From positions 224,001-288,000 of the forward strand of contig CAVXKA010000001.1 of the NCBI GenBank assembly GCA_963762255.1: a stretch of 64,000 nucleotides of DNA. Reading direction: 5' to 3'. How positions within the stretch are numbered: position 1 is the first letter of the stretch; each line of letters starts with the position of its first letter. The translations under genes were made by a program, and so were the position numbers. Positions 1 to 64,000 of the stretch are shown piece after piece. The stretch comes from Candidatus Eiseniibacteriota bacterium. Lineage in GTDB: Bacteria > Eisenbacteria > RBG-16-71-46 > JABDJR01. The notes beneath the pieces are model-generated. The model was not told the DNA's origin. It did no database searches and saw nothing but the letters and a program-made list of their open reading frames with translations.

Positions 1-2
1 AG

Positions 3-551
3 CCCAACGACACGTACGTGCAACAACTGGTGGCCAGCGCGCAGGCGGCGGCGGACGAGGTGGCGCGCCTCGGCGTGGGCGACCCGAATCGCCTGGCCGT
101 CGGCGGCCACTCCTATGGCGCCTTCATGACCGCCAACCTGCTCGCCTACTCGGACATCTTCCGCGCCGGCCTTGCTAGAAGCGGCGCCTACAACCGCACC
201 CTCACCCCGTTCGGCTTCCAGTCCGAGGAACGGACTCTGTGGCAGGCGCCCGAGGTGTACGCGGTGATGTCGCCGTTCAACCATGCGGACACGATCGACG
301 AGCCGATCCTCCTCAGCCACGGTCAGGCGGACAACAACTCGGGGACCTTCCCCATCCAGAGCGAGCGCCTGTTCGACGCGCTGAAGGGACTCGGGAAGAC
401 CGCGCGGCTGGTCATGCTCCCCAGCGAGGCCCACGGGTATCGCGCGCGGGAATCGGTGCTCCACATCCTGTGGGAGTCGGACCGCTGGCTGGAGCAGTAC
501 GTCAAGAACGCGCCGCCTCGCGGTGCGAAGGGTGATACGTCGCCCAAATGA
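3..551 (+). CDS. S9 (prolyl oligopeptidase family) serine peptidase, C-terminal part; truncated by window start
   Basis: GGHSYG nucleophile motif, HGQADNN (Asp) and EAHGY (His) triad motifs; the frame is open back to position 3. Confidence 0.9.
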   Translation, partial: PNDTYVQQLVASAQAAADEVARLGVGDPNRLAVGGHSYGAFMTANLLAYSDIFRAGLARSGAYNRTLTPFGFQSEERTLWQAPEVYAVMSPFNHADTIDEPILLSHGQADNNSGTFPIQSERLFDALKGLGKTARLVMLPSEAHGYRARESVLHILWESDRWLEQYVKNAPPRGAKGDTSPK

Positions 552-664
552 CACCCTCGGCCCCCCAACTGCTTCCCCGGTGACTTTTGGGGTTGTCAGG
601 CTGGACCGGCTTCGCTTAGCGTTGTCGGTCCAGCCCCTGACTCCGAAAAAGTAGAAGAGACCGG

Positions 665-1516
665 ATGATCGATCTTCATGCATCGGCACGGCCGAGGTGC
701 GTCTCGGCCGCGGGGGGCGCGACTGCCCTGCTGCTCCTCCTCCTCGCCATCCTGCCCGCGGCGTCCGCGCACGCTGCCAGCCTTCGCGGGACCAAGTCCG
801 CCATGAACCGTCAGTACGCGGTGGCGCGGGTCAACGGCGCGTCCTTCGCGCGCACCTCCGCCGATGTCTATCGGTGCGTCGACCTGGGGACCCTGGTGCG
901 GGTGGCCGGCAACGCAAACTTCGAGCTGGATAAGGTCTCCTACCCCTTCTGCCGGCCGGAAACGAAGGCCTTCATCGAGCACCTGGCGGCCGATTATCGC
1001 GCCGCGACGGGCGAGAAGTTGGTGATCACGAGCCTCACCCGCCCGATCTCCGCGCAGCCGCGTAACGCTTCGGACCTCTCCGTGCATCCGGCGGGGATGG
1101 CTCTCGACATCCGGCGCAGCAACAGCGGCGCCGCACAACGCTGGCTCGAACGGGAGTTGCTCGCTCTGGAGGGACGGAACCTGATCGACGCGACCAAGGA
1201 ACGCCGGCCACCCCACTACCACGTCGCGGTCTTCCCCGGTCCGCAGCCCGAACTGTTGGCGGAGGCCGACGAGGCGCCGGCGAAGGCTCCGGCCGCCGCA
1301 GTCCGACAAGCCTCACCTGCGGTCAAGAAGACCCCCAGCGCGACCCAAAAGGGCGGCAAGACCTCGGTGCGCACCCACAAGGTTCGCCGGGGCGAGTCGC
1401 TCTGGCTCATCGCGCAGCGCTACGACTGCTCGGTGAGGGCCATCAAGAGCGCCAACTCCATCGCATCGAACCGGCTCAAGCCCGGCCAGGTGCTGCGCAT
1501 CCCCGCCCGCCGCTGA
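665..1516 (+). CDS. Secreted DUF5715-like (Zn DD-peptidase-like fold) protein with C-terminal LysM
   Basis: Signal peptide; ITSLTR..SVHPAGMALDI..PHYHVAV Zn-ligand pattern; Ala/Pro linker; LysM HKVRRGESLWLIAQRY..LKPGQVLRIP. Confidence 0.75.
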   Translation: MIDLHASARPRCVSAAGGATALLLLLLAILPAASAHAASLRGTKSAMNRQYAVARVNGASFARTSADVYRCVDLGTLVRVAGNANFELDKVSYPFCRPETKAFIEHLAADYRAATGEKLVITSLTRPISAQPRNASDLSVHPAGMALDIRRSNSGAAQRWLERELLALEGRNLIDATKERRPPHYHVAVFPGPQPELLAEADEAPAKAPAAAVRQASPAVKKTPSATQKGGKTSVRTHKVRRGESLWLIAQRYDCSVRAIKSANSIASNRLKPGQVLRIPARR

Positions 1517-1584
1517 CTCCTGGGGCTATACTCACGGTTCGCCCCGCACAGGCGCGTGGATCCCAACACGCCGGAGGAGCATCC

Positions 1585-1869
1585 GTGGTCAACGCCGTCG
1601 TCCTCTTGAGCCTCGAGCGCGATCGCATCAACACCGTAGCCGAGCAACTGGCTGGCATGGAGGGGATCACCGAGGTCTACTCCGTGGCCGGGCAATTCGA
1701 CCTCGTGGCCATGGCGCGAGCGCGCGACAACGAAGCCCTGGCCGATCTCATCACCGCCCGCCTGCTCAAGGTTCCAGGCATCCTCCGCTCGGAGACCCTG
1801 ATCGCGTTTCGCGTCTACTCCAAGTACGACCTCGAGCACATGTTCTCCATCGGGATGGAGGACGCGTGA
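1585..1869 (+). CDS. Stand-alone Lrp/AsnC ligand-binding (RAM) domain protein
   Basis: EVYSVAGQFDLVA..GILRSETLI motif, 94 aa, no HTH; GGAGGAG RBS. Confidence 0.85.
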   Translation: MVNAVVLLSLERDRINTVAEQLAGMEGITEVYSVAGQFDLVAMARARDNEALADLITARLLKVPGILRSETLIAFRVYSKYDLEHMFSIGMEDA

Positions 1870-2684
1870 CGCGAGCCGCGATGGCGGTCGCGGCGATGAT
1901 CTGGGTGCTGGTCGGGGGATGCGGCGGCGGCGAGGCGGACCGCGCTGGAGCCGGTCACGCGCGGGCGACGCTTGTCGCGGAGCGCGACGCTTTCACGCCC
2001 GGAGACACGCTGATCCTCGGTGTGTCCTTCACTATCGAGAAGGATTGGCATCTTTACGGCAATACCGCGAACGATACCGGCTTCCCGATCCACGTCACCC
2101 CCAAGTTGCCGCCCGGGTACGTCGCGCTCGATCTTCTCTGGCCCGCACCGAGTCGCCATCTCTCTCCCGGCGACATCCTCGATCACGTCTATGAGGAGCG
2201 CGTCACCCTGCTCCTTCCCGTGGTGGTCCCCGCCGATGCCCGCATCGGCGACCGCGTGGACCTGAAGGCCCACATCGACTGGCTGGTCTGCCGCGATCTG
2301 TGCCTCCCGGAGAGCGCGGACGTGTCCGTGCGCCTGCCCGTGAGGGCGAACGGGGCACCGAACAAGGCCGTGGCTGCCCTATTCGCAGAAACCCGGGCTC
2401 GCCTTCCCGTCCGAGATTCAACGGAAGCCCGCGCCACACGAGAGGGTAAGATCGTCGTCCTCGAGGCTCCGGGCGCACAGGCCCTGGTCTTCTACCCCGG
2501 TCCCGGGTCCGCGCGGTTGGCCAACCCGATTCGCGACGCCGCAGGGACCGGCGCCCGACTCACGCTCACTCTCGCCGAGGCCGACACCGGCGGGGCGCCC
2601 GTCGAGGGCGTGCTCGAAATCACCCGCCCCGGCGGGACATCGTCGTTCATCACGGTTCGTCTCGGGTCCGCCAAGGGTTCCTGA
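1866..2684 (+). CDS. DsbD N-terminal-domain (protein-disulfide reductase) lipoprotein
   Basis: Lipobox-like VGGC; WHLY..GFP..WPAP..Y pattern; WLVCRDLCLP CxxxC motif; GTGA overlap with the upstream gene. Confidence 0.75.
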   Translation: MTRAAMAVAAMIWVLVGGCGGGEADRAGAGHARATLVAERDAFTPGDTLILGVSFTIEKDWHLYGNTANDTGFPIHVTPKLPPGYVALDLLWPAPSRHLSPGDILDHVYEERVTLLLPVVVPADARIGDRVDLKAHIDWLVCRDLCLPESADVSVRLPVRANGAPNKAVAALFAETRARLPVRDSTEARATREGKIVVLEAPGAQALVFYPGPGSARLANPIRDAAGTGARLTLTLAEADTGGAPVEGVLEITRPGGTSSFITVRLGSAKGS

Positions 2685-2716
2685 GACCTTCATCGACCAT
2701 CATCAAGGAGACCCCC

Positions 2717-3379
2717 ATGCGCACTCGAAACGTTTATGCCCTCGCGCTCGCCGCGTTCGCCGTTCTCTTCGGCGCGCCGCCTCTGACCGCGGCCGCCGCG
2801 GACGCCGCCGGCACACCGGAGAAGCCGGCCGAGATGACGCCGGCCGCCCTCGGCGAGAAGGCCCCTGACTTCACCCTCACCGACACGGACGGAAAGACCC
2901 ACAAGCTCAGCGAGTACACCGCGCAGGGTAAGATCGTCGTATTGGAGTGGTTCAACCCGGAGTGTCCGTTCGTGAAGAAGCACCACCAACTCACGCACTC
3001 CATGAACGATACCTATGCATTTGCCAAGGGAGCCGGAGTGGTGTGGCTCGCCATCAACTCGGGCGCGGCGGGCAAGCAGGGCGCCGGTCTCGAGAGGAAC
3101 GCCGCCGCTCGCAAGGACTACGGCATGGAGTACCCGCTGCTCCTCGACGAGAGCGGCGCCGTCGGGAAGCTCTACGGCGCCAAGACGACGCCCCACATGT
3201 TTGTGATCGATGAGAAGGGTACGCTCATCTACCGGGGCGGAATCGACGACGACGCCAGCCCCAAGACGCTCGGCAAGACCAACTACGTCCGCACGTGCCT
3301 GGAGGCCCACTCGGCGAAGAAACCGGTGACGGCGAACGACACGAAGCCCTACGGGTGCAGCGTCAAATACGCCTCATAG
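2717..3379 (+). CDS. Periplasmic redoxin (AhpC/TSA, thioredoxin-family) protein
   Basis: APDFTL.D, EWFNPECPFV, YGAKTTPHMFVID, YRGGIDD and TKPYGCSVKY motifs; signal peptide; AAGGAG RBS. Confidence 0.85.
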   Translation: MRTRNVYALALAAFAVLFGAPPLTAAAADAAGTPEKPAEMTPAALGEKAPDFTLTDTDGKTHKLSEYTAQGKIVVLEWFNPECPFVKKHHQLTHSMNDTYAFAKGAGVVWLAINSGAAGKQGAGLERNAAARKDYGMEYPLLLDESGAVGKLYGAKTTPHMFVIDEKGTLIYRGGIDDDASPKTLGKTNYVRTCLEAHSAKKPVTANDTKPYGCSVKYAS

Positions 3380-3503
3380 GACGAATTCCAAGGTGGCCGG
3401 GCCCGGGGGATGTGCTAGCATCCTCTGAAATCATTATCCGGTAATTGTCCCAGGCCGGTCATGGAGATCATTATGCCTCAGGCGGGCCCAGCCACCTTGG
3501 CCA

Positions 3504-6395
3504 TTGCTGCTGCATCGTAGGGTTCACAACCCGTTCCGCGCGATCGCCCCTCTGCGCGGGCTCGTCATCGCGCTCCTCGTCGCTCTCGCCTGCGTCCATC
3601 CGTGCGTGCCCGGCGCCGAGGCCCAGAAGCGCATCTACATCGCCAACGACGACCATACCGACTACTTCTGGACCGGAACCGACGTTCAATACCGGACAGC
3701 ATTTCTGTCCATGCTCGACTACTACATGAACCAGATCGAGGCCACCGCGGGGAACCCCTCGGATTCCCGCGGCCGCTTCAACTGCGACGGCAGCCTCTGG
3801 GTTCGCGTCTACGAGCAGAACCGGTCCGCCCCCGACTTCGCGCGTTTGGTGGGACATCTGCGCGATGACACCATCACCATGCCGCTCAACACCCTTGTCC
3901 TTCTCTACGGCGCCATGCCCACCGAGGCGGTTCTGCGGAACATGTACTACGCGGGCAGACTGGAGCGCCGCGAGAACCTGCGCTTCCCCATCGTGGTGCC
4001 GATGGAGGACCAGACCCTGCCGGGCGGCGTGGCCTCGCTGTGGGCGGGCTCGGGCGCCAAGTACGCATGGAAGGGTGTGTGCGGCTGCGCGAGCAGGACC
4101 GACTGGGGAGACCGCCCTCGCGAGATCTACCACTTCACCGGTCCCGACGGTCAATCCGTCTGCATGAAGTGGAACACCATGCTGAACGGCTACCAGAGCG
4201 TCGGCGGCTACGCCGAGGCCGCCGATCCCTACGGCGTCGTGGATTACCTCGATGGCAACGCGGGTTTCCTCGCCCGCTGGCCCTGGCTCGTGTCCGCCGC
4301 GTTCGGCTACGGATGTGACGCGCTGCAGACCACGACGGGCGACTTCATGACCGCGTCCCAGATCAAGGCCAACGCCGGACGCCGCGTCATCGTCTCCAAC
4401 GAGAAGGACTTCTTCGAGGATTTTCTCTCCCAATACTCGAGTCAGATCCCCACCTTCTCCGGCTCCTTCGGCAACGAATGGGATCTCTACACGGCCTCCA
4501 TGGCCGAAGTCACAGCGAATTTCCGCCGTCAGGTGGAGAAGCTGCGCACCGCGGAAGCCCTGGCCACGGTAGCCTCGCTCCACGACGCGTCGTTCATGGC
4601 GGGGCGGGAGGAAGCCCGCGACCGGGCCTTTGTGGCCTGCGGCCTCTTCTACGAGCACGACTGGACCGGCGACGGCCCGGTGACGCGCAGCGTGCGGGCT
4701 CAGTTCCAGCGTGACCAGCTCGACAGCCTCTCCGCCTACACGAACCCCCTCTACGTCGACGCGCTCGCCGCCGTGGCGTCCCGTGTCTCACAGCCCGGTG
4801 GCTCCGAGCGCCACGTCGTGTTCAACCCGTTATCGTGGTCGCGCACGGACATCGCCGATCTCACCTCGCAGATCGCGCCGCCGCTCCGGGTCGTGGACGT
4901 CGCGCGGGGCACCGAGGTGCGCAGCCAAATCGTGAGCATCGGCGCCACCACGCTGGTGCGCGTGCTGGCGGACAGCGTGCCGTCGGTGGGGTACCGAGTC
5001 TTCGAGGTGCGCTCGGGGGCGGGGCAGAGCTACGGCCCGGCGGCCGCAGTCACGTTGCCGAGCTTCGACAACGGCACCTACGCGGTGACGCTCGGCGCGC
5101 GCGGGAACATCACGAGCCTCGTCGACCACAAGGACGCCAACCGGCAACTGGTGGATGGCAGCGGCAGCATCCACGACCTGGGCAGCGGCGCGGGGACCGC
5201 AGTGGTCGAAGCTTCCGGCCCGGTCTACGCGACGCTCAAGGTCGTGGCCGGGGGCACTCCCGCGCATGAGACCCGGGTCACCCTCTATGCGGGGCTCGAC
5301 CGCGTCGACGTCGAAGGACGGGTAACCCAGAACTTCTCGTCGAATGTCGGCTACACGTCCGCATTCAACCTCCCCGGCAGCGTCATGCGCCACGAGGAGG
5401 TAGGCATGATCGCTCGTGTGGCGCGCGCCGCCGCCGGAGGGGACTACGCGGACGAGAACGCGCGCACCGACTATCTCACCTTCAACCACTTCGTGGACCT
5501 CTCGCAGACCGACCGCGGGGTGACCGTCTCCAACTGGGACAGCCCGTTCTTCCAAGCGGGCGGCAGCACGCCGAGCTTCCTCGATAGCGTCACCCCGTCG
5601 ATCCGGGCCGTGGTCGGGATGCAGGTGGACGGCCTGACGCTTGGCATGCTGAACCAGGGGGGCGATACCAGCTTTCTCAACCGCTTCTCGCTGCGCACCC
5701 ACGGATCTTACGACCAGGCGGCGGCGATGCGGTTCGCTCTCGAGCACCAGAACCCGTTGGTGGCGACTCGCGTCACCGGCAGCGCGGAGTCACCTCTCCC
5801 GGCGACGGTGTGGTCGCTCCTCTCCATCGACTCGCCCGACGTTCTCCTTTGGGCGCTCAAGCCGGCGGAGGAGGGCATTGGCTCGGGGATGATCGCGCGG
5901 GTGTGGAACCTCGCCGAGGCGCCACGCACCCTGAACCTGGCCGTGCCCGGGACGCCGGTGTCCTCCGCCATGCGCACGACCCATATCGAGACCGACATCG
6001 AACCGGCGAGCTTCGTGGCCGGCGTGCTCGCCGACAATCTCGCGCGCCAGGAAATGCGCACGTATCGCCTGCAGGCCTCGGTGACCGCGACGCCGGACGC
6101 CGAACGCCCCCCTGTGCCGCTGAGCCTGCGCATCTACCCCAATCCCGCGCCGTCCGCGGGACATGCCCGCATCGCGTACTCGCTTGCCGCCGCCGGGCAT
6201 GTGCGCGTCGCCGTGCTCGACGCGCAGGGGCGACGGGTGGCGACACTGCGCGACGGCGAGGAGGCCGCGGGGCCGCACGAGCTGACCTGGGACGGCCTGA
6301 GTGCGAGCGGCACGCCGACGGCCCCCGGGATCTACTTCGTGCAGGTGCGCACACCGGCGGGGACGCGCGCGAGCAAGCTGGTGCGGGTCAGATAG
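3504..6395 (+). CDS. Secreted GH38-like glycoside hydrolase with FlgD-Ig/T9SS-like C-terminal domain (start codon uncertain)
   Basis: Signal peptide ending AEA; ANDDHTDYFW, YEHDW and VFNPLSWSR GH38-type motifs; CTD IYPNP..VAVLDAQGRRV..WDG..PGIYFV..KLVRVR. Confidence 0.7.
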   Translation: MLLHRRVHNPFRAIAPLRGLVIALLVALACVHPCVPGAEAQKRIYIANDDHTDYFWTGTDVQYRTAFLSMLDYYMNQIEATAGNPSDSRGRFNCDGSLWVRVYEQNRSAPDFARLVGHLRDDTITMPLNTLVLLYGAMPTEAVLRNMYYAGRLERRENLRFPIVVPMEDQTLPGGVASLWAGSGAKYAWKGVCGCASRTDWGDRPREIYHFTGPDGQSVCMKWNTMLNGYQSVGGYAEAADPYGVVDYLDGNAGFLARWPWLVSAAFGYGCDALQTTTGDFMTASQIKANAGRRVIVSNEKDFFEDFLSQYSSQIPTFSGSFGNEWDLYTASMAEVTANFRRQVEKLRTAEALATVASLHDASFMAGREEARDRAFVACGLFYEHDWTGDGPVTRSVRAQFQRDQLDSLSAYTNPLYVDALAAVASRVSQPGGSERHVVFNPLSWSRTDIADLTSQIAPPLRVVDVARGTEVRSQIVSIGATTLVRVLADSVPSVGYRVFEVRSGAGQSYGPAAAVTLPSFDNGTYAVTLGARGNITSLVDHKDANRQLVDGSGSIHDLGSGAGTAVVEASGPVYATLKVVAGGTPAHETRVTLYAGLDRVDVEGRVTQNFSSNVGYTSAFNLPGSVMRHEEVGMIARVARAAAGGDYADENARTDYLTFNHFVDLSQTDRGVTVSNWDSPFFQAGGSTPSFLDSVTPSIRAVVGMQVDGLTLGMLNQGGDTSFLNRFSLRTHGSYDQAAAMRFALEHQNPLVATRVTGSAESPLPATVWSLLSIDSPDVLLWALKPAEEGIGSGMIARVWNLAEAPRTLNLAVPGTPVSSAMRTTHIETDIEPASFVAGVLADNLARQEMRTYRLQASVTATPDAERPPVPLSLRIYPNPAPSAGHARIAYSLAAAGHVRVAVLDAQGRRVATLRDGEEAAGPHELTWDGLSASGTPTAPGIYFVQVRTPAGTRASKLVRVR

Positions 6396-7818
6396 CTTCT
6401 GCCGTACGCTGCAACAGATCCCACGTCTCGCGCAGGTGCGTCTCGGTGGTTTTCAGATTGCCCACCGCCAGTCGCAACGCAAAGCGGTCGCGCACCACGA
6501 CGTGCGATAGGAACACCCGCCCTGTGGCGTTCACCGCGTCCATGATCCCGCGGTTGTGCGCGTCCAGCGCGGCGGCGTCGAGACCGGCCGGCACATGGCG
6601 GAAGAGCACCGTGCTCATGGGAGCCGGCGCCATCCGCTCCCAGCCGGGCACGTCGTCGATCCAGCCGGCGAGGGTCCGCGCCATCTCCACGTGGGCGCGG
6701 ATCCTCTCGGCCATGCCTTCCGTCCCGAACGAGCGAATCACCATCCAGAGCTTGAGCGCGCGAAAGCGCCGCCCGAGCGACGGCCCGTAGTCCATGAGGT
6801 TGCGAGCCACGCCGTCCTCGGGGGTCATCAAGTAGGGCGCCACCAGGGAGAACGCCCCGCGCACGACCTCCGGCCTGCGCGTGTAGAGCGCGCTGCAATC
6901 GATGGGCACGAAGAGCCACTTGTGCGGGTTCACCACCAGGCTGTCCGCGCGCTCGCATCCCTCCAGCACCCATCGAAACTCGGGAACGACCGCCATCGAT
7001 CCGCCGTAGGCGGCGTCCACGTGGAGCCAGATCCGCTCGCGTTCGCACAACGCCGCGATCTCGGGGACCGGGTCCACGCTGGTAGTCGATGTCGTGCCGA
7101 CGGTGGCGGTGACCGCCATCGGGCTCCATCCCGCGCGGCGGTCCTCCGTGATGGCCGCCGCCAGCTCATCGACGCGCATGCGGAACGCGTCGTCGGTGCC
7201 GATCTTGCGCACTCCCTCCTGGCCCAGGCCCAGGAGCAAGGCCGCCTTCTCGACCGAGCTATGCGCCTCCTCGCTCGTGTAGAGCCGCAGCCGCGGGCCT
7301 CCCGCAAGTCCCTTCTCGCGTACCGCGCCCTCGGTGGCGGCCTGCCGCGCGGCCGCCAGCGCGACCAGGGTCGAGACGCTCGCGGTGTCGTTGATATGGC
7401 CGTCGAATTCCTCGGGAAGGCCCAGCATCTGCCGCAGCCAGGACAGCGCGACCGCTTCGAGTTCGGTCGCGGCGGGAGAGGCGCGCCAGAGCATCGCGTT
7501 CACGTTGAGCGCCGCTGCGAGCGACTCGCCGAGGATCCCCGGCCCGCTCCCGGTGATCGAGAAGTAGCCGTGAAAGCGCGGATGATTCCAATGCGTGATG
7601 CCGGGGAGGATGATCTCGCGGAAGTCGCGAAGCACGTCCTCCATGGGTTCGCCGCACCGAGGCGGCGACGCGGGGAGCTTCTGCACGATATCCCCCGGGC
7701 GCACCTGCGCCAGCACCGGATAGGCGTCGACGCCTTCGAGGTAGTCGGCGATCCAGTCGGCCACGTCGTGAGCGTGCTTGCGGAACTCTTCGGGGGGCAT
7801 GTCGCCGTGAGCGGTCAT
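6388..7818 (-). CDS. Group II PLP-dependent (aromatic-L-amino-acid-type) decarboxylase
   Basis: ITHWNHPRFHGYF, ASPAATELE, AHSSVEKA, WLHVDAAYGG, NPHKW (PLP lysine), RRFRALKLW; start placed at MTAHGD. Confidence 0.92.
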   Translation of the reverse strand: MTAHGDMPPEEFRKHAHDVADWIADYLEGVDAYPVLAQVRPGDIVQKLPASPPRCGEPMEDVLRDFREIILPGITHWNHPRFHGYFSITGSGPGILGESLAAALNVNAMLWRASPAATELEAVALSWLRQMLGLPEEFDGHINDTASVSTLVALAAARQAATEGAVREKGLAGGPRLRLYTSEEAHSSVEKAALLLGLGQEGVRKIGTDDAFRMRVDELAAAITEDRRAGWSPMAVTATVGTTSTTSVDPVPEIAALCERERIWLHVDAAYGGSMAVVPEFRWVLEGCERADSLVVNPHKWLFVPIDCSALYTRRPEVVRGAFSLVAPYLMTPEDGVARNLMDYGPSLGRRFRALKLWMVIRSFGTEGMAERIRAHVEMARTLAGWIDDVPGWERMAPAPMSTVLFRHVPAGLDAAALDAHNRGIMDAVNATGRVFLSHVVVRDRFALRLAVGNLKTTETHLRETWDLLQRTAEAI

Positions 7819-7891
7819 GGGCGGCTCCGTTTGCTTGGATGGTGCATGCGAGGCCTGGGAGTATAGCGATTCACACCGGCCCGGCGCGGAC

Positions 7892-7920
7892 TTGCCCAAA
7901 CGCCCTACCGCGCTTAGACT
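7892..7920 (+). promoter_or_regulatory. Putative sigma-70 promoter for aceE-aceF-lpdA
   Basis: TTGCCC-17 bp-TAGACT, about 80 bp upstream of the aceE ATG in a divergent intergenic region. Confidence 0.4.
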
Positions 7921-8001
7921 TGCCCGGTTGATCCATCCCGGTCGCCCCCATGATACCGGGCGACCTTGCTTCGCAACCAATTGTCCGAAAAGGTCTTATC
8001 C

Positions 8002-10692
8002 ATGGCATTGTCGCACCGTCCCGAGGACGAGCCCTCCGCCGAGCTAGATCGCGTCGAGACCCAGGAGTGGCTCGAGTCCCTCGACTACGTGATTCAGTCC
8101 GGGAGCGAGGAGCGGGTGGTCCGGCTCCTGCGCCGCCTGCAACGCCGCGCGGCGGAGTTCGGCATCGCGCTCCCCTTCACCGCCAACACCCCCTACATCA
8201 ACACGATCCCTCGTCACGAGCAGCCGCGCTTCCCCGGCAACCGCGAGATCGAGCGGCGCATCAAGAGCCTGCTGCGCTGGAACGCGATGGCGATGGTGGT
8301 GCGCGCCAACCGCGAGTCGCCCGGCATCGGCGGGCACATCTCCACCTATGCCTCCGCGGCTACACTCTTCGAGATCGGCTTCAACCACTTCTTCCGCGGC
8401 AAGGATCACGAGTCGGGCGGCGACCAGGTCTACTTTCAGGGTCACGCCTCCCCCGGCATCTACGCGCGTGCGTTCCTGGAGGGGCGCATCACGGAGGGCC
8501 AGCTCGAAAACTTCCGCCGCGAGCTTCGCCCGGAAGGAGGGCTCTCCTCCTATCCGCACCCATGGCTCATGCCGAATTTCTGGGAGTTCCCGACGGTCTC
8601 GATGGGGCTCGCACCCATCACCGCGATCTATCAGGCGCGCTTCAACCGCTATCTCGAGGACCGCGGGCTCATCGAGCGTTCGGGAAAGGTGTGGGCGTTC
8701 CTCGGCGACGGCGAGCTGGACGAGCCGGAAGCGCTGGGCGCGATCACCCTCGCCTCGCGCGAGAGACTCGACAATCTGATCTTCGTGGTGAACTGCAACC
8801 TGCAGCGCCTCGACGGGCCGGTCCGCGGCAACGGCAAGATCATCCAGGAGCTCGAGGCGAACTTCCGCGGCGCGGGCTGGAACGTCATCAAGGTCATCTG
8901 GGGAAGCGACTGGGATCGTCTCCTGGCGCAGGACACCGAGGGCGTGCTGGTGGACCGCATGGAGTCCGCGGTGGACGGGCGACTACCAGAAGTACATCGG
9001 TGGAGGCCGGCGCCTACATCCGCGAGCACTTCTTCGGCACCGACCCGCGGCTCTCCGCGATGGTGGCGGATCTGACCGACGAGGAGATCCGCAAGCTCCG
9101 CCGCGGCGGCCACGATCCGGAGAAGGTCTACGCGGCGTACAAGGCCGCGGTCGAGCACACCGGCTCGCCCACCGTCATCCTGGCCAAGACGATCAAGGGC
9201 TACGGCCTCGGCGAGGCGGGCGAAGGAAAGAACATCACCCACCAGCAGAAGAAGCTCAACGAGGAGGAGCTGCGCGAGTTCCGCTCGCGCTTCGGCATCC
9301 CGATCTCGGACGAGGACGTGGCGCAGGCGCCCTTCTATCGCCCGGCCGAGGACAGCCCGGAGATGCGCTACCTCCACGAGCGGCGCGAAGTCGCTCGGCG
9401 GGTATCTCCCCGAGCGGCGCGAGCGCGCACCCAAGCTGGAGATGCCCCCCGCGGACATCTTCGCGGAGTTCACTGGAGCGGGCGAGGAGACGCGACATGG
9501 CCACCACCATGGCCGTTCGTCCGCATGATCGCCAAGCTCCTGCGCGACAAGAGCGTCGGCAAGCTCATCGTGCCGATCGTCCCCGACGAGGCGCGCACCT
9601 TCGGCATGGAGGCGCTCTTCCGCCAGGTCGGCATCTACTCGCACGTCGGGCAGCAATACGAGCCGGTGGACTCGCGAAACGCTCCTCTATTACAAGGAAG
9701 CCACCGACGGACAGATCCTGGAGGAGGGAATCACCGAGGCGGGCTCGATGTCCTCGTTCATCGCCGCCGGCACCGCCTACGCCACGCACGGCGTGAACAC
9801 GATCCCGTTCTTCCTCTTCTACTCGATGTTCGGCTTCCAGCGGATCGGCGATCTCATCTGGGCCGCGGCCGACATGCGCTGCCGGGGGTTCCTCATCGGC
9901 GCCACCGCCGGCCGCACCACGCTGGCCGGCGAAGGGCTACAGCACCAGGACGGCCACAGCCAGCTCCTGGCCTATCCGAACCCCAACGTGCACGCCTACG
10001 ATCCCGCGTTCGCGTACGAGCTGGCGGTGATCGTGTACGAGGGGATCCGCCGGATGTACGTGGAGCAAGAGCCCCGCTTCTACTATCTCACCGTGGGCAA
10101 CGAGGTCTATCAGCAGCCGCCCATGCCGCCGGGGGTGGAGGAAGGGATCCTACGCGGTCTCTATCGATTCAAGCCCTCGGCCAAGAGGGCCAAGAAGAAG
10201 CGCGTCCACCTTTTCGGCAGCGGCGCGCTGATGCCCGAGGTGCTCAAGGCCCAGGAGATGCTTGAGAAGCAGTACGGAGTGGCCGCCGACGTGTGGAGCG
10301 CGACGAGCTACAAGGAGCTGGTGCACGATGTGCTCGAGGTGGAGCGGTGGAATCGACTCCACCCCGACTCGGAGCCGCGCCGGCCGTATATCCGCGAGGT
10401 GCTGGGTGACGAGGCGGTACCGGTGGTGGCGGTCTCCGACTATGTGCGGCCGCTCCCCTACTCGCTCTCCCGATGGATCCCCGGCGAGTTCACCGCCCTC
10501 GGCACCGAAGGTTTCGGCCGCAGTGAAGCCCGCGCCGACCTGCGCGACTTCTTCGAGGTGGATCACCGCTACACGGTGCTGGCCGCCCTCTCCGCGCTCG
10601 CGCGCAACGGCGACGTGGAGCGCGAGGTGCCGGCCAAGGCGCTCAAAGACCTCGGGATCTCGCCCGACAAGAAGAACCCGTTGAGTTCATAG
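8002..10692 (+). CDS. aceE: Pyruvate dehydrogenase E1, homodimeric type; interrupted by about six +1 frameshifts (probably sequencing errors)
   Basis: [67 protein letters not shown] and [11 protein letters not shown] are spread over three frames; shifts near 8979, 8996, 9388, 9470-9496, 9514 and 9675. Confidence 0.93.
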
Positions 10693-10709
10693 CAAAGGGA
10701 AATCCCAAG

Positions 10710-12113
10710 ATGTCCAAGGAAATCAAGCTGCCCGAGCTGGGCGAGAACATCGCCGGCGCGCAGGTGCTCTCGGTGCTGGTGTCCCCCGGGGATCGCATCG
10801 AGAAGGACCAAGCGATCATCGAGATCGAGACCGACAAGGCGACCGCCGAGGTGCCGTCGGAGTCGGCGGGGGTCGTGCGCGAGATCAAGGTCAAGGAGGG
10901 CGACCAGATCAAGGTCGGCCAGGCCATCCTCGTGATCGACGAGCAAGGGAACGGAGCGGGGGCGAAGGCCGAGGCCGTATTGCCTCAACCCGCGGCCGCG
11001 CCTCCCCGCGCCCCGGCACCGGCCGTTGTGACTCCGACCGCGGGCCCCCCGCCGCCGCCTCCACAGGCCGCCGCACCTCCTCCGGCTCCCGTAGCTGCCC
11101 AGCGCGCGCCAACCGCCCCGCCCGCGGCAGAGCGTCCGCCGCTGCGGCTCACCCCCACACCCGCCGATGCGCTTCCCGCATCGCCCGCCGCGCCCTCGGT
11201 GCGCCGGCTCGCCCGCGAGTTGGGGATCGACGTGAACGACGTGCCGGGCGTGGGCCCCGACGGTCGCATTTCGCTCGAAGACGTGAAAGCCTATGCGCGC
11301 CAGATCCTCTCGGGCGCAGCCCCCACCCTCGAAGATCGCGGCGCGCCGCGTGTCTCGACCGCGCCGGCCGCGGCGTTCTCGATCCCCGACCTCCCCGACT
11401 TCTCGAGGTTCGGCGAGGTGGAGCGCGTCACCACCAACAAGGTGCGCAAGGTGACCGCCGAGACGATGGCGCTCTCCTGGAACGTCATCCCGCACGTCAC
11501 CCAGTTCGACCGCGCCGACATCACGGATCTGGAACCCTGGCGAGCGCGCTACGCGCCGCGCGTGGAAGCGGCCGGCGGTAAGCTCACCGTCACCGCGATC
11601 ACGGTCAAGGTGGTGGCGTCGGCGCTCAAGGTCTTCCCCAAGTTCAACGCGAGCTACGACCACCGCGAGCAGGAACTGGTGCTCAAGAAGTACGTGAACG
11701 TCGGGGTGGCGGTGGACACGGAGCACGGACTCCTGGTGCCGGTGATCCGCGATGCCGACCGCAAGAACATCACCGCGATCGCGGTGGAGCTGGCGGAACT
11801 CTCCGAGAAGTCCCGCACCCGCAAGATCGCGCTCGACGATCTCCAGGGCGCCAACTTCAACATCTCGAACCTGGGCGGGCTCGGCACGACCTACTTCTCG
11901 CCGATCGTGGCCTGGCCGCAGGTGGCGGTCCTGGGCATGGGCCGGGCGAACGTCGAAGCGGTCTATCGTGACGGCGCGTTCGTGCCGCGCACGATCCTGC
12001 CGCTGGCGGTCTCTTACGATCACCGGGCGGTGGATGGCGCCGACTGCGCGCGTTTTCTGCGCTGGATCGCCGAGGCGATGGAGCAGCCGCTGCTGCTGGC
12101 GCTCGAGGGTTAG
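10710..12113 (+). CDS. aceF: Dihydrolipoamide acetyltransferase E2 (single lipoyl domain)
   Basis: Lipoyl ETDKA, Pro/Ala linker, E3-binding AAPSVRRLARE, catalytic SYDHRAVDGA. Confidence 0.93.
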   Translation: MSKEIKLPELGENIAGAQVLSVLVSPGDRIEKDQAIIEIETDKATAEVPSESAGVVREIKVKEGDQIKVGQAILVIDEQGNGAGAKAEAVLPQPAAAPPRAPAPAVVTPTAGPPPPPPQAAAPPPAPVAAQRAPTAPPAAERPPLRLTPTPADALPASPAAPSVRRLARELGIDVNDVPGVGPDGRISLEDVKAYARQILSGAAPTLEDRGAPRVSTAPAAAFSIPDLPDFSRFGEVERVTTNKVRKVTAETMALSWNVIPHVTQFDRADITDLEPWRARYAPRVEAAGGKLTVTAITVKVVASALKVFPKFNASYDHREQELVLKKYVNVGVAVDTEHGLLVPVIRDADRKNITAIAVELAELSEKSRTRKIALDDLQGANFNISNLGGLGTTYFSPIVAWPQVAVLGMGRANVEAVYRDGAFVPRTILPLAVSYDHRAVDGADCARFLRWIAEAMEQPLLLALEG

Positions 12114-12152
12114 TCACCGGCGCCGCGTAGCGCCGCAGGGAGATCGCTCCGC

Positions 12153-13565
12153 ATGTCCACCACGCAAAGCGCGCAACTCGTTGTGCTCGGCGCCGGCCCC
12201 GGAGGCTACGCCGCCGCATTCCTCGCTGCCGACCTCGGCATGGAGGTCGTGCTGGTCGACCTCGAGCCCAACCCGGGCGGGGTCTGCCTCTATCGCGGCT
12301 GCATCCCCTCGAAGGCGCTCCTCCACGTGGCCAAGCTCATCACCGAGTCGCGCGAGGCCGCGCACTGGGGCGTCCACTTCGAGCCTCCGCGCGTGGACCT
12401 GCCCCGCCTGCGCGCCTGGAAGGACGAGGTCGTCGGCAAGCTGACCGGCGGATTGGGTGAACTCGCCAAGCGCCGGAAGATCCAATACGTGCGGGGGCGC
12501 GGTCATTTCGAAGGGCCGAACATGCTGGCGGTGGGCGGCGCCGACGGCTCTCGCATCGCGTTCCAGCACGCCATCCTGGCCACGGGATCCAGCGCCGCCA
12601 CGCTACCGGGGATCGAAGCCGGCGGGCGCATCATGAACTCGAGCGCGGCGCTCAAGCTCGAAGAGATCCCCGAGACGCTTCTGATCGTGGGCGGTGGGTA
12701 CATCGGGCTCGAACTCGGCTCCGTCTATGCGGCGCTGGGGAGCCGCGTCACGGTGGTCGAACTCACCGGCACTCTGCTTCCCGGCGCGGACGCCGATCTG
12801 GTGCGCCCGCTGGCGCGGCGACTGGAGGGCGCGTTCGCGGCGATCCACCTCAACACCAAGGTGACGTCGATGAAAGAAACCGGAAGCGGCGTGAGGGTGA
12901 CCCTCGACGGCGAAGCGGTGAAGGATCGCGACCAGACCTTCGATCGCGTGCTGGTGTCGGTGGGACGCAAGCCCAACTCCGCCAACCTGGGTCTCGATCG
13001 CACGCGCGTGGAGGTGAGCCCGCAGGGATTCGTGCAGGTGGACCGGCAGCTTCGCACGGCGGAGCCTTCCATCTTCGCCATCGGGGACGTGGTGGGCCAG
13101 CCGATGCTCGCCCACAAGGCCTCGCACGAGGGACGCACTGCCGTGCAGGCCATCGCAGGCCGCAACGTGGAGTTCTCGCCGGCGGCGATTCCAGCCGTGG
13201 TGTTCACCGATCCCGAGATCGCCTGGTGTGGGCTGACGGAAACCGAGGCCAAGGCGTCGGGGCGCAAGGTGGAGATCGCGCGGTTCCCGTGGGCGGCCTC
13301 GGGGCGCGCCACTACGCTCGACCGCTCCGACGGCGTCTCGAAGCTGTTGGTGGATCCCGAGACCGAACGCATCCTCGGCGTGGGTCTCTGCGGCCCGGGC
13401 GCGGGCGAGTTGATCGCCGAGGGCGTGCTCGCGATCGAGATGGGGGCGACGGTCGAGGATCTCGATCTCACGATTCATCCGCATCCGACGCTGTCGGAGA
13501 CCCTGATGGAGGCCGCCGCGTCGTTCTTCGGCACGAGCACGCACGTCTACAAGCCGAAGCGGTAG
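12153..13565 (+). CDS. lpdA: Dihydrolipoyl dehydrogenase E3
   Basis: GAGPGGY, GGVCLYRGCIPSK, GGGYIGLE, MLAHKA, IHPHPTLSE. Confidence 0.95.
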   Translation: MSTTQSAQLVVLGAGPGGYAAAFLAADLGMEVVLVDLEPNPGGVCLYRGCIPSKALLHVAKLITESREAAHWGVHFEPPRVDLPRLRAWKDEVVGKLTGGLGELAKRRKIQYVRGRGHFEGPNMLAVGGADGSRIAFQHAILATGSSAATLPGIEAGGRIMNSSAALKLEEIPETLLIVGGGYIGLELGSVYAALGSRVTVVELTGTLLPGADADLVRPLARRLEGAFAAIHLNTKVTSMKETGSGVRVTLDGEAVKDRDQTFDRVLVSVGRKPNSANLGLDRTRVEVSPQGFVQVDRQLRTAEPSIFAIGDVVGQPMLAHKASHEGRTAVQAIAGRNVEFSPAAIPAVVFTDPEIAWCGLTETEAKASGRKVEIARFPWAASGRATTLDRSDGVSKLLVDPETERILGVGLCGPGAGELIAEGVLAIEMGATVEDLDLTIHPHPTLSETLMEAAASFFGTSTHVYKPKR

Positions 13566-13576
13566 CGGTCGGCGTG

Positions 13577-13877
13577 GTGCTGCGGCTTCACTCGGCGTCG
13601 CCGTGCGTGCTCGCGAACCGGTCCCGCTAAAGCGCCCGTCCGATGCGCGCGCACGGCGAACCCCTCGCTCACCGCAGCGCACACGGCGGCAGCCCATTCG
13701 CGGCGAGCACGGGCAGAATGCTCACCCGGGTGAGCATCTTGCGCGTATGAGTCGGCCGGGCGGACTCGCGGTCCGCGCAGACGCGGCGCGTAGCGGGTCG
13801 CCCGTCGACCGCAGTCCGAAGGGCCGCGAAGCGGGGGCCCCTTCGGCGAGGGCGACGGGCGAGACGCGAAGCGCCGC
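13577..13877. repeat. Highly self-complementary intergenic element between convergent genes
   Basis: Nested stems 13577-13610/13647-13680, a perfect 20-bp palindrome ATGCTCACCCGGGTGAGCAT at 13718-13737, and stem 13783-13806/13853-13877. Confidence 0.55.
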
Positions 13878-13883
13878 GCGCCT

Positions 13884-15170
13884 CTACGTCCTCTTGATCA
13901 CCACCAGCGTCCGGTCGTCCGACCGCGCCCGCGCTCCCGTGTGCGCGTTGACCGCGTCGAGGATGCGCGCCACCATCTCGGCAGCCGGTGCCTCGCGATG
14001 GCCGGCCACCACGGAAACCATGCGGGGCACACCGAACTCGCGGTCGTCGGCGTCGAGCGCCTCGGTGATCCCGTCCGAGTAGAGAAGCAGAACCTCCCCC
14101 GCGCGAATCTCGGCGGAACCCTCCGGAATGGTCACCTTCGGCAGGATCCCGAGCACGAGCCCTCCGATGTCCAGCACGGCATGACTCCCGTTGGCCCCGA
14201 AGAGAACCGGGTGCTCGTGTCCCGCGTTGGCGTAGCAGAGCCGGTGCCGGCCGGTGTCCAGGATGCCGAAGAAGCAGGTCGCGAATTTCTCGCTGTCGGT
14301 GCTGTGGTAGAGGATCGTATTGGAACGATGCAGGCACTCCGAGGGAGACGCGTTCATGAGCGTCTGCCCGCGCACGGTGGCCTGAAGGCTCGCCATGAGG
14401 AGCGCGGCCGGCATCCCCTTGCCGGATACGTCGCCGAGGCACACCGCAAGCCGCCCGTCCTCCATGGGGATGAAATCGAAGTAGTCCCCGCCGACTCCCA
14501 TCGCGGGCAGGCTCGTGCCGGCGATGTCGTACCCCGGGCAATTGGGAGGATGCTTGGGGAGCAGGTTGGCCTGGATGTCCAGCGCCAGCCGCAACTCCTC
14601 CTGCATGCGGATCATGGTCTCCTGCTCTTCGATCCGCTTCTGGTTGAGCGCATAGTTCTCGAGCGAGATGGCGGCCTGCGACGCCAGGGCGTTGGCCAGC
14701 TTCAAATCCCCGGCGGTGAACATGTCGTCGACGTCGCGCCTTCCCGCGCAGAGCACGCCGTAGACCGTGCTCTCGGTCCTCAGCAGCGCGCAGAGAAACG
14801 AATCGGGAAGATCGTCGCGGACCACCCCCAACTCGGCCGCGAGACCGTAGAACATCCGCGATTTCCCGGAAGCGACAAGCTCTCCCACCACCGACTCCTG
14901 CAGGAATCCCACAAGCTCCTCGGGCGCTCCCTCGCGGACCGGCGCGAACTTACCGATCCCCTCACCGGCTGGAATGAGCCAACCCATATCGGCGGCAAAT
15001 ATGTCCATCGCCTCCCGCAGCACCATCTCCATGTTCCGCTGGACATCGAGGGAGGTGGCCAAGCGCCGGGTCAGGCGGTAAATCAGGTCCAGTTCCTCGT
15101 AACATTCGAGGAGATTCCTGGTGAGGCTCTCGATGGTCTTGGCGGTCCCGTCCGCCTTCTCCTTGTCCAT
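13884..15170 (-). CDS. GAF + SpoIIE/RsbU-type PP2C phosphatase
   Basis: VGGDYFDF, GDVSGKGMPAALLM, YANAGH, LYSDGITEA, DDRTLVV; N-terminal coiled coil plus GAF. Confidence 0.92.
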   Translation of the reverse strand: MDKEKADGTAKTIESLTRNLLECYEELDLIYRLTRRLATSLDVQRNMEMVLREAMDIFAADMGWLIPAGEGIGKFAPVREGAPEELVGFLQESVVGELVASGKSRMFYGLAAELGVVRDDLPDSFLCALLRTESTVYGVLCAGRRDVDDMFTAGDLKLANALASQAAISLENYALNQKRIEEQETMIRMQEELRLALDIQANLLPKHPPNCPGYDIAGTSLPAMGVGGDYFDFIPMEDGRLAVCLGDVSGKGMPAALLMASLQATVRGQTLMNASPSECLHRSNTILYHSTDSEKFATCFFGILDTGRHRLCYANAGHEHPVLFGANGSHAVLDIGGLVLGILPKVTIPEGSAEIRAGEVLLLYSDGITEALDADDREFGVPRMVSVVAGHREAPAAEMVARILDAVNAHTGARARSDDRTLVVIKRT

Positions 15171-15175
15171 GCCGA

Positions 15176-15547
15176 TTACGGTTCTCCGAGGACTTCCTGC
15201 AGCTTGGCTCTCATCTTTCGGGGGCTGAACGGTTTGGTCATGAACTCGTCCGCCCCCATTTCCATGGCCCGGCGCTCATCCTCTTCCTGCCCGCGCGCGG
15301 TGAGCATGACGATGTAGGCGCCCTTCGTATCCGGATCCTCTTTGAGCTGACGGCAGACCTCCTGCCCGGAAAGACGCGGCATCATGATGTCGAGAAAGAT
15401 GAGGTCCGGGCGCTCCCGACGCGCCGTGGTCAGCGCCTCCACCCCATCCTCGGCCACCGCCACCTCGTAACCGGCCTTGCGCACCACGTAGGATACCGAT
15501 TCGACGATGTAGGGCTCGTCGTCGCAGACCAACACCTTCTTAGTCAT
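15176..15547 (-). CDS. Single-domain response regulator (receiver only)
   Basis: VLVCDDEP, PDLIFLDIMMP, MLTARG, FMTKPFSP; start MTKKV overlaps the kinase stop. Confidence 0.92.
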   Translation of the reverse strand: MTKKVLVCDDEPYIVESVSYVVRKAGYEVAVAEDGVEALTTARRERPDLIFLDIMMPRLSGQEVCRQLKEDPDTKGAYIVMLTARGQEEDERRAMEMGADEFMTKPFSPRKMRAKLQEVLGEP

Positions 15548-18020
15548 GCCGTTCCTCCTCCCGAGGGGCGCGCCAACCGGGGGCGAGAGCATGGGTGCTC
15601 TCCACGTCCTCCGGCTCTTCGCGAGCGTCGTCCTCCGCCACCGGCAGGGTGAAATGGAAGGTCGCTCCGTTGCCGGGCACGCTTTCCGCCCAGATCCGTC
15701 CGCCGTGATGATCCACGATTTCCTTGCTGATGGCGAGCCCCAGCCCGGTTCCGCCCCGCGCCCGGGTATCGGAGGCATCTACCTGGGAGAACCGGTCGAA
15801 GATCTTTTCCAGATGGCCAGGGGGAATGCCGCACCCCTCGTCACGGACCGAAACCCGCACGCGAGGCGTGCCGTTGCCCTCGAGCGGCTCCATGGCGCAG
15901 TCGATCCAGATGCGGCCGTCGTGCTCGCTGAACTTCACCGCGTTCTCGAGCAGGTTGGTGACAACCTCCTGGATGCGATCCCGGTCCACGCGCACCCGCG
16001 CGTCGGGGCAATCGTGCCGCCGAATCACGTCCAGGTTCTTCTCCTGGAAGGCCGGAATGAGCGAGTCCACCGCGGCCTCGACCACGTCCTTGAGCGGGAA
16101 CACGGAAATCCGCCAGACCATCCGCCCCGACTCCAGGCGCGACATGTTGAGCAGGTTCTTGATGAGACGTCCCAGCCGGTCGCTCTCGGCGTTGATGATG
16201 CCGAGGAACCGGCGGATCTGGGGGGACTCCTCTTCCGGCTCGACCTCGTCGAGGAGAATCTCCGAGAACGCCTTGATCGAAGTCAGCGGGGTGCGGAACT
16301 CGTGCGAGACGGTGGCAAGGAATTGCGACTTGAGCCGGTCCAGTTCCTTGAGTTCCTGGTTGGCGGTTTCCAGCGCCGCGTTGAGCGAGCGGAGTTCGCG
16401 GGTGCGTTCGTGTACCCGGTCCTCCAGGGTGCGGTTGAGCGCCTCCAGCTCCCGGGCCGCCTTCTCCCGAAGGGCGATGCTCTCGCGCAGGGAGGCGGTC
16501 ATCGCGTTGAAGGCCTCTCCCAGCGTCTGGATCTCATCGTGCGTCTGAACCCGGATCGCGTGGCTGAGGTTGCCCGTCTGGATCTCCCGCGCCCCCACCG
16601 TCAGCTCTTGGATCGAATGCGAGATCCGACCGCTGGAATAGAGAAGGACCGTGAACGCGAAGAGGATGGCGAGCAGGGCCACGGTGAGATTGATCACCCC
16701 CGCCGTTCGCGCCTCGGTTTCGAACTCACGGGGCACCGCGGTCGCGAAGACGACCCAGGGTACCTCACTCACTCTCTCCGCCGACGCCAGTCGCTTCCCG
16801 GAGTCGCCGGGGAGTCTCGTCCAGGGCTCGGGGACGGGATCGTCCTCACCGTGGGCCTCCACCAGATCGGCCAGCCGGGAATCGGCCTGCTGGATGTTCC
16901 GCCCGGAAAGCTCGGGACGCGTATGAAAGAGGATCTCGCCGTCATCGCTCCCGACCACGGCCAGCTCCCCCTTGGATCCGAAACGCTCCGCGGCGAGATC
17001 CTCCGGGAAGAGGTGCTTCAACCGCACGTTGGCCACCAGGGTGCCCAGTCGATCCCCATCCACCTCTGTGGAGTAGATGGGCATCACCAAGCGAAGGGAG
17101 CGAGGGCCTCCGGGAGCCATGCGATCGGTGAAGAGAAGATAGTCGCCGTCCTCGAGATCTTCCCCCTGCCCTACCGCCCGACGATCGGCCTCGGTGAATA
17201 CCGCCTTGTTGGGCAGGGCTCGGACAAGCCCCGGGGGGGAGAACCATGCATCGGATCCGGGCTCTTCCGGCGGGACAGGGTCGGACTCCGCCAAGGCCGG
17301 TAGCGCGCGGAAGACGATGGCCAGTTCCTCGGAAAGCTCATCCGGCTGGATGGTCACTTGGAGTTCCTGGAGGAGGCTATCCTGTGTCGCGTGGAGCCGT
17401 TCGACCTCACTCCGGCTCCACTTGGACCCAAGCTGCTTGCCAAGCTCCTCGATCCGCTTGCTCAGACGCTTGCTGACAACAGCCTGCTGCTTGAGCCGCT
17501 CGTTCAGGCGCTCGGAGTCGGCGATGACGACGGCACGGGGAGCGGCTGGAACAGGCGGCACCGGAGCCACCGCCGCCCATGCCGCCTCAGGGGTAGTGAG
17601 GATCCCCGCCGCGCCCTCGCTACGACTGTAGTGAAAGACCAGGTCCCCTCGAGCGTCGGCCAGGATTACCCCGTCGTAGTAGTTCGCATACTCCTTGAAC
17701 AGGTCCCCCAGGTAGCCCTCGAGGACGGAGTACGCCTTCATCTGACCGGCCGTGTCGCCGGCGTCGACAGCGCCGAGGAAATCCTGCACCGGTCGGTTCA
17801 CGACGAGTATGCGGTCGTTGACCCGTCGCTCCAGCTTGGCGGACAACTGCTCGGCGACTTCTTCGGAGAGCCGCTCGGTGCGGTTCCCCACCATCTCCTC
17901 CACAGCCTTGAGCGAATTGAAGTATGCGAGAAGGCTGACGAGGGCGATCGGGAGCAGGCCGGCTACGGCGAAGAGGGCGAGGAGTTTGGCGCGAATGGAG
18001 GGAAGTCGAAGAATCTGCAT
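15540..18020 (-). CDS. Membrane sensor histidine kinase (Cache-like sensor, HAMP, HisKA, HATPase)
   Basis: Two TM segments, HAMP DEIQTLGEAFNAM, H-box SHEFRTPLT, N-box NLLENAVKF, G-boxes DEGCGI and GTGLGL. Confidence 0.93.
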   Translation of the reverse strand: MQILRLPSIRAKLLALFAVAGLLPIALVSLLAYFNSLKAVEEMVGNRTERLSEEVAEQLSAKLERRVNDRILVVNRPVQDFLGAVDAGDTAGQMKAYSVLEGYLGDLFKEYANYYDGVILADARGDLVFHYSRSEGAAGILTTPEAAWAAVAPVPPVPAAPRAVVIADSERLNERLKQQAVVSKRLSKRIEELGKQLGSKWSRSEVERLHATQDSLLQELQVTIQPDELSEELAIVFRALPALAESDPVPPEEPGSDAWFSPPGLVRALPNKAVFTEADRRAVGQGEDLEDGDYLLFTDRMAPGGPRSLRLVMPIYSTEVDGDRLGTLVANVRLKHLFPEDLAAERFGSKGELAVVGSDDGEILFHTRPELSGRNIQQADSRLADLVEAHGEDDPVPEPWTRLPGDSGKRLASAERVSEVPWVVFATAVPREFETEARTAGVINLTVALLAILFAFTVLLYSSGRISHSIQELTVGAREIQTGNLSHAIRVQTHDEIQTLGEAFNAMTASLRESIALREKAARELEALNRTLEDRVHERTRELRSLNAALETANQELKELDRLKSQFLATVSHEFRTPLTSIKAFSEILLDEVEPEEESPQIRRFLGIINAESDRLGRLIKNLLNMSRLESGRMVWRISVFPLKDVVEAAVDSLIPAFQEKNLDVIRRHDCPDARVRVDRDRIQEVVTNLLENAVKFSEHDGRIWIDCAMEPLEGNGTPRVRVSVRDEGCGIPPGHLEKIFDRFSQVDASDTRARGGTGLGLAISKEIVDHHGGRIWAESVPGNGATFHFTLPVAEDDAREEPEDVESTHALAPGWRAPREEERHD

Positions 18021-18044
18021 TGGGGGTCCGATGAAGATGGCCCG

Positions 18045-18314
18045 CTACAAGAATGACACAGCTTCCCCCCGGTTGTCAGTCTCGAAGCTCGCACTCAGGA
18101 GCATCGACTTCCCGGCGCGGATCACGCGGAGGAGAGCCAGGGTGAAGTCCTTGAGCACCTTCACCGGCACCAGGACCACGTCCACCGGGATTTCGATTCC
18201 GGGCACACCCGCCGCGGCACGCCCGCGGATCCCGCCGAATGCGAACGAAACCGACAAGAAGAAGATGACCGTAACGACGAGCACGACCTTGCCGAGTCGC
18301 AGAAAACCGTTCAT
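18045..18314 (-). CDS. Small hypothetical membrane/secreted protein
   Basis: ATGA overlap with the upstream stop, GGAGG RBS, hydrophobic N-terminus, fills the operon gap. Confidence 0.55.
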   Translation of the reverse strand: MNGFLRLGKVVLVVTVIFFLSVSFAFGGIRGRAAAGVPGIEIPVDVVLVPVKVLKDFTLALLRVIRAGKSMLLSASFETDNRGEAVSFL

Positions 18315-20170
18315 CGGCCGCCTCCAGCTCGGGCTCCGGCCGCGCTCGCCTCGAGGAGGTCCGCCACGCGGACGACCATCACATCGGTGGTGTTGTCGCC
18401 GTACTGGAAGGCATGAATACCACCCGGGTAGATGACGTCGGCGAACGGCCGTCCCCTGTCGGTAAGGTCGATGAAGTACCCCTTGCCGTCCGGTTCATCG
18501 ACCGACTCTCCGATCGTGAATTGCTCCGAACCGTCGGCGGCCAGCGCCGCCACCGTGGACTGCTCGCCCCCCATCTTCCAGGCAACCACGTACTTGCCGT
18601 CCTTGGACCAGCCGAGAGGGTAGGTGCCCTTGTCGGAATGAAAGATCGCATGGCCCGGCTCCTGCCGCCCTACCTTGTTGACCTTTACGTCGTAGGTCCC
18701 GTCGGACCGCACCGTCATGTAGGCGATCCGCCCACCTTCGGGAGAGAAGTACGAAAGCTGGTTCACGCCCTCCTCGAACGAAACCTTTGTCGGGACACCT
18801 CCACCGGACGGAATCGTCCACACCTGGGTCTCCCCCCCCGCCGCACGCGTGTAGCCGATGGTGCGACCGTCCGGAGACCAGAGCGGGATGACATCCGTGC
18901 CGGGGGTGACCGTGACGCGGGTGGGGGCGCCCCCTTCCCTGGGGACGCGATAGATGTCGATGTTCCCGCTTCCATCGTCTGCGGCGAAGGCCAGCTCTTT
19001 GGCGTCCGGGGACCACGACACGCCGCCGGAGGCATTGTAGGCCAGGCCCTTCAGATCGAGTTCGCGGATGTCTCCCCCCTCGGCCGGCGCCCAGGCCAGG
19101 ACGGCAACGCTCCTTGCGGGGCCTGATTTCTCGCGGGTGAAGGCCACCCACTTCCCGTCCTGGGAAACCATGGGCTCGTAGTCGGTGGTCTCCCCGGAGG
19201 TGAGCTGACGTTTCTCGCGGGTCTCGGGGTCGGCCACGAAAATGTGAGAACGCCTCACGCCGCGCAGAAACGCGATCGATCGCCCGTCGGGGGACCAGTC
19301 GGGGCGACTGTCGTCCTCGGGGCCGCTCGTGATCTCCACCGAGCGACCGCCGGTCATGTCGAGCACCCAGAGGTCCATGCTCCCGTTCTGGTCGGTGGCG
19401 TAGGCAAGGTAGCGGCCGTCCCGGGACCAGGCCGGCATGTCGTTCTTCGCCTTGGGCAGCGGGAGCGGCTTGAACCCGCCGCCACCGGGTGACCAGATGA
19501 AGAATTCGTTGGTCGGGGCGCCGAAGACGGTGCGGCTCACCACCGTCACGTCGCCGGGCCCGGGGCCGAAGCAACCGCCGGTCTCCCAGGCTGGAGTTTC
19601 GGCGATGACCTTGGGTTGTCCCTCGGCGCCGGTTGGCAGCAGCGCCAAGTCGTAGTTGTCTCTATTGAAGACCGAGTAGAGCAACTTGCTGCCATCGGGT
19701 GAAACCGACAGGAATCGCGCCGCACGGGGGCGCGGAAAGGACTCGACAGTCTCGCCCTTCAGGTTCATCAGGCTGATGCGGGATTCGGCTTTGTCGGAAA
19801 GCACGTAGAGCCCCTGCCCATCCTGCGCCCAGGACATCGCCACGATGGCAGTCGAATCGGAGCGGATCGCGCGCGGGGCGCCTCCCTCGGTGGGCATCAG
19901 GCGAATGAAGAATCGTGGGGGATCGGCCTGCTCGCGCACGGTGTAGGCGACGGAAGCGCCGTCGGGGGAGAAGATCGGACGAAGGCAAACAGATCCGCCC
20001 TCCGTCAGGCGGGTCTCCCGGCTTTCGGCTTGCACTGCACTTCGCTTAGCGCAGCCGGCCAGGGGGATCAGGAGAACCAGGAGACCCGTCATCGGGAGAG
20101 CGACACTCCGATGGAGGTAGCGCCTCAACGGATTGTGAAGACCTGCGTTTACCGGACCCATGGTGATCAT
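18311..20170 (-). CDS. TolB-like multi-PD40 beta-propeller lipoprotein (start may be downstream)
   Basis: Lipobox LAGC; about ten P.(W/F)SPDG..(I/L)A(F/Y) repeats; no peptidase domain. Confidence 0.85.
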   Translation of the reverse strand: MITMGPVNAGLHNPLRRYLHRSVALPMTGLLVLLIPLAGCAKRSAVQAESRETRLTEGGSVCLRPIFSPDGASVAYTVREQADPPRFFIRLMPTEGGAPRAIRSDSTAIVAMSWAQDGQGLYVLSDKAESRISLMNLKGETVESFPRPRAARFLSVSPDGSKLLYSVFNRDNYDLALLPTGAEGQPKVIAETPAWETGGCFGPGPGDVTVVSRTVFGAPTNEFFIWSPGGGGFKPLPLPKAKNDMPAWSRDGRYLAYATDQNGSMDLWVLDMTGGRSVEITSGPEDDSRPDWSPDGRSIAFLRGVRRSHIFVADPETREKRQLTSGETTDYEPMVSQDGKWVAFTREKSGPARSVAVLAWAPAEGGDIRELDLKGLAYNASGGVSWSPDAKELAFAADDGSGNIDIYRVPREGGAPTRVTVTPGTDVIPLWSPDGRTIGYTRAAGGETQVWTIPSGGGVPTKVSFEEGVNQLSYFSPEGGRIAYMTVRSDGTYDVKVNKVGRQEPGHAIFHSDKGTYPLGWSKDGKYVVAWKMGGEQSTVAALAADGSEQFTIGESVDEPDGKGYFIDLTDRGRPFADVIYPGGIHAFQYGDNTTDVMVVRVADLLEASAAGARAGGGR

Positions 20171-20368
20171 GCTCCCTGGGGCACCGGCTGGCGGGGGGAC
20201 CGGTTCCGCTAGCTCGACCTCCCTGGCCTCGGAGGATACCCCTCAGTCCATTTTCCTTTTATCACACCGAGGCCAGGAGAGGTCTATGGGATGCCATTGG
20301 GTGTTCCTCAGATCTGCTCTAGCATCCCGACTGCGGTGCGTTGCCGCCCCGCCGTCGAGCAGTACTAG

Positions 20369-20384
20369 AGCAACCCCTGTGCCG
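20369..20384 (-). promoter_or_regulatory. Sigma-54 (-24/-12) promoter
   Basis: Minus strand CGGCACAGGGGTTGCT = GG-N10-GC, matching TGGCAC-N5-TTGC; lies between a sigma-54 activator gene and the propeller operon. Confidence 0.75.
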
Positions 20385-20471
20385 AACCCGGAATATACAT
20401 TTAACTGATTGAACATCAATTGTTTAGGCCACTCTGCGTCGGGGCGGCTCGGCCTGCAGGACCCCACGGCA

Positions 20472-20488
20472 CGTCACACATGGTGACG
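20472..20488. promoter_or_regulatory. Candidate enhancer (UAS) palindrome CGTCAC-N5-GTGACG
   Basis: Perfect inverted repeat about 90-100 bp upstream of the -24 element, with AT-rich IHF-like tracts nearby. Confidence 0.4.
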
Positions 20489-20560
20489 CGGTCCGGCATC
20501 AAAGCCCTCAACTTATTGACTGGAAAAGAATTATAACCGCAGGACCCGACCCGCTCTCTG

Positions 20561-22195
20561 TCATTCATGATGACTGGTGTCATCCCAGCTTTGGGACCGC
20601 TCCAACCCATGCTTGCGCAGCTTGTTGTGGAGGTTTGTCCGGGATATCCCGAGCAGGTCTGCGGCCTTCGCTACAACGCCGCCGCTCCTGCGCAGAGATT
20701 CGAGAATGATGTCGCGCTCGTACTCGACCATCGCCTCGGGAAGCGCCCGATCCGGGAGGGCGATTACGGACGACGATTGAGGCGTCCTCGACGCGGATTC
20801 GACGAGCGGATCCACATCCACCAGATCCCCTTCGCGTCGCATGAGCAGGCTTCGCTCCACCACGTTGCGCAACTCGCGCACGTTTCCCGGCCAGCCGTAG
20901 GCGAGAAGCACCTCTTCGCCGACCGGCGTGAATCCGCGCACTCGCCTGTTGGTTTCGTGCGCGATCTCCTCGAGGAATCGGCGCGCCAGAGGGAGGATGT
21001 CTTCGGGACGATCGCGCAGCGGAGGCACGGTGAGGTTGATCACGTTCAGTCGGTAATACAGGTCCTCGCGAAAGCGCCCCCCGCGCACACCCGCCGAGAG
21101 ATCCGCATTCGTGGCAGCAATCATCCGCACATTGACCGGACGGTCCCGATTCTCCCCGACCCGCCGTACTCTGCGCTGCTCCAAGACTCTTAGCAGTTTC
21201 ACCTGCAGCTCGAGCGGTAACTCGGCGATCTCATCCAGGAAGATCGTTCCGCCGTCCGCTTCTTCGAACAACCCCGCCCGTTCACGTTCGGCGCCGGTGA
21301 AGGCCCCGCGCGCGTGTCCGAAGAGTTCGCTCTCGATGAGCCCCGGCGCCACCGCGCCGCAGTTGATCTCGACGAACGGACCCCGCCCGCGAGCGCTCAG
21401 ACGATGGAGGATGCGCGCCACGAGGCTCTTGCCCGTGCCGCTCTCGCCCAGAAGGAGCACGGTGGCCTCGGTTGGGGCCGCCGCTTCGACCTGCTGCGTC
21501 AATCGCTTCATGGCCGGGCTCGGCATCCGGATCCAGGAGAGATCGGGTTGCGAGCGCGCCGAGGATTCCAGCTCCTGCACCCGACGCCCGAGGTTCTTGG
21601 CCTCGGCCCGGAGCCGCAGCAGGAGATCCGCGTTGCGCATGAAAAGACCGGCATGGATGGCAAGGGTGGAGAGGAGCTTCAAATCCCCCGCCGCGAATCG
21701 CTCCTCCGGCCCGAACTTCCCGAGGCAGATCACCCCGAGAAATTCCTTCCCGCCGCCGAGCGGTGCGGCGATGAAAGCCTGCGGGAACTCGCTGCTTGCC
21801 GAACGCGCGGTGAGCCGCCCCTTGCGGTCGGAGGGCTCGAGCCGGCGCACCAGCGCCTGCGGCAGGTCATCGACCAGGTAGGGAAGCGCGCCCTCCTCCG
21901 CGAGAGCTTCGATGAGCGAGGTGGTGAGGAACTCGGGGACCGCGGGCTTCAAGCCCTCGACCGCGGTCGATTCGAGCCGGCCGGTGGGGCCTCGGCGGGC
22001 CACCCAACCACCCTGCGCCCGAAAGATGGTCAACGTCTCTCGCAGAAGGTAGCCGTCGAGATCGGTAACCGCGTCGGGCTTGGCCAGAACCTCGGCAAGG
22101 CTGTGAACGAAATCGAGCTCCTCGAACGCGCCGAGGAGCTTCTCGGTGACGTTCTGGAGCCGCCGTTCGAGATCGTGAGCTTCGCGGGGACTCAT
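20561..22195 (-). CDS. GAF-containing sigma-54-dependent activator (bEBP, Fis HTH)
   Basis: [59 protein letters not shown]; start placed at MSPRE. Confidence 0.93.
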
Positions 22196-22251
22196 GTCAT
22201 GGATTATGACATACGAATCATGATCCGTGACGAGGGGCAACCGAGGGCGAC

Positions 22252-22944
22252 TCAGGGGCGCCGAGCGGCTTCTCCGACCCGCCGAAGGGTGCCCACCATG
22301 GCCTCGGGATCCTCCGACCTGAAGATCGCGCTCCCTGCCACCAGGACCTCGCACCCCGCCTCAATCGCGCCCGGCGCAGTCCGGACGTCGATCCCGCCGT
22401 CGATGTGGATGGAGTACCCGTAGCCGCGCGTGCGCTTGAGCTCGGCCGCCCGCGCCGCCTTGGGGAGAACCTCGGGGAGGAACGCCTGCCCGCCGAAGCC
22501 CGGCTTGACGCTCATGATGAGCACGACGTCGGCCTCTTCCAGCACGGGTTCCACGCGCTCGAACGGGGTCGCAGGATCGAGGGTGATGCCGGCGAGAACC
22601 CCGAGCGCGCGGATGCGGCGCAGAACCGCCACCGGGTCCGGACAGACCTCGATGTGCACGATGACCGCGTCGGATCCGGCCTCGACGAATTCGTCGATGC
22701 ACGTCTCCGGGTTCGTGATCATGAGGTGCGTGCTGAGGTGAAGATCGGTCAGCCGGTTGATGGCTCCAACGATCATGGGGCCGAAGGTGAGGTTGGGAAC
22801 GTAGTGGCCGTCCATCACATCGAGATGGAGGAGATCGGCTCCGCCGCGCTCCACCCGGTGCAGTTCCTCGGCCAGGTGCGAGAAGTCGGCGGCAAGCACC
22901 GAGGGTGCGATGCGGATGAGTCGCCGGTCGCTCGACGGGTTCAC
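22252..22944 (-). CDS. rpe: Ribulose-phosphate 3-epimerase
   Basis: [48 protein letters not shown]. Confidence 0.95.
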
Positions 22945-22948
22945 GCCG

Positions 22949-23731
22949 CTAGCCTCCCATGAGATGAATGGTGGCGGAACTGCGTACCTGCTCTCCGGGC
23001 TCGGGGGCGGTGGCGACCACACGCCGCGATCGGAAGCTGTACGGATCGTCGTCGTCGATCACGACCTGGAAGCCGGCGTAGCGAAGCTTTTCGGCGGTCA
23101 GCCGCATGTCTTGGCCAAGCAGGTCGGGCATGATCCAGGTGCGCCCCTCGGGTCCGTCGCTCACCAGAAGGTGGATGCGCTGAGCGGGCTCGACCACCGT
23201 TCCGGCGGGCGGGTCGCTCGCGATCACGAAGTCGCGCGTCACGTCGCGGGAGGGCACGCGGACCACGTCCCCGACCTGGTATCCCTCGTCGAGGAGATTC
23301 ATTCGCACGAATCGAAGGCTCTGTCCGGCGAGCCCCGGCACCTTCAACTCCTCGCGGCCGCTGCTCAACACGAGCCTCACCCCGCGCTCGGGTTTGATGC
23401 TCGATCCGGCGGCCGGCTTCTGATCGATCACGACGCCGCGCGGCACATCGAAGGTCACGCGCGTCACCGTATCCCGCACGGCCAGCGCCATGGACTCTAG
23501 GATTCGCTCCGCCTCCGCCCGCGGCTTTCCGCGCACGTCCGGCATCGCGACCTCGGCGTTGTGCCGCACGAACTGCGGCATCACGCTCAAGTTGAACACG
23601 ACGAGGGCGGCCGCCAACCCCAGCGACGCGGGGAGGACCCAGCGAAGCAGAAAGGCGCGGAGTCGGCGTCCCCGGGCTCCGCTGGTGAACGACCGCACGC
23701 GCATCCAGACCGAGGATCGCCCGCTGCTCAC
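22949..23731 (-). CDS. Membrane-anchored triple-PASTA domain protein (no kinase)
   Basis: One TM, then MPDVRG, VPGLAG and MPDLLG repeats with VIDQKPAAG-type motifs; GTGA overlap with rsmB. Confidence 0.85.
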   Translation of the reverse strand: MSSGRSSVWMRVRSFTSGARGRRLRAFLLRWVLPASLGLAAALVVFNLSVMPQFVRHNAEVAMPDVRGKPRAEAERILESMALAVRDTVTRVTFDVPRGVVIDQKPAAGSSIKPERGVRLVLSSGREELKVPGLAGQSLRFVRMNLLDEGYQVGDVVRVPSRDVTRDFVIASDPPAGTVVEPAQRIHLLVSDGPEGRTWIMPDLLGQDMRLTAEKLRYAGFQVVIDDDDPYSFRSRRVVATAPEPGEQVRSSATIHLMGG

Positions 23732-25113
23732 GACTTCCGCCGGAGTCTCGCGGCGAACGCGCCGTCCGTGTTGTGTCGATGCGGGTAGAGGAGAAGGCAA
23801 CCCTCGGTCACCACCTCGTGCGGAAGGAACGCCTCGGCGTCCTCGAGTTCGAAATACGGGTGCGTGGCGAGGAACCCGTCGATCTGCCGTCGCCCCTCTT
23901 CAGGTTCCGTGCTGCACACGCTGTAGACCAGCACGCCGCCGGGACGCAGACAGCTCGCACCGGCCTCGAGGAGCCCCTGCTGCAGAGGCAGCAACGCGCG
24001 AAGCGAGGCCTCGGTCTTGCGCCAGCGCGCGTCGGAACGCCGCCCGAGAACGCCGAGTCCGCTGCATGGAGCGTCGACAAGCACCCGATCCGCCGGTCGG
24101 GCCAGCGTGAGGGTGCGGCCGTCTGCACACACCGCGGCGACGCCGGTCACGCCCATGCGTGCCACGTTCTCGCGCACGCGGGCCAGCCGGCTCTTCTGGA
24201 CATCGACGGCGATCAGCAATCCTTGCGATCCCCGCCCTTCTTGAATTTGAGTGGCCTTGCCGCCGGGCGCGGCGCAGAGATCGAGCACGGTCTCGCCTGG
24301 TTCGGCGGCCAGAAGCTCGCAGACCAGGGTCTCGCTCTCATCCTGCACGAAGAAGTGGCCCTCATCGAACTCGGGAAGCCCCGGGAGAGCGATGTTGCCG
24401 GTCACTCGCAGGGTCAGGCGACTGTACGGGGCGGCCTCGACCTCGATGCCGCGGGCGCCGAGCGCGCGCCGCAGCGTCTCGCGGTCCGTCTTGAGCGGGT
24501 TCACGCGAAGCCCGACCGTAGCCGAACGATTGTCGGCCAGGAGCAGCGCGCGGGTCTCGTCGTCACCCAGCCGTCGCCGCCAACGGGCAACCAGCCAGGC
24601 CGGGTGCGAGTAGGCCACTGCCATCGCCTCGTCGGGATCGGTGAGGATCTGCTCGGGATCGGGCGCTCCCGCCCCCTCGCGCAGGATCTTGCGGAGCACC
24701 GCGTTCACGAGCCCGGCGGCGCCGGGGTTCGCATACTTCTTCGCCAGCGTCACGCACTCGTCGACGGCGGCGTGAGGAGGAATGCGATCCAGGAAGAGGA
24801 TCTGGTAGAGCCCGAGTCGCAGCAGGTTCAAGATCCACGGCGTCAGCGTGTCGAGGCCGGCACGCACGTAGCGGCCGAGAACCCAGTCGAGACGTCCGCG
24901 CCAGCGGAGCGTGCCGTTCACGAGTTCGGTGGCCAGCGCGGCGTCGCGAGGATCGAGCGACCCGCTGCGCAGATCGCGGCTCAGAAGGAGATCGGCGAAG
25001 GCCTTGCGCGTGTCCACGTGGTAAAGCACGTTGAGGGCGATCTCGCGGGCGGACTTCGGCTGCGGCGGGCGTCCGCGCCGCCCGCGCGCGCCGGGCCGGA
25101 CTTCGAGGTTCAT
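23728..25113 (-). CDS. rsmB: 16S rRNA m5C967 methyltransferase (NusB-like + SAM domain)
   Basis: GLVNAVLR, YSHPAWLV, VQDE, DLCAAPGGK, DAPCSGLG, YSVCS. Confidence 0.93.
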   Translation of the reverse strand: MNLEVRPGARGRRGRPPQPKSAREIALNVLYHVDTRKAFADLLLSRDLRSGSLDPRDAALATELVNGTLRWRGRLDWVLGRYVRAGLDTLTPWILNLLRLGLYQILFLDRIPPHAAVDECVTLAKKYANPGAAGLVNAVLRKILREGAGAPDPEQILTDPDEAMAVAYSHPAWLVARWRRRLGDDETRALLLADNRSATVGLRVNPLKTDRETLRRALGARGIEVEAAPYSRLTLRVTGNIALPGLPEFDEGHFFVQDESETLVCELLAAEPGETVLDLCAAPGGKATQIQEGRGSQGLLIAVDVQKSRLARVRENVARMGVTGVAAVCADGRTLTLARPADRVLVDAPCSGLGVLGRRSDARWRKTEASLRALLPLQQGLLEAGASCLRPGGVLVYSVCSTEPEEGRRQIDGFLATHPYFELEDAEAFLPHEVVTEGCLLLYPHRHNTDGAFAARLRRKS

Positions 25114-26084
25114 CGCGCCACCGCCATGCGAGGACTGAGATCGGGAACGATCGGAGGGGGCGAGAGGCGATCTCCGGCCTTCAGGCCGCGCCCGCGCGCG
25201 AAGGCGGCACCTTCCATGTCGTTCCGTCCCGGGGGACGGACGCTGAGAAGATCCACGGCATCCTCGGCGGCGGCCACGCGCAGATGACGATGCGCCACCT
25301 CGAGGATCGTGTACGGCGTTCCTCTCCCCCCCGCCACCGGCCGCACCGCGCTCACCAGGATCGCATCCCCCCCCAGGAAGACGCGTGCCCCGGGAGAAGG
25401 GGTGGTGCCGCGGAACTGGTCCACGACCTCCTCGGCGGTGCGGGTAAAGTCGAGATATCCATGCTCACGGTCGAGTCGGGGAGCGTAGCTGGCCCCCTCG
25501 TCGGACTGAGGCGTGGGGGCAAGAAGGCCGCTCTCGAGCCCGCGGAGCGTATCGACAAGCAGGCTCCCCCCGGCCTCGGCAAGCCGCGCCAGAAGCTCGC
25601 CGGCGGTCTCCGTCGGCCGCACCTCGAGAACGTGGCGCTCGAGAATGGGCCCGGTGTCGATGCCCGCATCCATCAACATGGTGGTCACACCCGTGGTGCG
25701 CCGCCCATGGATGAGGCTCCACTGCGCGGGCGCCACACCTCGATAGGCGGGCAGAAGCGATGCGTGCACGTTGACCGCCCCCAACGAAGCGAGCTCCAGC
25801 AGAGGCTGCTTGAGGATCGCGCCGAACGCGGCCACCACGAGCACGTGCGGATCGAGCGCCCTCAACTCGGCAACCGTTTCCGCTGCGTTGACCCGCTCCG
25901 GCTGCAGCACGCGCAGACCGAGCCGCTCGGCGGTCACCTTGACCGGCGTAGGGACGATGCGTTGCCCGCGCCCGCTCGGCTTGTCCTGCCTCGTCACCAC
26001 CGCCGACACGCGATGGCCCGCGGCGTGGAGGGCCTCCAGGCTCGAGCAGGCGAACTCGGGCGTGCCCATGAAAATGATGTTCAT
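25110..26084 (-). CDS. fmt: Methionyl-tRNA formyltransferase
   Basis: FMGTPEFA, NVHASLLPAYRG, GVTTMLMDAGIDTG. Confidence 0.95.
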   Translation of the reverse strand: MNIIFMGTPEFACSSLEALHAAGHRVSAVVTRQDKPSGRGQRIVPTPVKVTAERLGLRVLQPERVNAAETVAELRALDPHVLVVAAFGAILKQPLLELASLGAVNVHASLLPAYRGVAPAQWSLIHGRRTTGVTTMLMDAGIDTGPILERHVLEVRPTETAGELLARLAEAGGSLLVDTLRGLESGLLAPTPQSDEGASYAPRLDREHGYLDFTRTAEEVVDQFRGTTPSPGARVFLGGDAILVSAVRPVAGGRGTPYTILEVAHRHLRVAAAEDAVDLLSVRPPGRNDMEGAAFARGRGLKAGDRLSPPPIVPDLSPRMAVAR

Positions 26085-26136
26085 CGGTCGGACGCTCCAG
26101 CGCGACGACCCGCGGCCGCCATGGCCGCAGGCGCGC

Positions 26137-26664
26137 TCACTTCTTCTCCGCTTCCTGCTCTTCGGCGATCTTCTTGAGTTTCTTGGCGAGGAGCCGCCGC
26201 CGCACCGTGCTCAGGCGGTCGACGTAGAGCACTCCGTTCAGGTGATCGACCTCGTGCTGCACCGCACGGGCGAGGAAGTCGGTGCATTCGAATTCGAAGG
26301 GACGGCCCTTGAGATCGACCGCGCGCACGCGCAGCCACTGGTGGCGGACGACGTCCTCGCGCAGTCCGGGGATCGAGAGGCAGCCCTCCGGCCCCTTCTG
26401 CTCCCCGCGATACTCGAGGATCTCGGGGTTCACCAGCACGCCCACGTAGCTTCCACCGTCGTCGAAGGGAACGTCCATGACGGTCATGCGCAGGCTGACC
26501 CCCGCTTGCGGCGCGGCAAGCCCCACCCCTTCCTCCTCGTACATGATCTCGAACATGCGCTTGCTCAACGCTTCGAGTTCGGAGTCGAAGGTGGTGACCT
26601 CTTTCGCGCGGCGGCGCAGCACCGGGTTGCCGTAGATGGTGAGCGCAAGCTCCTCGAGGTTCAT
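26137..26664 (-). CDS. def: Peptide deformylase
   Basis: GVGLAAPQ, EGCLSIP, QHEVDHLNG. Confidence 0.96.
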   Translation of the reverse strand: MNLEELALTIYGNPVLRRRAKEVTTFDSELEALSKRMFEIMYEEEGVGLAAPQAGVSLRMTVMDVPFDDGGSYVGVLVNPEILEYRGEQKGPEGCLSIPGLREDVVRHQWLRVRAVDLKGRPFEFECTDFLARAVQHEVDHLNGVLYVDRLSTVRRRLLAKKLKKIAEEQEAEKK

Positions 26665-26999
26665 CAAGCCTCCCGGCTTTTCTCCACCACCGCGGTGATG
26701 GCGCTCTTGGCCACCTCCACGCGCACCTGGTCCGCGATCTTGAGCACCACGACGTTGTCCTTCGAACTGGCCACGGTGCCGAAGAGCCCGCCGGAGGTGA
26801 CGACGCGGTCCCCCTGCTTGAGGGAGTCGAGCATCTTGACCGTTTCCTTCTGACGCTTGGCCTGGGGTCGGATGACCAGGAAGTAGAAGATCGCGAAGAT
26901 GAGCACGAACGGGAGCAGGGTGAAGAGGAGACTCCCACCGCCGCCGGCGGCGCCGCCGCCCTGTTGGGGCGGCGCACCCATCAATAAGACAGGGTTCAT
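26664..26999 (-). CDS. yajC: Preprotein translocase subunit YajC
   Basis: IFYFLVIRPQAKRQK..LKQGDRVVTSGGLFG. Confidence 0.95.
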   Translation of the reverse strand: MNPVLLMGAPPQQGGGAAGGGGSLLFTLLPFVLIFAIFYFLVIRPQAKRQKETVKMLDSLKQGDRVVTSGGLFGTVASSKDNVVVLKIADQVRVEVAKSAITAVVEKSREA

Positions 27000-27033
27000 A
27001 ACCGGATTGCCTTTACCTTTCGTCGAACCGGGT

Positions 27034-29246
<2,213 letters not shown>

Positions 29247-29268
29247 GATCTGGAATCCTGCCCGGCGC

Positions 29269-30306
29269 CTACGAGGGCTCGAACATGTTGCCCTGCTCGG
29301 TTGCCTCTCCGGACCGGGTGATGCCGAGATGCGTGTACGCCCGCGGCGCCGCCGCGCGGCCCCTCGGCGTGCGCTCGATGAATCCCTGCTGCAGGAGGAA
29401 CGGTTCGTAGACGTCCTCGAGCGTCTCCGGCTCCTCCCCCACCGCCATGGCCAGCGTGTTCAAGCCCACCGGACCGCCGCGGTACTTCACGATGAGTGCC
29501 TCGAGATAGCGGCGATCCATGGGATCGAGACCCAGGGTGTCCACTTCCAACAAATCGAGAGCGGCGCGCGCCACCTCACCGGTGATGACGCCGTCGGCCC
29601 GCACCTGCGCGTAGTCGCGAATGCGCCGTAGAAGCCGGTTCGCGATGCGCGGTGTACCACGGGAGCGGCGCGCGATCTCCGTGCGACCCGAGGCGTCGAT
29701 GCGCACGTTGAGGATGCCCGCGGTGCGGGCGACGATCGTCTCCAGCTCTTCCGGCAGGTAGTAATCGAGCCGGTGGATGAGACCGAAGCGCGACCGTAGG
29801 GGCGAGGTGAGGAGTCCCGCCCTCGTGGTTGCGCCGATCAAGGTGAAGGGCTGCAACGCGAGCCGCACCGAGCGCGCCCCGGGCCCACGGTCGATCATGA
29901 TGTCGAGCGAGTAGTCCTCCATCGCCGGGTAGAGGAACTCCTCGATGCTCGGGTGCAGGCGGTGAACCTCGTCGATGAAGAGGATGCCGCGCTCGCCCAG
30001 GTTGGTGAGGAGCCCGGCCAGATCGCCGGGCCGCTCCAGCACCGGACCCGAAGTGAACACGATGGGGACGTCGAGTTCCTGGGCCACGATCGCGGCAAGG
30101 GTGGTCTTGCCGAGGCCGGGCGGGCCGTAGAGCAGGAGATGATCCATGGCCTCGGCGCGCCCCCGCGCGGCTTCCAGCGCAATCCGCAGGTTCTCGCGCA
30201 GCGCGGTCTGGCCGACGAAATCCTCGAGCCTCCGCGGGCGCAGGGACGTATCGAGGGACGACTCCTCTTCGAGGAGAACGGGGTCGGTGATGCCGCGTGG
30301 GGTCAT
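29269..30306 (-). CDS. ruvB: Holliday junction branch migration helicase RuvB
   Basis: [49 protein letters not shown]. Confidence 0.97.
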
Positions 30307-30387
30307 CGATGCCTCAAGGGGGAAACCGGGTGCGCGAACCCGACAACGCTATCACAGGGGGGAATCGGCCTCAACGTGCGGGCACGG

Positions 30388-31035
30388 CTAGAGGGCGAGC
30401 AACGCTCTCAAGTCGTCCACCGTCTCCGCCATCTCCAGCCCCTCGAACGCGTCCAACTCCTCCCGCTGGTGCGTCCCCCACAATACAGCCACCGGCGTCA
30501 CCCCCGCCGAGAGGGCGGCGCGCACGTCGAGCGGGCTGTCCCCGACATAGACCGCGTCCGCGGGCGGAATGGACAGGCGCTCGGCCACGGCGAAAAGACC
30601 GTCCGGAGCGGGTTTCGGGCGCAGTGCCTCCTCACCGGTCACCGTGGCGTCGAAGAGTTCCTCGATCGCGAGCCCGTACAGCATGGCGTCGGTGCTGGGG
30701 CGGCCTCGCCCGGTGAAGAGGCCGGTCTTCCGCCCCGCAGCGCGGAGGTCGCGGATCAGTTCGACGATCCCCGGGAACGGCGTGAGCCCCGCGAACTCCC
30801 GCGCATAGCAGGCGTAGAGGCGCTGCACCGCCTCGTCGGCGTGCTTCTCCCCGACCCACCCCGCGATGATGCGATGGTCCGCCTCGCCCATGCGGGCGAG
30901 CATTTCATTCTTGTCGGGGAAACGGCCGAGGACAGGCGCCACCGCCTCGGCGAAGCACTTGAACGTCGCGGGAAGCGAATCGACCACGGTGCCGTCGAGA
31001 TCGAAGATCACGAGGCGCGGTGAGGGACGGTCCAT
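30388..31035 (-). CDS. HAD-superfamily hydrolase (phosphoglycolate phosphatase-like)
   Basis: FDLDGT, KPAPD, YVGDSPLD. Confidence 0.9.
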   Translation of the reverse strand: MDRPSPRLVIFDLDGTVVDSLPATFKCFAEAVAPVLGRFPDKNEMLARMGEADHRIIAGWVGEKHADEAVQRLYACYAREFAGLTPFPGIVELIRDLRAAGRKTGLFTGRGRPSTDAMLYGLAIEELFDATVTGEEALRPKPAPDGLFAVAERLSIPPADAVYVGDSPLDVRAALSAGVTPVAVLWGTHQREELDAFEGLEMAETVDDLRALLAL

Positions 31036-31084
31036 TTCGATTGAGACTCCTCGTCGTCAAGAAACCGCAATGTCCGCGGGCGCG

Positions 31085-31117
31085 GAAACGCCCGGGGTTC
31101 CGACAACCCCGGGCGTT
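31085..31117 (-). terminator. Hairpin / probable intrinsic terminator after the secreted glucan-binding protein
   Basis: 13-bp perfect stem AACGCCCGGGGTT-ccgac-AACCCCGGGCGTT, short U tract. Confidence 0.6.
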
Positions 31118-31146
31118 CTGGCGATTTCCGCTGCCTCGGTGCCCGT

Positions 31147-33573
31147 CTAGGGCAGGAGCAGCATTCTGCGCGTCGCGGTCTGGCCGCCCACGTTCAGGTT
31201 GTAGAAGTAGATGCCGGGCGTGGCCGGCCGGCCGCCGTCGTCACGTCCGTCCCACTGCACGATCTGAATGCCTTCATCGACGTTACGGTCAAGAAGACCC
31301 CGGACCCGGCGGCCCGTTACGTCGAAGATATCGAGCACCGCGCGTCCGGCGCGCGACGCGCGGAATTCGATCGTGGTGCGCGGGCTGAAGGGATTCGGGT
31401 AGTTCTGAGCGAGATGAATGGTGACCGCGGGCTTCGGCGCGTCCCCCGGCACTCCGGTGGTGATGTCGGTGCAGTAGTTCCAGATCCCCACCGGAGGCAT
31501 CACCGGATTCGCGACGGAGTAGACGAGGTCATCGAGGTAGACGGACCGGTTCGGATCCCCCGTGCACTCGTACGTGTCGTTGATCAGGTACTTGTACCCC
31601 AGGCTCAACCCGGTGGAATCGGGGAAGACGACCGCCACCGTGTAGGTGTGGTCGCTCCCGGTCGCATCCGGCGAGACGCCGTCGTCGAACATGGCGGTGA
31701 GCGAGGGGACGCTGAAGTCGAGCGGCAGCCGGTCGCCGTTCACCCCCACCGACGTGATCGGACCGCCGAACCAGTAGTCGGTGTCCACGCGGAAGATGAC
31801 CTTGATGGCCTTGTCGGTGACCGAGCACCGGTCGATGCCGCGGGCGGGCAGTTCGAGCGGCCCCAGGGCGCCGCCTACCGTGTCGAAGGCTGCGTCGTTG
31901 AGGTAGACGTCGCGGTTCGACTGCCCGAGGCACTCGTACGCGCTGTTGAAGGTGAACTTGTAGTACACGGTCTTGTACGTCCCCACCGGGAAGCGCACCC
32001 TGACCGCGTAGATGCCGTCCCCCGCCGTCTGGTCGGGCGAGACACCGTTATCGGCCATGAAGATCCCCGGGGTGGCGAAGCTCGGAAGCGGCGCCTGGTC
32101 GCCGGTCACCCCTACCGTGTCGAGCGGTCCGGGCCCGAACAGGTTCGCGTTGACGCGGAAGAAAACGTCGATGGGGTGCTGGATCACGGCGTCGGGGTTG
32201 TCGTCGTTCCAGAAGGCGCGCAGCGTGTCACTGCTTCCGGTGTCGCTGGTGACCAGGAACTGACGGTTGGAGCGCGGCTCGAAACCCTGCACGTGGTGGA
32301 GGAATTTCCACTCGAGCGTGGCCTCCGCCTTGCCGGTCAGCGTGCTCTTCGAAACGCTCATCGGCACCGTCGTCACGTAGACCGAGTCCACGTCCGGGTC
32401 CAGCATCAGCGCGTTGTCCTTGGTCGGATTGAACGTCAAGGGGACCAGGCTCCCCTCGATGAAGAAGGAGTCGGGCGGGCTCGAGTGGGTGATCATGAAG
32501 ACGCTCATGTCCCCTTCGAACCGCAGGCGCTTCAGGATGAACGACTTCTTGTTCCCCACGCCGTCGTTGACGATCGGGTTCCCGGCCTGATCCTGAACGT
32601 TGGTCACGGTCACGTCGTAGAAGCTCGCCGAGGGCGATGCGTTGGAGCCCAGGGTCAAGTGGACGATGGCGGCGTTGGAGCCGTCCACTACCGCACCGGT
32701 CACGGTGTAGGTGGCGGGACCGGCGTGAACCGCGTAGTTCGTCGGGGTGGTGGCGCCGGTGCCCACCGGCTCATTGAACTCCACGTCGATCTTGTTGGTG
32801 GACGTGGCGATCTGCTTCTGCGCGTCGACGGTGAACCCGGTCGCCTTGGCGCTCTGCAGCAGGGGCGGGGTGGTGTCGGAGGTTCCCTGCACCACAAAGG
32901 TCATCATGCAGCTCATCTCCACCGGGACGGTCACGTCCCAGGTCGTGCTGCTCGGGGTGGAAAGCTGGACGGCGTCGCTGCACATGGCGTCCAGCGGGCC
33001 CTTGGTGGTGCCGTCCTGGGTGACCCAGAACTCGACGTGGAGGGTGTCACCCGCACCCACGCCCAGCGTGCTGAGAGAGATCTTCCCCTCGGTGAAGGTG
33101 CCGTCGGCCATCCCCAACCCGTTCGGCCCATCGCTCACCACGGTCCAGGCCGCGCCGCCCCATTGGTAGAGCACCTCGTAGTTGTACGAGTTGCAGGAGG
33201 TGGGGACGACGTCGTAGAGATAGAAGTCCGGCTTCTTGGGCACGGTGTTCCACGCGATCTTGCGCGAGAACGCATCGGTGGGGCCGCCGGCCACCGTGTT
33301 CTTATCGATGGCCAGTCCCAGGTTGATATCGCACCACGTGCCGTGGTCGTAGTCGAAGCCGAAGTAGAGGAAGTTGGTGTCGTTGGTCAGGTAGATGTTG
33401 CCCTGATCCAACTGGGTGAACTGGGTGTCACCCCCGTCCGCGTCCAGCAAGTTGGCGACGTTGAAGTCGTTGGTGCCGTCCACGACGATCGTTTGCGGAA
33501 CGAAAGCCCACGCCGGCGCCGCCAAGAGCAGAGCAGCGAAGAGCGGGAGCAAAGACGCGCGCAGAGTGCTCAT
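31147..33573 (-). CDS. Secreted multidomain carbohydrate-binding protein (DOMON/CBM9-like, Ig, CBM20/choice-of-anchor-X-like repeats, FlgD-Ig CTD)
   Basis: Signal peptide AWA; IVVDG..ND.NFLYFG; repeats V.FRV..VGV.GD..PL..M.D.G.SPD...D..Y.V.V.FP....YK...YEC....R; CTD LAQNYPNPF..IFDVTGRRVR..WDGRDD..PGIYFY; GGAGG RBS. Confidence 0.75.
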   Translation of the reverse strand: MSTLRASLLPLFAALLLAAPAWAFVPQTIVVDGTNDFNVANLLDADGGDTQFTQLDQGNIYLTNDTNFLYFGFDYDHGTWCDINLGLAIDKNTVAGGPTDAFSRKIAWNTVPKKPDFYLYDVVPTSCNSYNYEVLYQWGGAAWTVVSDGPNGLGMADGTFTEGKISLSTLGVGAGDTLHVEFWVTQDGTTKGPLDAMCSDAVQLSTPSSTTWDVTVPVEMSCMMTFVVQGTSDTTPPLLQSAKATGFTVDAQKQIATSTNKIDVEFNEPVGTGATTPTNYAVHAGPATYTVTGAVVDGSNAAIVHLTLGSNASPSASFYDVTVTNVQDQAGNPIVNDGVGNKKSFILKRLRFEGDMSVFMITHSSPPDSFFIEGSLVPLTFNPTKDNALMLDPDVDSVYVTTVPMSVSKSTLTGKAEATLEWKFLHHVQGFEPRSNRQFLVTSDTGSSDTLRAFWNDDNPDAVIQHPIDVFFRVNANLFGPGPLDTVGVTGDQAPLPSFATPGIFMADNGVSPDQTAGDGIYAVRVRFPVGTYKTVYYKFTFNSAYECLGQSNRDVYLNDAAFDTVGGALGPLELPARGIDRCSVTDKAIKVIFRVDTDYWFGGPITSVGVNGDRLPLDFSVPSLTAMFDDGVSPDATGSDHTYTVAVVFPDSTGLSLGYKYLINDTYECTGDPNRSVYLDDLVYSVANPVMPPVGIWNYCTDITTGVPGDAPKPAVTIHLAQNYPNPFSPRTTIEFRASRAGRAVLDIFDVTGRRVRGLLDRNVDEGIQIVQWDGRDDGGRPATPGIYFYNLNVGGQTATRRMLLLP

Positions 33574-33646
33574 TTCGAACCTCCCCCAACCGGGTCGGAC
33601 ATCCGTCCGACGGATGCGAAGCCTGCGGGTCGCTAGTGTGGCGTGG

Positions 33647-33660
33647 TTTGACCGGTCCAA
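33647..33660. promoter_or_regulatory. LacI-type operator 1 (TTTGACCGGTCCAA)
   Basis: Near-palindrome with central CG, matching sites at 46186 and 47347; downstream of the predicted promoter. Confidence 0.75.
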
Positions 33661-33690
33661 CAGAGCGAGTTGGGCGACCGGTGAAGCGAC

Positions 33691-33720
33691 ATTTTACTTC
33701 ATTTGGGGGGTTCGCGTCAA
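33691..33720 (-). promoter_or_regulatory. Sigma-70 promoter TTGACG-18-TAAAAT
   Basis: -35 at 33720-33715 and -10 at 33696-33691 on the minus strand. Confidence 0.65.
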
Positions 33721-33837
33721 CGATGCAGCGCGCGCTGCCAGCGCCATAACATCATGTTAAATAATCATTTACAAGAACATGAGAGGTCGGTTCTCCCGTC
33801 CCCCGGACGAAGCCGGGGGCGAGCCTAGCGCCCTCGG

Positions 33838-34677
33838 CTAGCCCTTCACGCCGCCGAGCGTCAACCCGCTCACGAGGAAGCGATTGAGGACAAGGAACAG
33901 CACCACCACCGGGATCGAGACCAGCACGCTACCCGCCGCGTAGTTGGCCCATTCGGTCTGAAACGTCCCGGCCAGGGCCTCCAGCCCCAAGGGAAGGGTG
34001 AAGAGGTTCTGGTTGGACAGAACGACGCGGGCCACGATGAACTCGGACCATGCCGCCATGAACGAGAAGAGCGCGGTGATGGTGAGTGCGGGCAAAGAGA
34101 GCGGGAGCACGATCCTCACGAACGCTCCCATCGGCGTCAGGCCGTCGATGAGCGCGGCCTCCTCAAGATCTCGGGGTATGGAATCGTAGTACCCCTTCAT
34201 CGTCCACACGCAGAACGGCAGTGCCGTGGTCACGTAGACGATCATGAGCCCCATGAGCGAGTTCAGGAGATTCAGCTTCTGCAGCAGCAGGTACATGGGA
34301 AGGAGGAGCATCGTGGCCGGGAACATCTGGGTGATCAGGAACGACGTGAGGCCGATCCGGTGCCCGGGGAAGCGGAATCGGCTGAACGCGTAGCCCGAGG
34401 TGGCCGCCAGCGCCACCCCGATCAGGGTCACCGAAAGCGATACGATGAGGCTGTTTTTGAGCCAGAGCAGGAAGGGCTTCTCGAAGAGGATGATCCGGTA
34501 CGCCTTGAAGCTCGCTCCTTCCGGGATCAGCCGCAGCGAGGTCGAATAGAGCTGGTCCCCGGGGCGCAGGGAAATCCCGATGATCTGGAGGATCGGGTAG
34601 AGGGTGAGAAGCGTCACCACGATGAGAGTCGCGTGGACCAGCGCCCGCTGCCACCGGGGGGCCTTGATCTCCCCCAT
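33838..34677 (-). CDS. malG: Maltose/maltodextrin ABC permease, MalG-like
   Basis: WLKNSL, GYAFSRFRFPG, EAA loop IPRDLEEAALIDG, TLPLGL, LVSGLTLGGVKG. Confidence 0.85.
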   Translation of the reverse strand: MGEIKAPRWQRALVHATLIVVTLLTLYPILQIIGISLRPGDQLYSTSLRLIPEGASFKAYRIILFEKPFLLWLKNSLIVSLSVTLIGVALAATSGYAFSRFRFPGHRIGLTSFLITQMFPATMLLLPMYLLLQKLNLLNSLMGLMIVYVTTALPFCVWTMKGYYDSIPRDLEEAALIDGLTPMGAFVRIVLPLSLPALTITALFSFMAAWSEFIVARVVLSNQNLFTLPLGLEALAGTFQTEWANYAAGSVLVSIPVVVLFLVLNRFLVSGLTLGGVKG

Positions 34678-35555
34678 CAGTACACCGACTCCGTGCCCCG
34701 GGAGAAGCGCATGGTGATGAACACGAAGGCCAGCAACAGGAGGAAGATCACGATGGAAAACGCGGCGGCGTACCCGTAGCGGTACAGGGTGAATGCCTCG
34801 TTGTAGACGTAGGTGACCAGAATGTGGCTCTTATTGGCGGGCTTTCCGCCGTTGGTCACCAGCCAGATCACGTTGAGGTTGTTGAAGGTCCAGATGGTGC
34901 CGAGAACGATGGCCGGCACCAGCACCGGCTTCAGGAGCGGCAGCGTCACGTGGCGCAGCTTCCGCCACCAGTTGGCGCCGTCGATGGCGGCCACCTCATA
35001 GAGCTCGTGGGGGATCGACTGGAGCCCCCCGAGCGCAATCACCATCATGAACGGAAAGCCGAGCCAGATATTGGCGATGATGGCGGCGCTGAAGGCGCCG
35101 GTGGCGTCGGAGAGCCAGGGCACTTGCGGCAAACCGAACTTGTGGAGCCACAAGTTCACCGCCCCGTACTCGTAGTTGAAGAGTCCCCGCCAGGTCAGCG
35201 CAGAAATGTACTGCGGGATGGCCCAGGGGAGAATCAAGAGCGCCCGGTACGCCCATTGGCCGCGGATGGGGCGATTGAGCAAGATGGCCAGGGCGACACC
35301 GAAGGTGACGTGGAAGAAGAGGTTCACCACCGTCCACACCACCGTCTTCAGGAACACCCAGTACATCGGCGCGCTCGTGAAGAGTTCCACGAAGTTCCGC
35401 AATCCGACGAACTCGGGGTTGCGGAACGTGTAGAGGTTCATGTTGGAGAAGGCGATGCGGAAGTTGTAGAGGAACGGGTAGGCCACGACCAGGACCATGA
35501 CCAGGATGGACGGCAGGACGAGGGCGTAAGCGAGAGGAATGCTGCGACGGTTCAT
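34677..35555 (-). CDS. malF: Maltose/maltodextrin ABC permease, MalF-like
   Basis: FVGLRNF, LILPWAIP, WLGFPFMM..GGLQSIP.ELYE.A.IDGA, FNNLNVI, ILVTYVY. Confidence 0.85.
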   Translation of the reverse strand: MNRRSIPLAYALVLPSILVMVLVVAYPFLYNFRIAFSNMNLYTFRNPEFVGLRNFVELFTSAPMYWVFLKTVVWTVVNLFFHVTFGVALAILLNRPIRGQWAYRALLILPWAIPQYISALTWRGLFNYEYGAVNLWLHKFGLPQVPWLSDATGAFSAAIIANIWLGFPFMMVIALGGLQSIPHELYEVAAIDGANWWRKLRHVTLPLLKPVLVPAIVLGTIWTFNNLNVIWLVTNGGKPANKSHILVTYVYNEAFTLYRYGYAAAFSIVIFLLLLAFVFITMRFSRGTESVY

Positions 35556-36838
35556 CGCTTCATGGACTCGATCTTCTCCACCGCGTCCGCCTGCATGTCG
35601 TGCGCCGCCGCCTCGGGAGTCTTGCTCCCGTTCATCACCGCCTGCATGTTCGGGCGCATGGCGTCCCAGATCACCCGCATCTCAGGCACCACCGGCATGC
35701 GACGCCCTACCTTCCACTGCTCCAGCGATGCCAGCAGCGTTGCGTCGCCGCGAATCTCCGGCCGGTCGTAGGCGGCTTGGATGCTGGGGAGAATGCCCAG
35801 CTCGACCCCGAACCGCGCGGAAATGTCGGCCGAGGTGAGGTAGTCCAGCAGTTCTTTCACCACCGCCTCCTTGGCGGCGGGGAGGTTCACGTTCACCGAG
35901 TATCCCTTGCTCCCGATCATGGGCGCGGCCCAGGGTCCACCGGGCTCCGCGCGCGGGATGCGGGCGAGCTTGAACGGCACCCCGGCCTGCTGGTAATCGC
36001 GGAAGGACCAGGGACCGTTCACGATCATGGCCACCTTGCTCCCCTTGAACAGAGTGTCCATGAGTTGGTAGTCGCACTCCCTGGGCATGACCTCGTATTT
36101 GTCGCGCAACTCCCGGAGGAACGTCAGAGCCTTCACGGTGGCCGGACTGTCGAGGGTGGGCCGCCGCTCGGCGTCCATAACCCAGCCCCCGTAAGCCGTG
36201 ATGAAGGGAACGAGCCAGAAGGGCTCGTTGAACTCGAAGGCCAGCCCGTACACATCGACGCGTCCCGACGACTTCTTCATGGCCGCCTGGGCCGCCCGGA
36301 TCAGGTCCGCGAAGGTCTCGGGCGGGGTGCCGACCAGTTCCGTGTTGTAGAGCAGGTTCAAGTGGTTGCCGACCTGGTCGGGAAGCGCCCACACGTGTCC
36401 ATCAAGGGTATCGAGCGCGGCGGGCAGGAACCGCGCCCATGTCGCGGGGGGCAGGAACTCATCGAGCGGGCGGATGATCTGGAGAATGGAGAACGGACCT
36501 ACCTGGTCCGACGGACCGTACACGAGATCCGGTCCCCCACCGGCCAGCGCGGCGGTCTGGTACTGGCTGCGCAGGTTCTCGGTGTCGTAGTGCACGAGCG
36601 AGACCGTCAGCCCCGGGTGGCTCGCCTGGTACTCGGCGAGGATCGCCTCCATCACCGCCTTCTCCTGCGGGTCGCGCTGCTCCCAGATGACGATCTCCAC
36701 CGGGCCGGCGGGCTTGTCTCCCCCGCTCTTCTTGCCGCCGCATCCGCTAAGAAGCAGACCCGGGATCGCGGCCAGAAGCACCAGGGCCGCCGCGAACCCG
36801 TGACCGAGCCGTGACCTGTGCCGGAGTCGCATGGGCAT
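35552..36838 (-). CDS. malE: Maltodextrin-binding ABC substrate-binding lipoprotein (MalE/MdxE-like)
   Basis: Lipobox LSGC; GGGPDLVYGPSD, LLYNTELV..PP.TF, AMIVNGPW, MPVVPEM..IW. Confidence 0.8.
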   Translation of the reverse strand: MPMRLRHRSRLGHGFAAALVLLAAIPGLLLSGCGGKKSGGDKPAGPVEIVIWEQRDPQEKAVMEAILAEYQASHPGLTVSLVHYDTENLRSQYQTAALAGGGPDLVYGPSDQVGPFSILQIIRPLDEFLPPATWARFLPAALDTLDGHVWALPDQVGNHLNLLYNTELVGTPPETFADLIRAAQAAMKKSSGRVDVYGLAFEFNEPFWLVPFITAYGGWVMDAERRPTLDSPATVKALTFLRELRDKYEVMPRECDYQLMDTLFKGSKVAMIVNGPWSFRDYQQAGVPFKLARIPRAEPGGPWAAPMIGSKGYSVNVNLPAAKEAVVKELLDYLTSADISARFGVELGILPSIQAAYDRPEIRGDATLLASLEQWKVGRRMPVVPEMRVIWDAMRPNMQAVMNGSKTPEAAAHDMQADAVEKIESMKR

Positions 36839-36845
36839 TCCCTTC

Positions 36846-37322
36846 TTAAGGAACAACGAGCAACGAGTTCTTGCCGCCGTACCCATCGTCGGCGGACTCC
36901 GGGTTCGCGGGGTCCGTCTTCCACTCGGAGCCGTTCACCACGAACTTGTATTGGTAGCTCCCGGGATCCAGAGGCTTCACGACAAACCACACTCCACCAT
37001 CCCCCTTCGTCAAGGGATCAGCCGAGGTGTTCCAACTGTTGAAGGTCCCGGCGAGGCTCACGTTGGCGGCGCTGGGGGCACTGAGCGTGAACCGCCACCC
37101 CGCGTCGGTCTTGGTGGGAGCCTGGGCGGCGCCACCTGCTTGGGCCTGGCCCGCCGGAGCCTGTACCGCCGGGGCGGCCGGAGCCGCGCCTCCGCTCGGT
37201 TGAGCGAGGCCGGGGTACGGGCGCGTGCGATCGCAACCCGAGGCCACGAGCAGAAGGGCCAGAGCTGCCGCGATGCCCGGAAGAACGCGGCCGCTCACCG
37301 ACAAGATCGTGCGTGACTTCAT
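36846..37322 (-). CDS. Small CBM48 (glycogen-binding, AMPK-beta-like) lipoprotein
   Basis: Lipobox ASGC; VSLAGTFNSW..GVW..L.PG.YQYKFVVNG..W.TDPANP..DGYGG.NS; GGAGG RBS. Confidence 0.85.
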   Translation of the reverse strand: MKSRTILSVSGRVLPGIAAALALLLVASGCDRTRPYPGLAQPSGGAAPAAPAVQAPAGQAQAGGAAQAPTKTDAGWRFTLSAPSAANVSLAGTFNSWNTSADPLTKGDGGVWFVVKPLDPGSYQYKFVVNGSEWKTDPANPESADDGYGGKNSLLVVP

Positions 37323-37383
37323 GGATGTCCTCCATCGAGGCGGGGCGAGCGGCTTCATGCCGCCCACCCGCGCCGGCGAGGGA

Positions 37384-39633
37384 TCATTGCTGAGCTACGG
37401 TGAACTGCTGGCGCCGCTCGTCGAGGGTGAAGACATACGTCCCCGTCCCCGGGAACTGCACCTTGAGCGCGGTCCCTTGCCCGCTCACCGGCCGCACCGG
37501 GAACGTCCCGGGGAGCGTGAGCAGCGTGTTCTCGTCACCGCCGTAATCTGGCGGGGTGTCGAACGCGCCGTCGGTCAGGAACTTGAAGAACTTCGGCGCC
37601 CCGATCATATCCGCCGTGATCGCGAGCGTGACCGTCCACACGCAAGGCGGGGACTCGACCATCTGCGGGGCCTCGGCGGGATCCCACGAGGTGAACTCGC
37701 CGACGATCTGGATCGTGTTGAAGGCCGAAGTCCCGGCCGCCAGGGTGATGCTGCCCAGGTCCACATTGGCGCCCGCCACCGCCACACCGGAGCGGGTCTC
37801 TTTGACGAAGCAGGGAGAGGAGATCTCCACCTTGTACGTGCCGTTGGGCAGCGTCTGGAATCGGAACGTCCGCGCGGACGCGTCGCTCTTGACCGTGGCC
37901 AGCGGCGTTGTGGCCGTGCCCTGGTACAGGTCCACCGTCGCCTGCGGGTAGGGGCCGGTGGAAAGACCCGCGAACGCTACCGTCCCGGTGATCCCGCCGG
38001 TGGGCACGGTTCCCAAAAGGGTCGCGGAGAACTCGAGCCCGGACTCGTCGAGCCGGAACACGTAGTCCCCACCGGTCAGCACCGAGATCTTGAGCGCCGT
38101 CCCCTGACCGGAAACTGGCATCACGGCATAAGTCCCCGGCAGAGGCAGTGTCTCGCTCTCCGATCCGCCGTAGTCCAGCGGGCTGTCGAAGGCGCCGCCG
38201 GTGACGAACTTGAAGTTGTAGGTACCGGGTTGAATGGTGAGGGTGTCGACCCAGACGCAGTTCGGGAGTTTGGTCATGGACGGGAATTGCAGGCTCCACG
38301 CGTTGAAATCGCCCAGAACCTGGATCTTCGTGAACGCGCTCTCGCAGCCAGGCACCAGGGTGATCGTCCCGATATCGAAGACCTCGCCCCTCACGTACGC
38401 GACCGCGTTATGGCGCCCCTCGAGGTACCCCGGTGCGGTGACGACGACGTCGTAGTTCCCGCTGTTGAGCCCCTTGAAGGCGAACGCGCTGTCGGTCTCC
38501 GCGCTTGCCAGAACCGTCGTCGTTCCCGCGGTCCGGACCTTCACGGTGGCGGTGGGCCGTGTCGAAGGATGATCGGCGAACTGCACCACGCCGCTCAAAC
38601 TGCCGGTCAACTCGGCCAGGGTAATTGCGCCGAGATCCGTGTCCTGGCCGTTGGTGAAGGCCACGCCGGTTCGGCGCTCCTGCGCGAAATCGGTCGCGGT
38701 GATCACGACGTCGTAGCTGCCGGTCGCCAACCCAACGAATGCAAACGCGCTGTCGGTCTGCGCGCTCTGCACCTCCGTCGAGGATCCCGCGTTGAAGACC
38801 GTGACCGTGGCTTGCGGCCGCGGGCGCGGATTCCCCTGGAAGAGCACCACACCCTTGAGCGCTCCACCGGGCACTTCGAGCGTGACGTCACCCAGGCGAG
38901 ATTCCCGATTATGCCGGACGACGATACCACCGAGGCGCTGCGTCAGGTACCCGGGGCTCGTCACCGTGACCTCGTAGAGCCCGACCCCGACATCGATGAA
39001 GCTGAACTCGCCGGTCTGAGGATCGGTGGAGGCGATCAACGAACCCGCCTCCGCCCCCGGAGGGGTGATGGAGAACTCGCCCGTCCCCTCGTTCAGCACG
39101 ATCTGGTATTCCCCGGCGGTCTTCACCGAGATCTTGAGTGCGGTTCCCTGCCCCGAGACAGGGAGGGCGGGATAGGTTCCGGGCACGACCAGCACATCGT
39201 TTTCGCTTCCGCCGTAGTCGGGCGGACTGTCGAACGCCCCTTCGGTGACGAATTTGAACAAGTACGTGCCGGCCTGGATGGTCAGGGTGTCGATCCAGAC
39301 GCACTCCTGATCCTTGGTCATGAGCGGAGCCAGGGTCAGATCCCACGAGGTGAACTCGCCGGCGATCTGGATCTTGGTGAACTGGCTCTGACACACCCCC
39401 GCCGAGGGGGCGGCCACCACCACGCGGGCGCTGGGATAGGGCGGCGTACCGAGTCCCTGGAACACGACGCGTCCCACGATGTCCCCGCTGCCGCCGGGGC
39501 CCTCGATGCGCGTGACATCGGGGTTGTCCCCGCAGCCACCGAGCCATCCCAGGACGGCCGTCACGAGGAGCGCCGCGGCGATTCGAGTCGCCCGTCGCCG
39601 GGTCCTATGCAAAGGATCGGATGCCATCCACAT
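37384..39633 (-). CDS. Surface lipoprotein with three SusE/SusF-like starch-binding repeats and carboxypeptidase-regulatory-like domains
   Basis: Lipobox LGGC; 3x F..IQ..G(E/D)F..W....M.....CVW..TL.I...FKF.T.GAFD.P.DYGG.E..PGT....PVSGQGTALK; interspersed F.F.GL..G.Y.V..TA domains. Confidence 0.75.
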   Translation of the reverse strand: MWMASDPLHRTRRRATRIAAALLVTAVLGWLGGCGDNPDVTRIEGPGGSGDIVGRVVFQGLGTPPYPSARVVVAAPSAGVCQSQFTKIQIAGEFTSWDLTLAPLMTKDQECVWIDTLTIQAGTYLFKFVTEGAFDSPPDYGGSENDVLVVPGTYPALPVSGQGTALKISVKTAGEYQIVLNEGTGEFSITPPGAEAGSLIASTDPQTGEFSFIDVGVGLYEVTVTSPGYLTQRLGGIVVRHNRESRLGDVTLEVPGGALKGVVLFQGNPRPRPQATVTVFNAGSSTEVQSAQTDSAFAFVGLATGSYDVVITATDFAQERRTGVAFTNGQDTDLGAITLAELTGSLSGVVQFADHPSTRPTATVKVRTAGTTTVLASAETDSAFAFKGLNSGNYDVVVTAPGYLEGRHNAVAYVRGEVFDIGTITLVPGCESAFTKIQVLGDFNAWSLQFPSMTKLPNCVWVDTLTIQPGTYNFKFVTGGAFDSPLDYGGSESETLPLPGTYAVMPVSGQGTALKISVLTGGDYVFRLDESGLEFSATLLGTVPTGGITGTVAFAGLSTGPYPQATVDLYQGTATTPLATVKSDASARTFRFQTLPNGTYKVEISSPCFVKETRSGVAVAGANVDLGSITLAAGTSAFNTIQIVGEFTSWDPAEAPQMVESPPCVWTVTLAITADMIGAPKFFKFLTDGAFDTPPDYGGDENTLLTLPGTFPVRPVSGQGTALKVQFPGTGTYVFTLDERRQQFTVAQQ

Positions 39634-39671
39634 GCCCTGTCCCTCTTCCCGGTCCGCGCGGGACCGGTGGG

Positions 39672-40073
39672 TCAATCGACAATCAAGAGCGAGTTGAAAC
39701 CGCCGTATCCGTCGTCCTTGCGCTGGGGATTGTTGGGATCTTCCTTCCAGTTGTTCTCGTCGACGACGAACTTGTACTCGTAGCGTCCCGGCGGGAGGTG
39801 TTCGCGCCGTTCCCAGATGCCATCCCCATCCGGATCTTCCATCTTGCCCACCTGGTAGGTGCCGGTCTGCGCCTGGCCGCCGAGCCAGTTGTTCTCGGGC
39901 CAGTTGCCGGCGAGCTGAACCACACGGGCCGCCGGCGCCTGAAAGCGGAACAGTACGGTCCCGTCCGATTGACGGGTGGGAGGCGGCAGCCGCTTCTTGA
40001 TGAAGTTGAGGCCGCAGCCGGTCTGTCCCGCCGCCAGGGCGATCAGGATCAGACCGAGAACGAGCTTGCGCAT
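39672..40073 (-). CDS. Small CBM48 lipoprotein
   Basis: Lipobox QTGC; FRFQAP.A..VQLAG, DGDGIW..LPPGRYEYKFVVD..W..DPNNP..DGYGGFNS. Confidence 0.85.
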   Translation of the reverse strand: MRKLVLGLILIALAAGQTGCGLNFIKKRLPPPTRQSDGTVLFRFQAPAARVVQLAGNWPENNWLGGQAQTGTYQVGKMEDPDGDGIWERREHLPPGRYEYKFVVDENNWKEDPNNPQRKDDGYGGFNSLLIVD

Positions 40074-40090
40074 GAAAGATCACCTCTCCA

Positions 40091-42271
40091 TCAGAACTTG
40101 ATAATCGCCTCGAGCTGGAAGCGCTTCTCGTCTTCCAACTCCTGCTCCGCGCTGCGGACGGTGCCCGCCATGTTCAGGTACTGGGTCTTCGCCGCGTTGC
40201 CGTCGGCTCCCCGCTCGAAAATGAACATATCCCGGCCGATGTGCTTGTACTCGTTGGCCACCCCGTCGATCACCCACGGGTCCACTCCCCAGGACAGGCC
40301 CATCTCCATGGCCGGCGTGAACCGGTACTTGAGCTCCACGAAATGCGAGGTGAAGGTGTCCTTGAGCCGGAGCACCGGATCGTCGTAACGGACAATACGC
40401 GTGTCGGTGTTGAGACCGAGCCGCCGGGTGAGATCGAGGTGGAACGCGATCTGGTTGTCCCAGTACTTGGGCTTACGGCTCAAGCCGGTCGAATTCAGGA
40501 TTGCCCAGTACTCCACCGAGACATTGCGCGGGCGGTAGAAGGTCCACTTGGCGTGCGGCTTCCACGAGACCACGTCCTCGCCGCCCAGCATCACCAGACG
40601 GTCCACCGTGACCACGTGCTCGCCCTGCTCCAGCCAGAAGTTGTTGCTGTCGAACCAGAACTGATCGGTCCACGTCGCGCGGCGGTCGTAGCGGAAATCG
40701 TAGTAGTCCACCTTGAGCTCGGCTTCCCAGGGCCAGAGCTTCCATTCCGCTCCGTCGAACTTCACCCCGGTCCGGTACGTGGTCACCGCGTTGTAGCGGG
40801 TCTCGGGCGCGTACGTGCGATTGACGAGATCCGCGTCCTGGAACTCCATGGCGCCGGTCAGGTGCCAGCCTCGATAGGCGAAGTAGTGCACTCCGGCCGT
40901 GAACCGGCGGCTGGTGTTGAGCCGGAGGGTGCGGCTGTTCTCTCCACGCAGGGTCTGGGTGGTATCCGCGCCGGTGCCGTTGACGGAATCGATCCCGGAG
41001 TAGGTGATCTGGCGGTACTCGCCCTTGCCCGTTCCGATCCAGCTCTCGCCGCCGAGGACCTCGCCGAACAACTCGACGCCGGAGGGATCGTTCCGATAGC
41101 GGAGATCCAACCCGCCGCCGTGCCAGCTCTCCACCGTGCGCGGGAAGTAGCGGACGAAAAGACGGCGGGAATCTGCGGAGAGCGCTTGGTCGTCCACGAT
41201 CTGGACCAGCGCCCCCGGGTTCCGCCCGCGATCCACTCGGTAGGAGACTCCGGCGGTCAGACTCTCTCCGAGCGGGCGCGTCCACCGTGTGGCCAGCACG
41301 TTCTTGTTGTTGTCGGACGTGTTGACGTTGTACCGGCTGGTCCCGAACGCGGTGCCGCTCGGGGCGCCGATCACATCGCTCTTCAGGGTCTGGAGCGGAA
41401 CGTCCTGCGGGCTGTCGACGCCGCCGGTCCGGAAATCATCCGAGTACAGAAGGCGCCCCTCGAACTTGCCGAACTGCCGCCATGCCATCACTCCCTGCTG
41501 GTTGTAGCCCCAGGAGTGGTGGTACAGGCCGACGTCGCCGACCAGGTGCAGCGGATCGTCCCACACGCCCACCGAATCGTTGTCGAAGGCGACGAGGTTG
41601 ATGTCCTCGTTCTGCAGGAGGAGGCTCCCCCGGTCGAAGCGGAGGTTCGACTCCCAGAGTTGCACGTTCTGGTTCTGGTTGTTGATGTTGGTGAGAACGT
41701 GGGCGGTCAGATCTTCGTTCACGCGGATATTGAAGTCGAGGTCGATGTCGAAGTTGGGCCGGTCCAGATTCCACTCGGGGTTGCTCCCGGGGATCTTGCG
41801 GTCCTGCATGAGCACGATGTAGCGGGATCCCAGGAACACCTTGGGGGAGAGCTCGGTGTTGGAGGTGGCTTTCAGGACCACCACTTTTCCGTCCCCGCCG
41901 ATCTTCACCAGCGAGTTGCCGAAGTCGCCGCCGGTGACCGGATTCTCCGGATCCGCCACCCATTGTCCGTCGACCACGAACTTGTACTGGTGCTCGCCGG
42001 CGGTGAGCGGAACAACGACGGACCACACCCCGTCTCCACTCCGGGTCAAGGGCGCGACGGTGGCATTCCAATCGTTGAAATCGCCGGCCAGGCTTACCTG
42101 GCCCGCGTAGGAATCGGTGTAGGAGAACCGGACGCCTCCCGCCGCCGATTCGACTCCCGCCCCGGCCGGGGCCGCCCAAGGCAGCGCCAGCACCAGGACG
42201 AGCAGCGCCCATCCGATCCGCCACAGGCCCCTCGGCGGGGCCGTCCGAAACGAGGTCGGGATCGATCGCAT
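40091..42271 (-). CDS. CBM48-fused putative outer-membrane beta-barrel protein
   Basis: Signal peptide; CBM48 VSLAGDFNDW..HQYKFVVDGQWVADPENP; amphipathic beta strands; terminal FQLEAIIKF beta-signal. Confidence 0.7.
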   Translation of the reverse strand: MRSIPTSFRTAPPRGLWRIGWALLVLVLALPWAAPAGAGVESAAGGVRFSYTDSYAGQVSLAGDFNDWNATVAPLTRSGDGVWSVVVPLTAGEHQYKFVVDGQWVADPENPVTGGDFGNSLVKIGGDGKVVVLKATSNTELSPKVFLGSRYIVLMQDRKIPGSNPEWNLDRPNFDIDLDFNIRVNEDLTAHVLTNINNQNQNVQLWESNLRFDRGSLLLQNEDINLVAFDNDSVGVWDDPLHLVGDVGLYHHSWGYNQQGVMAWRQFGKFEGRLLYSDDFRTGGVDSPQDVPLQTLKSDVIGAPSGTAFGTSRYNVNTSDNNKNVLATRWTRPLGESLTAGVSYRVDRGRNPGALVQIVDDQALSADSRRLFVRYFPRTVESWHGGGLDLRYRNDPSGVELFGEVLGGESWIGTGKGEYRQITYSGIDSVNGTGADTTQTLRGENSRTLRLNTSRRFTAGVHYFAYRGWHLTGAMEFQDADLVNRTYAPETRYNAVTTYRTGVKFDGAEWKLWPWEAELKVDYYDFRYDRRATWTDQFWFDSNNFWLEQGEHVVTVDRLVMLGGEDVVSWKPHAKWTFYRPRNVSVEYWAILNSTGLSRKPKYWDNQIAFHLDLTRRLGLNTDTRIVRYDDPVLRLKDTFTSHFVELKYRFTPAMEMGLSWGVDPWVIDGVANEYKHIGRDMFIFERGADGNAAKTQYLNMAGTVRSAEQELEDEKRFQLEAIIKF

Positions 42272-43857
42272 CAGAAGGTCCCCTTCAAAGTGAGACGGAC
42301 CAGATCCTTGTTGTCGGCGCTTCCCTCGAGGTTTCCCTCGTAGACGGGGTTGCTTCCGCCGCCGATCCAGAACGGACCGTAGGCCAGGAACAGCTCCAGG
42401 TTGGGGCGGGGCCGGTACTGAAGCTCGCTGAAGAGCCCCTTCCTCACCCGGGCGGGGTCGTTGCCGAACGTGAAACGGTTGTACATCTTGACCGTGCTGC
42501 TGATGTTCACCGAGGTTTCGAACGAACCGAGTTCCTTCTGGAAGACGGTGCTGAGATCCCGGATCCGGAACTGCAAGCGCATCCAGGCCAACTTGTTCTC
42601 GACCTGCATCTCGGCGAAGACGTCGTCGTTGTCGGTGACCTGCTTGATCGTGGTGTTTCCGTCGTTCTGCCAGTCACGGGTGGTGCGCTTGCGGTAGAAC
42701 AGCTTGCTGGTGAACCCGTTCACGAACTCGACGTAGGCTTCGGAGTAGAACTCGGTGACATGCCGGCTCTGGTTCACGCGCTTGGTATAGGAGAGGTAGT
42801 TGTTCGAAAGCGTGATGGCCCGCCCCGGAACCAGGTACCAGGTGTTGACGTAGTAGCCGTTCTCGTCGCTGTTGCCGTCGCCGAGCTGGTTGCGGAACTG
42901 GGGCCCGTAGTACCAGCAACTGGGGGCGACGTTGAGATACCCGACCCGATAGTCCCCCACCCGTAGAGACCGGATCTCCGCTTTCACCACCGCGTCGTCG
43001 GGAAGCCCGTCCTCGGGGTGGCGGAGGCTGAACTTCGAGACGTCCATCGCGTCGCTGCGGTAGGGGGTGCCGACCGTGCGCTGCTGGCCTTCCGCATACT
43101 CGAGCGAGAAATCGATGTTGCTCCACGTGTAGCGCAGGTCGCCGGCCCAGACTTCGGTGACCGAAGCCTGATCCACCCCCGATCGCTTCACCGTGTTCTT
43201 GTGGTTCCAGGTGACGCCGCTACGGAGCTTGCCGCCGAAGAACTCGCGCCGGAGTCGGCCGATGTAGGCGTCGTCGGTGGCGGTCGGCTTGTCGGGAAGA
43301 GAACCGTTGGAGGGATTGCTCTGGGAAGAAAAGTCGCTCGCGATCAGGTTGATGTAGGTGGAGCCCTTGACCCCCAACATGGAATCGCGCGACCAGAGGT
43401 TAAGCCGCACGCCTTGCGCGTTGCCGCCGTCGTTGGAGGATCCCCCCTGGACGACCTGGATGAGGTGGTTGTCCACCCAGAAACGATCCTGGCGGCTGAA
43501 CAGGTAGGTCTCGATCCCCTTTCCGTTCACGTCCCGGTTGTAGCGCACGTGGGCTTCTCGGTACTGGAAGAGCGGTCTGCGGTTGCTGTTGCTCCCGGTG
43601 TTCCACTCCGCCTCGAACTTGGTGAATGCCTCCAGACCCGGGATCGGCTGGCTGAACAGCCGGAACTGCGTGTTGTTGAAGGTGTCGTTGCTGTTGCTGT
43701 CGAAGTCCCACTCGTAGCGGCGGTCCTGCTTTCGGACGTCGAGCTGGAAGACGTACTCGCCCTCAAGGCGGGTGAACGCCAGGACGGGGAGGGCCCCGGC
43801 CAGCAGGGCGGAGACGGCGAGCGCGGCAACGAGGAGGCGGGGCGAGCGCGGGGTCAT
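42271..43857 (-). CDS. Putative outer-membrane beta-barrel (porin-like) protein
   Basis: Signal peptide VLA; alternating aromatic/hydrophobic strands; terminal VRLTLKGTF; translationally coupled on both sides. Confidence 0.7.
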   Translation of the reverse strand: MTPRSPRLLVAALAVSALLAGALPVLAFTRLEGEYVFQLDVRKQDRRYEWDFDSNSNDTFNNTQFRLFSQPIPGLEAFTKFEAEWNTGSNSNRRPLFQYREAHVRYNRDVNGKGIETYLFSRQDRFWVDNHLIQVVQGGSSNDGGNAQGVRLNLWSRDSMLGVKGSTYINLIASDFSSQSNPSNGSLPDKPTATDDAYIGRLRREFFGGKLRSGVTWNHKNTVKRSGVDQASVTEVWAGDLRYTWSNIDFSLEYAEGQQRTVGTPYRSDAMDVSKFSLRHPEDGLPDDAVVKAEIRSLRVGDYRVGYLNVAPSCWYYGPQFRNQLGDGNSDENGYYVNTWYLVPGRAITLSNNYLSYTKRVNQSRHVTEFYSEAYVEFVNGFTSKLFYRKRTTRDWQNDGNTTIKQVTDNDDVFAEMQVENKLAWMRLQFRIRDLSTVFQKELGSFETSVNISSTVKMYNRFTFGNDPARVRKGLFSELQYRPRPNLELFLAYGPFWIGGGSNPVYEGNLEGSADNKDLVRLTLKGTF

Positions 43858-44732
43858 CGGCGGGCCCCCCTCTCGGGAAGACTCAGACGGAGCGATGCCC
43901 GGTAGGTGTTGCCCAGCATCGCGTGAGTGAGGAACGCAGTGTCGACTTCCCAACGCGTTCCCTTGACGCCGATGCCGCCGGCGAATTCCTCGTCGTAGAT
44001 CCCGGCGCGGACGGCGAAAACATCGTAGAACCAGATCTCCCCCGCATAGTTCCACGTGGGATGATCGCCGAGGTCGGACCGGCTGCACATGATCGTCGAT
44101 TCCGGACGCCAGCGATAGGACGCCGACAGCTCCACCCCGCCGGGAACCTTGTCTCCCCCGCTGTCCCCGATGAAGTTGAACTCCGGCTCGCCGAGATTTC
44201 GCAGCACGGCGCCGAATCGCCAGTTCGTCCGTTCTTGCCACAGGAGTCCGAGATCCCCGGTGAACTTGGTCTTGGATCCGAAATCGCGGTCGGGCCCACC
44301 CGCGTGACTGTCGAAGGATACGGCGGCGAGCTTACCGGTGGCGCCGAGGTGAACGGCCCGGTTGTTGTCGCGATATACCCAGCGCCCGTAGGAGAGACCG
44401 ATCAGATCCTCGGACACCACCCCATCCAGAGCCAGTCGGTGCCAGGATAGAGCCGTTCCCCCTCCGGCGAAGGGGAGCCCGGCGACCACGGACCCCGAGG
44501 TGAGATCCTCGACCATATAAGGACGCGAGTAGGTGAATAGACCCTGGGGCTGAGCGAGGACCGACAGCGCTGCGGGATTCCAGTGAGCGGCGGAAACGTC
44601 CTCGACGGCAGCGCCGAAGCTCCCGGCCAAGGCAAGTCCCCGCGCATCCACGTCAACACGTTCGAAGTAGGCACCGGCCGGAGCCGCGAGAAGAAGCACG
44701 GCTAGAAGCGCAAGCGGCAGCGCGCGCGTCAT
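43854..44732 (-). CDS. PorV/PorP(SprF)-like (FadL superfamily) beta-barrel
   Basis: Signal peptide; hallmark ARGLALAGSFGAAVEDVSAAHWNPAAL; AVRAG..AGGIG..VDTAF..H..LGNTYRASL. Confidence 0.75.
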   Translation of the reverse strand: MTRALPLALLAVLLLAAPAGAYFERVDVDARGLALAGSFGAAVEDVSAAHWNPAALSVLAQPQGLFTYSRPYMVEDLTSGSVVAGLPFAGGGTALSWHRLALDGVVSEDLIGLSYGRWVYRDNNRAVHLGATGKLAAVSFDSHAGGPDRDFGSKTKFTGDLGLLWQERTNWRFGAVLRNLGEPEFNFIGDSGGDKVPGGVELSASYRWRPESTIMCSRSDLGDHPTWNYAGEIWFYDVFAVRAGIYDEEFAGGIGVKGTRWEVDTAFLTHAMLGNTYRASLRLSLPERGARR

Positions 44733-44772
44733 CTCATCGCCCTCCCGCCGTTGGAACGATCCGGCGCCCGCA

Positions 44773-46131
44773 TCACCGGACCACCGCGATGCCGCGCCGG
44801 GCCTGGTCCTGGTCGGGCTCCAGGACGATCTGAAGGACGTAGATGCCGGCCTTGAGCAGCATCCCGTCGTCGTCGCGTCCGTCGAAGACGTTGGCCACAT
44901 GGGGTTCCGGAGCCTCCAGCTCGGCGGGCGTGAAGGCGTAGCTGTCATAGATCGTCCGCACGCGCTCGCCGTTCATATCGAAAACCCGCGCGGTGAACTT
45001 GATGCGCCGGGTGCGCCGCAGGTTCTCGTCGGTGATCCGCGGCGTCACGGTGAACCGGAATCCAAGGACATCGCCGAGCTCGGGAGCGATCGCCTTGGGC
45101 ACCGCCGTGAACTGATCGATCTGCAGGGCTTGCCCACGCACCGGCGGCGGCACGAAGAAGTAGCTCTCGACGTAGGCGGCATACTCCTCGGGAGTCTGCT
45201 GCGCGGAGGGCACCCGAACCGGAACGCCGAAATCGGCCACATGGTCCGGCGTGGCTCCCCCCGCAGCATTCACACGGTCGAGGGGGATGCGCACGAAGTT
45301 GTCCAGCACCACCGGGACCGCCGAGTCGACTTGCGTACCGCTGATGTTGTCGGGAGCGGTGTCGGGCCCGCCCCCGCCGTCGCCGCCGGTCGTGACCCAC
45401 GCGGCGAGCCGGATCTCCGTGACATCCGTGGGCATGACATAGACCGAGTCGCCGTAGTCGGCGCTGTACTCCCATGTCCCCTTGCCGAGGAAGATCGTAT
45501 CCCAGGGGATCGCCGCCTCCATGGCCCGGTTGGGAAGATCGCCGTTGAAGTTGGCGACGGTGAGGAAGCTCTCGGTAGCGACCTGGCTGTCCCGATTGGG
45601 CCCGGTGTAAGTCCAGAGCTGGGGAACGGTGTTGCGGTCCCAGGTGGCAAGGAAGACCTCGGGATTGAATCCGTTGTCGAACGAGACCGAGCGCCGCCAC
45701 CCTCCTTCGATCGACGAGAACGAGGTCCACCCCGGGTTCTGGCGGTCGGGCAGGGTGTCGAAGAAGATCATGATGTTGTTGTTGAAGCTGTACCCCTCGA
45801 CCGCCACATAGAGAAAGCGTGCGTCCCACGTGATGCGAATGTTGTTGATGTCGTTGAAGCGGCCCCACTGGGAGTCGATCGCGCTCTCCTCGGGCGCCCC
45901 ATTCGGCGTGCGCTGAAAGATCGTCTCGTCGTCCAAATAATCCGCGGTCGACCCGTCGATGACGATTCGATCGGTGAGGTCGATCGCGGTGCCGGCGCGA
46001 GCGATCGGAGCGGACAAGAAGAGAGCGAGAATGACCACCGCCGGAAGTGCCCGGCAGGCGGGCAAACCGCCGCGCAGCGCACTCTGCGAGGCCGTTCGCA
46101 GCCAAGAGCGGAGGGACGAATGGAGGTTCAC
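44773..46131 (-). CDS. Secreted DOMON/CBM9-like protein with type-B-like C-terminal sorting domain
   Basis: Signal peptide ARA; IVIDG..DI..IRITWDARFLYVAV..MEAAIPW; CTD VFDMNGERVRT..FDGRDDDG..AGIYVL..IAVVR. Confidence 0.7.
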   Translation of the reverse strand: MNLHSSLRSWLRTASQSALRGGLPACRALPAVVILALFLSAPIARAGTAIDLTDRIVIDGSTADYLDDETIFQRTPNGAPEESAIDSQWGRFNDINNIRITWDARFLYVAVEGYSFNNNIMIFFDTLPDRQNPGWTSFSSIEGGWRRSVSFDNGFNPEVFLATWDRNTVPQLWTYTGPNRDSQVATESFLTVANFNGDLPNRAMEAAIPWDTIFLGKGTWEYSADYGDSVYVMPTDVTEIRLAAWVTTGGDGGGGPDTAPDNISGTQVDSAVPVVLDNFVRIPLDRVNAAGGATPDHVADFGVPVRVPSAQQTPEEYAAYVESYFFVPPPVRGQALQIDQFTAVPKAIAPELGDVLGFRFTVTPRITDENLRRTRRIKFTARVFDMNGERVRTIYDSYAFTPAELEAPEPHVANVFDGRDDDGMLLKAGIYVLQIVLEPDQDQARRGIAVVR

Positions 46132-46185
46132 GCGTTCAAGCCTTCCGAGTGAGGGCGAGCCTGATGCGGAGAGGATAGGGTCCCG

Positions 46186-46199
46186 TTGGACCGCTCCAA
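46186..46199. promoter_or_regulatory. LacI-type operator 2 (TTGGACCGCTCCAA)
   Basis: Palindrome immediately downstream of the -10 box, over the predicted TSS. Confidence 0.8.
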
Positions 46200-46228
46200 A
46201 AACTAGTGGAGAGGTCGCCGGGTGTCAA
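46200..46228 (-). promoter_or_regulatory. Sigma-70 promoter TTGACA-17-TAGTTT for the glucan operon
   Basis: Perfect -35 at 46228-46223, 17-bp spacer, -10 at 46205-46200. Confidence 0.75.
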
Positions 46229-46268
46229 GCCATCGGGGACATCGGAGGAGGATCCGTGCGCCGACCGG

Positions 46269-47309
46269 TCAGGGTTGGGACACGGGCGGTGGGCCGCTTG
46301 ACTCGCGCGCCACCAACCGGGTGGGAACGACCCGCTCCACCGGTTCCGGATCCCGGAGTTCGAGGATCTCGAGCAGGAGCTGGGTGGCCATGCGGCCGAT
46401 GTCGTAGATGGGCTGCGAGAGGGTCGTCAGACGGGGGCGCACGTAGGTGGTCAGCCGGATGTCGTCCGCTCCAACGACCGTCAAGTCCTCTGGGACGTGC
46501 AGTCCGAACTCCTCCTGCGCCACGCGGAGCGCTCCCAGGGCCATCATGTCGTTGGCCGCCATCAGCGCCGTCGGGCGAGGGCGACGTACGAGAAGCGCCC
46601 GCGCCGCCTCGGCCCCACTCGATTCTGAAAAATTTCCCCAAAGACGAAGGTCGTCCTCCATGGCGATTCCCGCTTCGGCGAGGCCGTCCAGAAATCCGAG
46701 GCTGCGGTCCTGCCCCACCGTCGTGTTCTCGAGCCCGCCGATGAACGCGATGCGGCGGTGCCCGAGCGAGACGAGGTGACCGACCATCTCGCGGGCCCCG
46801 GACCGGTTGTCCGCGTAGACCGCGCTCGCTCCCGGCATGCGGGTGTTGACCAGCACCAGCGGCGTCCGCAATTCGATCAACTCGCGGACGTAGGCATCCT
46901 CCTTGATCGTGCCGAGCAGCAGCATGCCGTCGGCGGCGCCCTGCCGAAGCAGGCGGCGATGGGTCGCGTGTTCGAGGAAGCGCGCGTTGGCCATTTCGAT
47001 CACGAGTCGATACCCGGCCTCGGAGAGCACGTCGGAAATGCCGCTGATGGCCTCGGCGAAATAGACGTCGGCGAGCACGTGCGATCCGGTGGCGGGCAGG
47101 ATGACCGCCGCGGCGTTGGCGCGCCGGCGCGCGAGGCCGCGGGCCATGGTGTTGGGCTGGTAGCCCGCTGTCTCGATCACTTCGAGCACGCGGTCCCGGG
47201 TCACGGCGGTGATGCGCGGGTCGCCGTTGATGACGAGCGACACCGTCGAGCGCGAGACGCCGGCCAGGCGCGCGATGTCCCGAATGGTGGGCTTCGCAGT
47301 TTCGTGCAC
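46269..47309 (-). CDS. LacI-family transcriptional repressor
   Basis: TIRDIARLAGVSRSTVSLVIN, YQPNTMARGL, LGHRRIAFI, NDMMALG, VPEDLTVVGADD, LTTLSQP; GTG start after a GGAGAGG RBS. Confidence 0.94.
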   Translation of the reverse strand: MHETAKPTIRDIARLAGVSRSTVSLVINGDPRITAVTRDRVLEVIETAGYQPNTMARGLARRRANAAAVILPATGSHVLADVYFAEAISGISDVLSEAGYRLVIEMANARFLEHATHRRLLRQGAADGMLLLGTIKEDAYVRELIELRTPLVLVNTRMPGASAVYADNRSGAREMVGHLVSLGHRRIAFIGGLENTTVGQDRSLGFLDGLAEAGIAMEDDLRLWGNFSESSGAEAARALLVRRPRPTALMAANDMMALGALRVAQEEFGLHVPEDLTVVGADDIRLTTYVRPRLTTLSQPIYDIGRMATQLLLEILELRDPEPVERVVPTRLVARESSGPPPVSQP

Positions 47310-47346
47310 GAGAATCCTCTCCGAAAAACCGCGGGGATTCGTTGCG

Positions 47347-47365
47347 TTGGATCGGTCCAATTATA
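47347..47365 (-). promoter_or_regulatory. LacI-type operator 3 (TTGGATCGGTCCAA) abutting a TATAAT -10 box: autoregulation
   Basis: Minus strand reads TATAATTGGACCGATCCAA, upstream of lacI. Confidence 0.75.
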
Positions 47366-49394
47366 CGCCTCGGCCTCGTCCAAGCCGAGCCATCGCCACG
47401 AGGGCGACCACGCCCACGGCAAGGGCCCCGATCAGGATCCCGAGCGGGGGGACCGCGTCCTCCGCTAGCCAGGGAATCCGCCCCACGACCGCCGTGTTCG
47501 TGGCCAGGACCGCGATCGCGTTGTTGGCCGCGTGGAGCACGATCGAGGGCCAGAGGCTCCCGGTCACCAAGGCCACCCAGCCAAGGACGAGCCCCAGCAC
47601 GGCGGTGGGAAGGAGGCGGTACAGATCGAAGTGGAAGGCCCCGAACAGGAGCGCCGACCAGAGGACAGCCTTGGCGGGGGAGACGCGCTGGAGCAGCCCC
47701 CGGAGCACGTAACCGCGGAAGAGAGTCTCCTCGCACAGGGCAGGCAGGACGGCGAAGACGAGGATTGCCAGCGCGAGCCCTCCCCCGCTCTCTGTGGTGA
47801 CGAGACGGTGCATGATCTCCCGATAGGACTCGGGGATCTGGACCACGACTCCCTGCAGGATCGCCGCCAACGCGGCGAGGCCGGTGGCGACCGGCGCGGC
47901 GAGCAGAGCCAGGAGCGGGAGCGCGGCGGGTCGGGGGCGACCGAGCCGAAGCGTGCGCACGATCGGGATGCCCAGCATGCGCAGTGAAATGAGCGGAATC
48001 CCGGCGATGACCGCGAGTTGGGTCACGGCCAGCCCGAGCTTCACGCCGTGCATCTGGAGCGGCGTGCCGACGTAGAAGAAACCGAGGAGCACGAGAAGGA
48101 AGACGGGGGCCACCACCGAGGGAGTGAGCACGCCTTCCCGCGTGCGCTCGGCGCGGGGGAGAAGGCTTCGCCACGAGAATCGCATCGCACCGCCGCCGTC
48201 CTCCAGCATGGTCTCGGCGCCGAAGAGGCTTACTGCGCGATGCAGCAGCAGGAGTGCGAGCCCGGTCATGACGGCCATGGTCACGACCAGGAAGGGACCG
48301 GGCACGTTCCCGAGGAGGAACTCGCGAGAGAGAAGAACGACGTTGGCCACCGGCACCAGGGCCAGGGTCGGGCTCAGCTCGATCCCCGGCAGCATGGTGA
48401 CGTAGGCGGGAGCCACGCAGGCCAGCACGAGCGGCGACAGATAGTTCTGCGCCTCCTTGAACGATCGTGCAAATGACGCCACCAGGACGGACAGCGCGCT
48501 GAAGAAGAGCGCCATCGGGATCATGATCGCGAAGATGAGGAGGATCGCCCGCCAATCCACGAGAGAGACCAGTCCCTGCGCGGCTGACCCGCCCAACTTG
48601 GCGCTCCCGATGAGAAAGAAGATGGTGAAGGCGATCGAGACGAGGTTGGCCAGCGTGGTGACCAGCGACGCGATGAACACGGTCAGGAACTTGCCGAGGA
48701 CCAGATTGAAACGGCCGGCGGGGGTCACGAGCAGGGTCTCGAGCGTTCCCCGCTCGCGCTCTCCCGCGGTCACGTCGATGGCGGGATAGAACGCCCCGGT
48801 CATCATCATGATCACGAGGATGACGGGGAGGAATCGCCCCACGAACGAGCCGCCCATCTGGCGTGCGTCAGCGGCGTTGTCCACGCGCACGTCGAAGGGA
48901 CGGGTGAAGGTCTCGGGGAGGCTGCGCTCGGCCAGCCGCCGGGTCACGACCCGGTCACGCCAATCGAACAGGAAGTTCTCCATACGGTCGCGCATTTCCG
49001 TCCCGCGATCGCGCGAGAGGTCGACGCGCACGACGGCCTCGGCGCTGTCCTGGCGCGCGATCCGCGATTCGAAGTCGGCGGGGAGCTCCACGATGACATC
49101 GATGTCGCGCGCCTTGAGAGCGGAATCGGGCTGAGCGGGCTGGAGGAGGACGAAGGTGGTGTCCGCGGCGAGCGCCTGCGCCAGCTCAGGGGCCGCGTCG
49201 GCGGGTACGAACGCCACCCGCGCGCGGCTCTGGCGAAGCTTCTCGACCTGCTGGAGCCCCAACTGGGAGATCACGATGATGAGGAGCGGGTAGATGAGCA
49301 GCGGCAGCACCACCATGGCGAGGATCGTGCGCCGGTCGCGCAGCGTGTCGAGGGTTTCCTTGCGCCAAACGAGAAGGATCTCAGCCCAGCTCAC
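47361..49394 (-). CDS. NatB-like ABC-2 permease fused to a CPBP/Abi (CAAX-type) intramembrane protease
   Basis: KETLDTLRDRRT, AIDVTAGERERGTLETLL, ARSFKEAQNY; C-terminal EETLFRG, FGAFH, H..NN. Confidence 0.88.
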   Translation of the reverse strand: MSWAEILLVWRKETLDTLRDRRTILAMVVLPLLIYPLLIIVISQLGLQQVEKLRQSRARVAFVPADAAPELAQALAADTTFVLLQPAQPDSALKARDIDVIVELPADFESRIARQDSAEAVVRVDLSRDRGTEMRDRMENFLFDWRDRVVTRRLAERSLPETFTRPFDVRVDNAADARQMGGSFVGRFLPVILVIMMMTGAFYPAIDVTAGERERGTLETLLVTPAGRFNLVLGKFLTVFIASLVTTLANLVSIAFTIFFLIGSAKLGGSAAQGLVSLVDWRAILLIFAIMIPMALFFSALSVLVASFARSFKEAQNYLSPLVLACVAPAYVTMLPGIELSPTLALVPVANVVLLSREFLLGNVPGPFLVVTMAVMTGLALLLLHRAVSLFGAETMLEDGGGAMRFSWRSLLPRAERTREGVLTPSVVAPVFLLVLLGFFYVGTPLQMHGVKLGLAVTQLAVIAGIPLISLRMLGIPIVRTLRLGRPRPAALPLLALLAAPVATGLAALAAILQGVVVQIPESYREIMHRLVTTESGGGLALAILVFAVLPALCEETLFRGYVLRGLLQRVSPAKAVLWSALLFGAFHFDLYRLLPTAVLGLVLGWVALVTGSLWPSIVLHAANNAIAVLATNTAVVGRIPWLAEDAVPPLGILIGALAVGVVALVAMARLGRGRGV

Positions 49395-50155
49395 CGTGCC
49401 GCCTCCCCCTCGGCGAGCAGCGCCAGAAACACGTCCTCGACCATGCTCTTCCCGGTGCGGCGGCGGAGATCCTCCACCGTCCCCGCGGCGACGATCCGCC
49501 CCTGATGAAGGATGGCGATCTCGTCGCAGAGCCGTTCCGCCTCGCTCATGATGTGGGTCGAGAAGAGGACGCACTTGCCCTCATCGCGTGAGCCGAGGAT
49601 GAACTCGACGAGATGCCGGCTGGCGAGCACGTCGAGGCCGGTGGTGGGTTCGTCCAGGATAAGCACCGGCGGGTCGTGCACGATCGCGCGGGCGATCGAG
49701 ACCTTTTGCTTCATGCCGGTGGAGAGATCGCCGCACCGCTTGTGCTGGAACGGGGCGATCTGAAGGCGATCGAAGAGGAAGTCGATCCGGCGTTCCGCGA
49801 TGCCGGGTTCCATGCCGTAGAGACGGGCGAAGTAACGCACGGCTTCCCGCGCGGTCAGCCGCGGGTAAAGCCCCGTGGAGCCGGTGAGAAAGCCGATCCG
49901 GCGTCGGACCTCCGCCGGCGCCCCCGTCACGCTGAAGCCGCCGACCTCCGCGGTTCCCCCGGTGGGGGGGATGAGGGTCGAGAGGATGCGCAGCGTCGTG
50001 GTCTTCCCCGCGCCGTTCGGGCCCAGGAGCCCGAAGATGCGGCCGGGCCCCGCATCGAAGGAGATGCGGTCGACGGCGAAGAAGGGCGCGCCATCGGGCG
50101 AGGAATAGGCCTTCGAGAGCCCCTCGACGTGAATCGCCCCGGAGATGCCGGTCAT
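49391..50155 (-). CDS. NatA-like ABC ATP-binding protein
   Basis: [31 protein letters not shown]. Confidence 0.92.
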
Positions 50156-50382
50156 CGGTCCTTGGGCGCCGCGTCGCGGTGTTCGGTGTAGTCGACGTCG
50201 ATCACCCGGCCGCTCTCTTGCGGAGCCTCTGCGCGTGTGCCGCGCCGCACCTCGGGTCGGCCGCCGGGTTGCCCCTGCCCCGCCAGTGCCCGCACGACAA
50301 CGAGTACGAAACGCACGAAGACCACGATCAAGACCGCAATCAGGATGCGCAGCAGCATACGGCCGATACCCCCGACATTCAC
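50152..50382 (-). CDS. Small single-TM hypothetical protein
   Basis: One TM plus a VIDVDY tail; ATGA coupling to the ABC ATPase. Confidence 0.55.
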   Translation of the reverse strand: MNVGGIGRMLLRILIAVLIVVFVRFVLVVVRALAGQGQPGGRPEVRRGTRAEAPQESGRVIDVDYTEHRDAAPKDR

Positions 50383-50404
50383 CCCGGTCCAGGCCGGTGC
50401 CCGA

Positions 50405-50758
50405 TCAGTGAAAACTCGTCCCCGAGGTCCGCATGTAGTCCTCGATCGCCATGCAGGCCCGGCTCTCCTGGTCCTCGAAGACCAGCACTCGGCCCCAGTA
50501 GCCGTCGATGAGTCGCAGCAATCCCTCGTGCCCGGGCACCTGGAGAGACTGCAGCCACGCTTCGATGCCTTCAGCTTCGAGAATCTTCTGCACGGTGAGC
50601 GCGGCGATCTCGTCGGGAGCCAGGAACACCGTCTTCGTGCGGAGTTCCCGATCGCGGATATCCGGCGGGGGCTCGTGATGCGGGGCGACCTTCACCCCGC
50701 AGTCCGGGCAGAACTCCTCGCAGATTTCTCCCATCCCGCAGTTCGGGCAGGTATGCAT
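50405..50758 (-). CDS. Zinc-ribbon + DUF2007-like (putative signal-transducing) protein
   Basis: CPNC..FCPDCG; EIAALTVQKILEAEGIEA..RVLV.ED; GGAGG RBS. Confidence 0.65.
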   Translation of the reverse strand: MHTCPNCGMGEICEEFCPDCGVKVAPHHEPPPDIRDRELRTKTVFLAPDEIAALTVQKILEAEGIEAWLQSLQVPGHEGLLRLIDGYWGRVLVFEDQESRACMAIEDYMRTSGTSFH

Positions 50759-50823
50759 GTCGACCTCCGTCCACCGATCCCAGCACCGCCTCGACCCGCG
50801 CGAATCCTAGCACAGCGGAGCTG

Positions 50824-50864
50824 AAAAAATGGGCGCCCCTCGCCGCGAAGGCGAAGGGCGCCCA
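50824..50864 (-). terminator. Intrinsic terminator after the OmpA-fusion gene
   Basis: About 15-bp GC stem followed by six U on the minus strand. Confidence 0.8.
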
Positions 50865-50898
50865 AGGAGGTAAAGATGCGCCGTCTAGAGGACGGTTG

Positions 50899-52518
50899 TT
50901 ACTTGATGACCACGAACTCGATGCGGCGGTTCCGCGCGCGACCGAGGTCGGTGTCGTTGCTGTCGATCGGCCGAGACTCGCCGAAGCCGCGCGTCTGCAG
51001 GCGGCTTGCGTCGATTCCGCGGTTCACCAGGTAGGTCTTCACCGTTTCACCCCGGCGCTCGGACAGCTTGAGATTCGACTCGTCGCTTCCGATGTTGTCG
51101 GTGTGACCCTGGATCTCGACACGGATCTTCGGGTTCTCCTTCATGATCCGGACCACTTCCTCGAGCACGGGGATAGGATCGGCCCCGCTGATCTCGGCGG
51201 TCGCGAACTTGAAGTTGATGTAGGCCAACGGGAAGTAGATCGGGGCCTCGTCCGGGCATCCGTCCGAGTCCTCGAACCCGTTCACCGTCTCCGCCTCGTT
51301 CGGGCACTTGTCGTTGACGTCAAGGATGCCGTCACCGTCGTTGTCCAGATCCGGGCAGCCATCCTGATCCTCGAACCCGTCCATGTCCTCGGCCTGATCC
51401 GGACACTGGTCGTTGACATCGAGGATGCCGTCCCCGTCGTTATCGAAATCGGGGCAGCCGTCGGTGTCCTGATAGCCGTCGAAGTCCTCGGGCTGATCGG
51501 GGCACTGATCGCTGACGTCCGGGATGCCGTCCTGGTCACGGTCCTTCATCCCGCCCGACCGATACAGGTCGCGGCGCTCGCCGAAGTCCAGACCGAGCGA
51601 GAACCGGTGGTTCTCGTCCATGAACTTCTGGGGCTCCACCACGTACGCGTAGTCGAACTTGAAGAACTTGACTCCGAGGCCGAAGCCGCCGGCGAAGTTC
51701 CCATCGTCCACGCCCAGACGGAGAGCACCCGAGAAGTCCTCACTCAGAGGCACCCAGTACTCCGCGCCGCCGTGGAAACGGTAGTTCTCGTCGTCGCGCG
51801 TCTTCTCGACATCCGCACCCAACGTCAGGCCGTCGACCGGCGACAGCGCCGCGCCGAAGCGCAGGTTGGACGGGACGTCGTTGACGTCGCCCTGGTCCTG
51901 GTCTCCGACCTTGGTGAACAGATCCTGAACGACGATGCCCAAGCGGGCATACTCGGTCAGTGCGAACTGCGCACCGAGATCGAAACCGATACCGTTGGCG
52001 CCGTCATCGCTGACGCTGCTGGCACCGATGCCTTGGGTCACCAGCTTGCCGGTGATTCCCAAGTTGACCGGACCCGCAGCGGTGGCCGCGGAGAGCATGA
52101 TCGCGTTGTCGTTGAAGTCGTAGAGACCCTCAGCGGCTCCGGTGCTCCCGGTTTGACGGATGTCGGTCATGTTGGCGTTCACCCAGCCGAGTCCGAGAGC
52201 GAATCTCTCCCAGCCGTAGGCAGCGCCAACGTAGTTGTGATTGCGATCCACGGTCATCCCGCCGGTAAACATCCCGGACAGGCTGAATCCGCGGAGCAAA
52301 GAAAGGCCGGCCGGATTCCAGTAACCGGCTGCCACATCGTTGGCAACCGCGCTTCCGGTACCGCCCATGCCATAGTATCTAGCCCCAATCCCGGCCCGCA
52401 AGAACGGAGCCAAGTGGTTGCTCTGCTCCTCGACAGCGTAAGACGCCGCGGGCGCCACTGCCGTCAGGAGGAGGCCGATCAGGGCAACGGCCCATGCGCC
52501 TCGGTTCCTACGAAACAT
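50899..52518 (-). CDS. PorV-like beta-barrel + TSP3 Ca-binding repeats + OmpA_C peptidoglycan-binding domain
   Basis: FLRAGIGARYYGMGG..ANDVAAGYWNPAGL; FDYAY..NHRFSL; 3x D.D.DGI.D..D.CP; IQGHTDNIG..NLKLSERR..GFGESRP..NRRIEF. Confidence 0.85.
   Translation of the reverse strand: MFRRNRGAWAVALIGLLLTAVAPAASYAVEEQSNHLAPFLRAGIGARYYGMGGTGSAVANDVAAGYWNPAGLSLLRGFSLSGMFTGGMTVDRNHNYVGAAYGWERFALGLGWVNANMTDIRQTGSTGAAEGLYDFNDNAIMLSAATAAGPVNLGITGKLVTQGIGASSVSDDGANGIGFDLGAQFALTEYARLGIVVQDLFTKVGDQDQGDVNDVPSNLRFGAALSPVDGLTLGADVEKTRDDENYRFHGGAEYWVPLSEDFSGALRLGVDDGNFAGGFGLGVKFFKFDYAYVVEPQKFMDENHRFSLGLDFGERRDLYRSGGMKDRDQDGIPDVSDQCPDQPEDFDGYQDTDGCPDFDNDGDGILDVNDQCPDQAEDMDGFEDQDGCPDLDNDGDGILDVNDKCPNEAETVNGFEDSDGCPDEAPIYFPLAYINFKFATAEISGADPIPVLEEVVRIMKENPKIRVEIQGHTDNIGSDESNLKLSERRGETVKTYLVNRGIDASRLQTRGFGESRPIDSNDTDLGRARNRRIEFVVIK
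51247..51543 (-). repeat. Three 99-bp (33-aa) TSP3-type intragenic repeats
   Basis: DxDxDGIxDVxDxCPxxxExxxGxxDxDGCPD x3. Confidence 0.8.
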
Positions 52519-52580
52519 CTCCTTTACCTCCTTGCTCATCCCTGCAGCGCTTCCAGTCTGAGTGCCGCACAGCGAGAGAG

Positions 52581-52608
52581 CCGTGGGGCCGGAAATCCGG
52601 CCCCACGG
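52581..52608 (-). terminator. Strong hairpin between the giant gene and the barrel gene (no U tract)
   Basis: CCGTGGGGCCGG-aaat-CCGGCCCCACGG perfect 12-bp stem. Confidence 0.55.
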
Positions 52609-52615
52609 TCCTCGA

Positions 52616-55600
52616 TTACCTCTCGTTCCAGATCGCGAGCTTCATGACGCGCGGCTCCTGGCGCGAACCGTCGTCCACAACGATGCGGACGATGTACATG
52701 CCGTTGCCGAGCGCCCGGCCGTCATCGGTCTGGCCGCCCCACTCGATCATCACAGGACCCACGCCCTTCGTGCCCTTGAAGGCCGTCGCGACGTAGTCAC
52801 CCGCCCAGTCGTAGATGGTGACTTCGACGTCCGCCGGCTTGTTCAGCACGAAGGAAATCGTGGCGTTGCCCACGAGCGGGTTGTACGGGTTCGGGATCAC
52901 CTTCGCATCCATCACCTGGATGACGCCGCCGCCCACCGTGAAGCTGCAGATGGTGCTGAACTTGTTGCCCAGCTTGTCCTCTCCGCTTAGCTGCACGAAG
53001 TACGTGCCCGTTTCCAGGAGATTGCCCTCGTTGGTGATCGCGAACGAGACCCCGTTCTCAGTCACGTCCATGTTCTGGATGTTGTTCTCGCCCACAACCG
53101 CGCCGGTCGGGCCGGTGACCCGGACCTGGATGCTGTTGACGTCGATCCCAACACCCTCGTCCGTGAAGGACGCGGAGAACACGTACCGGTTGGTCTGGCC
53201 GACCGGATCGGGGGTCGTGCCATCGCAGACCACGCCAGGCGACGAGGGGAAGACCTCCGGCGCCACGGTGTCGACGATGAAGCGCTGCTCCACGAACCGG
53301 CTGCCCGCGTTGAACACGTTGTCCATCGGACCGGTCAGGTAGACCACGTAGACGGGCGTTTCCGAGCCGACCTCGTAGGTCTTGGTCACCGGCGCACCGA
53401 TGCCCAGGAAGAACTTGATCAGATCGAGGATAGACGCGTCGTCCAGGTGGTACGCCAGCGGGTCGAGGACCAGACGGTGGGTGTAGAGAGTGATCTCCAT
53501 CACCGTGCCGTTCTCGATCGTCCGGCCGCCGGTCAGCACCGCCAACGGAACGTTCAGCGTGTCTTCGGGCGAGTACTCGCTCAGCGAAGGCGTCACGTAG
53601 GGCTCCAGCGCGTTCGCGGTACCCGTGTAGATCAACGTCCGGGTCTCGATGTCGTCCGGATGACCGAGGTTCTCACCACCGGCCTCGTTGATCGTCCACA
53701 CGTCGTACTTGAACCCGTCGTCGCCGAACATGAGCTTGCTGTCATCGCACAGGATGCCGTACAGGTTGAAGATATCGCCGTAGCGCTCGCACAGAGCCTC
53801 GGCGGTCTCCTCCTCACAGCTATCGTCCTTCCAGTCATGGGCGATGGCGATGTCGTCGATACGGTCTTCCTTGAAGAGGATGCCCGAGCCGCCGTCGAAG
53901 AGACGGACGCCGAGGATGTCCTCTTCCAGGTTGATGTAGCCGGCGACATTGCTCAGCTTCGGACTGCCCACGAATCCGCCGTGGAACTCCACGTAGGGAG
54001 CGGTCCGATCGACCCAGAACTCGTACGTGAAGTCGGCCCCGTAGACCGAGAACTCGTTCTCGTCCTGGAACTCGAAGCGGAGCGTGTGCATCCCTTCCTT
54101 CAGCGCTTCGTTGTTCGCGCAGCTGTGACGGTAGTCCCACGCGATGGTCTGGTTTTCGTTGGTCACGTAATCCCAGTCGAACTCCGAGCCGGGATACATG
54201 AACCAGTCACTGTACGAGCTGTACGCGAGCTTGTTGTCGATGTAGAGCTCGAACGAGTCGGTGTCGATCTCGTCGCTGGAGGTCCGGATCACGCCGCGCA
54301 GGATCGGATCCTGATCGGTGTAACCGTTCCACTCGGGCGACATCGAAACCTCGACCGGGGCCTTCTCGTCGGTGGCGACCACCGTCCAGACGGTACCCGA
54401 GATTTCCATCGTGTTGAAACGGATCACGTTGGCTTCGGTATCGACCTGGATGTGGTTCACGTCCGCACGAGTCCACTGGTCGCCGTCCCACCAGCGGACG
54501 GAGAGCTTGGATTCGTCGTACGAGCCGCCGGTGGTCTTGACCAGGTCGGACTCCTTGTAGCGGATCCACCCCTTCGCCTGCCAGCCGTTGTCCGTGTCAC
54601 GCGTTGTGACGTCCCAGTCGGACTTGTGCAGCGTGGACAGGTACGACGGACCGATGGCCTCGACGTACTTGTCCTGCCACTCCGGCGTGACCGGGCGATC
54701 GGTGCGCTTGATCAGGAACCCGCGCTGCGAAGTCACAGCACCGGCCGGGATCTCCATCGCGAAGTCGTCGGTCGGGTAGCCGTCGGCCGCGAGATACCCG
54801 CGCCCGTCGACACCGGCGACGCCGTTCGTGCCGCGATCCATGGTCGTCTGGTAGAAGTAGAGGTACATCATCTTCATCTCGGTCTTGGGCGCAGGGGCGT
54901 CGATCGACGTGCGCTTCTTGCTGGCCGAGACGTAGAGACCCACCTTGGCGCCTTCGGTCGGGTTGACACCCTCGAACGCGCCTTCCAGGGTCGGAATTTC
55001 ACCCACCCACACCTTGCTGTCGTCGATCTTGGTGTTCATCTCGGGAACGAACTCGTCGATCGCGCCCAAGCCGTCCTCGGCAACCATGACCACGAACGGA
55101 GCCAGGGTCGCGTCGGTGGTCGCAGCTTCGACCCGACCGCCGGTGCCCTCGATATCCGCGGCCGAGGTCAGGCCGTTCGTCTCGGGGGCCGGCAGGCTCC
55201 CACCACCGTTCCAGTAGCCACCGAGGTTCCCCGTCATGAAGAACTTCGGAGCCAGCAGGTAGCCGAGGTTGTCGACCGGCGTGAACACCGTGCCGCCGTT
55301 CTCCGTCCGGTCAACCCGGACCGTGAGGATCGGCGTGTTGGGCAGGTCGTAGAGCCCGCTGAAGATATTCGGATCACCGTCGGCCGGCGTAACGCCGCCC
55401 TGACCGATGATGCCACTCTTCATCGTCAGCGCACCCTCGTCGGCCTTGGCCGGGAGGGTGGGGAGCTCATCGCTGGCAACCGCGCGCAGCTCGAGGAGCT
55501 GGCCTGCGGTGAACGTCGAGGTGACGAGTTCCGAGAACCACAGATCCTGCGGCTTGAGCCAACCGCTAGGAGCGTTCGGTTGCACGTCCAGACCCTCGCC

Positions 55601-58600
55601 GGTATCCGTCGAGGTTCCGATGGTCGTCCACTCGGCGTCGTTCACCTTGCGGTACTGGAAGAAGACCGTAGAGGCCTCCTTCTCGCCGAAGGTGAGACCG
55701 TAGACGCGGTCGATGATGCCCTTGGTGATCAGATCCTTGAAGTGCGGGTTGAAGGCCGACACCTGAGCCAGCGGAACCGCCACGTTCTCCACCGTCACGA
55801 CGACGATGTTGTGGCTGTCGCCGCAGTTGGCCGCCGTGTCGGTGGCCCGTGCCACCAGCAGATAGTCGCCGTCGGCGAGGCCACTGGTGTTCCAGAGAAT
55901 GCCCCACAGCCCGAGCGTGGCATCGTAGCCGGCGGTCCCGAGGAGCCGCCACACAGGCGCGTTCTCCCCTGTCGGGACGCTGGCGAGGAAGAACTGGACC
56001 TCCTTGACGTCGGTCAGGTCCTTGCCGCCGGTGCCGGTGTTCGGGATGTTGGGTTCGTCGTCGTTCACGGTCGCGTAGATGCGGACCTGGTCGCCGGCGG
56101 ACACATCGGTGATCTGATCGTTGTCGATCGGATCGATCGTCGTGTCGACGGTCTTCAGGGCCACGTGCGTGATCTCGATGTTCGGGTCGACGTTGTCCAC
56201 CACGGTCTTCTTCGCGAGGACGTTCTTGGTGGTGTTGCCGGCCACGTCGGTGGCGACCAGGCGCCAGTCGACAAGTGCCCCCGTCGCACCGAACTCATCG
56301 AGCAGGTCGACCGTGCTGCTGAAGCGCGTCGTCTTCCCGTCGAACATGGTCATGGAGCCGAACGAGGTCCAGTTGAGGTCAACGTCCTCGTCCGCGGACC
56401 ACTTCCACTGCCAGCTCAGGCAGTTCTCCCAGGAGTTCTTGTACGCGACATCAGTGTCACTGCTGGTGGCGATAAGGTCGGCAACCCGCTTGTCGGGGCT
56501 GCAAACCACATCACCCACGTTCTCCGGCACCAGAACCTTGTTGTCGGTCGGGTTGACCGCCGCGAAGGCAGGACCGGTGCGGTCGATGATGATCCGCGTG
56601 ATCGCCGGGCTGGCATCGCTGTTGCCCGCGTCATCGGTAGCGATGGCGGCGAGTTCGTACGATCCGTCGGCGAGCGGGGCGGTGGCCCAGCTGTAGATGA
56701 CCCAGGTCTGGATGTTGTCCAGGTCCTTGAGCCAAACATCGGCGTTGATCATCGTCCACGTGCTGGTTCCGGCCTTCCGATACATGAACTTCACGTCCTG
56801 CGTATCGGTCGCGCCGTCCAGGATGCGGGCCCAGAGCTGGCTCACACCGTTCACGCGGATGTTGTCAGGATTCTCGATCAGCACGTTCTCGGCCACGTTG
56901 CAGTCCGCGCCCGAGTAATCACGCATGATGTGGGTGATGGTCGCCTTCGGGGCGATGGTGTCGACGAACTTCACCGGGGCGGTTCCGCCCGCCGTGAAGT
57001 GCTCCACCACGTCCGTCGTGTTGCAGACCAGATCGCCCACCTCGACCGAGATGTTGTAGGTCTCGTTCGGGATCAACGGCTCCCCGTTCATGTCCCGGTA
57101 CTCATTCGTGTTCCAGTGGAACGCGTAGGGCCGGGTGTAATCGGGGTTGTCGTTGGTCGGCGGGACGCCGAACTCCTCGTCGAGCGCGACCCACGAGCCG
57201 AACTCGTTCAGATCCGTCGCGAGCTTGTAGTAGTAGGTCACGTGCAGATCGTCGTTGACGAGCACGCTGCCGCCGCCGGTGGCCTCGATGAGGACGCCGT
57301 CAAGGGAGTTGCGCTCGACCTGAGTGACAACCGCACCCGTCTTCGGGTTCTTCAGCGCGATGGCCATCTTGGGGGCCGTGTTGTCCACGATGAGGTGGTA
57401 GATCGCATCGTTGATGCTGACCTCTTCGTTACCCCACACGTCCACCGAGCGGACACGGACCTGCACCGAGTTCCCGTCAAGCGCGTCGTTGTACCAGATG
57501 TAGGAGCCATCCGGGTACTGCGCGAGGGTGTTCCACTCAGCCGACCAGATCGGGCCGAGGTGCGTGCCGGCGGCGCCGGTCACACCAGAAGCCTGACCCA
57601 GGATGAGGTCGCCGCCGCAGTTCATGTAGCACGAGCCCTCGGCGATGAGGATCCACGGGCCGGTGACGTTCGGCTTGCTCGGATCAACCCGGCGTCCTTC
57701 GAAGAACACCCGGCCGCCGAACATCGAAGCGTCGCCCTGCGGCGTGGAGGCGTAGAGATAGATATCACGCGCCACCGTCCCCAGCGCCCTGGCTCCGGTC
57801 AGATCCTGGGCAAGGACGTTGTCGTCGATGCCCATCAGGTACATGGGCTGCTCCGAACCAGCAAGGCCCTGGATCGGTTCCGGCTTGGTGACCATCAGGT
57901 AATCCAGCGCAGTCCGCGGATAGGTCGCGCACTCGTCATCGCGACCACCAGCCACCGCGATCAGCTTCGTGTCCTGCGGAGGCGTGTGATCCTGAACGAT
58001 CACCGCATCGAAGGACACGATGCCTGAGCAGTTGCCGGCATTGTCCCGCGCCACCACCTCGATGGTGTAGACGCTGTCGGTCGACGTCGGCAGGTTGGCC
58101 GGGGTCACCCAGTCGATCTTCCAGAGGTCGTCTTCGCTGGTCGCGGTGCCCGCGTCGTCGAGCGTCCCGAGACCGATGATGTTCCGGTTGTCGTCGCCGT
58201 CGTAGTAAGCGAACTGGACGGCGTAGATGCCGGAGGACTGATCCTGGAAGTCCTGGTAGTCGATCGTCGGCCAGTTCCCGTAGCTGTACCAGAGACCGTC
58301 GTTGACACGCACGGCCAGCGGGACGGTGTCACCGCCCGCGACGTGCACCGGCTCCGTGCCAGCGCCCGCCTCGAACTGACGATCGCCCGCGTACAGGTAG
58401 GTCAGGTCGGGGCTGTACGGATCGACCCGCAGCAGGATGCCCTCGTTGGCTTCGTTGGTGTTGCAGGCGTAGTCCACCGCGCGTACCCGGAAACGGTACT
58501 CCTTGGCGGGCAAATCTCCGTAGATAACCGCCTGTCCGCGTGGCATGAGGTCGGACATCGTGTCAGCCAGAGCTTCCAGGCTCGGGATAACGAGCTGCCA

Positions 58601-61600
58601 CTTGCCGTCGGGATTCAGGTTGTTCCCGACCGCATCGCGATACTGGAAGTAGCCGAAGTCGCCAGCAAGGCTGATCCAGGTCGGGTTCTCCGGGTCGGAG
58701 AAGTCGTCCAGGAACTCGAGCCACATCTGGTTCACGACCTCGGTGTCGTTCGCCGGATCCGTCACCGACGCGTAGAAGGTGATCGCCGGCGAATGCTCGG
58801 GGCAGATCGCCGTCTCGGCGGGGAGGAGGTCGGCGCGAATGATGTCGTGATCCTCGAGCGTCGTGCCGCCCACGCCCTCAGGACCCACGCGCGTGAGCAT
58901 GAAGTCAGGCGCGATGTGATCGATGATGACGGGGAAGCTCGGAACGTCCTCGGGGACGCCGTCGCCATTCGTGTCGCTCTGGACGTTACCGTCCGCGTCG
59001 GTCGCATAGGCCCGCACGTAGTACGTGCCGTCCGCGATCGGATCGGTGTCCCAAACGATATCCCACTGGGCCAGCGCCGGCCCCGGCAGGACGGTGAAGT
59101 TATAGTCGACGTCGATCGTCGTCCAGGGACCCGCACTGCTGGTCGCGTACTGGACGATGACCGTAGCCACGTCGAATCCGTTCCAGCCGGTGGCGACACC
59201 GAAGATGCCGATCTCGCCGCTCAGGGCTAGCGTCGGATCGAACGGCTTCTTGCAGTGGTCGTCGATGAAGCTGGCGTCGGGCCAGCACTCGGCGCAGAAG
59301 CGCGCGATCATCGCGACCGGACCGGTGGTGTCGTTCAACAGGATGTTGACGTTGCAGTCGAGCGCCGCGTCCTCCGCCTGATTGTTGTCGACCATGTCGA
59401 CCGCACGGGCCCTGATGCTGACGTAGAAGTCGCTCGCCAGGTTGGCGGCCAGGAAGCCGGTATCCCACGAGCAGTGATACATCCCGTCTTCGCCGACCAC
59501 TTCAACCCACGGGTCGTCGTCGTCGTTCAGAGGCGTGCAGTCGATCGGTGTCCAACTGGACATGGAATCCCATTCCATGCCGCCATGGAGGCTGTACTCG
59601 AACTGGACGTAGGCCACGTCAGTGTCGGTCGTGCTGGCAGTCAGCTCGATCACGTCGCCGATCGGGAAGATCGTTCCGTCCGTCGGCTCCGTGATGCACG
59701 CCTGCGGGATGTCCGCGTCCACCGTGATCTCGGCGCACACCTCGGGCGACTGTGCCCGCGGGTGACCGCACGAGTAACCCCAGTTGAAGCAATCGTCGAT
59801 CGCTACGACCCGGAGCTTGTAGGTGTAGACGGACTCGGCGGCGTCGTCGGTGATGCCGTCGAGGTTGTTATCGATCCCGTCCGTGAGCGGGTTCATCCAG
59901 CCGGGCAGCGAGAAGGTTCCGCCCCACCCGCCGTTCAGCGTCCAGATGAAGATCTTCCACGAGTCAAACCCGTCCTCGAAGATCGTCCGCCAGCGCGTCT
60001 CGGTGTCGTCCACCGAGGCCTGCAGGATAATCCCCGTGAGCTTGACGATGTCGCCGGTGGCCGGGACAGGGTCGCGGATCTCCACGTTGACCTGCACGTC
60101 GCCTTCGGGGGCAACCATGGTCTCGCTCAGCCAGATGCTGTTGACAATCGGCCGGGTCGGGTCGTAAGTGACCCAGATCTGACCGAGAACGCCCGAGACC
60201 CCGCCCGACACGAGGTTCGTGGTCGAGTTGCCGGCCTCGTCGACGACCGTGATCAGAACCTGCTTCAGCATATTGACGCCGAACAGGGCCGCCGGGTCGT
60301 CGGTGCTGTACACCCACACGTCCGACGGGAGCACGATCGTGGAAGAGCTGAAGCGCGGATCCGGAATGTTATCGACCTGGTTGTCACCAATCATGTCCAC
60401 GCTGAAGGAGTAGCCGTAGCTACCACCCAGCGGCAGGACTGCGTTGTACTGATAGATCCCGTCACCCAGGTTTGTCATCTCGACGTTGTAAGCCAAGATG
60501 CCGGGGATCGTGATGGTGACGTTTTCGACCGAGTCGGGATTGATGGCCTGGAAGCTCCAGCTATTCGCCGTCACGTTGGCCAGGTCATCGATGTAGAACG
60601 TGATCGGGATCGTGATCAGCGAGTCGTCTTCCGCCGTGTAGTGCGTGAAGTCGATCGCGGTTCCGCCCGCGATATTCATGAACACGCGGACGACGTCGTC
60701 CTGAGTGGTCACGAAGAACTGGTGCTCGATCCCGGTCAGCTTCGACTTGCAGGACCCGAAATCACCGCTAATGTCGCTGCCCCCGTAGGTCTCGCAGAGG
60801 GGGTTCCCGGGGTAGTTCGGGTTGAGGTGGCAGGAGTCGAGACCATAGACCGTGAACGTCGGCGCATCCGTGTCGTTGATCGGGAGCGCGAAGCCCTCGG
60901 TCAGACAGAGCTCGGAGCACGGACGGGAGCTGATGAACACCGAGTCCCAGACGCGGTAGGCCACTGCGATGATGTCGTAGTGGGTCACGTCGGAGTACGT
61001 CGGCTCCGGGACCAAGCCGTTGAAGGTGTCGGCATCCCAGGCCACCGAGTACGGGTACTCGTTGTCGCCGGCACCGATCGGCTTACAGTCCGTGACGTTG
61101 TAGTCGATCGTGACCACGTCGTCCACCGCCATGCCGCTCCCGAAAGTGATCGTGCTGGTTCCGGTGATCGTGTAGTCGAGCTTGGTCGGCGCGACCAGCG
61201 CGGCGAAGTCCGCCGGGCTGTACCACGTGGCGGCGACACCGCCCACCCAGACCGTCTCACTACCGTGCTCACCGACGGCGCCCGCCGCCCAGATCGAGTG
61301 ATTGGTCGTGGCGCTGTACGGATAGACCGTCGCAACGTCCAGGATCTCACCCTCGATCCGCTCAGCGTAGTAGAACTGCACCGTGATGCCGGTGTAGTCG
61401 CCGGCCACGTCCACGTCGGCCCTGATCACCACTTCCTCACCGGGGGTGAGGCTGTCGGCGTCGACACCGATTCTCGTGACGGACGTCACATGTGCTGTCT
61501 GGCGATTCAGGCTGAACCGATAGGGGTTCCCGAAGATCGGCGTGATGTTCCCGTTGACGTCGGTCGCCCGCGGGAAGAACTGGTACACGCCGTCCGTCAG

Positions 61601-63998
61601 GCCCGCGATGTTCCAAGCCGGGGCGTCGCCGGGCGGGTTCGGACCCGCGGCGCCGTCCAGGTCACCGAAGATGTAGGGATAGGTGGTATCCACCATGCCC
61701 GGCACGACCATCCACGCCGTCGTATCGTACGGCGCGGCGCCGCCGGCCTTGCGGTACCAGATCTCCACCTTCTCGATGTTCGTGTTGTCTTCGGCGGTAA
61801 CCAGCATCGAAAGCGTGGTCGGCTCGAGGCAGTAGGTCTCGAGGTTGCCACGGAGAACCGTGTTCGCCTCGAGCGTGTCCACCTCGGCAGTGACCACCAT
61901 CACGATGTCGGTCTCGGGACCCACGTTTTCGCCGAGAACCACGCACGCCTTGCAGGCGTCGGGATCGATGTCGAAGTTTCCGTTCGTGTCGTACGCGACA
62001 GCCCGGAAGTTCGTCTCGGTGTCGGTCGTGATCGCGAGATCCCCGTACAGGAACTTCGCCGTCCATCCGTCCACCCTCACCATGTCGGTGGAGATGTAGA
62101 CCCAGGTCGAGTCGACGCCGTTCCGCCAGTAATAGAACCGAACGGAATCAACGTCAGCGTCACTCGCTCCGCCCATAGGCTCGGCGATCAGGGTCAGGAA
62201 GTCCTGCGGGAAGATGTGCAGGCAAGGCGGACCGGTGGGCAGAACCACCGGATCGCCGCCAGCCGCCGGGATGTAGGACACCACGCAGAACTGCGGAGCC
62301 TCACTGTCGATGCAGTACTGCTCGAACCAGATGCGCGTGTTGCTGTCCGGAATCCCGTCACGCGGCGAAACGTCGTCATCCGTGTTGCCGAGAATGTCGG
62401 TCGCCACGGCACGGACGATGTAGCAGCCGCTGAGGCCGGTCACATCCCAATCCATGGCCCACAGGTCGAGATCGTCGTCCGAACCGTCGGCCGGGTTGTC
62501 CTTGAGGATCCAATCCGCCAGATCGAACGCGCTGTTGTTGTTCACGTCGCCGATGTACTCGTCGGCCGCGAAGTTCGTCAGCACCGTCCCGGGGGACATC
62601 CCGGCCTGGGTGACGACGACGATCACATCGGTGGCCGGCTGGAACGTGCCGTTGTTGTTCACGTCACGCACGATCGGGTCGACGGGGTTGTACCCGTCGC
62701 CGTCGACGTCCCAGTACCGGTAGTACTTGCCACCGATGGCCGCATCGAGTGCCCGGGCAGGGGCGTTCTTCAATACGCGCTCGGCACCCGTGCCGGCGCG
62801 GAGGATGACGTCGCCCTTGTAGCCGCGCTTGTCGGGAACCAGACCGTCCACGCCGATCGTGATCCAGGGGCCGCCGTCCGGCTGGCCGTCGGAGTTGGCG
62901 TCCGCGGTGTACTGGAACTCGACCTTGTTCACGGCGAGGTCGTGGATGTAGACGTTCGCGAACAGGCTGTCCACGTTGCCGGCCACGTTCACGACGGGCT
63001 GGATGTAGGCGCGCAGGCCGAGTATCGTCCAGCGTCGCGGTGGCCGTGCAGGTCATGTCCGGCATGCCGTTGCCTTCGATGTCGTAGGCGATGGCGCGCA
63101 GATCGTAGCTACCCGCCACGAAGCCGCGCGTGTCCCACGTCACCGTGGCCACCCACTCATCCGGACCGACGCTGATGATCGGGTGCTTGACGCCCGTCGG
63201 ATCGTCGAGGACGTCGGGAATGCCGTCGCCGCTCGTATCCGCGGGCACGCCGGTGATGGACACCAGCGGGAACCAGGTCAACGTACCCACCGGGCGGTAC
63301 TCGAACTCGACGCGGACCACGTCGTTGGTGGTCGGGTCGCCGTCGCCGTCGGTGAAGCACGCCGAGATGTCGACCGCGCTCTCCACGGGGACGAACGCGC
63401 CGTCAGACGGGTCGTAGTCGGACCCGATCTGGCAGAGGCACGCCATCGGCGGAGTGCAGTCGACGATGATGAGTTGCAGTTCGTAGCAGGTCGCGTCGAG
63501 CACGCCCGGCGAGACGAAGAGGCTGTCGCAAAGCGACTGCGGCTCCACGTTGCCGAAGTTGTCGGTCGCGATCGTGCGGAAGTAGAGCGTGTCCTGGGCC
63601 GCAGGCGGGTCGTTCGTCATCGGGCCGGCGGTGGTCCAGTCCCAGGTGAACGGCGCGCTGACGTCGGTCCCGAGGGCCGCCCAAGCCGTGCCGGTCCAGT
63701 ACTGGAATTCCACCGTGGCGACGTCGTTCACGTCACCCGCGATGTCGGCTTCCAGCGTGTAGGTTGCCGCATCCAGGAACCCGTCGTCGTCGTTGTCCGT
63801 CGAGATGACGTCGCAGACCTGGGTGCCGGCGGCATCCGGGTTGATGTCTGCCACGCCGTCAAACGGCGGAGGAGGGATGGTCGCGATGGGCGCCACGCTG
63901 TCGATCGAGAAACGCAGCGGCACCGCCCAGTTGGCGTTGCCCTGGTAGGCGTGGTCGAAGGCCACCGCGCGGATCCGGTACTCGGCTCCGTCGGCGAG
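52616..63998 (-). CDS. Giant (>3,790 aa) acidic Ig-repeat surface protein with FlgD-Ig/T9SS-like CTD; 5' end outside the window; one +1 frameshift near 63023
   Basis: The 3458-aa ORF joins the upstream ORF if one base is removed (..TLDD/LGLRAYIQPVVNV..); repeated V.F.Y..W..IG / W(D/N)T..L.DG.Y..RA.A.D..GN; CTD VIPNPYNP..IYDWAGD.V..WGGQTDDG..GNGMYIVRI. Confidence 0.85.
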
Positions 63999-64000
63999 GC

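Follow-up and report, generated by a model that had tools for sequence, protein, structure and literature searches.

A conserved alpha-glucan-type locus with two unrecognised large barrels in an Eisenbacteria-type bacterium

How might a diderm bacterium take up glycogen or starch if its alpha-glucan locus encodes neither of the outer-membrane gates known for such sugars? The question is raised by 12 co-directional genes on the minus strand of a Candidatus Eiseniibacteriota contig, at positions 31147–47360 of the 64,000-nt stretch of DNA analysed here (the window). The original prediction, made from the letters alone, described a glycogen/maltodextrin uptake system that fits neither the Sus nor the LamB/Mal model. 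Our analysis supports this reading, in which glucans would cross the outer membrane through the barrels. The locus is real, conserved, uncharacterised and alpha-glucan-type, and we found no prior description of such a locus in the literature. If the reading holds, starch- or glycogen-like sugars are taken up with two large barrels in place of the known starch gates.

Gene layout and candidate operators

All the genes that had been named are present on the minus strand over the predicted span (Table 1). The run from P2 to MalG is as tight as claimed, with gaps of −4 to +61 nt and, judging from the gene coordinates, three overlaps of 1–4 nt; a 137-nt spacer separates LacI from P2, and the 264 nt that precede P12 include a promoter-like site. 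The gene at the head encodes a LacI-family protein, as predicted, whose best NCBIfam matches (CytR, CcpA and RbsR) are every one under their own cut-offs. The top NCBIfam matches of the three importer proteins are MalE, MalF and MalG, each under the equivalog cut-off (for MalE, NF007011 at 130 bits against 291). MalK and T9SS core genes are absent from the window; no glycoside hydrolase was found among the scanned window ORFs, and tblastn of the window for GH13 and GH57 gave no match.

Table 1. Coordinates of the genes and candidate operators in the window
Feature	Position	Strand	Basis
LacI-family repressor	46269..47360	-	PF00356 63.9 bits, PF13377 124.9 bits
P2, secreted, FlgD-Ig/T9SS-like C-terminal module	44773..46131	-	profile comparison of C-terminus
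P3, PorV/PorQ-family 292-aa barrel	43854..44732	-	NF033709, below cut-off
P4 (barrel A), ~24 strands, no known family	42271..43857	-	model
P5 (barrel B), N-terminal CBM48 then ~22–24-strand barrel	40091..42271	-	model, CBM48 match
P6, 133-aa CBM48 lipoprotein	39672..40073	-	AMPK1_CBM 29.0 bits
P7, 749-aa lipoprotein, three CBM48/X25-like repeats, four CarboxypepD_reg	37384..39633	-	
P8, CBM48 lipoprotein	36846..37322	-	CBM_48 48.4 bits, lipobox ASGC
MalE-like lipidated solute-binding protein	35552..36838	-	SBP_bac_8 105.5 bits, lipobox LSGC
MalF-like permease	34677..35555	-	NF008232 182.9 bits, cut-off 392
MalG-like permease	33838..34677	-	NF008231 193.9 bits, cut-off 261
P12, 808-aa T9SS-CTD protein, Big_5 and choice-of-anchor-X motifs	31147..33573	-	TIGR04183
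Candidate operator 1, TTGGATCGGTCCAA, lacI 5′ end	47347..47360		one mismatch to TTGGACCGGTCCAA
Candidate operator 2, lacI–P2 intergenic	46186..46199		motif match
Candidate operator 3, TTTGACCGGTCCAA, upstream of P12	33647..33660		motif match

A 14-bp palindrome, TTGGACCGGTCCAA, lies at the 5′ ends of lacI, P2 and P12. Counted at no more than one mismatch, three sites occur in the window against 0.01 expected, and none of 100 shuffles reached three. A sigma-70-like promoter (33720–33691) lies upstream of candidate operator 3. Across the related loci (1.28 Mb), the motif is found only in the five that bear LacI, and at matching positions: that of operator 2 is kept in L001, L002, L004, L011 and L068, that of operator 1 in L002, L011 and L068, and that of operator 3 in L011 and L068.

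Large barrels and CBM48 lipoproteins

Barrels A and B match nothing in Pfam, NCBIfam or, by sequence, the solved structures beyond the CBM48 module that B carries, and no window protein matches the Plug, TonB_dep_Rec, LamB or SusD families. AlphaFold models of the two (pLDDT 84.0 and pTM 0.75 for A; 85.8 and 0.76 for B) returned only generic large barrels in Foldseek, with TM-scores of 0.2–0.5 and identities of 6–13%. The best scores for barrel A were to FimD (3rfz_B, TMq 0.51) and BtuB (0.45), which are similar in strand number; however, identity to FimD/PapC ushers and TonB-dependent barrels is 6–11%, and no usher plug, periplasmic domain or pilus genes are present here. The likeness is that of any large barrel. 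In the model, strand 1 of mature barrel A begins right at residue 28, which would leave no room for an N-terminal plug. Among 40 barrel A relatives, none matched a barrel family save for three weak Porin_4 matches. Taken together, the Pfam, NCBIfam and Foldseek results identify neither barrel as a standard TonB-dependent receptor or LamB, in agreement with the prediction of unrecognised, plug-less barrels. The two are also unrelated to each other (hhalign of A1 versus A2, 7% probability), with 153 homolog clusters for barrel A and 190 for barrel B. Both are predicted to be wide enough for long oligosaccharides; long loops, or the helix at residues 691–714 of barrel B, could block the pore.

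In barrel B, the CBM_48 (43.3 bits) and AMPK1_CBM (52.4 bits) matches are confined to residues 37–119; the profile matches the AMPK beta CBM at 1e-16, and its barrel part matches nothing. Among 40 barrel B sequences W68, K97, W104 and N119 do not vary, and the first three align with the W/K/W residues of the glycogen site in AMPK beta. A barrel-only profile (A5), run against 1.84 billion proteins, retrieved 324 representatives (E ≤ 1e-3), and 54 of the 55 scanned carry an N-terminal CBM48/AMPK module (mainly CBM20 in one of the 54), with other CBM types in none of the 55.

Alpha-glucan-type CBMs (CBM48/AMPK-type) are found in P5 and also in P6, P7 and P8. In 41 P6 sequences W63, K101, W109 and N127 do not vary; Cys20 of P6 is invariant too, and P7, P8 and MalE have lipoboxes. 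P7, which had been described as a triple SusE/F-like lipoprotein, does contain three repeats of about 105 aa, starting at residues 85, 434 and 638, but the SusE/F homology was not confirmed (PF16411 does not match P7); its matches are four CarboxypepD_reg stretches and, weakly, AMPK1_CBM, X25 and CBM_48. Lipoproteins of the outer membrane point into the periplasm by default, so a Sus-like place at the cell surface may not apply to P6, P7 and P8. A barrel with an even number of strands normally has its N-terminal domain in the periplasm, so the barrel B CBM48 may not bind at the surface either. This CBM48 and the lipoproteins P6, P7 and P8 may either point outward, like SusE/F, or form a periplasmic retention matrix.

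Conservation and secretion-like components

Gene order proved to be conserved among relatives, all of them MAGs, from Eisenbacteria, Cloacimonadota, Krumholzibacteriota, Fibrobacteraceae, WOR-3, Zixibacteria and Hydrothermota. Barrel A adjoins barrel B in 73 of the 74 related loci with room to see, and of the 70 loci giving a P6 match, 67 have it after barrel B. The PorV-like gene is present in 62/69 loci and a P2 homolog in 43/64; neither was detected in loci of WOR-3, Zixibacteria and Hydrothermota with room for them (0/5). MalE is present in 38/78 and P12 homologs above 250 bits in 35/78, and many loci have a P7 homolog downstream of P6. The kept core comprises, in order, a CTD protein (where present), the PorV-like barrel, barrel A, the CBM48-barrel B and the small CBM48 lipoprotein; because this order recurs across phyla, the arrangement is far beyond chance.

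Related loci also supply enzymes, and in other phyla the core constantly goes together with GH13/GH57 enzymes and MalEFG(K). GH13 amylases occur in 41 of 78; among the 41 loci that span 18 kb or more, 32 have GH13 or GH57. The GH13 enzymes carry 2–6 CBM48 modules each, and one relative's GH57 bears CBM48 and CBM20. Most of the GH13–CBM48 enzymes have plain signal peptides when read by eye, which suggests a periplasmic polymer substrate. The claimed lack of SusC/SusD stands for the scanned window ORFs but not throughout the related loci: in L025 a TonB-dependent receptor lies directly upstream of the cassette, and a conventional gate elsewhere in the present genome is therefore possible. A WOR-3 locus, L061, adjoins trehalose synthesis genes.

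The secretion-like parts of the prediction were recovered in P12, which scores 35.1 bits against TIGR04183, the type A sorting domain of T9SS (cut-off 23), and in P3, a PorV homolog. P3 scores about 62–63.5 bits against PorV_fam (NF033709), short of the cut-off of 90; all 33 of its relatives match this family at E ≤ 1e-3, five match PorP_fam, and the family profile matches solved PorV (6h3i_F, E 3.4e-11). Among 27 P12 relatives, FlgD_ig is matched in all, Por_Secre_tail in 17 and Big_5 in 19. The CBM claimed for P12 was not confirmed (X25 and CBM_20 in one of 27 relatives each; an Atlas lead at 0.83), nor was the DOMON-like character claimed for P2, since the window protein has no Pfam or NCBIfam match and none of its 31 relatives matches a domain outside the C-terminus. 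FlgD_ig is matched in nine of the 31, and the sole lead for the remainder of P2 is an Atlas match to a CBM9_1-containing cluster (0.88). The P2 C-terminus resembles those of P12 (hhalign, 93.9%) and of a Krumholzibacteria giant protein (97.6%). The protein encoded directly upstream of P3 varies among phyla but keeps a C-terminal module, some 125 aa long, that is homologous throughout.

T9SS carriers are PorV for type A CTDs and PorP/SprF for type B CTDs. As with T9SS cargo and its cognate carrier, a CTD gene here lies directly upstream of a PorV/PorQ/PorP-family barrel gene, and P3 is on these sequence grounds a candidate for a carrier or anchor dedicated to P2. The differences are that P3 has 292 aa against 402 in the solved PorV chain and falls under the NCBIfam cut-off, that the host is not one of the Bacteroidota, that the window holds no T9SS core genes and that the pairing sits inside a sugar-uptake operon. 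For F. johnsoniae, genes of T9SS type B cargo are described as often lying linked to those of their cognate PorP/SprF shuttles (PMC12618676), and carrier proteins are described as staying attached to their surface adhesins (PMC10994853). A second cargo-then-PorV-family gene pair lies at 50899–62992.

A proposed uptake route and its alternatives

We consider it fairly probable that the locus is repressed by LacI and serves an Eisenbacteria-type diderm in the capture and import of alpha-1,4/1,6-glucans (glycogen, starch, maltodextrin). Without inducer, LacI would sit on TTGGACCGGTCCAA-like operators before lacI, the P2-to-MalG operon and P12. P2 and P12 would exit by a type IX-like route using their C-terminal domains, P2 being kept on the surface by its cognate PorV/PorQ-like carrier barrel P3, much as PorP/SprF shuttles hold T9SS type B cargo. 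Glucan chains would be bound by the CBM48 modules of barrel B, P6, P7 and P8 and would cross the outer membrane via one or both plug-less barrels, which would probably act as a pair. In the periplasm, CBM48-bearing GH13 enzymes, locus-encoded in most relatives and in this genome encoded elsewhere or not at all, would trim the chains; lipid-anchored MalE would then pass maltodextrins to MalFG, with MalK encoded elsewhere.

Like the Bacteroides Sus system (SusC/SusD, SusE/F/G, SusR), this is one co-regulated locus with several non-catalytic lipoproteins, here predicted to bind starch, and an outer-membrane barrel gene beside a small lipoprotein gene; its relatives likewise have surface-type (CTD) and periplasmic-type amylases. 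By contrast, there is no TonB-dependent barrel, Plug, SusD or SusE/F Pfam match, and two mutually unrelated large barrels, one of them CBM-fused, are present instead. The inner-membrane step, an MFS transporter in Sus, is here a MalEFG ABC importer, and the regulator is LacI, not SusR. A MalE/F/G-like binding-protein-dependent importer is shared with the enterobacterial maltose system (LamB, MalEFGK), as presumably is a dedicated outer-membrane maltodextrin step. However, nothing here matches LamB, whose 18 strands compare with about 24 in these barrels; MalE is lipidated, MalK is missing from the locus, and a LacI-type repressor stands in place of the MalT activator. The likeness to Caulobacter MalA, a TonB/ExbBD-dependent maltodextrin receptor, is that of an outer-membrane barrel for maltodextrins above porin size (PMC6851124), whereas Plug and TonB_dep_Rec are absent here and barrel A, as modelled, lacks any N-terminal domain.

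The barrels might instead be outer-membrane platforms that hold CBM proteins for adhesion to starch or glycogen particles, with oligosaccharides entering by ordinary porins, or by a TonB-dependent receptor whose gene lies elsewhere. The CBM on barrel B, the carrier type of P3 and the receptor beside the L025 cassette would suit this, and A and B may not have an open pore. We nevertheless think it unlikely: two barrels of about 24 strands are far bigger than an anchor requires, they are paired in nearly all loci, including phyla without detected P2 or P3, a TonB-dependent receptor accompanies only one of the annotated loci, and the periplasmic-type GH13 enzymes with CBM48 imply long chains in the periplasm.

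The same phyla (WOR-3, Zixibacteria and Hydrothermota), which have A, B and P6 without detectable P2 or P3, speak against P3, A and B being a lineage-specific, type IX accessory device that secretes or anchors P2 and P12, its CBMs only targeting the secreted proteins to glucan. That P3 is PorV/PorQ-like, that the cargo upstream of it always bears the same C-terminal module and that a further such gene pair lies at 50899–62992 would favour such a device; but known T9SS carriers are small 14-strand barrels, and an alpha-glucan CBM fused in nearly every scanned member of the barrel B family fits substrate handling better than protein export, which leaves this account improbable. Least probable, and very much so, is the export or anchoring of an alpha-glucan that the cell makes itself (a capsule or surface storage polymer, for instance) through barrels like AlgE or Wza-type exporters. 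The UniRef name of one barrel A relative starts 'Alginate expo...', AlgE is among the Foldseek matches and L061 lies beside trehalose synthesis genes, yet Pfam Alginate_exp matches none of the 40 barrel A relatives even at E ≤ 1 and the locus has no glycosyltransferase or polymerase. What accompanies the barrels is an importer (MalEFG), a LacI repressor of the catabolic type and GH13/GH57 enzymes, which are degradative.

Organization and conservation of the locus

Because the window is high in GC (63–70%), many spurious ORFs overlap the real genes; gene starts were placed by signal peptides and ribosome-binding context. The genuine genes within 31147-47360 lie on the minus strand throughout (Table). 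The intergenic gaps from P2, a CTD protein, to MalG measure only −4 to +61 nt, which suggests that P2 through MalG form a single operon. P12, an 808-aa protein with a T9SS CTD, is preceded by a 264-nt gap in which a terminator-like hairpin, an operator-like palindrome and a sigma-70-like promoter are found. The 5′ flank of lacI encodes a fusion of an ABC-2 permease with a CPBP intramembrane protease (NF041647, 621 bits; cut-off 435), together with its ATPase, neighbours that lacI also has in the related loci L002 and L011. The 3′ flank of P12 encodes a HAD phosphatase, RuvB, QueA and Tgt. The HAD-IA hydrolase that adjoins P12 best matches phosphoglycolate phosphatase and, weakly, beta-phosphoglucomutase, all below cut-offs, and could have a role in maltose or glucan metabolism, or none.

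Table. Coordinates of the locus genes and of neighbouring features in the window
Feature	Position	Strand	Description
CTD protein, neighbour of the PorV-family protein	52616-62992	-	3458 aa
PorV-family protein	50899-52539	-
ABC-2 permease–CPBP protease fusion and ATPase	47361-50155	-
LacI	46269-47360	-	LacI/GalR family, standard
P2	44773-46131	-
P3	43854-44732	-	short PorV/PorQ-like barrel
P4 (barrel A)	42271-43857	-
P5 (barrel B)	40091-42271	-
P6	39672-40073	-	133-aa CBM48 lipoprotein
P7	37384-39633	-	lipoprotein, three repeats
P8	36846-37322	-	small CBM48 lipoprotein
MalE	35552-36838	-	lipobox present
MalF	34677-35555	-
MalG	33838-34677	-
Sigma-70-like promoter, TTGACG-18-TAAAAT	33720-33691		in the gap 5′ of P12
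P12	31147-33573	-	T9SS type A sorting domain at its end
HAD-IA hydrolase	30388-31035	-	adjoins P12 downstream

The best NCBIfam matches of the three importer proteins all fall under the equivalog cut-offs (MalE, 130 bits with a cut-off of 291; MalF, 183 with 392; MalG, 194 with 261). No MalK was found in the window, where the best tblastn match (82.8 bits) was to an ABC-2 ATPase; 14 of the 78 related loci carry a MalK-like gene that scores above 250 bits. The original prediction that the locus lacks SusC/SusD held, with no Plug, TonB-dependent receptor or SusD match among the window ORFs scanned, which also included neither a LamB nor a glycoside hydrolase.

Run against the species genomes of GTDB, the alignment of barrel B returned 602 stretches, 546 of which encode a relative; the best 80 gave 78 loci, all from MAGs, which were searched by tblastn with 16 window proteins. 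In 73 of the 74 loci with room for it, barrel A lies immediately upstream of barrel B, and the 74th, L048, has a weak barrel A match just beyond the distance limit. A PorV-like gene is present in 62 of 69 loci with room, being missing from three WOR-3, one Zixibacteria, one Hydrothermota and two unlabelled loci, and a P2 homolog in 43 of 64; MalE occurs in 38/78 loci and a P12 homolog above 250 bits in 35/78. Of the 78, 70 have a P6-like gene, and in 67 of these it is an ORF of 128–153 aa immediately after barrel B, the ORF calls being wrong in the other three. Gene order is thus conserved in relatives, and these synteny counts rule out a chance juxtaposition of the locus genes. The 78 loci are labelled as Eisenbacteria (22), Krumholzibacteriota (10), Cloacimonadota (7), ‘Gemmatimonadota’ MAGs (4), Fibrobacteraceae (4), WOR-3 (3), Zixibacteria (1) and Hydrothermota (1), with 26 unlabelled. 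Nearest to the window is L001, with 83% identity over barrel B, followed by the Eisenbacteria-labelled L011 and L068 (63–64%), so that the window most probably belongs to a genome of Eisenbacteria type. At E ≤ 1e-3, homologs form 190 clusters for barrel B and 153 for barrel A; the named ones are mostly Candidatus Eisenbacteria, and public databases call the proteins no more than ‘hypothetical protein’ or ‘glycogen-binding domain-containing protein’.

Candidate LacI operators

The spacer between lacI and P2 and the leader of P12 have a near-perfect palindrome in common. With up to one mismatch allowed, TTGGACCGGTCCAA has three sites in the window (33647, 46186 and 47347; shuffles give an expectation of 0.01); each site marks a 5′ end, of P12, P2 and lacI, respectively. 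This operator-like palindrome is 14 bp long with a central CG, as would be expected for a LacI/GalR regulator, and the LacI protein itself has an N-terminal LacI HTH and a periplasmic-binding-protein-like core. In 1.28 Mb of related loci, the palindrome (≤1 mismatch) is restricted to L001, L002, L004, L011 and L068, exactly the five that have a LacI homolog, with sites in front of lacI, in front of P2 and in the MalG–P12 interval. Given this co-occurrence in five loci, the predicted regulation of the locus by LacI through these candidate operators is well supported at the sequence level: three palindromes at 5′ ends, and a motif confined to LacI-bearing loci.

Outer-membrane barrels, CBM48 modules and putative cargo proteins

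Confident AlphaFold2 models of both barrels were built from 40-sequence alignments, and strands were counted from DSSP strings. The model of barrel A (pLDDT 84.0, pTM 0.75) has about 24 strands, the first of which opens the mature protein at residue 28, just past the signal peptide, and the last of which ends at the C-terminal Phe. In that of barrel B (pLDDT 85.8, pTM 0.76), a CBM48 sandwich (residues 40–124) and a low-confidence linker precede some 22–24 strands at 144–661, followed by helices at 679–686 and 691–714 and a final strand at 717–725 with a terminal Phe. Foldseek searches of the PDB matched both only to generic large barrels (TM 0.2–0.5, identity 6–13%), among them TonB-dependent transporter barrels, the FimD/PapC ushers, AlgE, LptD and porins. 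Against PDB sequences, the barrel B profile retrieved only the CBM48 modules of AMPK-beta, pullulanase and branching enzyme, and the barrel A profile retrieved no match. None of the 40 barrel A relatives matched a Pfam barrel family at E ≤ 1 apart from three weak Porin_4 matches, and Alginate_exp (PF13372, the 18-strand AlgE family) was found in 0/40 at E ≤ 1, AlgE being a low-TM Foldseek match only. Neither P4 nor P5 matched the TonB-dependent transporter/SusC families PF07715 (the N-terminal Plug) and PF00593 (the 22-strand barrel around it) at E ≤ 0.01 or any NCBIfam TonB-dependent transporter family; in the same type of scan, the positive control L025:1693-4626 matched both Plug and TonB_dep_Rec. 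LamB (PF02264), an 18-strand trimeric porin, also gave no Pfam match, with about 24 strands predicted for the barrels. The scanned window ORFs included no TonB/ExbBD genes, and the barrels have no plug to bear a TonB box. From these profile, Pfam and Foldseek results we therefore conclude that barrels A and B are not TonB-dependent receptors, LamB or AlgE; on the first two counts this agrees with the original prediction. The two barrels were also considered as paralogs of each other and rejected, at an hhalign probability of only 7%.

A profile restricted to the barrel part of P5 (39 sequences) found 324 representatives at E ≤ 1e-3, 261 of them at E ≤ 1e-10, among 1.84 billion proteins. We scanned 55 of the 150 listed matches, comprising near-full-length ones and the most distant. 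N-terminal CBM48/AMPK modules are present in 54 of the 55 (one of them mainly CBM20), and the remaining match is bare and probably truncated; no version fused to another CBM type was found among the 55. On this basis, barrel B represents a family devoted to alpha-glucans, and a role as a general glycan platform was rejected for want of such fusions.

The module of P5 itself, at residues 37–119, is of the CBM48/AMPK-beta type (CBM_48, 43.3 bits; cut-off 22.4), with the rest of the protein unrecognised. P8 (CBM_48, 48.4 bits) scores above gathering, P6 matches AMPK1_CBM (29.0 bits; cut-off 26.8), and P7, a 749-aa lipoprotein, has a whole-protein CBM48/AMPK-beta match of 35.6 bits in which no single stretch passes. 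In the alignment, P5 has FNDW, YKF and GQW where AMPK beta1/2 has FNNW, YKF and GQW. The conserved Trp/Lys/Trp are sugar-binding positions in AMPK beta, and the putative equivalents are invariant in the aligned 40 P5 and 41 P6 sequences. P7 consists of three repeats of about 105 aa with weak CBM48, AMPK1_CBM and X25 matches, plus four CarboxypepD_reg domains. Its description as SusE/F-like does not hold by homology: P7 gave no match to PF16411 (SusF_SusE), which was matched, weakly, only in two distant proteins, the GH13 of L062 and P0332. The likeness to SusE/SusF is instead functional, that of a lipoprotein with tandem starch-binding modules. No locus protein matches the SusD family (SusD/RagB TPR fold), and the lipoprotein that adjoins barrel B is a 133-aa CBM48 protein. 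In the family of that protein, P6, an invariant lipobox Cys is followed by [LF]-[IL]-K-x-R-[LIV]-P-x-P and then by CBM48. The basic/proline stretch thus comes directly after the lipidated Cys, with R28 and P32 invariant across phyla, and may serve as a signal for docking or sorting.

P3 scores 63.5 bits to NF033709 (cut-off 90), which all 33 of its relatives match at E ≤ 1e-3; PorV2 is matched by 31/33, PorV by 11, PorQ by 11 and PorP by 5. The P3 family profile also matches the solved Flavobacterium johnsoniae PorV (6h3i_F, 3.4e-11), and by sequence comparison P3 is a divergent, shorter subfamily homologous to PorV/PorQ. The N-domain of P2 has no relative in Pfam, NCBIfam or the PDB, and no PDB profile match beyond the C-terminus. 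Calling it DOMON-like had as its sole basis an Atlas lead (0.88) to clusters with CBM9_1 in 30–35% of their members, and Pfam DOMON/CBM9_1 was found in 0/31 relatives. The C-terminal part of P2 is FlgD-Ig/CTD-like, with FlgD_ig in 9 of 31 relatives and an hhalign match to the P12 CTD (93.9%); the window P2 gave no direct match to the T9SS type A sorting domain (TIGR04183/PF18962). The C-terminus of P12 matches TIGR04183 at 35.1 bits, above the cut-off of 23, and its 27 relatives carry FlgD_ig (27), Big_5 (19) and Por_Secre_tail (17). Because X25 and CBM_20 were each found in only 1/27, the earlier designation of P12 as a CBM protein is reduced to a lead; another is its match, at 0.83, to CBM20/CTD clusters in the Atlas.

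In loci of Krumholzibacteria and Fibrobacteraceae, a giant protein of 1505–2040 aa with Glucodextran_C replaces P2 upstream of the PorV-like barrel. Over its last ~125 residues it shares homology with the C-terminal module of P2 (hhalign 97.6%); P2 is not a short form of it, as the match is confined to that module and does not include Glucodextran_C. Since only the C-terminal module is shared, the cargo varies and the module and the next barrel are constant. Carriers are described as remaining bound to their surface adhesins (PMC10994853). On the strength of the swapped cargo with a constant C-terminal module, and by analogy with such carriers, P2 and P3 can be read as a cargo–carrier pair that would hold P2 at the cell surface.

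The window contains a second candidate pair of this kind, a cargo followed directly by a PorV-family protein. The 3458-aa CTD protein has a FlgD-Ig-like C-terminus; the protein after it combines PorV_fam with thrombospondin repeats and OmpA, scores 100 bits to NF033709 (above the cut-off of 90) and has its best NCBIfam match, TraB-like, at 135 bits, below cut-off.

Proposed glucan capture, rival readings and neighbouring enzymes

GH13 alpha-amylases with two to six CBM48/X25/CBM53 modules flank the cassette in L006, L007, L009, L010, L018, L026, L027, L034, L039, L062 and L071. L014 and L026 encode a second GH13, which bears a FlgD-Ig CTD, and L051 a GH57 with CBM48 and CBM20; other neighbours are multi-CBM48 proteins, CBM20-esterases and MalK. 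By tblastn, GH13 is encoded in 41/78 loci; among the 41 loci that span 18 kb or more, 32 have GH13 or GH57. Because most GH13+CBM48 enzymes have a plain signal peptide, with neither lipobox nor CTD (14 proteins inspected by eye, several starts uncertain), the data suggest that they are periplasmic and act on chains long enough to need CBMs. GH13/GH57 catalytic domains from related loci had no tblastn match anywhere in the 64 kb of the window, and L004, L011 and L068, three of the five LacI-bearing loci, have no amylase. In this LacI-bearing, amylase-free branch and in the window, only the binding and transport parts are kept in the locus. Within 10 kb of the cassette, no GH13/GH57 is present in L004, L005, L011, L037 or L068. 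In the amylase-free branch, P7 occupies the place of the multi-CBM48 proteins and GH13 of other Eisenbacteria loci.

Observed are the genes of the locus, the type of its CBMs, its conservation, its genomic context and the operator motifs. We hold it highly probable that this is an alpha-glucan utilisation locus, and we favour, with less assurance, the overall reading that it captures and imports alpha-glucans as follows. P2 and P12 would be exported by a T9SS, and P2 anchored on P3. Glucan would pass through barrel A and/or barrel B, and its chains would be trimmed in the periplasm before import by MalEFG. Two topologies can be envisaged. In one, which is Sus-like, P6, P7, P8 and the CBM48 of barrel B would face outward; in the other, they would be periplasmic and retain incoming chains, with surface capture by P2 and P12. 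As a general principle, lipoproteins of the outer membrane face the periplasm by default, and so do the N-terminal domains of barrels with an even number of strands.

Three other readings were weighed. The barrels might be adhesion platforms, with glucan entering elsewhere; we think this unlikely. The module might also be a secretion and anchoring accessory of the CTD proteins, a less probable reading still. That the locus exports alpha-glucan seems very improbable.

We regard the locus, read as one for capture and import, as a polysaccharide utilisation locus whose outer-membrane module is new. More speculatively, and with the balance somewhat against it, barrels A and B with the small CBM48 lipoprotein may constitute a new TonB-independent glycan translocon, in which a pair of unrelated barrels, each of about 24 strands and one with its own CBM, would thread long alpha-glucan chains to the periplasm for ‘selfish’ degradation. 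Several FCB-group candidate phyla without SusCD-type loci for this substrate would then have this translocon as their ancestral starch gate. To our knowledge, few routes of polysaccharide entry across the outer membrane have been described. The known routes are SusCD-type TonB-dependent pairs, specific porins (LamB, ChiP and CymA, for example), and the TonB-dependent MalA. A conserved alternative for alpha-glucans would add a new outer-membrane architecture, in which a giant barrel bears a fused CBM and has a second barrel as its partner. It would also provide a genomic marker by which users of starch or glycogen could be recognised among the uncultured bacteria of soil, sediment and digesters, and would extend the logic of T9SS cargo–carrier pairs beyond Bacteroidota. 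The locus supplies concrete, expressible targets for structural work. In the full-text literature searched, which takes in few subscription journals, we found neither these barrels nor any outer-membrane barrel fused to CBM48 described, nor a locus of this type; in PMC6851124, mentions of CBM48 concern GH9 cellulases, separate from this system.

In one Eisenbacteria locus, L025:1693-4626 encodes a SusC-like TonB-dependent receptor (CarboxypepD_reg, Plug and TonB_dep_Rec), directly upstream of the P2 homolog and followed by a 440-aa protein without Pfam match. At L061:2211-6275, from a WOR-3 MAG, barrel A, barrel B and P6 lie beside genes for trehalose synthesis (GT20/trehalose phosphatase and TreT), not MalEFG or GH13. 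Esterase-family proteins are encoded near the cassette in Eisenbacteria (L009:18295-19500, L026:17454-18731 and L007:1302-2528), two of them with an N-terminal CBM20, and may act on esterified or otherwise modified starch.

Follow-up and report, generated by a model that had tools for sequence, protein, structure and literature searches.

Two paralogous, predicted plug-less outer-membrane barrels, one with a CBM48 module, in an alpha-glucan utilisation cluster of Candidatus Eisenbacteria

Introduction

The known routes of large glycans across the outer membrane (OM) are small specific porins, which serve short oligosaccharides, and TonB-dependent transporters of the SusC type. The window analysed here, a DNA stretch of 64,000 nucleotides from an uncultured soil or sediment bacterium of Candidatus Eisenbacteria, a phylum that to our knowledge is metagenome-only so far, contains two adjoining genes, A and B, and raises the question of whether their products are a further route by which alpha-glucans cross this membrane. 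A preliminary description of the span 40091-43857, which corresponds exactly to genes A and B, proposed two coupled, distantly paralogous OM barrels, one with an N-terminal CBM48, forming either a heteromeric glucan channel or a split barrel.

Results

Gene organization and conservation of the core

The features of the cluster are listed in Table 1. Gene A ends in ...GGG ACC TTC TGA, and the final A of the stop codon is the first base of the ATG of gene B (ttcTGATGcg), which bears out the TGATG coupling described earlier.

Table 1. Position of the genes and domains of the cluster in the window.
Feature	Position	Strand	Description
LacI-family regulator	46269..47360	(-)	Cluster head; Pfam, NCBIfam
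Secreted protein, 452 aa	44773..46131	(-)	No known family; C-terminal FlgD_ig/T9SS-tail-like domain; start codon uncertain
PorV/PorQ/FadL-like small barrel, 292 aa	43854..44732	(-)	Stop overlaps the start of A as ATGA
Gene A, 528 aa	42271..43857	(-)	Predicted OM beta-barrel, undescribed family; signal peptide ~1-27; ~24 strands; terminal Phe
A/B stop/start overlap TGATG	42269..42273	(-)	Same overlap in 35/67 loci
Gene B, 726 aa	40091..42271	(-)	Signal peptide, CBM48, conserved linker, predicted ~24-strand barrel; terminal Phe
CBM48/AMPK-beta-type glycogen-binding module of B	41900..42163	(-)	Residues 37-124; PF02922 and PF16561 over cut-off
Barrel domain of B	40094..41842	(-)	Residues 144-726; DSSP of AF2 model, strand map, conservation
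Small lipoprotein, 133 aa	39672..40073	(-)	Lipobox, tether, CBM48; Pfam AMPK1_CBM; fourth core member
Lipoprotein, 749 aa	37384..39633	(-)	CBM48/X25-like and four CarboxypepD_reg domains; SusE/F-like make-up
Lipoprotein with CBM48, 173 aa	36846..37367	(-)	Pfam
MalE-, MalF-, MalG-like ABC importer genes	33838..36886 (35552-36886, 34677-35555, 33838-34677)	(-)	Pfam, NCBIfam
T9SS type A sorting-tail protein, 837 aa	31147..33660	(-)	TIGR04183 35.1 bits (cut-off 23), choice_anch_X

Synteny was compared in 68 related loci, mostly from Candidatus Eisenbacteria MAGs. These show a conserved core in the order PorV-like barrel, A, B and small CBM48 lipoprotein, and the A-B order is constant in all loci examined. 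The one-base overlap between A and B is found in 35 of the 67 loci with a complete A 3' end. Among the remaining 32, most main-clade loci have a gap of about 0-35 nt, a range from which the apparently frameshifted L054 departs, and most loci of a distant clade have one of 29-100 nt, with 262 nt in L068. An ORF with CBM48 lies within 500 nt past A in 63 of 65 loci under a strict rule, and downstream of A in all 67 loci with a complete A end. The PorV-like gene precedes A in 58 of 60 loci under a strict rule (both misses are overlaps), and the two genes share a stop/start overlap in 47 of 65. In our window its 292-aa product matches NCBIfam PorV_fam (NF033709) with E 2.5e-17 and 63.5 bits, under the cut-off of 90, Pfam TraF_2 with 35.4 bits (cut-off 25) and, weakly, Toluene_X. 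The small CBM48 lipoprotein follows B in all 54 loci with enough flank, and its tether, F-[IV]-K-[KR]-R-L-P-P-P, is conserved in the 43 orthologues aligned. The conserved unit exceeds the A-B pair: the PorV/PorQ-like barrel and the small CBM48 lipoprotein are equally conserved.

The gene arrangement bears on whether A and B act together. They may be separate alpha-glucan pores, each a monomer or homo-oligomer and possibly devoted to different chain lengths or branch types, with an overlap that merely equalises their amounts. This is consistent with the prediction of each as a complete barrel alone and with the gaps of the distant clade, but it is unlikely given that, by the counts above, A and B are found together in all loci examined, in invariant order, and that about half of the loci keep the stop/start overlap.

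Barrel fold and topology

The single-chain predictions proposed in the preliminary description give a barrel fold for both proteins and no clear plug. The AF2 model of A (pLDDT 86.4, pTM 0.78) is all-beta and shows a complete barrel, as does the model of B (pLDDT 84.8). Strands were counted by transferring the DSSP assignments for B to A along their hhalign alignment, and number 24 in each. Hydrophobicity alternates between the strand faces, with mean fractions of 0.62/0.29 in A and 0.65/0.29 in B. Both translations show a signal peptide, and they end in ...LTLKGTF (A) and ...EAIIKF (B); the terminal Phe, previously read as a beta-signal, does not vary among the 49 aligned relatives of A and is shared by at least 90% of the 46 relatives of B. 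All the features by which an OM beta-barrel is recognised (signal peptide, a closed even-stranded barrel, here as predicted, alternating faces, C-terminal aromatic residue) are present in both.

Because AF2 gives each protein a complete barrel, the proposal that A and B each supply one half of a split barrel is rejected. Only the overlapping genes and common motifs speak for it, but each predicted closed barrel, of ~24 strands, has a signal peptide and a terminal Phe of its own, and A and B align end to end instead of being complementary; a search among proteins of 925-2640 aa for a fused A-B form, weak evidence in itself, found none. Mature A and mature B together have 1088 residues.

The turns after even strands contain 2-10 residues each and add up to 43 aa in A and in B. 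The connections after odd strands are mostly long, with a maximum of 55 residues, and their totals are 171 aa for A and 224 aa for B. In the strand map, the CBM48 of B enters strand 1 from the short-turn side. In OM proteins the long loops are extracellular, and the short turns and both termini are periplasmic. Since the CBM48 joins the short-turn side, this topology rule would place it in the periplasm, and the pattern of short and long connections in the models agrees with the same rule-based placement made in the preliminary description; threading of the module through the lumen to the surface is kept as the alternative. Loops L3, L9 and L12 of B are long and conserved, and L12 includes a 24-residue helix. 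Conservation is 0.64-0.72 in these loops, the CBM48 and the linker, versus 0.21-0.51 in most of strands b10-b20.

Neither protein shows a Pfam match to Plug, TonB_dep_Rec or Usher, or a plug or TonB domain by NCBIfam. Strand 1 of A begins in the model at residue 31, right behind the signal peptide, and the connection between strands 6 and 7 holds no insertion of plug size (10 aa in A and 2 aa in B). The absence of a TonB box and plug noted earlier is thus upheld by the domain searches and by the start of the A barrel. Sealing of a plug-less 24-strand barrel would need its own loops or a partner.

The CBM48 module of B

The N-terminal CBM48 of B, recognised earlier by eye, is confirmed by two Pfam models above cut-off, CBM_48 (PF02922, 43.3 bits, cut-off 22.4) and AMPK1_CBM (PF16561, 52.4 bits, cut-off 26.8), both at residues 37-119. 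Both models match 46 of 46 B family members, and the module is present in 49 of 51 B relatives. Its alignment to AMPK beta1/beta2 CBM structures has E 4e-13. Residues W68, K97, W104 and N119 are invariant across the family and lie within the FNxW, YKF and GQW motifs common to AMPK beta CBMs; they may be the counterparts of the sugar-contacting residues of AMPK beta. Judged by sequence, the module looks functional.

Paralogy of A and B

The best BLASTP match between A and B (FSELQYRP.../FVELKYRF...) has E 0.017, and LFSRQDRFWVDNHLIQVV and AFDNDSVGVWDDPLHLVG are paired in the A-B profile-profile alignment. Both similar segment pairs, the ones quoted in the preliminary description, are therefore real, and they are collinear. 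With narrow profiles, hhalign gives a weak match (probability 12.8%, E 0.0022). With broad profiles, 137 A sequences versus 58 B-barrel sequences, the probability is 96.6%, with E 5e-10 and score 87, and with -mact 0.05 the alignment contains 432 columns, from A 20-494 to B 135-662, that is, the whole barrel. The controls fail: E is 0.25 and 0.32 when the profiles are reversed, ten block-shuffled profiles score 37-42 and match the C-terminal motif block only, and the PorV-like barrel family, used as an unrelated barrel, gives E 0.15 and 0.029. These comparisons, which follow the HHalign test suggested earlier, support A and B as distant paralogues.

Family standing

The searches yielded 153 relatives of A and 51 of B. 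No sequence match to either barrel was found in Pfam, NCBIfam or PDB, and Foldseek gives generic barrels, the TMq of the matches listed being 0.19-0.48 (A) and 0.20-0.32 (B). When 1.84 billion proteins were searched by profile, the best 150 of 180 matches included no CBM48-bearing B-type protein. Within the genome collection the family is found in MAGs, and 39 of the 68 are titled Candidatus Eisenbacteria. By these searches, the A/B barrels are an undescribed family. In Eisenbacteria MAGs, genes of this type are at present labelled 'hypothetical' or 'glycogen-binding domain-containing protein'.

Several assignments were tried and rejected. A TonB-dependent transporter, including SusC, is rejected by the lack of Plug (PF07715), the start of the A barrel at residue 31 and the nature of the N-terminal domain of B, which is CBM48; a 22-strand TonB_dep_Rec barrel, by the lack of a PF00593 match and the 24 strands counted in both. 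Foldseek matches to barrels of such transporters have TMq 0.39-0.46 (A) and 0.24-0.32 (B) among the matches listed, and the same Pfam scan detects a true TonB-dependent transporter in locus L026. A sugar porin of the LamB/ScrY type is rejected by the lack of a Pfam sugar-porin match and by ~24 strands versus 18, and a chaperone-usher pore by the lack of an Usher match and of a plug-size insertion between strands 6 and 7. DUF6029 (PF19494) is the nearest named cluster by language-model features (0.96 for A and 0.93 for B), and membership is rejected as the resemblance is confined to these features: hmmscan finds the domain in none of 49 A relatives (E up to 1), 48 wider A relatives (E up to 0.001) and 46 B relatives (E up to 1).

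Surrounding cluster

CBM48 modules are found in the window in gene B and three lipoproteins. The importer genes have MalE, MalF and MalG as best NCBIfam matches, all under the equivalog cut-offs, and MalF/G-like genes are present in 22 of 30 full-flank loci. No glycoside hydrolase was found among 31 of the 35 candidate ORFs of the window that were scanned; in 13 related loci scanned, GH13 amylases occur in six, five of which show CBM48 repeats, and a CBM20 protein in one. The cluster setting supports alpha-glucan (starch, glycogen or maltodextrin) use, and the glucan link proposed earlier gains from the CBM48 lipoproteins, the MalEFG-like importer, the LacI regulator and these GH13 genes. In locus L026 a TonB-dependent receptor of the SusC type lies directly upstream in the same orientation, and import in that genome could proceed through it instead; no such receptor was detected in 12 of the 13 related loci scanned.

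The 452-aa protein shows no Pfam match and is adjacent to the core in 47 of 57 loci. Its C-terminal 70 aa match the sorting tails of three window proteins with hhalign probabilities of 97.1, 92.4 and 92.0%, the first being the tail of the 837-aa protein. The latter shows no recognised catalytic domain and travels with the cluster: 12 of the 30 full-flank loci contain a strong match. At the position before the PorV-like gene, all three distant-clade loci scanned have a giant Glucodextran_C protein, and one of the three also shows a FlgD_ig tail.

PorV docks on the SprA translocon, and PorQ-PorZ is a parallel pair. By analogy, A and B could be an OM platform that exports and/or anchors T9SS-tailed proteins, with the PorV-like protein docked on A and the CBM48 only tethering the platform to the substrate. 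The translational coupling of a PorV/PorQ-family barrel to A, the sorting-tail-like C-terminus encoded before it and the Glucodextran_C proteins at that position are in keeping with such a platform. However, no SprA chain is among the Foldseek matches listed, A and B have 24 strands and not 36, the sugar-binding module of B is predicted on the periplasmic side, and the core always contains the CBM48 lipoprotein and usually occurs with a sugar ABC importer, which makes the platform quite improbable.

Comparison with known systems

The locus resembles LamB/ScrY systems in encoding a presumed TonB-independent OM passage alongside an importer of the MalEFG type, controlled by a sugar-responsive regulator, and strand 5 is followed by a long conserved loop where porins have their loop L3. 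LamB is an 18-strand homotrimer, whereas here there are two paralogous barrels of ~24 strands, one fused to CBM48, and LamB is absent among the Foldseek matches listed for A and B. With SusC/SusD and SusE/F/G the locus shares a dedicated OM barrel, lipoproteins that carry CBMs and, in its relatives, surface amylases; Bacteroidota and these MAGs also belong, by MAG labels, to the same superphylum. It differs from them in having no Plug, TonB box, TonB_dep_Rec barrel or SusD, an ABC importer at the inner membrane and a paralogous barrel pair with a PorV-like partner. T9SS pairs such as PorV-SprA and PorQ-PorZ likewise combine a PorV/PorQ-family barrel, an adjoining barrel of very large size and a protein whose tail is of the T9SS type, but the PorV-like protein here scores under the family cut-off (63.5 versus 90 bits), A and B show no likeness to SprA, and no PorU/PorZ homologue was seen in the cluster.

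Ushers (PapC/FimD) export pilus subunits. They share with B a ~24-strand barrel behind an N-terminal periplasmic domain and rank high in the Foldseek results of A (TMq 0.39-0.48); A and B differ from them in the lack of an Usher Pfam match, of an inserted plug and of C-terminal domains. The barrels nearest by language-model features, DUF6029/Wzi-type and AlgE-type, are uncharacterised or linked to polysaccharides, but A and B give no PF19494 match and lie in a catabolic gene context. One paper (PMC9603273) ties DUF6029 to Wzi-like polysaccharide porins and describes these barrels as 18-stranded. The usher-like layout, the FimD/PapC matches, the proximity to DUF6029 and the UniRef name 'Alginate expo...' of one A relative could together point to export of alpha-glucan, as capsule or EPS, with the periplasmic CBM48 akin to the N-terminal domain by which a 24-strand usher recruits its substrate. 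This is very unlikely, as the cluster has no glycosyltransferase, synthase, Wza or Wzc gene, A and B are accompanied by a LacI repressor, a binding-protein-dependent importer and amylases, and hmmscan for DUF6029 is negative in both A sets and in the B relatives.

Discussion

The reading favoured here, with a probability of about one half, is that A and B are a conserved plug-less pair of ~24-strand paralogous barrels that provides TonB-independent OM passage for alpha-glucans. A and B would then probably take the place of the usual sugar pores in a starch-utilisation cluster. What the analysis shows is the class of fold, the paralogy, the domains present, the synteny, the coupling and, from the loop lengths, the topology; the channel function, the alpha-glucan substrate, the A-B association and a capture or ratchet role of the CBM48 are what we infer.

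In the proposed pathway, T9SS-tailed surface proteins would bind or cut the polymer outside the cell. This surface set would include the 452-aa protein, possibly anchored by the PorV-like barrel, and, elsewhere, GH13 amylases with several CBM48 modules. Dextrins would cross the OM through A and/or B, without TonB, in a lumen shaped or gated by the conserved loops L3, L9 and L12. The incoming chain would be held by the periplasmic CBM48 of B and the CBM48 lipoproteins, and then be taken up by the MalE-like protein and MalFG at the inner membrane. A speculative and rather doubtful extension is a third mode of polysaccharide import in diderms, next to diffusion porins and TonB-powered SusCD: a complex of the PorV-like protein, A and B, whose wide plug-less ~24-strand lumens would pass long or branched alpha-glucans, with the periplasmic CBM48s of B and of the tethered lipoprotein rectifying diffusion, so that transport would be directed inward with neither TonB nor ATP acting at the OM.

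Should A and B be an anchoring platform, the PorV/PorQ paradigm would reach past the classical T9SS. If they are an import route, they would represent a new transporter family, covered by no Pfam or PDB entry, and a testable example of binding-driven (ratchet) uptake, and their recognition would improve the annotation of carbon use in Eisenbacteria MAGs.

Gene cluster and conserved core

A and B are the dedicated outer-membrane barrels of a locus for alpha-glucan utilisation. Its minus-strand genes are, in order, a LacI regulator, a 452-aa secreted protein, a PorV/PorQ-like barrel of 292 aa, A, B, a 133-aa CBM48 lipoprotein, a 749-aa multi-CBM lipoprotein, a 173-aa CBM48 lipoprotein, MalE-like, MalF-like and MalG-like genes, and the gene of an 837-aa protein that ends in a T9SS type A sorting tail. 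A CBM48 ORF lies at most 500 nt downstream of A in 63 of 65 loci, and the small CBM48 lipoprotein is downstream of B in all 54 loci with enough flank. The PorV-like gene is upstream of A in 58 of 60 loci, the two misses being gene overlaps, and of the 30 loci that have full flanks 22 contain MalF/G-like genes. In the distant clade (L055-L068), where A shows an identity of 27-31%, the PorV-like gene, A, B and the lipoprotein are all retained, so these four genes form the core. Its best-conserved member is the small CBM48 lipoprotein (56-88% identity in the main-clade alignment), in which the lipobox Cys is directly followed by a tether that hardly varies, F-[IV]-K-[KR]-R-L-P-P-P. Together, this tether and the highest conservation in the core hint at a fixed docking site.

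The Pfam scan of neighbouring genes covered 48 of 62 ORFs at 13 loci, with known homologues of B or of the multi-CBM lipoprotein and all of L065 set aside. GH13 amylases are found in six of these 13 loci, and in five of the six they carry two to four CBM48 repeats; one locus has a CBM20 protein. The only SusC-type TonB-dependent receptor (CarboxypepD_reg, Plug and barrel) among them is in L026, directly upstream of the cassette and on the same strand, as is a 440-aa ORF without a Pfam match. In the window the LacI gene adjoins a gene that joins an ABC-2 permease and a CAAX/Rce1-like protease domain in one protein; the same fusion in L001 has an added ABC ATPase domain. Such a fusion is unusual, and it is conserved next to the cluster.

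Features of the window and of related loci, with conserved non-strand segments of A and B in residues
Feature	Location	Coordinates	Strand	Remarks
A	window	42271-43857	minus	528 aa; ends ...LTLKGTF
B	window	40091-42271	minus	726 aa; signal peptide; ends ...EAIIKF
PorV/PorQ-like barrel	window	43854-44732	minus	292 aa
452-aa secreted protein	window	44773-46131	minus	T9SS-tail-like C-terminus
133-aa CBM48 lipoprotein	window	39672-40073	minus	lipobox, then tether, CBM48
837-aa protein	window	31147-33660	minus	T9SS type A sorting tail, 'choice-of-anchor X' motif; FlgD_ig-type tail
FlgD_ig-tailed protein	window	3504-6395	plus	
FlgD_ig-tailed protein	window	52616-62992	minus	
ABC-2 permease-CAAX/Rce1 fusion	window	47361-49574	minus	adjoins LacI gene
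ABC-2 permease-CAAX/Rce1 fusion	L001	1298-4186		added ABC ATPase domain
SusC-type receptor	L026	1302-4232		
440-aa ORF	L026	4278-5597		
Interrupted A, extended B frame	L054	8001-11469		
Glucodextran_C giant	L059	1395-6797		
Glucodextran_C giant	L061	1682-7030		
Glucodextran_C giant	L063	1638-7004		
837-aa protein relative	L015	2915-5428		
837-aa protein relative	L044	2961-5531		
837-aa protein relative	L008	14754-17045		
837-aa protein relative	L023	521-2797		
837-aa protein relative	L029	15128-17203		
Segment L3	A; B	122-147; 231-258		
Segment L9	B	528-566		
Segment L12	A; B	494-518; 662-716		24-residue helix in B

Sequence and domains of A and B

Two coupled genes fill 40091-43857, with the TGATG overlap and the terminal Phe of both products as in the preliminary description. 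The A/B junction reads ttcTGATGcg, with one base common to the TGA of A and the ATG of B, and the 3' end of the PorV-like gene likewise overlaps the ATG of A, as ATGA. The translated N-terminus of A reads MTPRSPRLLVAALAVSALLAGALPVLA/F..., and the mature proteins have 501 (A) and 587 residues (B), in sum 1088. Third-position GC is 0.82-0.88 in these frames within a window of 63-70% GC, which marks them as the real ones. Scans of 31000-47600 for promoters (2 vs 1.7) and terminators (14 vs 9.6) did not rise above shuffles.

Residues 37-119 of B score higher than the curated Pfam cut-offs for CBM_48 and AMPK1_CBM, which bears out the N-terminal CBM48 described for this protein. This domain resembles the carbohydrate-binding modules of AMPK beta1/beta2 (E 4e-13), with FNxW, GEHQYKF and VDGQW in common, and W68, K97, W104 and N119, invariant in 46 aligned relatives, are presumably the sugar-contacting positions of AMPK beta. 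The rest of B and the whole of A show no Pfam or NCBIfam match; Plug, TonB_dep_Rec, usher and sugar-porin models are found in neither barrel, in agreement with the lack of a plug or TonB domain noticed before. In PDB sequence searches A had no relative (a chance match to a tubulin chaperone, at E 0.83, came out best), and B had only CBM48 matches, none for its barrel. By sequence, both barrels fall outside any Pfam, NCBIfam or PDB entry and are clearly undescribed.

Distribution of the family

A has 153 relatives at E < 0.001 among 8000 candidates scored, and an exhaustive search with the A profile gave just 180 clusters in 1.84 billion proteins. Of these clusters 48 were scanned; a CsgG-like N-terminus is present in one, and the other 47 have no Pfam family. 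In 49 A relatives, hmmscan at E up to 1 detected Porin_4 in three (best 0.0034) and otherwise chance matches. B has 51 relatives, 49 with CBM48; the remaining two are fragments, from contigs 1.8 and 2.1 kb long. Records are named 'hypothetical protein', 'glycogen-binding domain-containing protein' and, once, 'Alginate expo...'. The genome scan contains 68 loci: by title 39 belong to Candidatus Eisenbacteria/Eiseniibacteriota, four to Gemmatimonadota, one to each of Krumholzibacteriia and Effluviviaceae, and 23 to 'bacterium' without more. At L054 the A match stops at residue ~194 and the B frame runs upstream (917 aa), which looks like a frameshift or an assembly error in the MAG. Titles and abstract openings in the literature gave no publication that deals with the A/B family or with a giant plug-less barrel fused to a CBM.

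Relationship between A and B

BLASTP aligns A and B only at the C-terminal motif (E 0.017), and narrow profiles of 49 and 46 sequences give a weak hhalign match (12.8%, E 0.0022). The A profile was widened with 88 full-length matches from the search of 1.84 billion proteins, and the B profile with translated orthologues from the distant clade, 12 of the 14 in L055-L068 (all but L062 and L068). The wide profiles match at 96.6%, E 5e-10 and score 87, and with greedy settings the alignment spans the whole barrel (A 20-494, B 135-662), with both segment pairs quoted earlier as similar in register. The controls fail: E is 0.25 and 0.32 for reversed profiles, ten 25-column block shuffles score 37-42 and match the C-terminal motif block alone, and the family of the co-encoded PorV-like barrel matches A at E 0.15 and B at E 0.029. 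Counting against paralogy, the best 150 of the 180 A-profile matches contain no B-type protein. Distant paralogy of A and B, as distinct from a generic barrel signal, is well supported by these profile comparisons.

Predicted fold and topology

AlphaFold2 models from the family alignments are confident and all-beta for A (n=49; pLDDT 86.4, pTM 0.78) and B (n=46; pLDDT 84.8, pTM 0.73). Each protein alone is predicted as a whole barrel, so the split barrel formerly proposed, with A and B as halves, is rejected; no fused A-B form was found among longer proteins, which is weak evidence. By our own count from DSSP strands, with those of B matched to those of A through the profile alignment, each barrel has 24 membrane strands, possibly 22-26 because of the short B elements 166-169 and 312-316 and the bulged A strand 289-302. 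Strand faces alternate in hydrophobicity in both. Turns following even-numbered strands have 2-10 aa each (sum 43 aa in A and in B), and loops following odd strands add up to 171 aa (A) and 224 aa (B), a single loop having as many as 55 aa. This is the canonical OMP pattern, by which both termini, and hence the CBM48 of B, are predicted to be periplasmic, as previously supposed.

The linker of B (125-143), with a nearly invariant ATSNT..K, has a conservation of 0.67, and its residues 135-140 have pLDDT < 50; this combination would fit a segment ordered only on a partner. Complex prediction of B 38-726 with residues 20-133 of the 133-aa lipoprotein (score 0.00, mark 0.32, without controls) speaks neither for nor against binding. 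The Foldseek matches listed from the PDB are all generic barrels; for A they comprise siderophore receptors, ushers and porins (TMq 0.19-0.48), for B TonB receptors (TMq 0.20-0.32).

Tailed surface proteins and the PorV-like barrel

The 452-aa protein adjoins the PorV-like gene in 47 of 57 loci, and by hhalign its C-terminal 70 aa are homologous to sorting tails in three further proteins of the window (97.1, 92.4 and 92.0%). A CBM9-like N-terminal domain, first guessed for this protein, found no support in the searches and was dropped. Its place is taken in the distant clade by giants of about 1800 aa with Glucodextran_C (3/3 loci scanned), one of which shows a FlgD_ig tail. FlgD_ig-type tails end at least three more window proteins, one of them a 3458-aa giant with Ig-like repeats, and seem to be the organism's general signal for surface sorting. 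The 837-aa protein accompanies the starch cluster in many genomes (40-48% identity, E 0, tblastn) and shows no recognisable catalytic domain, and its sequence has no relative in the PDB; it may be a glycoside hydrolase or binding protein not yet described.

PorV and PorQ anchor surface components in T9SS. By analogy, the tailed protein and the PorV/PorQ-like barrel suggest a cargo-anchor pair resembling PorZ-PorQ. Since the PorV-like barrel is translationally coupled to A and adjoins the tailed surface protein, part of the core may likewise serve to anchor surface components.

Proposed function

As A and B are without TonB machinery, passive but specific passage of dextrins is their most economical function. 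This simple picture is complicated by the possible anchoring role of part of the core and by a small chance that A and B act in export, to which the usher-like layout of the barrels and their DUF6029-like features would point; DUF6029 is linked to Wzi-like polysaccharide porins (PMC9603273). For dextrin passage, the mechanism we infer is that conserved loops of A and B would form a constriction and that CBM48 modules in the periplasm would keep the chain for hand-over to the MalE-like protein. The CBM48 ratchet for directional uptake is a plausible, hypothetical addition. The heteromeric glucan channel of the preliminary description is only suggested, by strict co-occurrence and translational coupling of A and B. 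The A/B finding itself is solid, conserved and clearly undescribed: among outer-membrane glycan passages, a known kind, A and B represent a family and an architecture that are new.

Follow-up and report, generated by a model that had tools for sequence, protein, structure and literature searches.

A PorV/PorQ-family barrel with a TSP3-OmpA_C tail is encoded directly downstream of a giant type A-like sorting-domain protein in a Candidatus Eisenbacteria-like bacterium

Two adjacent minus-strand genes of a Candidatus Eisenbacteria-like bacterium, one for a giant multidomain surface protein and one for an outer-membrane barrel fused to a predicted wall anchor, may encode a cognate pair, cargo and anchor, in a type IX-like secretion pathway, a reading to which we give about an even chance. 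All four elements reported in a preliminary description of the window (the whole 64-kb stretch of DNA that was analysed), among them the giant gene with its C-terminal sorting domain (CTD), the fusion gene and a terminator, were recovered on that strand at the same positions.

The fusion gene (50899..52539, minus strand) is the next gene downstream of the giant gene and encodes a 546-aa protein consisting of a barrel, TSP3 repeats and an OmpA_C domain. Its barrel follows a signal peptide and covers residues 44-319 (51583..52410, minus strand). It belongs to the PorV/PorQ family, as NCBIfam model NF033709 was matched end to end (100.3 bits, cutoff 90; profile positions 4-326 of 326) and the orthologues in three further loci (L001, L002 and L003) scored 97.4-107.5 bits. 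Proteins of this family fold as 14-strand FadL-like beta-barrels; a crude amphipathicity count on the barrel gave 13 peaks and about 11 distinct segments, none of them between residues 60 and 150. The sole PDB sequence match of the barrel part was Flavobacterium johnsoniae PorV (6h3i_F, E 9.1e-5), spanning the barrel, and the ESM Atlas model of homologue P0038 aligned over 321 residues to a PorV/UPF0164 cluster (TM 0.82 by row, 0.53 by query). At E <= 0.01, the Pfam families of the fusion protein were OmpA, TSP_3, Toluene_X and PorV only, with the PorV model at 16.9 bits (under its cutoff of 27) and weak Toluene_X/FadL matches.

Several other identities of this protein were considered and rejected. 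PorP_SprF (PF11751) gave no match at E <= 0.01, leaving the PorV half of the "PorV/PorP-like barrel" proposed earlier and removing the PorP half. The equivalog model for PorV proper (NF033710, cutoff 250) was absent from the best 25 of 44 NCBIfam families, the lowest of which scored 46.7 bits. PorE (NF052230, cutoff 600) reached 68.4 bits through the OmpA_C part only (residues 443-524). An ordinary 8-strand OmpA barrel of about 170 residues fits neither the length of the N-terminal part (about 275 residues) nor its end-to-end family match, and OmpA_membrane was not matched at E <= 0.01; together with the PorV structure as the only PDB match, this bears out the earlier view of the N-terminal region.

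The barrel is followed by three tandem 33-residue thrombospondin type 3 (TSP3) units with two cysteines each, six in total, placed by their motif positions (residues 333-431; 51247..51543, minus strand). At the DNA level they appeared in TRF as 2.8 copies of 99 nt at 51251-51531, and Pfam TSP_3 scored 23.4 bits, under its cutoff of 25. The protein ends in an OmpA_C-like, predicted peptidoglycan-binding domain (residues 443-538; 50926..51213, minus strand), assigned to PF00691 with 77.5 bits (cutoff 27.2) and matched by 42 PDB sequences at E <= 1e-10 (best 5wtp_A, 9.9e-22). Thus, as had been proposed, barrel and wall anchor reside in one polypeptide. An alignment of 29 sequences contained invariant columns in the barrel, TSP3 and OmpA parts, including Asp and Cys columns of the TSP3 units that were invariant or nearly so, and T480, D481, R496 and N537-R539 of OmpA_C; the conserved Asp and Arg, D481 and R496, are presumably peptidoglycan-contact residues. 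A GC-rich intrinsic terminator (50824..50864, minus strand) with a 15-bp stem containing 12 G-C pairs, a 5-nt loop and TTTTTT closes the two-gene unit about 35 nt past the fusion stop codon, in agreement with the strong terminator noted before.

The open frame of the giant gene extends over 52616..63052 (minus strand) and yields 3458 aa counted from a GTG at 62992. Its main part, in frame B (52616..63022, minus strand, stop codon included; GC3 0.88), encodes an acidic protein with multiple Ig-like domains, matching Pfam Big_13 (37.0 bits) and Big_3_3 (33.3 bits); Asp makes up 10% of the residues of the giant. An upstream part in frame A (63021..63998, minus strand), recognized from its translation and its identity to a homologue, contains Ig-like repeats and is cut by the window end. 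This piece shares 84% identity with residues 1339-1665 of P0128, a homologue of 5124 aa, and scored 22.5 bits against Pfam Big_7, under the cutoff of 24.1. Among 13 homologues of the giant, 11 have 4917-5906 aa, indicating that about 1,340 aa of the protein lie beyond the window; the filament size of about 400 kDa given previously covers the in-window part only, as full-length homologues comprise about 5,100 aa. Since the giant's own N-terminus falls outside the window, its signal peptide is known only from the N-termini of these full-length homologues.

At its extreme C-terminus (52640..52894, minus strand), the giant carries a T9SS type A-like CTD. TIGR04183, the NCBIfam type A sorting domain, was matched at residues 3367-3451 of 3458 (29.5 bits, cutoff 23) and Pfam FlgD_ig at residues 3376-3441 (33.8 bits, cutoff 27), confirming the FlgD-Ig-like end that had been recognized before. 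The terminal position of the match and the signal peptide of the homologues are those of a type A sorting-domain protein, and PNP, NG.Y and K..IW motifs were kept across 15 aligned CTDs. The initial comparison with type B CTDs had to be replaced by a type A-like assignment, because no type B sorting-domain model was matched among the giant's six NCBIfam families at E <= 0.01.

Giant and fusion genes are separated by 76 nt (52540..52615, minus strand), or by 97 nt if translation starts at Met8 as in homologues. Local hmmsearch of 79 retrieved loci and the window found the fusion-type barrel in four loci, the window and L001-L003, all three of the latter being Candidatus Eisenbacteria MAGs. In all four, the next gene upstream on the same strand is an orthologue of the giant whose CTD is conserved (spacers of about 100-116 nt in L001-L003), while the other neighbours differ; the predicted linkage of the fusion to giant CTD genes in other genomes was thus observed. 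The giant orthologues are 36% (L002, over 2636 aa) and 27% (L001, over 1783 aa) identical to the window giant. This linkage rests on three independent loci beyond the window, as it comes from a single genome scan keyed on TSP3/OmpA motifs. The remaining 76 of the 79 loci, mostly Myxococcota, match the fusion only from residues ~228-345 onward; among the 79, only L001-L003 have this barrel within the TSP3-OmpA protein itself. In addition, four of the 13 giant homologues share their longest-contig figure with fusion homologues (2067058, 35892, 27125 and 152131), which is suggestive only. The best 120 fusion matches listed showed 44-96% identity, and almost all had a length of about 540 aa; all seven organism-named rows among them were Candidatus Eisenbacteria, six annotated as PorV/PorQ family protein.

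Further elements of this kind occur in the window. In a second pair, also present in L002, a paralogous PorV-like barrel (43854..44732) follows a protein whose C-terminus is CTD-like, and two more type A CTD proteins (3504-6395 and 31147-33660) have no adjacent barrel. The presence within 64 kb of four CTD proteins assigned as type A or type A-like, along with two barrels of the PorV family, speaks for a T9SS-type pathway in this organism and against its absence. The T9SS core genes sought in the 64-kb window were SprA/Sov, PorK/L/M/N or GldK/L/M/N, PorU and PorZ; no translocon, motor or sortase family was matched in the giant, the fusion or the 37 other window ORFs (Pfam, E <= 0.001), and the module is therefore not "self-contained", as it had been called. 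In the literature searched, no paper joined Eisenbacteria with T9SS or type IX secretion. The barrel family itself is very large (16,613 representatives at E <= 1e-3), and scanning of 51 long representatives assigned OmpA to 12, TPR to seven, SH3_3 to two and CarboxypepD_reg to one. Judged by these domain assignments, PorE-type periplasmic modules are attached to this barrel family in other proteins as well.

In the mechanism that we propose, the giant, a protein of about 5,100 aa that begins with a Sec signal peptide, continues through dozens of diverged Ig-like domains and ends in a type A-like CTD, would be exported to the periplasm and then cross the outer membrane through a translocon whose genes lie elsewhere. 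Outside, the PorV/PorQ-family barrel from the adjacent downstream gene would capture its CTD. The periplasmic tail of the barrel would comprise three calcium-binding TSP3 units braced by disulfides, followed by an OmpA_C domain binding peptidoglycan non-covalently. Because such a wall-binding tail sets it apart from PorV, the barrel would be a fixed docking site rather than a free shuttle, retaining its cargo and mechanically coupling a long, putatively adhesive surface fibre to the cell wall across the outer membrane.

The background on which the preliminary description drew is in print (PMC12618676, PMC9143113). Type A CTDs are recognized by PorV, and in Bacteroidota all of them share one unlinked PorV (PMC12618676), are cleaved by PorU and become attached to A-LPS (PMC12618676, PMC9143113). 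Genes for type B cargo instead lie directly upstream of their cognate PorP/SprF shuttle gene, as in SprB-SprF, and five F. johnsoniae operons add a PorE homologue, for which a static wall-anchored complex was proposed (PMC12618676). P. gingivalis forms a PorE-PorP-PG1035 complex (PMC9143113). The locus shares with these complexes (PorE-PorP-PG1035, SprB-SprF and Fjoh_3952-3951-3950) a large CTD surface protein encoded directly upstream of a barrel, and the plan proposed here is the same: a barrel that holds the cargo and an OmpA_C domain that ties it statically to peptidoglycan (PMC9143113, PMC12618676). In contrast, the barrel is of the PorV/PorQ family, the CTD is type A-like, the OmpA_C domain is fused to the barrel via TSP3 rather than residing on a separate PorE lipoprotein, the TPR, beta-propeller and CRD domains of PorE are absent, and the host is Candidatus Eisenbacteria-like rather than a member of the Bacteroidota. 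By analogy, the pair is likely a counterpart of the PorE-PorP-type B cargo complexes that combines shuttle and anchor in one polypeptide, and CTD capture by the fused barrel would parallel capture of type A CTDs by PorV in Bacteroidota.

PorV itself (LptO; F. johnsoniae structures 6h3i and 8gl6) belongs to the same NF033709 barrel family. The fusion is however not an orthologue of PorV proper and adds a 230-residue periplasmic TSP3-OmpA_C tail. Its gene is linked to that of a single cargo, in contrast to the unlinked PorV, which handles every type A cargo. The same three-part plan at near-equal length (544-562 aa) is seen in Bacteroidota PorP_SprF-TSP3-OmpA fusions, auto-named ESM Atlas clusters with 146, 69 and 103 members. 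These are the nearest feature neighbours of P0038 (scores 0.93-0.94), but their barrel is PF11751 and its TM to the P0038 Atlas model is only 0.44. Our literature search found no paper on TSP3-OmpA fusions of either the PorV or the PorP_SprF type. Myxococcus TraB (NF033763) shares the TSP3 and OmpA_C tail (135.2 bits, profile positions 323-498 of 522), although the score falls far short of the 700-bit cutoff and the N-terminal parts bear no relation to each other. We know of no experimental precedent for a dedicated anchor of a type A CTD.

The strongest challenge to a cognate pair, which we nevertheless regard as somewhat unlikely, is that the fusion is the lineage's general wall-tethered PorV-type component for all type A cargo, lying beside the giant only because the latter is a major cargo or the operon was inherited intact, and not as its private anchor. 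This would agree with the single PorV of Bacteroidota (PMC12618676), with the two window CTD proteins that have no neighbouring barrel, and with conservation of the fusion across the phylum (44-96% identity) that exceeds that of the giant (27-36% in three loci) and also fits a housekeeping role. The lack of a T9SS core gene match in the window likewise counts against a cognate pair, as does the PorU and A-LPS route of type A cargo in Bacteroidota (PMC12618676, PMC9143113). On the other hand, a peptidoglycan-tied barrel could not diffuse as a shuttle, the fusion falls far below the PorV equivalog, and adjacency to the giant is kept in four of four loci with otherwise different neighbours. The size of the barrel family and the second paralogue in the window also point to specialised copies.

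Alternatively, the fusion might be a generic envelope protein, either tethering the outer membrane to peptidoglycan in the manner of OmpA or Pal or serving as a FadL-like channel, with a PorV/FadL-clan barrel that makes no specific contact with the giant's CTD. TSP3-OmpA_C tails on many unrelated N-terminal parts, as in the 76 loci above, would be in line with this, as would the TSP3-OmpA part of TraB as the top-scoring NCBIfam match and the weak Toluene_X/FadL matches. We consider it unlikely given a PorV/PorQ assignment above the curated cutoff, the conserved placement of the fusion right after a giant gene that encodes a CTD, and the second pair of CTD-like protein and PorV-like barrel in the window and L002.

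An apparent +1 frame change (63019..63026, minus strand) separates the two parts of the giant gene where P0128 (84-92% identical) reads through without interruption (...TATATLDNVGLRAYIQP...). Either it reflects an indel from sequencing or assembly, or the gene is truly disrupted; in the latter case, the cargo is broken in this genome. That the module is decaying here, with a downstream piece devoid of a signal peptide and no full-length exported protein, is nonetheless quite improbable, as both pieces have a strong coding signal (GC3 0.78-0.88) and high P0128 identity on either side of the shift, and two switches of the best coding frame were also seen in another gene of the window, that for pyruvate dehydrogenase E1, pointing to assembly indel errors over gene decay.

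A broader and more tentative possibility, which we hold with clearly less confidence than the pairing itself, is that in Candidatus Eisenbacteria, and perhaps other phyla, each type A-like CTD cargo has a private downstream PorV-family barrel instead of one free PorV. Some of these barrels may have absorbed PorE-type modules (OmpA_C, TPR, CRD, SH3), merging the functions of PorV and PorE to hold a fibre of about 5,000 residues non-covalently and statically on the wall. A PorU step and A-LPS linkage would then be unneeded, and this could represent an alternative, possibly older, design of T9SS attachment.

Attachment of T9SS cargo has been worked out almost entirely in Bacteroidota, with a common PorV and a sortase for type A and a private PorP/SprF and a separate PorE for type B. 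The locus described here would add a third arrangement, from a candidate phylum about which little is known: the CTD is type A-like, the PorV-family barrel is putatively private to it, and barrel and wall anchor form one polypeptide. If true, the pairing would offer a minimal two-gene system for studying how a barrel holds a sorting domain, would show how the load of a very long surface fibre is coupled to peptidoglycan, and would suggest that the tasks of PorV, PorP and PorE are readily redistributed in evolution. In the wider barrel family, many members have OmpA, TPR, SH3 or CRD tails, which suggests that this theme reaches well past this locus.

Homology searches resolved the fusion gene (50899-52539, minus strand) into a 546-aa product in which a signal peptide is followed by three parts, with Met8 as the start in its homologues. 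At residues 44-319 there was an end-to-end match to NF033709, the PorV/PorQ family model (100.3 bits; cutoff 90), and the Pfam models PorV and Toluene_X gave only sub-threshold matches to this barrel. When the barrel alone was compared with all PDB sequences, PorV of F. johnsoniae was the sole match (6h3i_F and six more entries, E 9.1e-5). Orthology to PorV proper was rejected because the score lies far below the NF033710 cutoff, and membership of PorP/SprF was rejected as the Pfam PorP_SprF model had no match; PorE and TraB membership likewise failed in Pfam and NCBIfam searches. An ordinary 8-strand OmpA barrel, the outcome that would have undone the preliminary description, was discarded given the end-to-end NF033709 match and no Pfam match to OmpA_membrane. 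A crude β-amphipathicity strand count on the barrel yielded 13 peaks, or roughly 11 separate segments, none of which fell within residues 60-150. The TSP3 part (residues 333-431) consists of three tandem 33-residue units, each carrying two cysteines and a pair of Asp-rich TSP3-type motifs, one long and one short, and appears at the DNA level as a 99-nt repeat of 2.8 copies. Residues 443-538 form an OmpA_C domain (Pfam, 77.5 bits; cutoff 27.2), which 42 solved sequences matched at E ≤ 1e-10, including 6top, labelled just "OmpA family protein" in the match table, which we take to be the PorE C-terminal domain. Since an even-stranded outer-membrane barrel has its two termini in the periplasm, the TSP3-OmpA_C tail should lie in the periplasm with peptidoglycan within reach. 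Just after the gene on the minus strand, a 15-bp stem with 12 GC pairs followed by T6 closes the unit, in agreement with the strong terminator noted before.

The preceding giant gene, in a window of about 65% G+C, has its main open frame on the minus strand, beginning at 63052 and ending with the stop codon at 52616-52618 (3458 aa from a GTG at 62992), with a GC3 of 0.88 indicating strong coding bias. From about 63020 to the window end at 63998 the coding signal of its upstream part lies in a different frame. A 5124-aa homologue, P0128, which shares 84% identity with the upstream piece and 92% with the C-terminal 499 residues, is continuous across the junction (TATATLDNVGLRAYIQP), and the window gene requires a one-base frame switch (apparent +1) within 63019-63026. 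As the alignment begins at P0128 residue 1339, about 1,340 residues of the giant protein lie beyond the window. Eleven of 13 homologues of its C-terminal 499 residues measure 4917-5906 aa and two are shorter (2373 and 3742 aa); all five giant-homologue N-termini inspected had signal-peptide-like starts. The protein is acidic (Asp 10%), and Pfam detected scattered Ig-like domains only (Big_13, Big_3_3, Big_3_2, Big_7) plus a terminal FlgD_ig; a tandem-repeat scan found no DNA-level tandem repeats in the gene. The product is an Ig-repeat surface protein and may act as an adhesin.

A second gene in the window also changes coding frame. PDH E1 (7954-10692, plus strand) is split between Transketolase_N at 7966-9075 and PDH_E1_M plus C-terminal domains at 9748-10692, and its best GC3 frame is 1 at first, 0 from about 8950 and 1 again from about 9600. 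This double switch in the same window suggests that assembly indel errors underlie the frame changes.

The last ~85 residues of the giant protein match TIGR04183, the type A sorting domain of the T9SS (29.5 bits; cutoff 23). The FlgD-Ig-like ending described before was recovered as well (FlgD_ig, 33.8 bits; cutoff 27), and the type B sorting-domain model was absent among the six NCBIfam families listed for the protein. In an alignment of 15 orthologous C-terminal domains (CTDs), the PNP, NG.Y and D-G columns were invariant and a K..(I/L)W ending was conserved.

The gene pair is conserved. Nearly all of the best 120 fusion relatives are ~540 aa long and 44-96% identical, and the seven organism-named rows among them were all Candidatus Eisenbacteria, named "PorV/PorQ family protein" (six) or "OmpA family protein" (one) at NCBI; JGI names the relatives OmpA-like proteins. 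A genome-contig scan keyed on TSP3/OmpA motifs returned 79 loci, 76 of which hold TSP3-OmpA proteins from other phyla with unrelated N-termini; the co-occurrence survey is small because only three loci were informative under such patterns, namely those covering the barrel (L001, L002 and L003, all from Candidatus Eisenbacteria MAGs). In each of these, a same-strand giant ORF lies directly upstream of the fusion with a spacer of 100-116 nt, stays open as far as the edge of the locus (minimum lengths 3301, 2490 and 379 aa, respectively) and ends in the same CTD. Identity to the window giant was 27% over 1783 aa in L001, 36% over 2636 aa in L002 and 32% over 389 aa in L003. With an orthologous, CTD-ended giant upstream in all three loci, adjacency therefore holds in four of four cases including the window, and the proposed linkage of the fusion to CTD cargo in other genomes is borne out. 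Weaker support comes from four of the 13 giant homologues, whose longest contig is equal in length to that of a fusion homologue. Neighbours outside the pair differ between loci. The gene for a DUF2007-like small Cys-rich protein just past the terminator (50405-50758, minus strand) had tblastn counterparts after two of the three other fusions, those of L002 (39% over 111 aa) and L003 (40% over 50 aa); none followed the fusion in L001, which has a prepilin-like gene there instead, and riboflavin genes lie downstream in L001 and L003. The giant and fusion genes are thus a real, conserved two-gene unit. Barrels in the other fetched loci were sought by local hmmsearch: the PorV-like barrel of L059 is convergent to a CTD-bearing ORF and no CTD match was found near those of L027 and L071, so that these loci lend no support to cargo-barrel pairing outside Eisenbacteria.

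The barrel belongs to a very large family. A barrel-only profile retrieved 16,613 representative proteins at E ≤ 1e-3, of which 301 passed E ≤ 1e-30. Among the best 150 representatives, 97 were shorter than 398 aa, mostly stand-alone barrels of 285-350 aa with a few fragments, and 53 had at least 398 aa. C-terminal modules were scanned in 51 of these 53 (Pfam, E ≤ 1e-6), the other two being the OmpA-bearing fusion homologues P0027 and P0092. OmpA tails were found in 12 (one with three copies), TPR in seven, SH3_3 in two, and a penicillin-binding transpeptidase domain and CarboxypepD_reg in one each; two matched barrel families only and 26 were without any Pfam match. The domain types of PorE are TPR, CRD and OmpA_C, according to the available portion of PMC9143113. 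ESM Atlas neighbours, taken for the homologue P0038 as a stand-in for the window fusion, included three Bacteroidota clusters of PorP_SprF + TSP_3 + OmpA proteins (146, 69 and 103 members; 544-562 aa) and OmpA-tailed barrels of Elusimicrobiota and Calditrichota. The Atlas also contains a DUF5723 + TSP3 + OmpA family of ~730 aa; no description of either the PorP_SprF or the DUF5723 fusions with TSP3 and OmpA was found in the literature searched. Together, the Atlas fusions and the tailed barrels show T9SS-type barrels with an attached wall-binding tail to be a recurrent design, of which the Eisenbacteria fusion is a PorV-family, TSP3-linked form.

The window contains a second pair of cargo-like and barrel genes inside an apparent glycan-utilisation cluster (37384-47360, minus strand). 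Following a LacI regulator (46269-47360), this cluster encodes a 452-aa CTD-like protein (44773-46131), the C-terminus of which resembles the giant CTD (hhalign 81%, E 1.2e-5) and has no PNP motif, then a stand-alone PorV-like barrel (43854-44732; 97.3% by hhalign against the barrel of the fusion) and a possible outer-membrane protein of 656 aa with a final Phe. The cluster closes with CBM48 and CarboxypepD_reg proteins, and next comes a sugar ABC transporter (33838-36886). L002 has this pairing of a CTD-like protein with a barrel as well, at 11624-13821. A regulatory cluster at 13884-22354 (minus strand) encodes a GAF-SpoIIE phosphatase, a response regulator, a Cache/HAMP histidine kinase, a TolB-like PD40 propeller protein and a sigma-54 activator, with no evident link to the giant-fusion pair; scans for tRNA and Rfam RNA genes found none in the window.

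Two more type A CTD proteins, neither followed by a barrel gene, are encoded at 3504-6395 (plus strand; TIGR04183, 31.5 bits) and 31147-33660 (minus strand; 35.1 bits, with a choice-of-anchor X domain). Together with the second PorV-like barrel, they suggest that this organism uses a T9SS-type pathway, the canonical form of which the preliminary description thought its lineage might lack. No T9SS core family was detected among the 37 other ORFs scanned in these 64 kb, and the module cannot be called self-contained, as the preliminary description had it, with no translocon present.

Family assignments, the conserved cargo-then-barrel order and published PorE-PorP-cargo wall complexes make a cognate pair of cargo and anchor the likeliest reading of giant and fusion, at about even odds. 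On this model, a translocon from another locus would take the giant protein across the outer membrane, the PorV-family barrel encoded downstream would hold its type A-like CTD, and the complex would be anchored to peptidoglycan through the periplasmic TSP3-OmpA_C tail of the barrel; the CTD-barrel binding itself we infer. PMC9143113 and PMC12618676 describe such wall-anchored complexes, and the giant-then-barrel order matches the gene order that PMC12618676 gives for PorP/SprF shuttles and their type B cargo. The SprB/SprF and PorP/PorE analogy drawn earlier serves as a working model and fails at the level of family, which here is PorV/PorQ with type A in place of PorP with type B. It is rather unlikely that the fusion is instead a general wall-tethered PorV serving all type A cargo, and quite improbable that it is a generic OmpA-like envelope tether making no CTD contact. 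That the module is decaying here, as the frame shift inside the giant gene might suggest for this genome, is more improbable still, given that the doubly frame-switched PDH E1 suggests assembly indels.

Searches of openly accessible literature found no paper linking Eisenbacteria to T9SS or type IX secretion and no description of a PorV-OmpA(-thrombospondin) fusion; the accessible text of an Eisenbacteria secretion-system paper (PMC11495043) does not mention T9SS, nor that of PMC12773672 such fusions. The components are not new because databases already name the fusion "PorV/PorQ family". Neither their arrangement nor its conserved link to a cargo of ~5,000 aa seems to have been described before. 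What the pair would represent is the cargo, shuttle and wall-anchor logic of the T9SS, with shuttle and anchor fused, for a type A-like CTD outside Bacteroidota.
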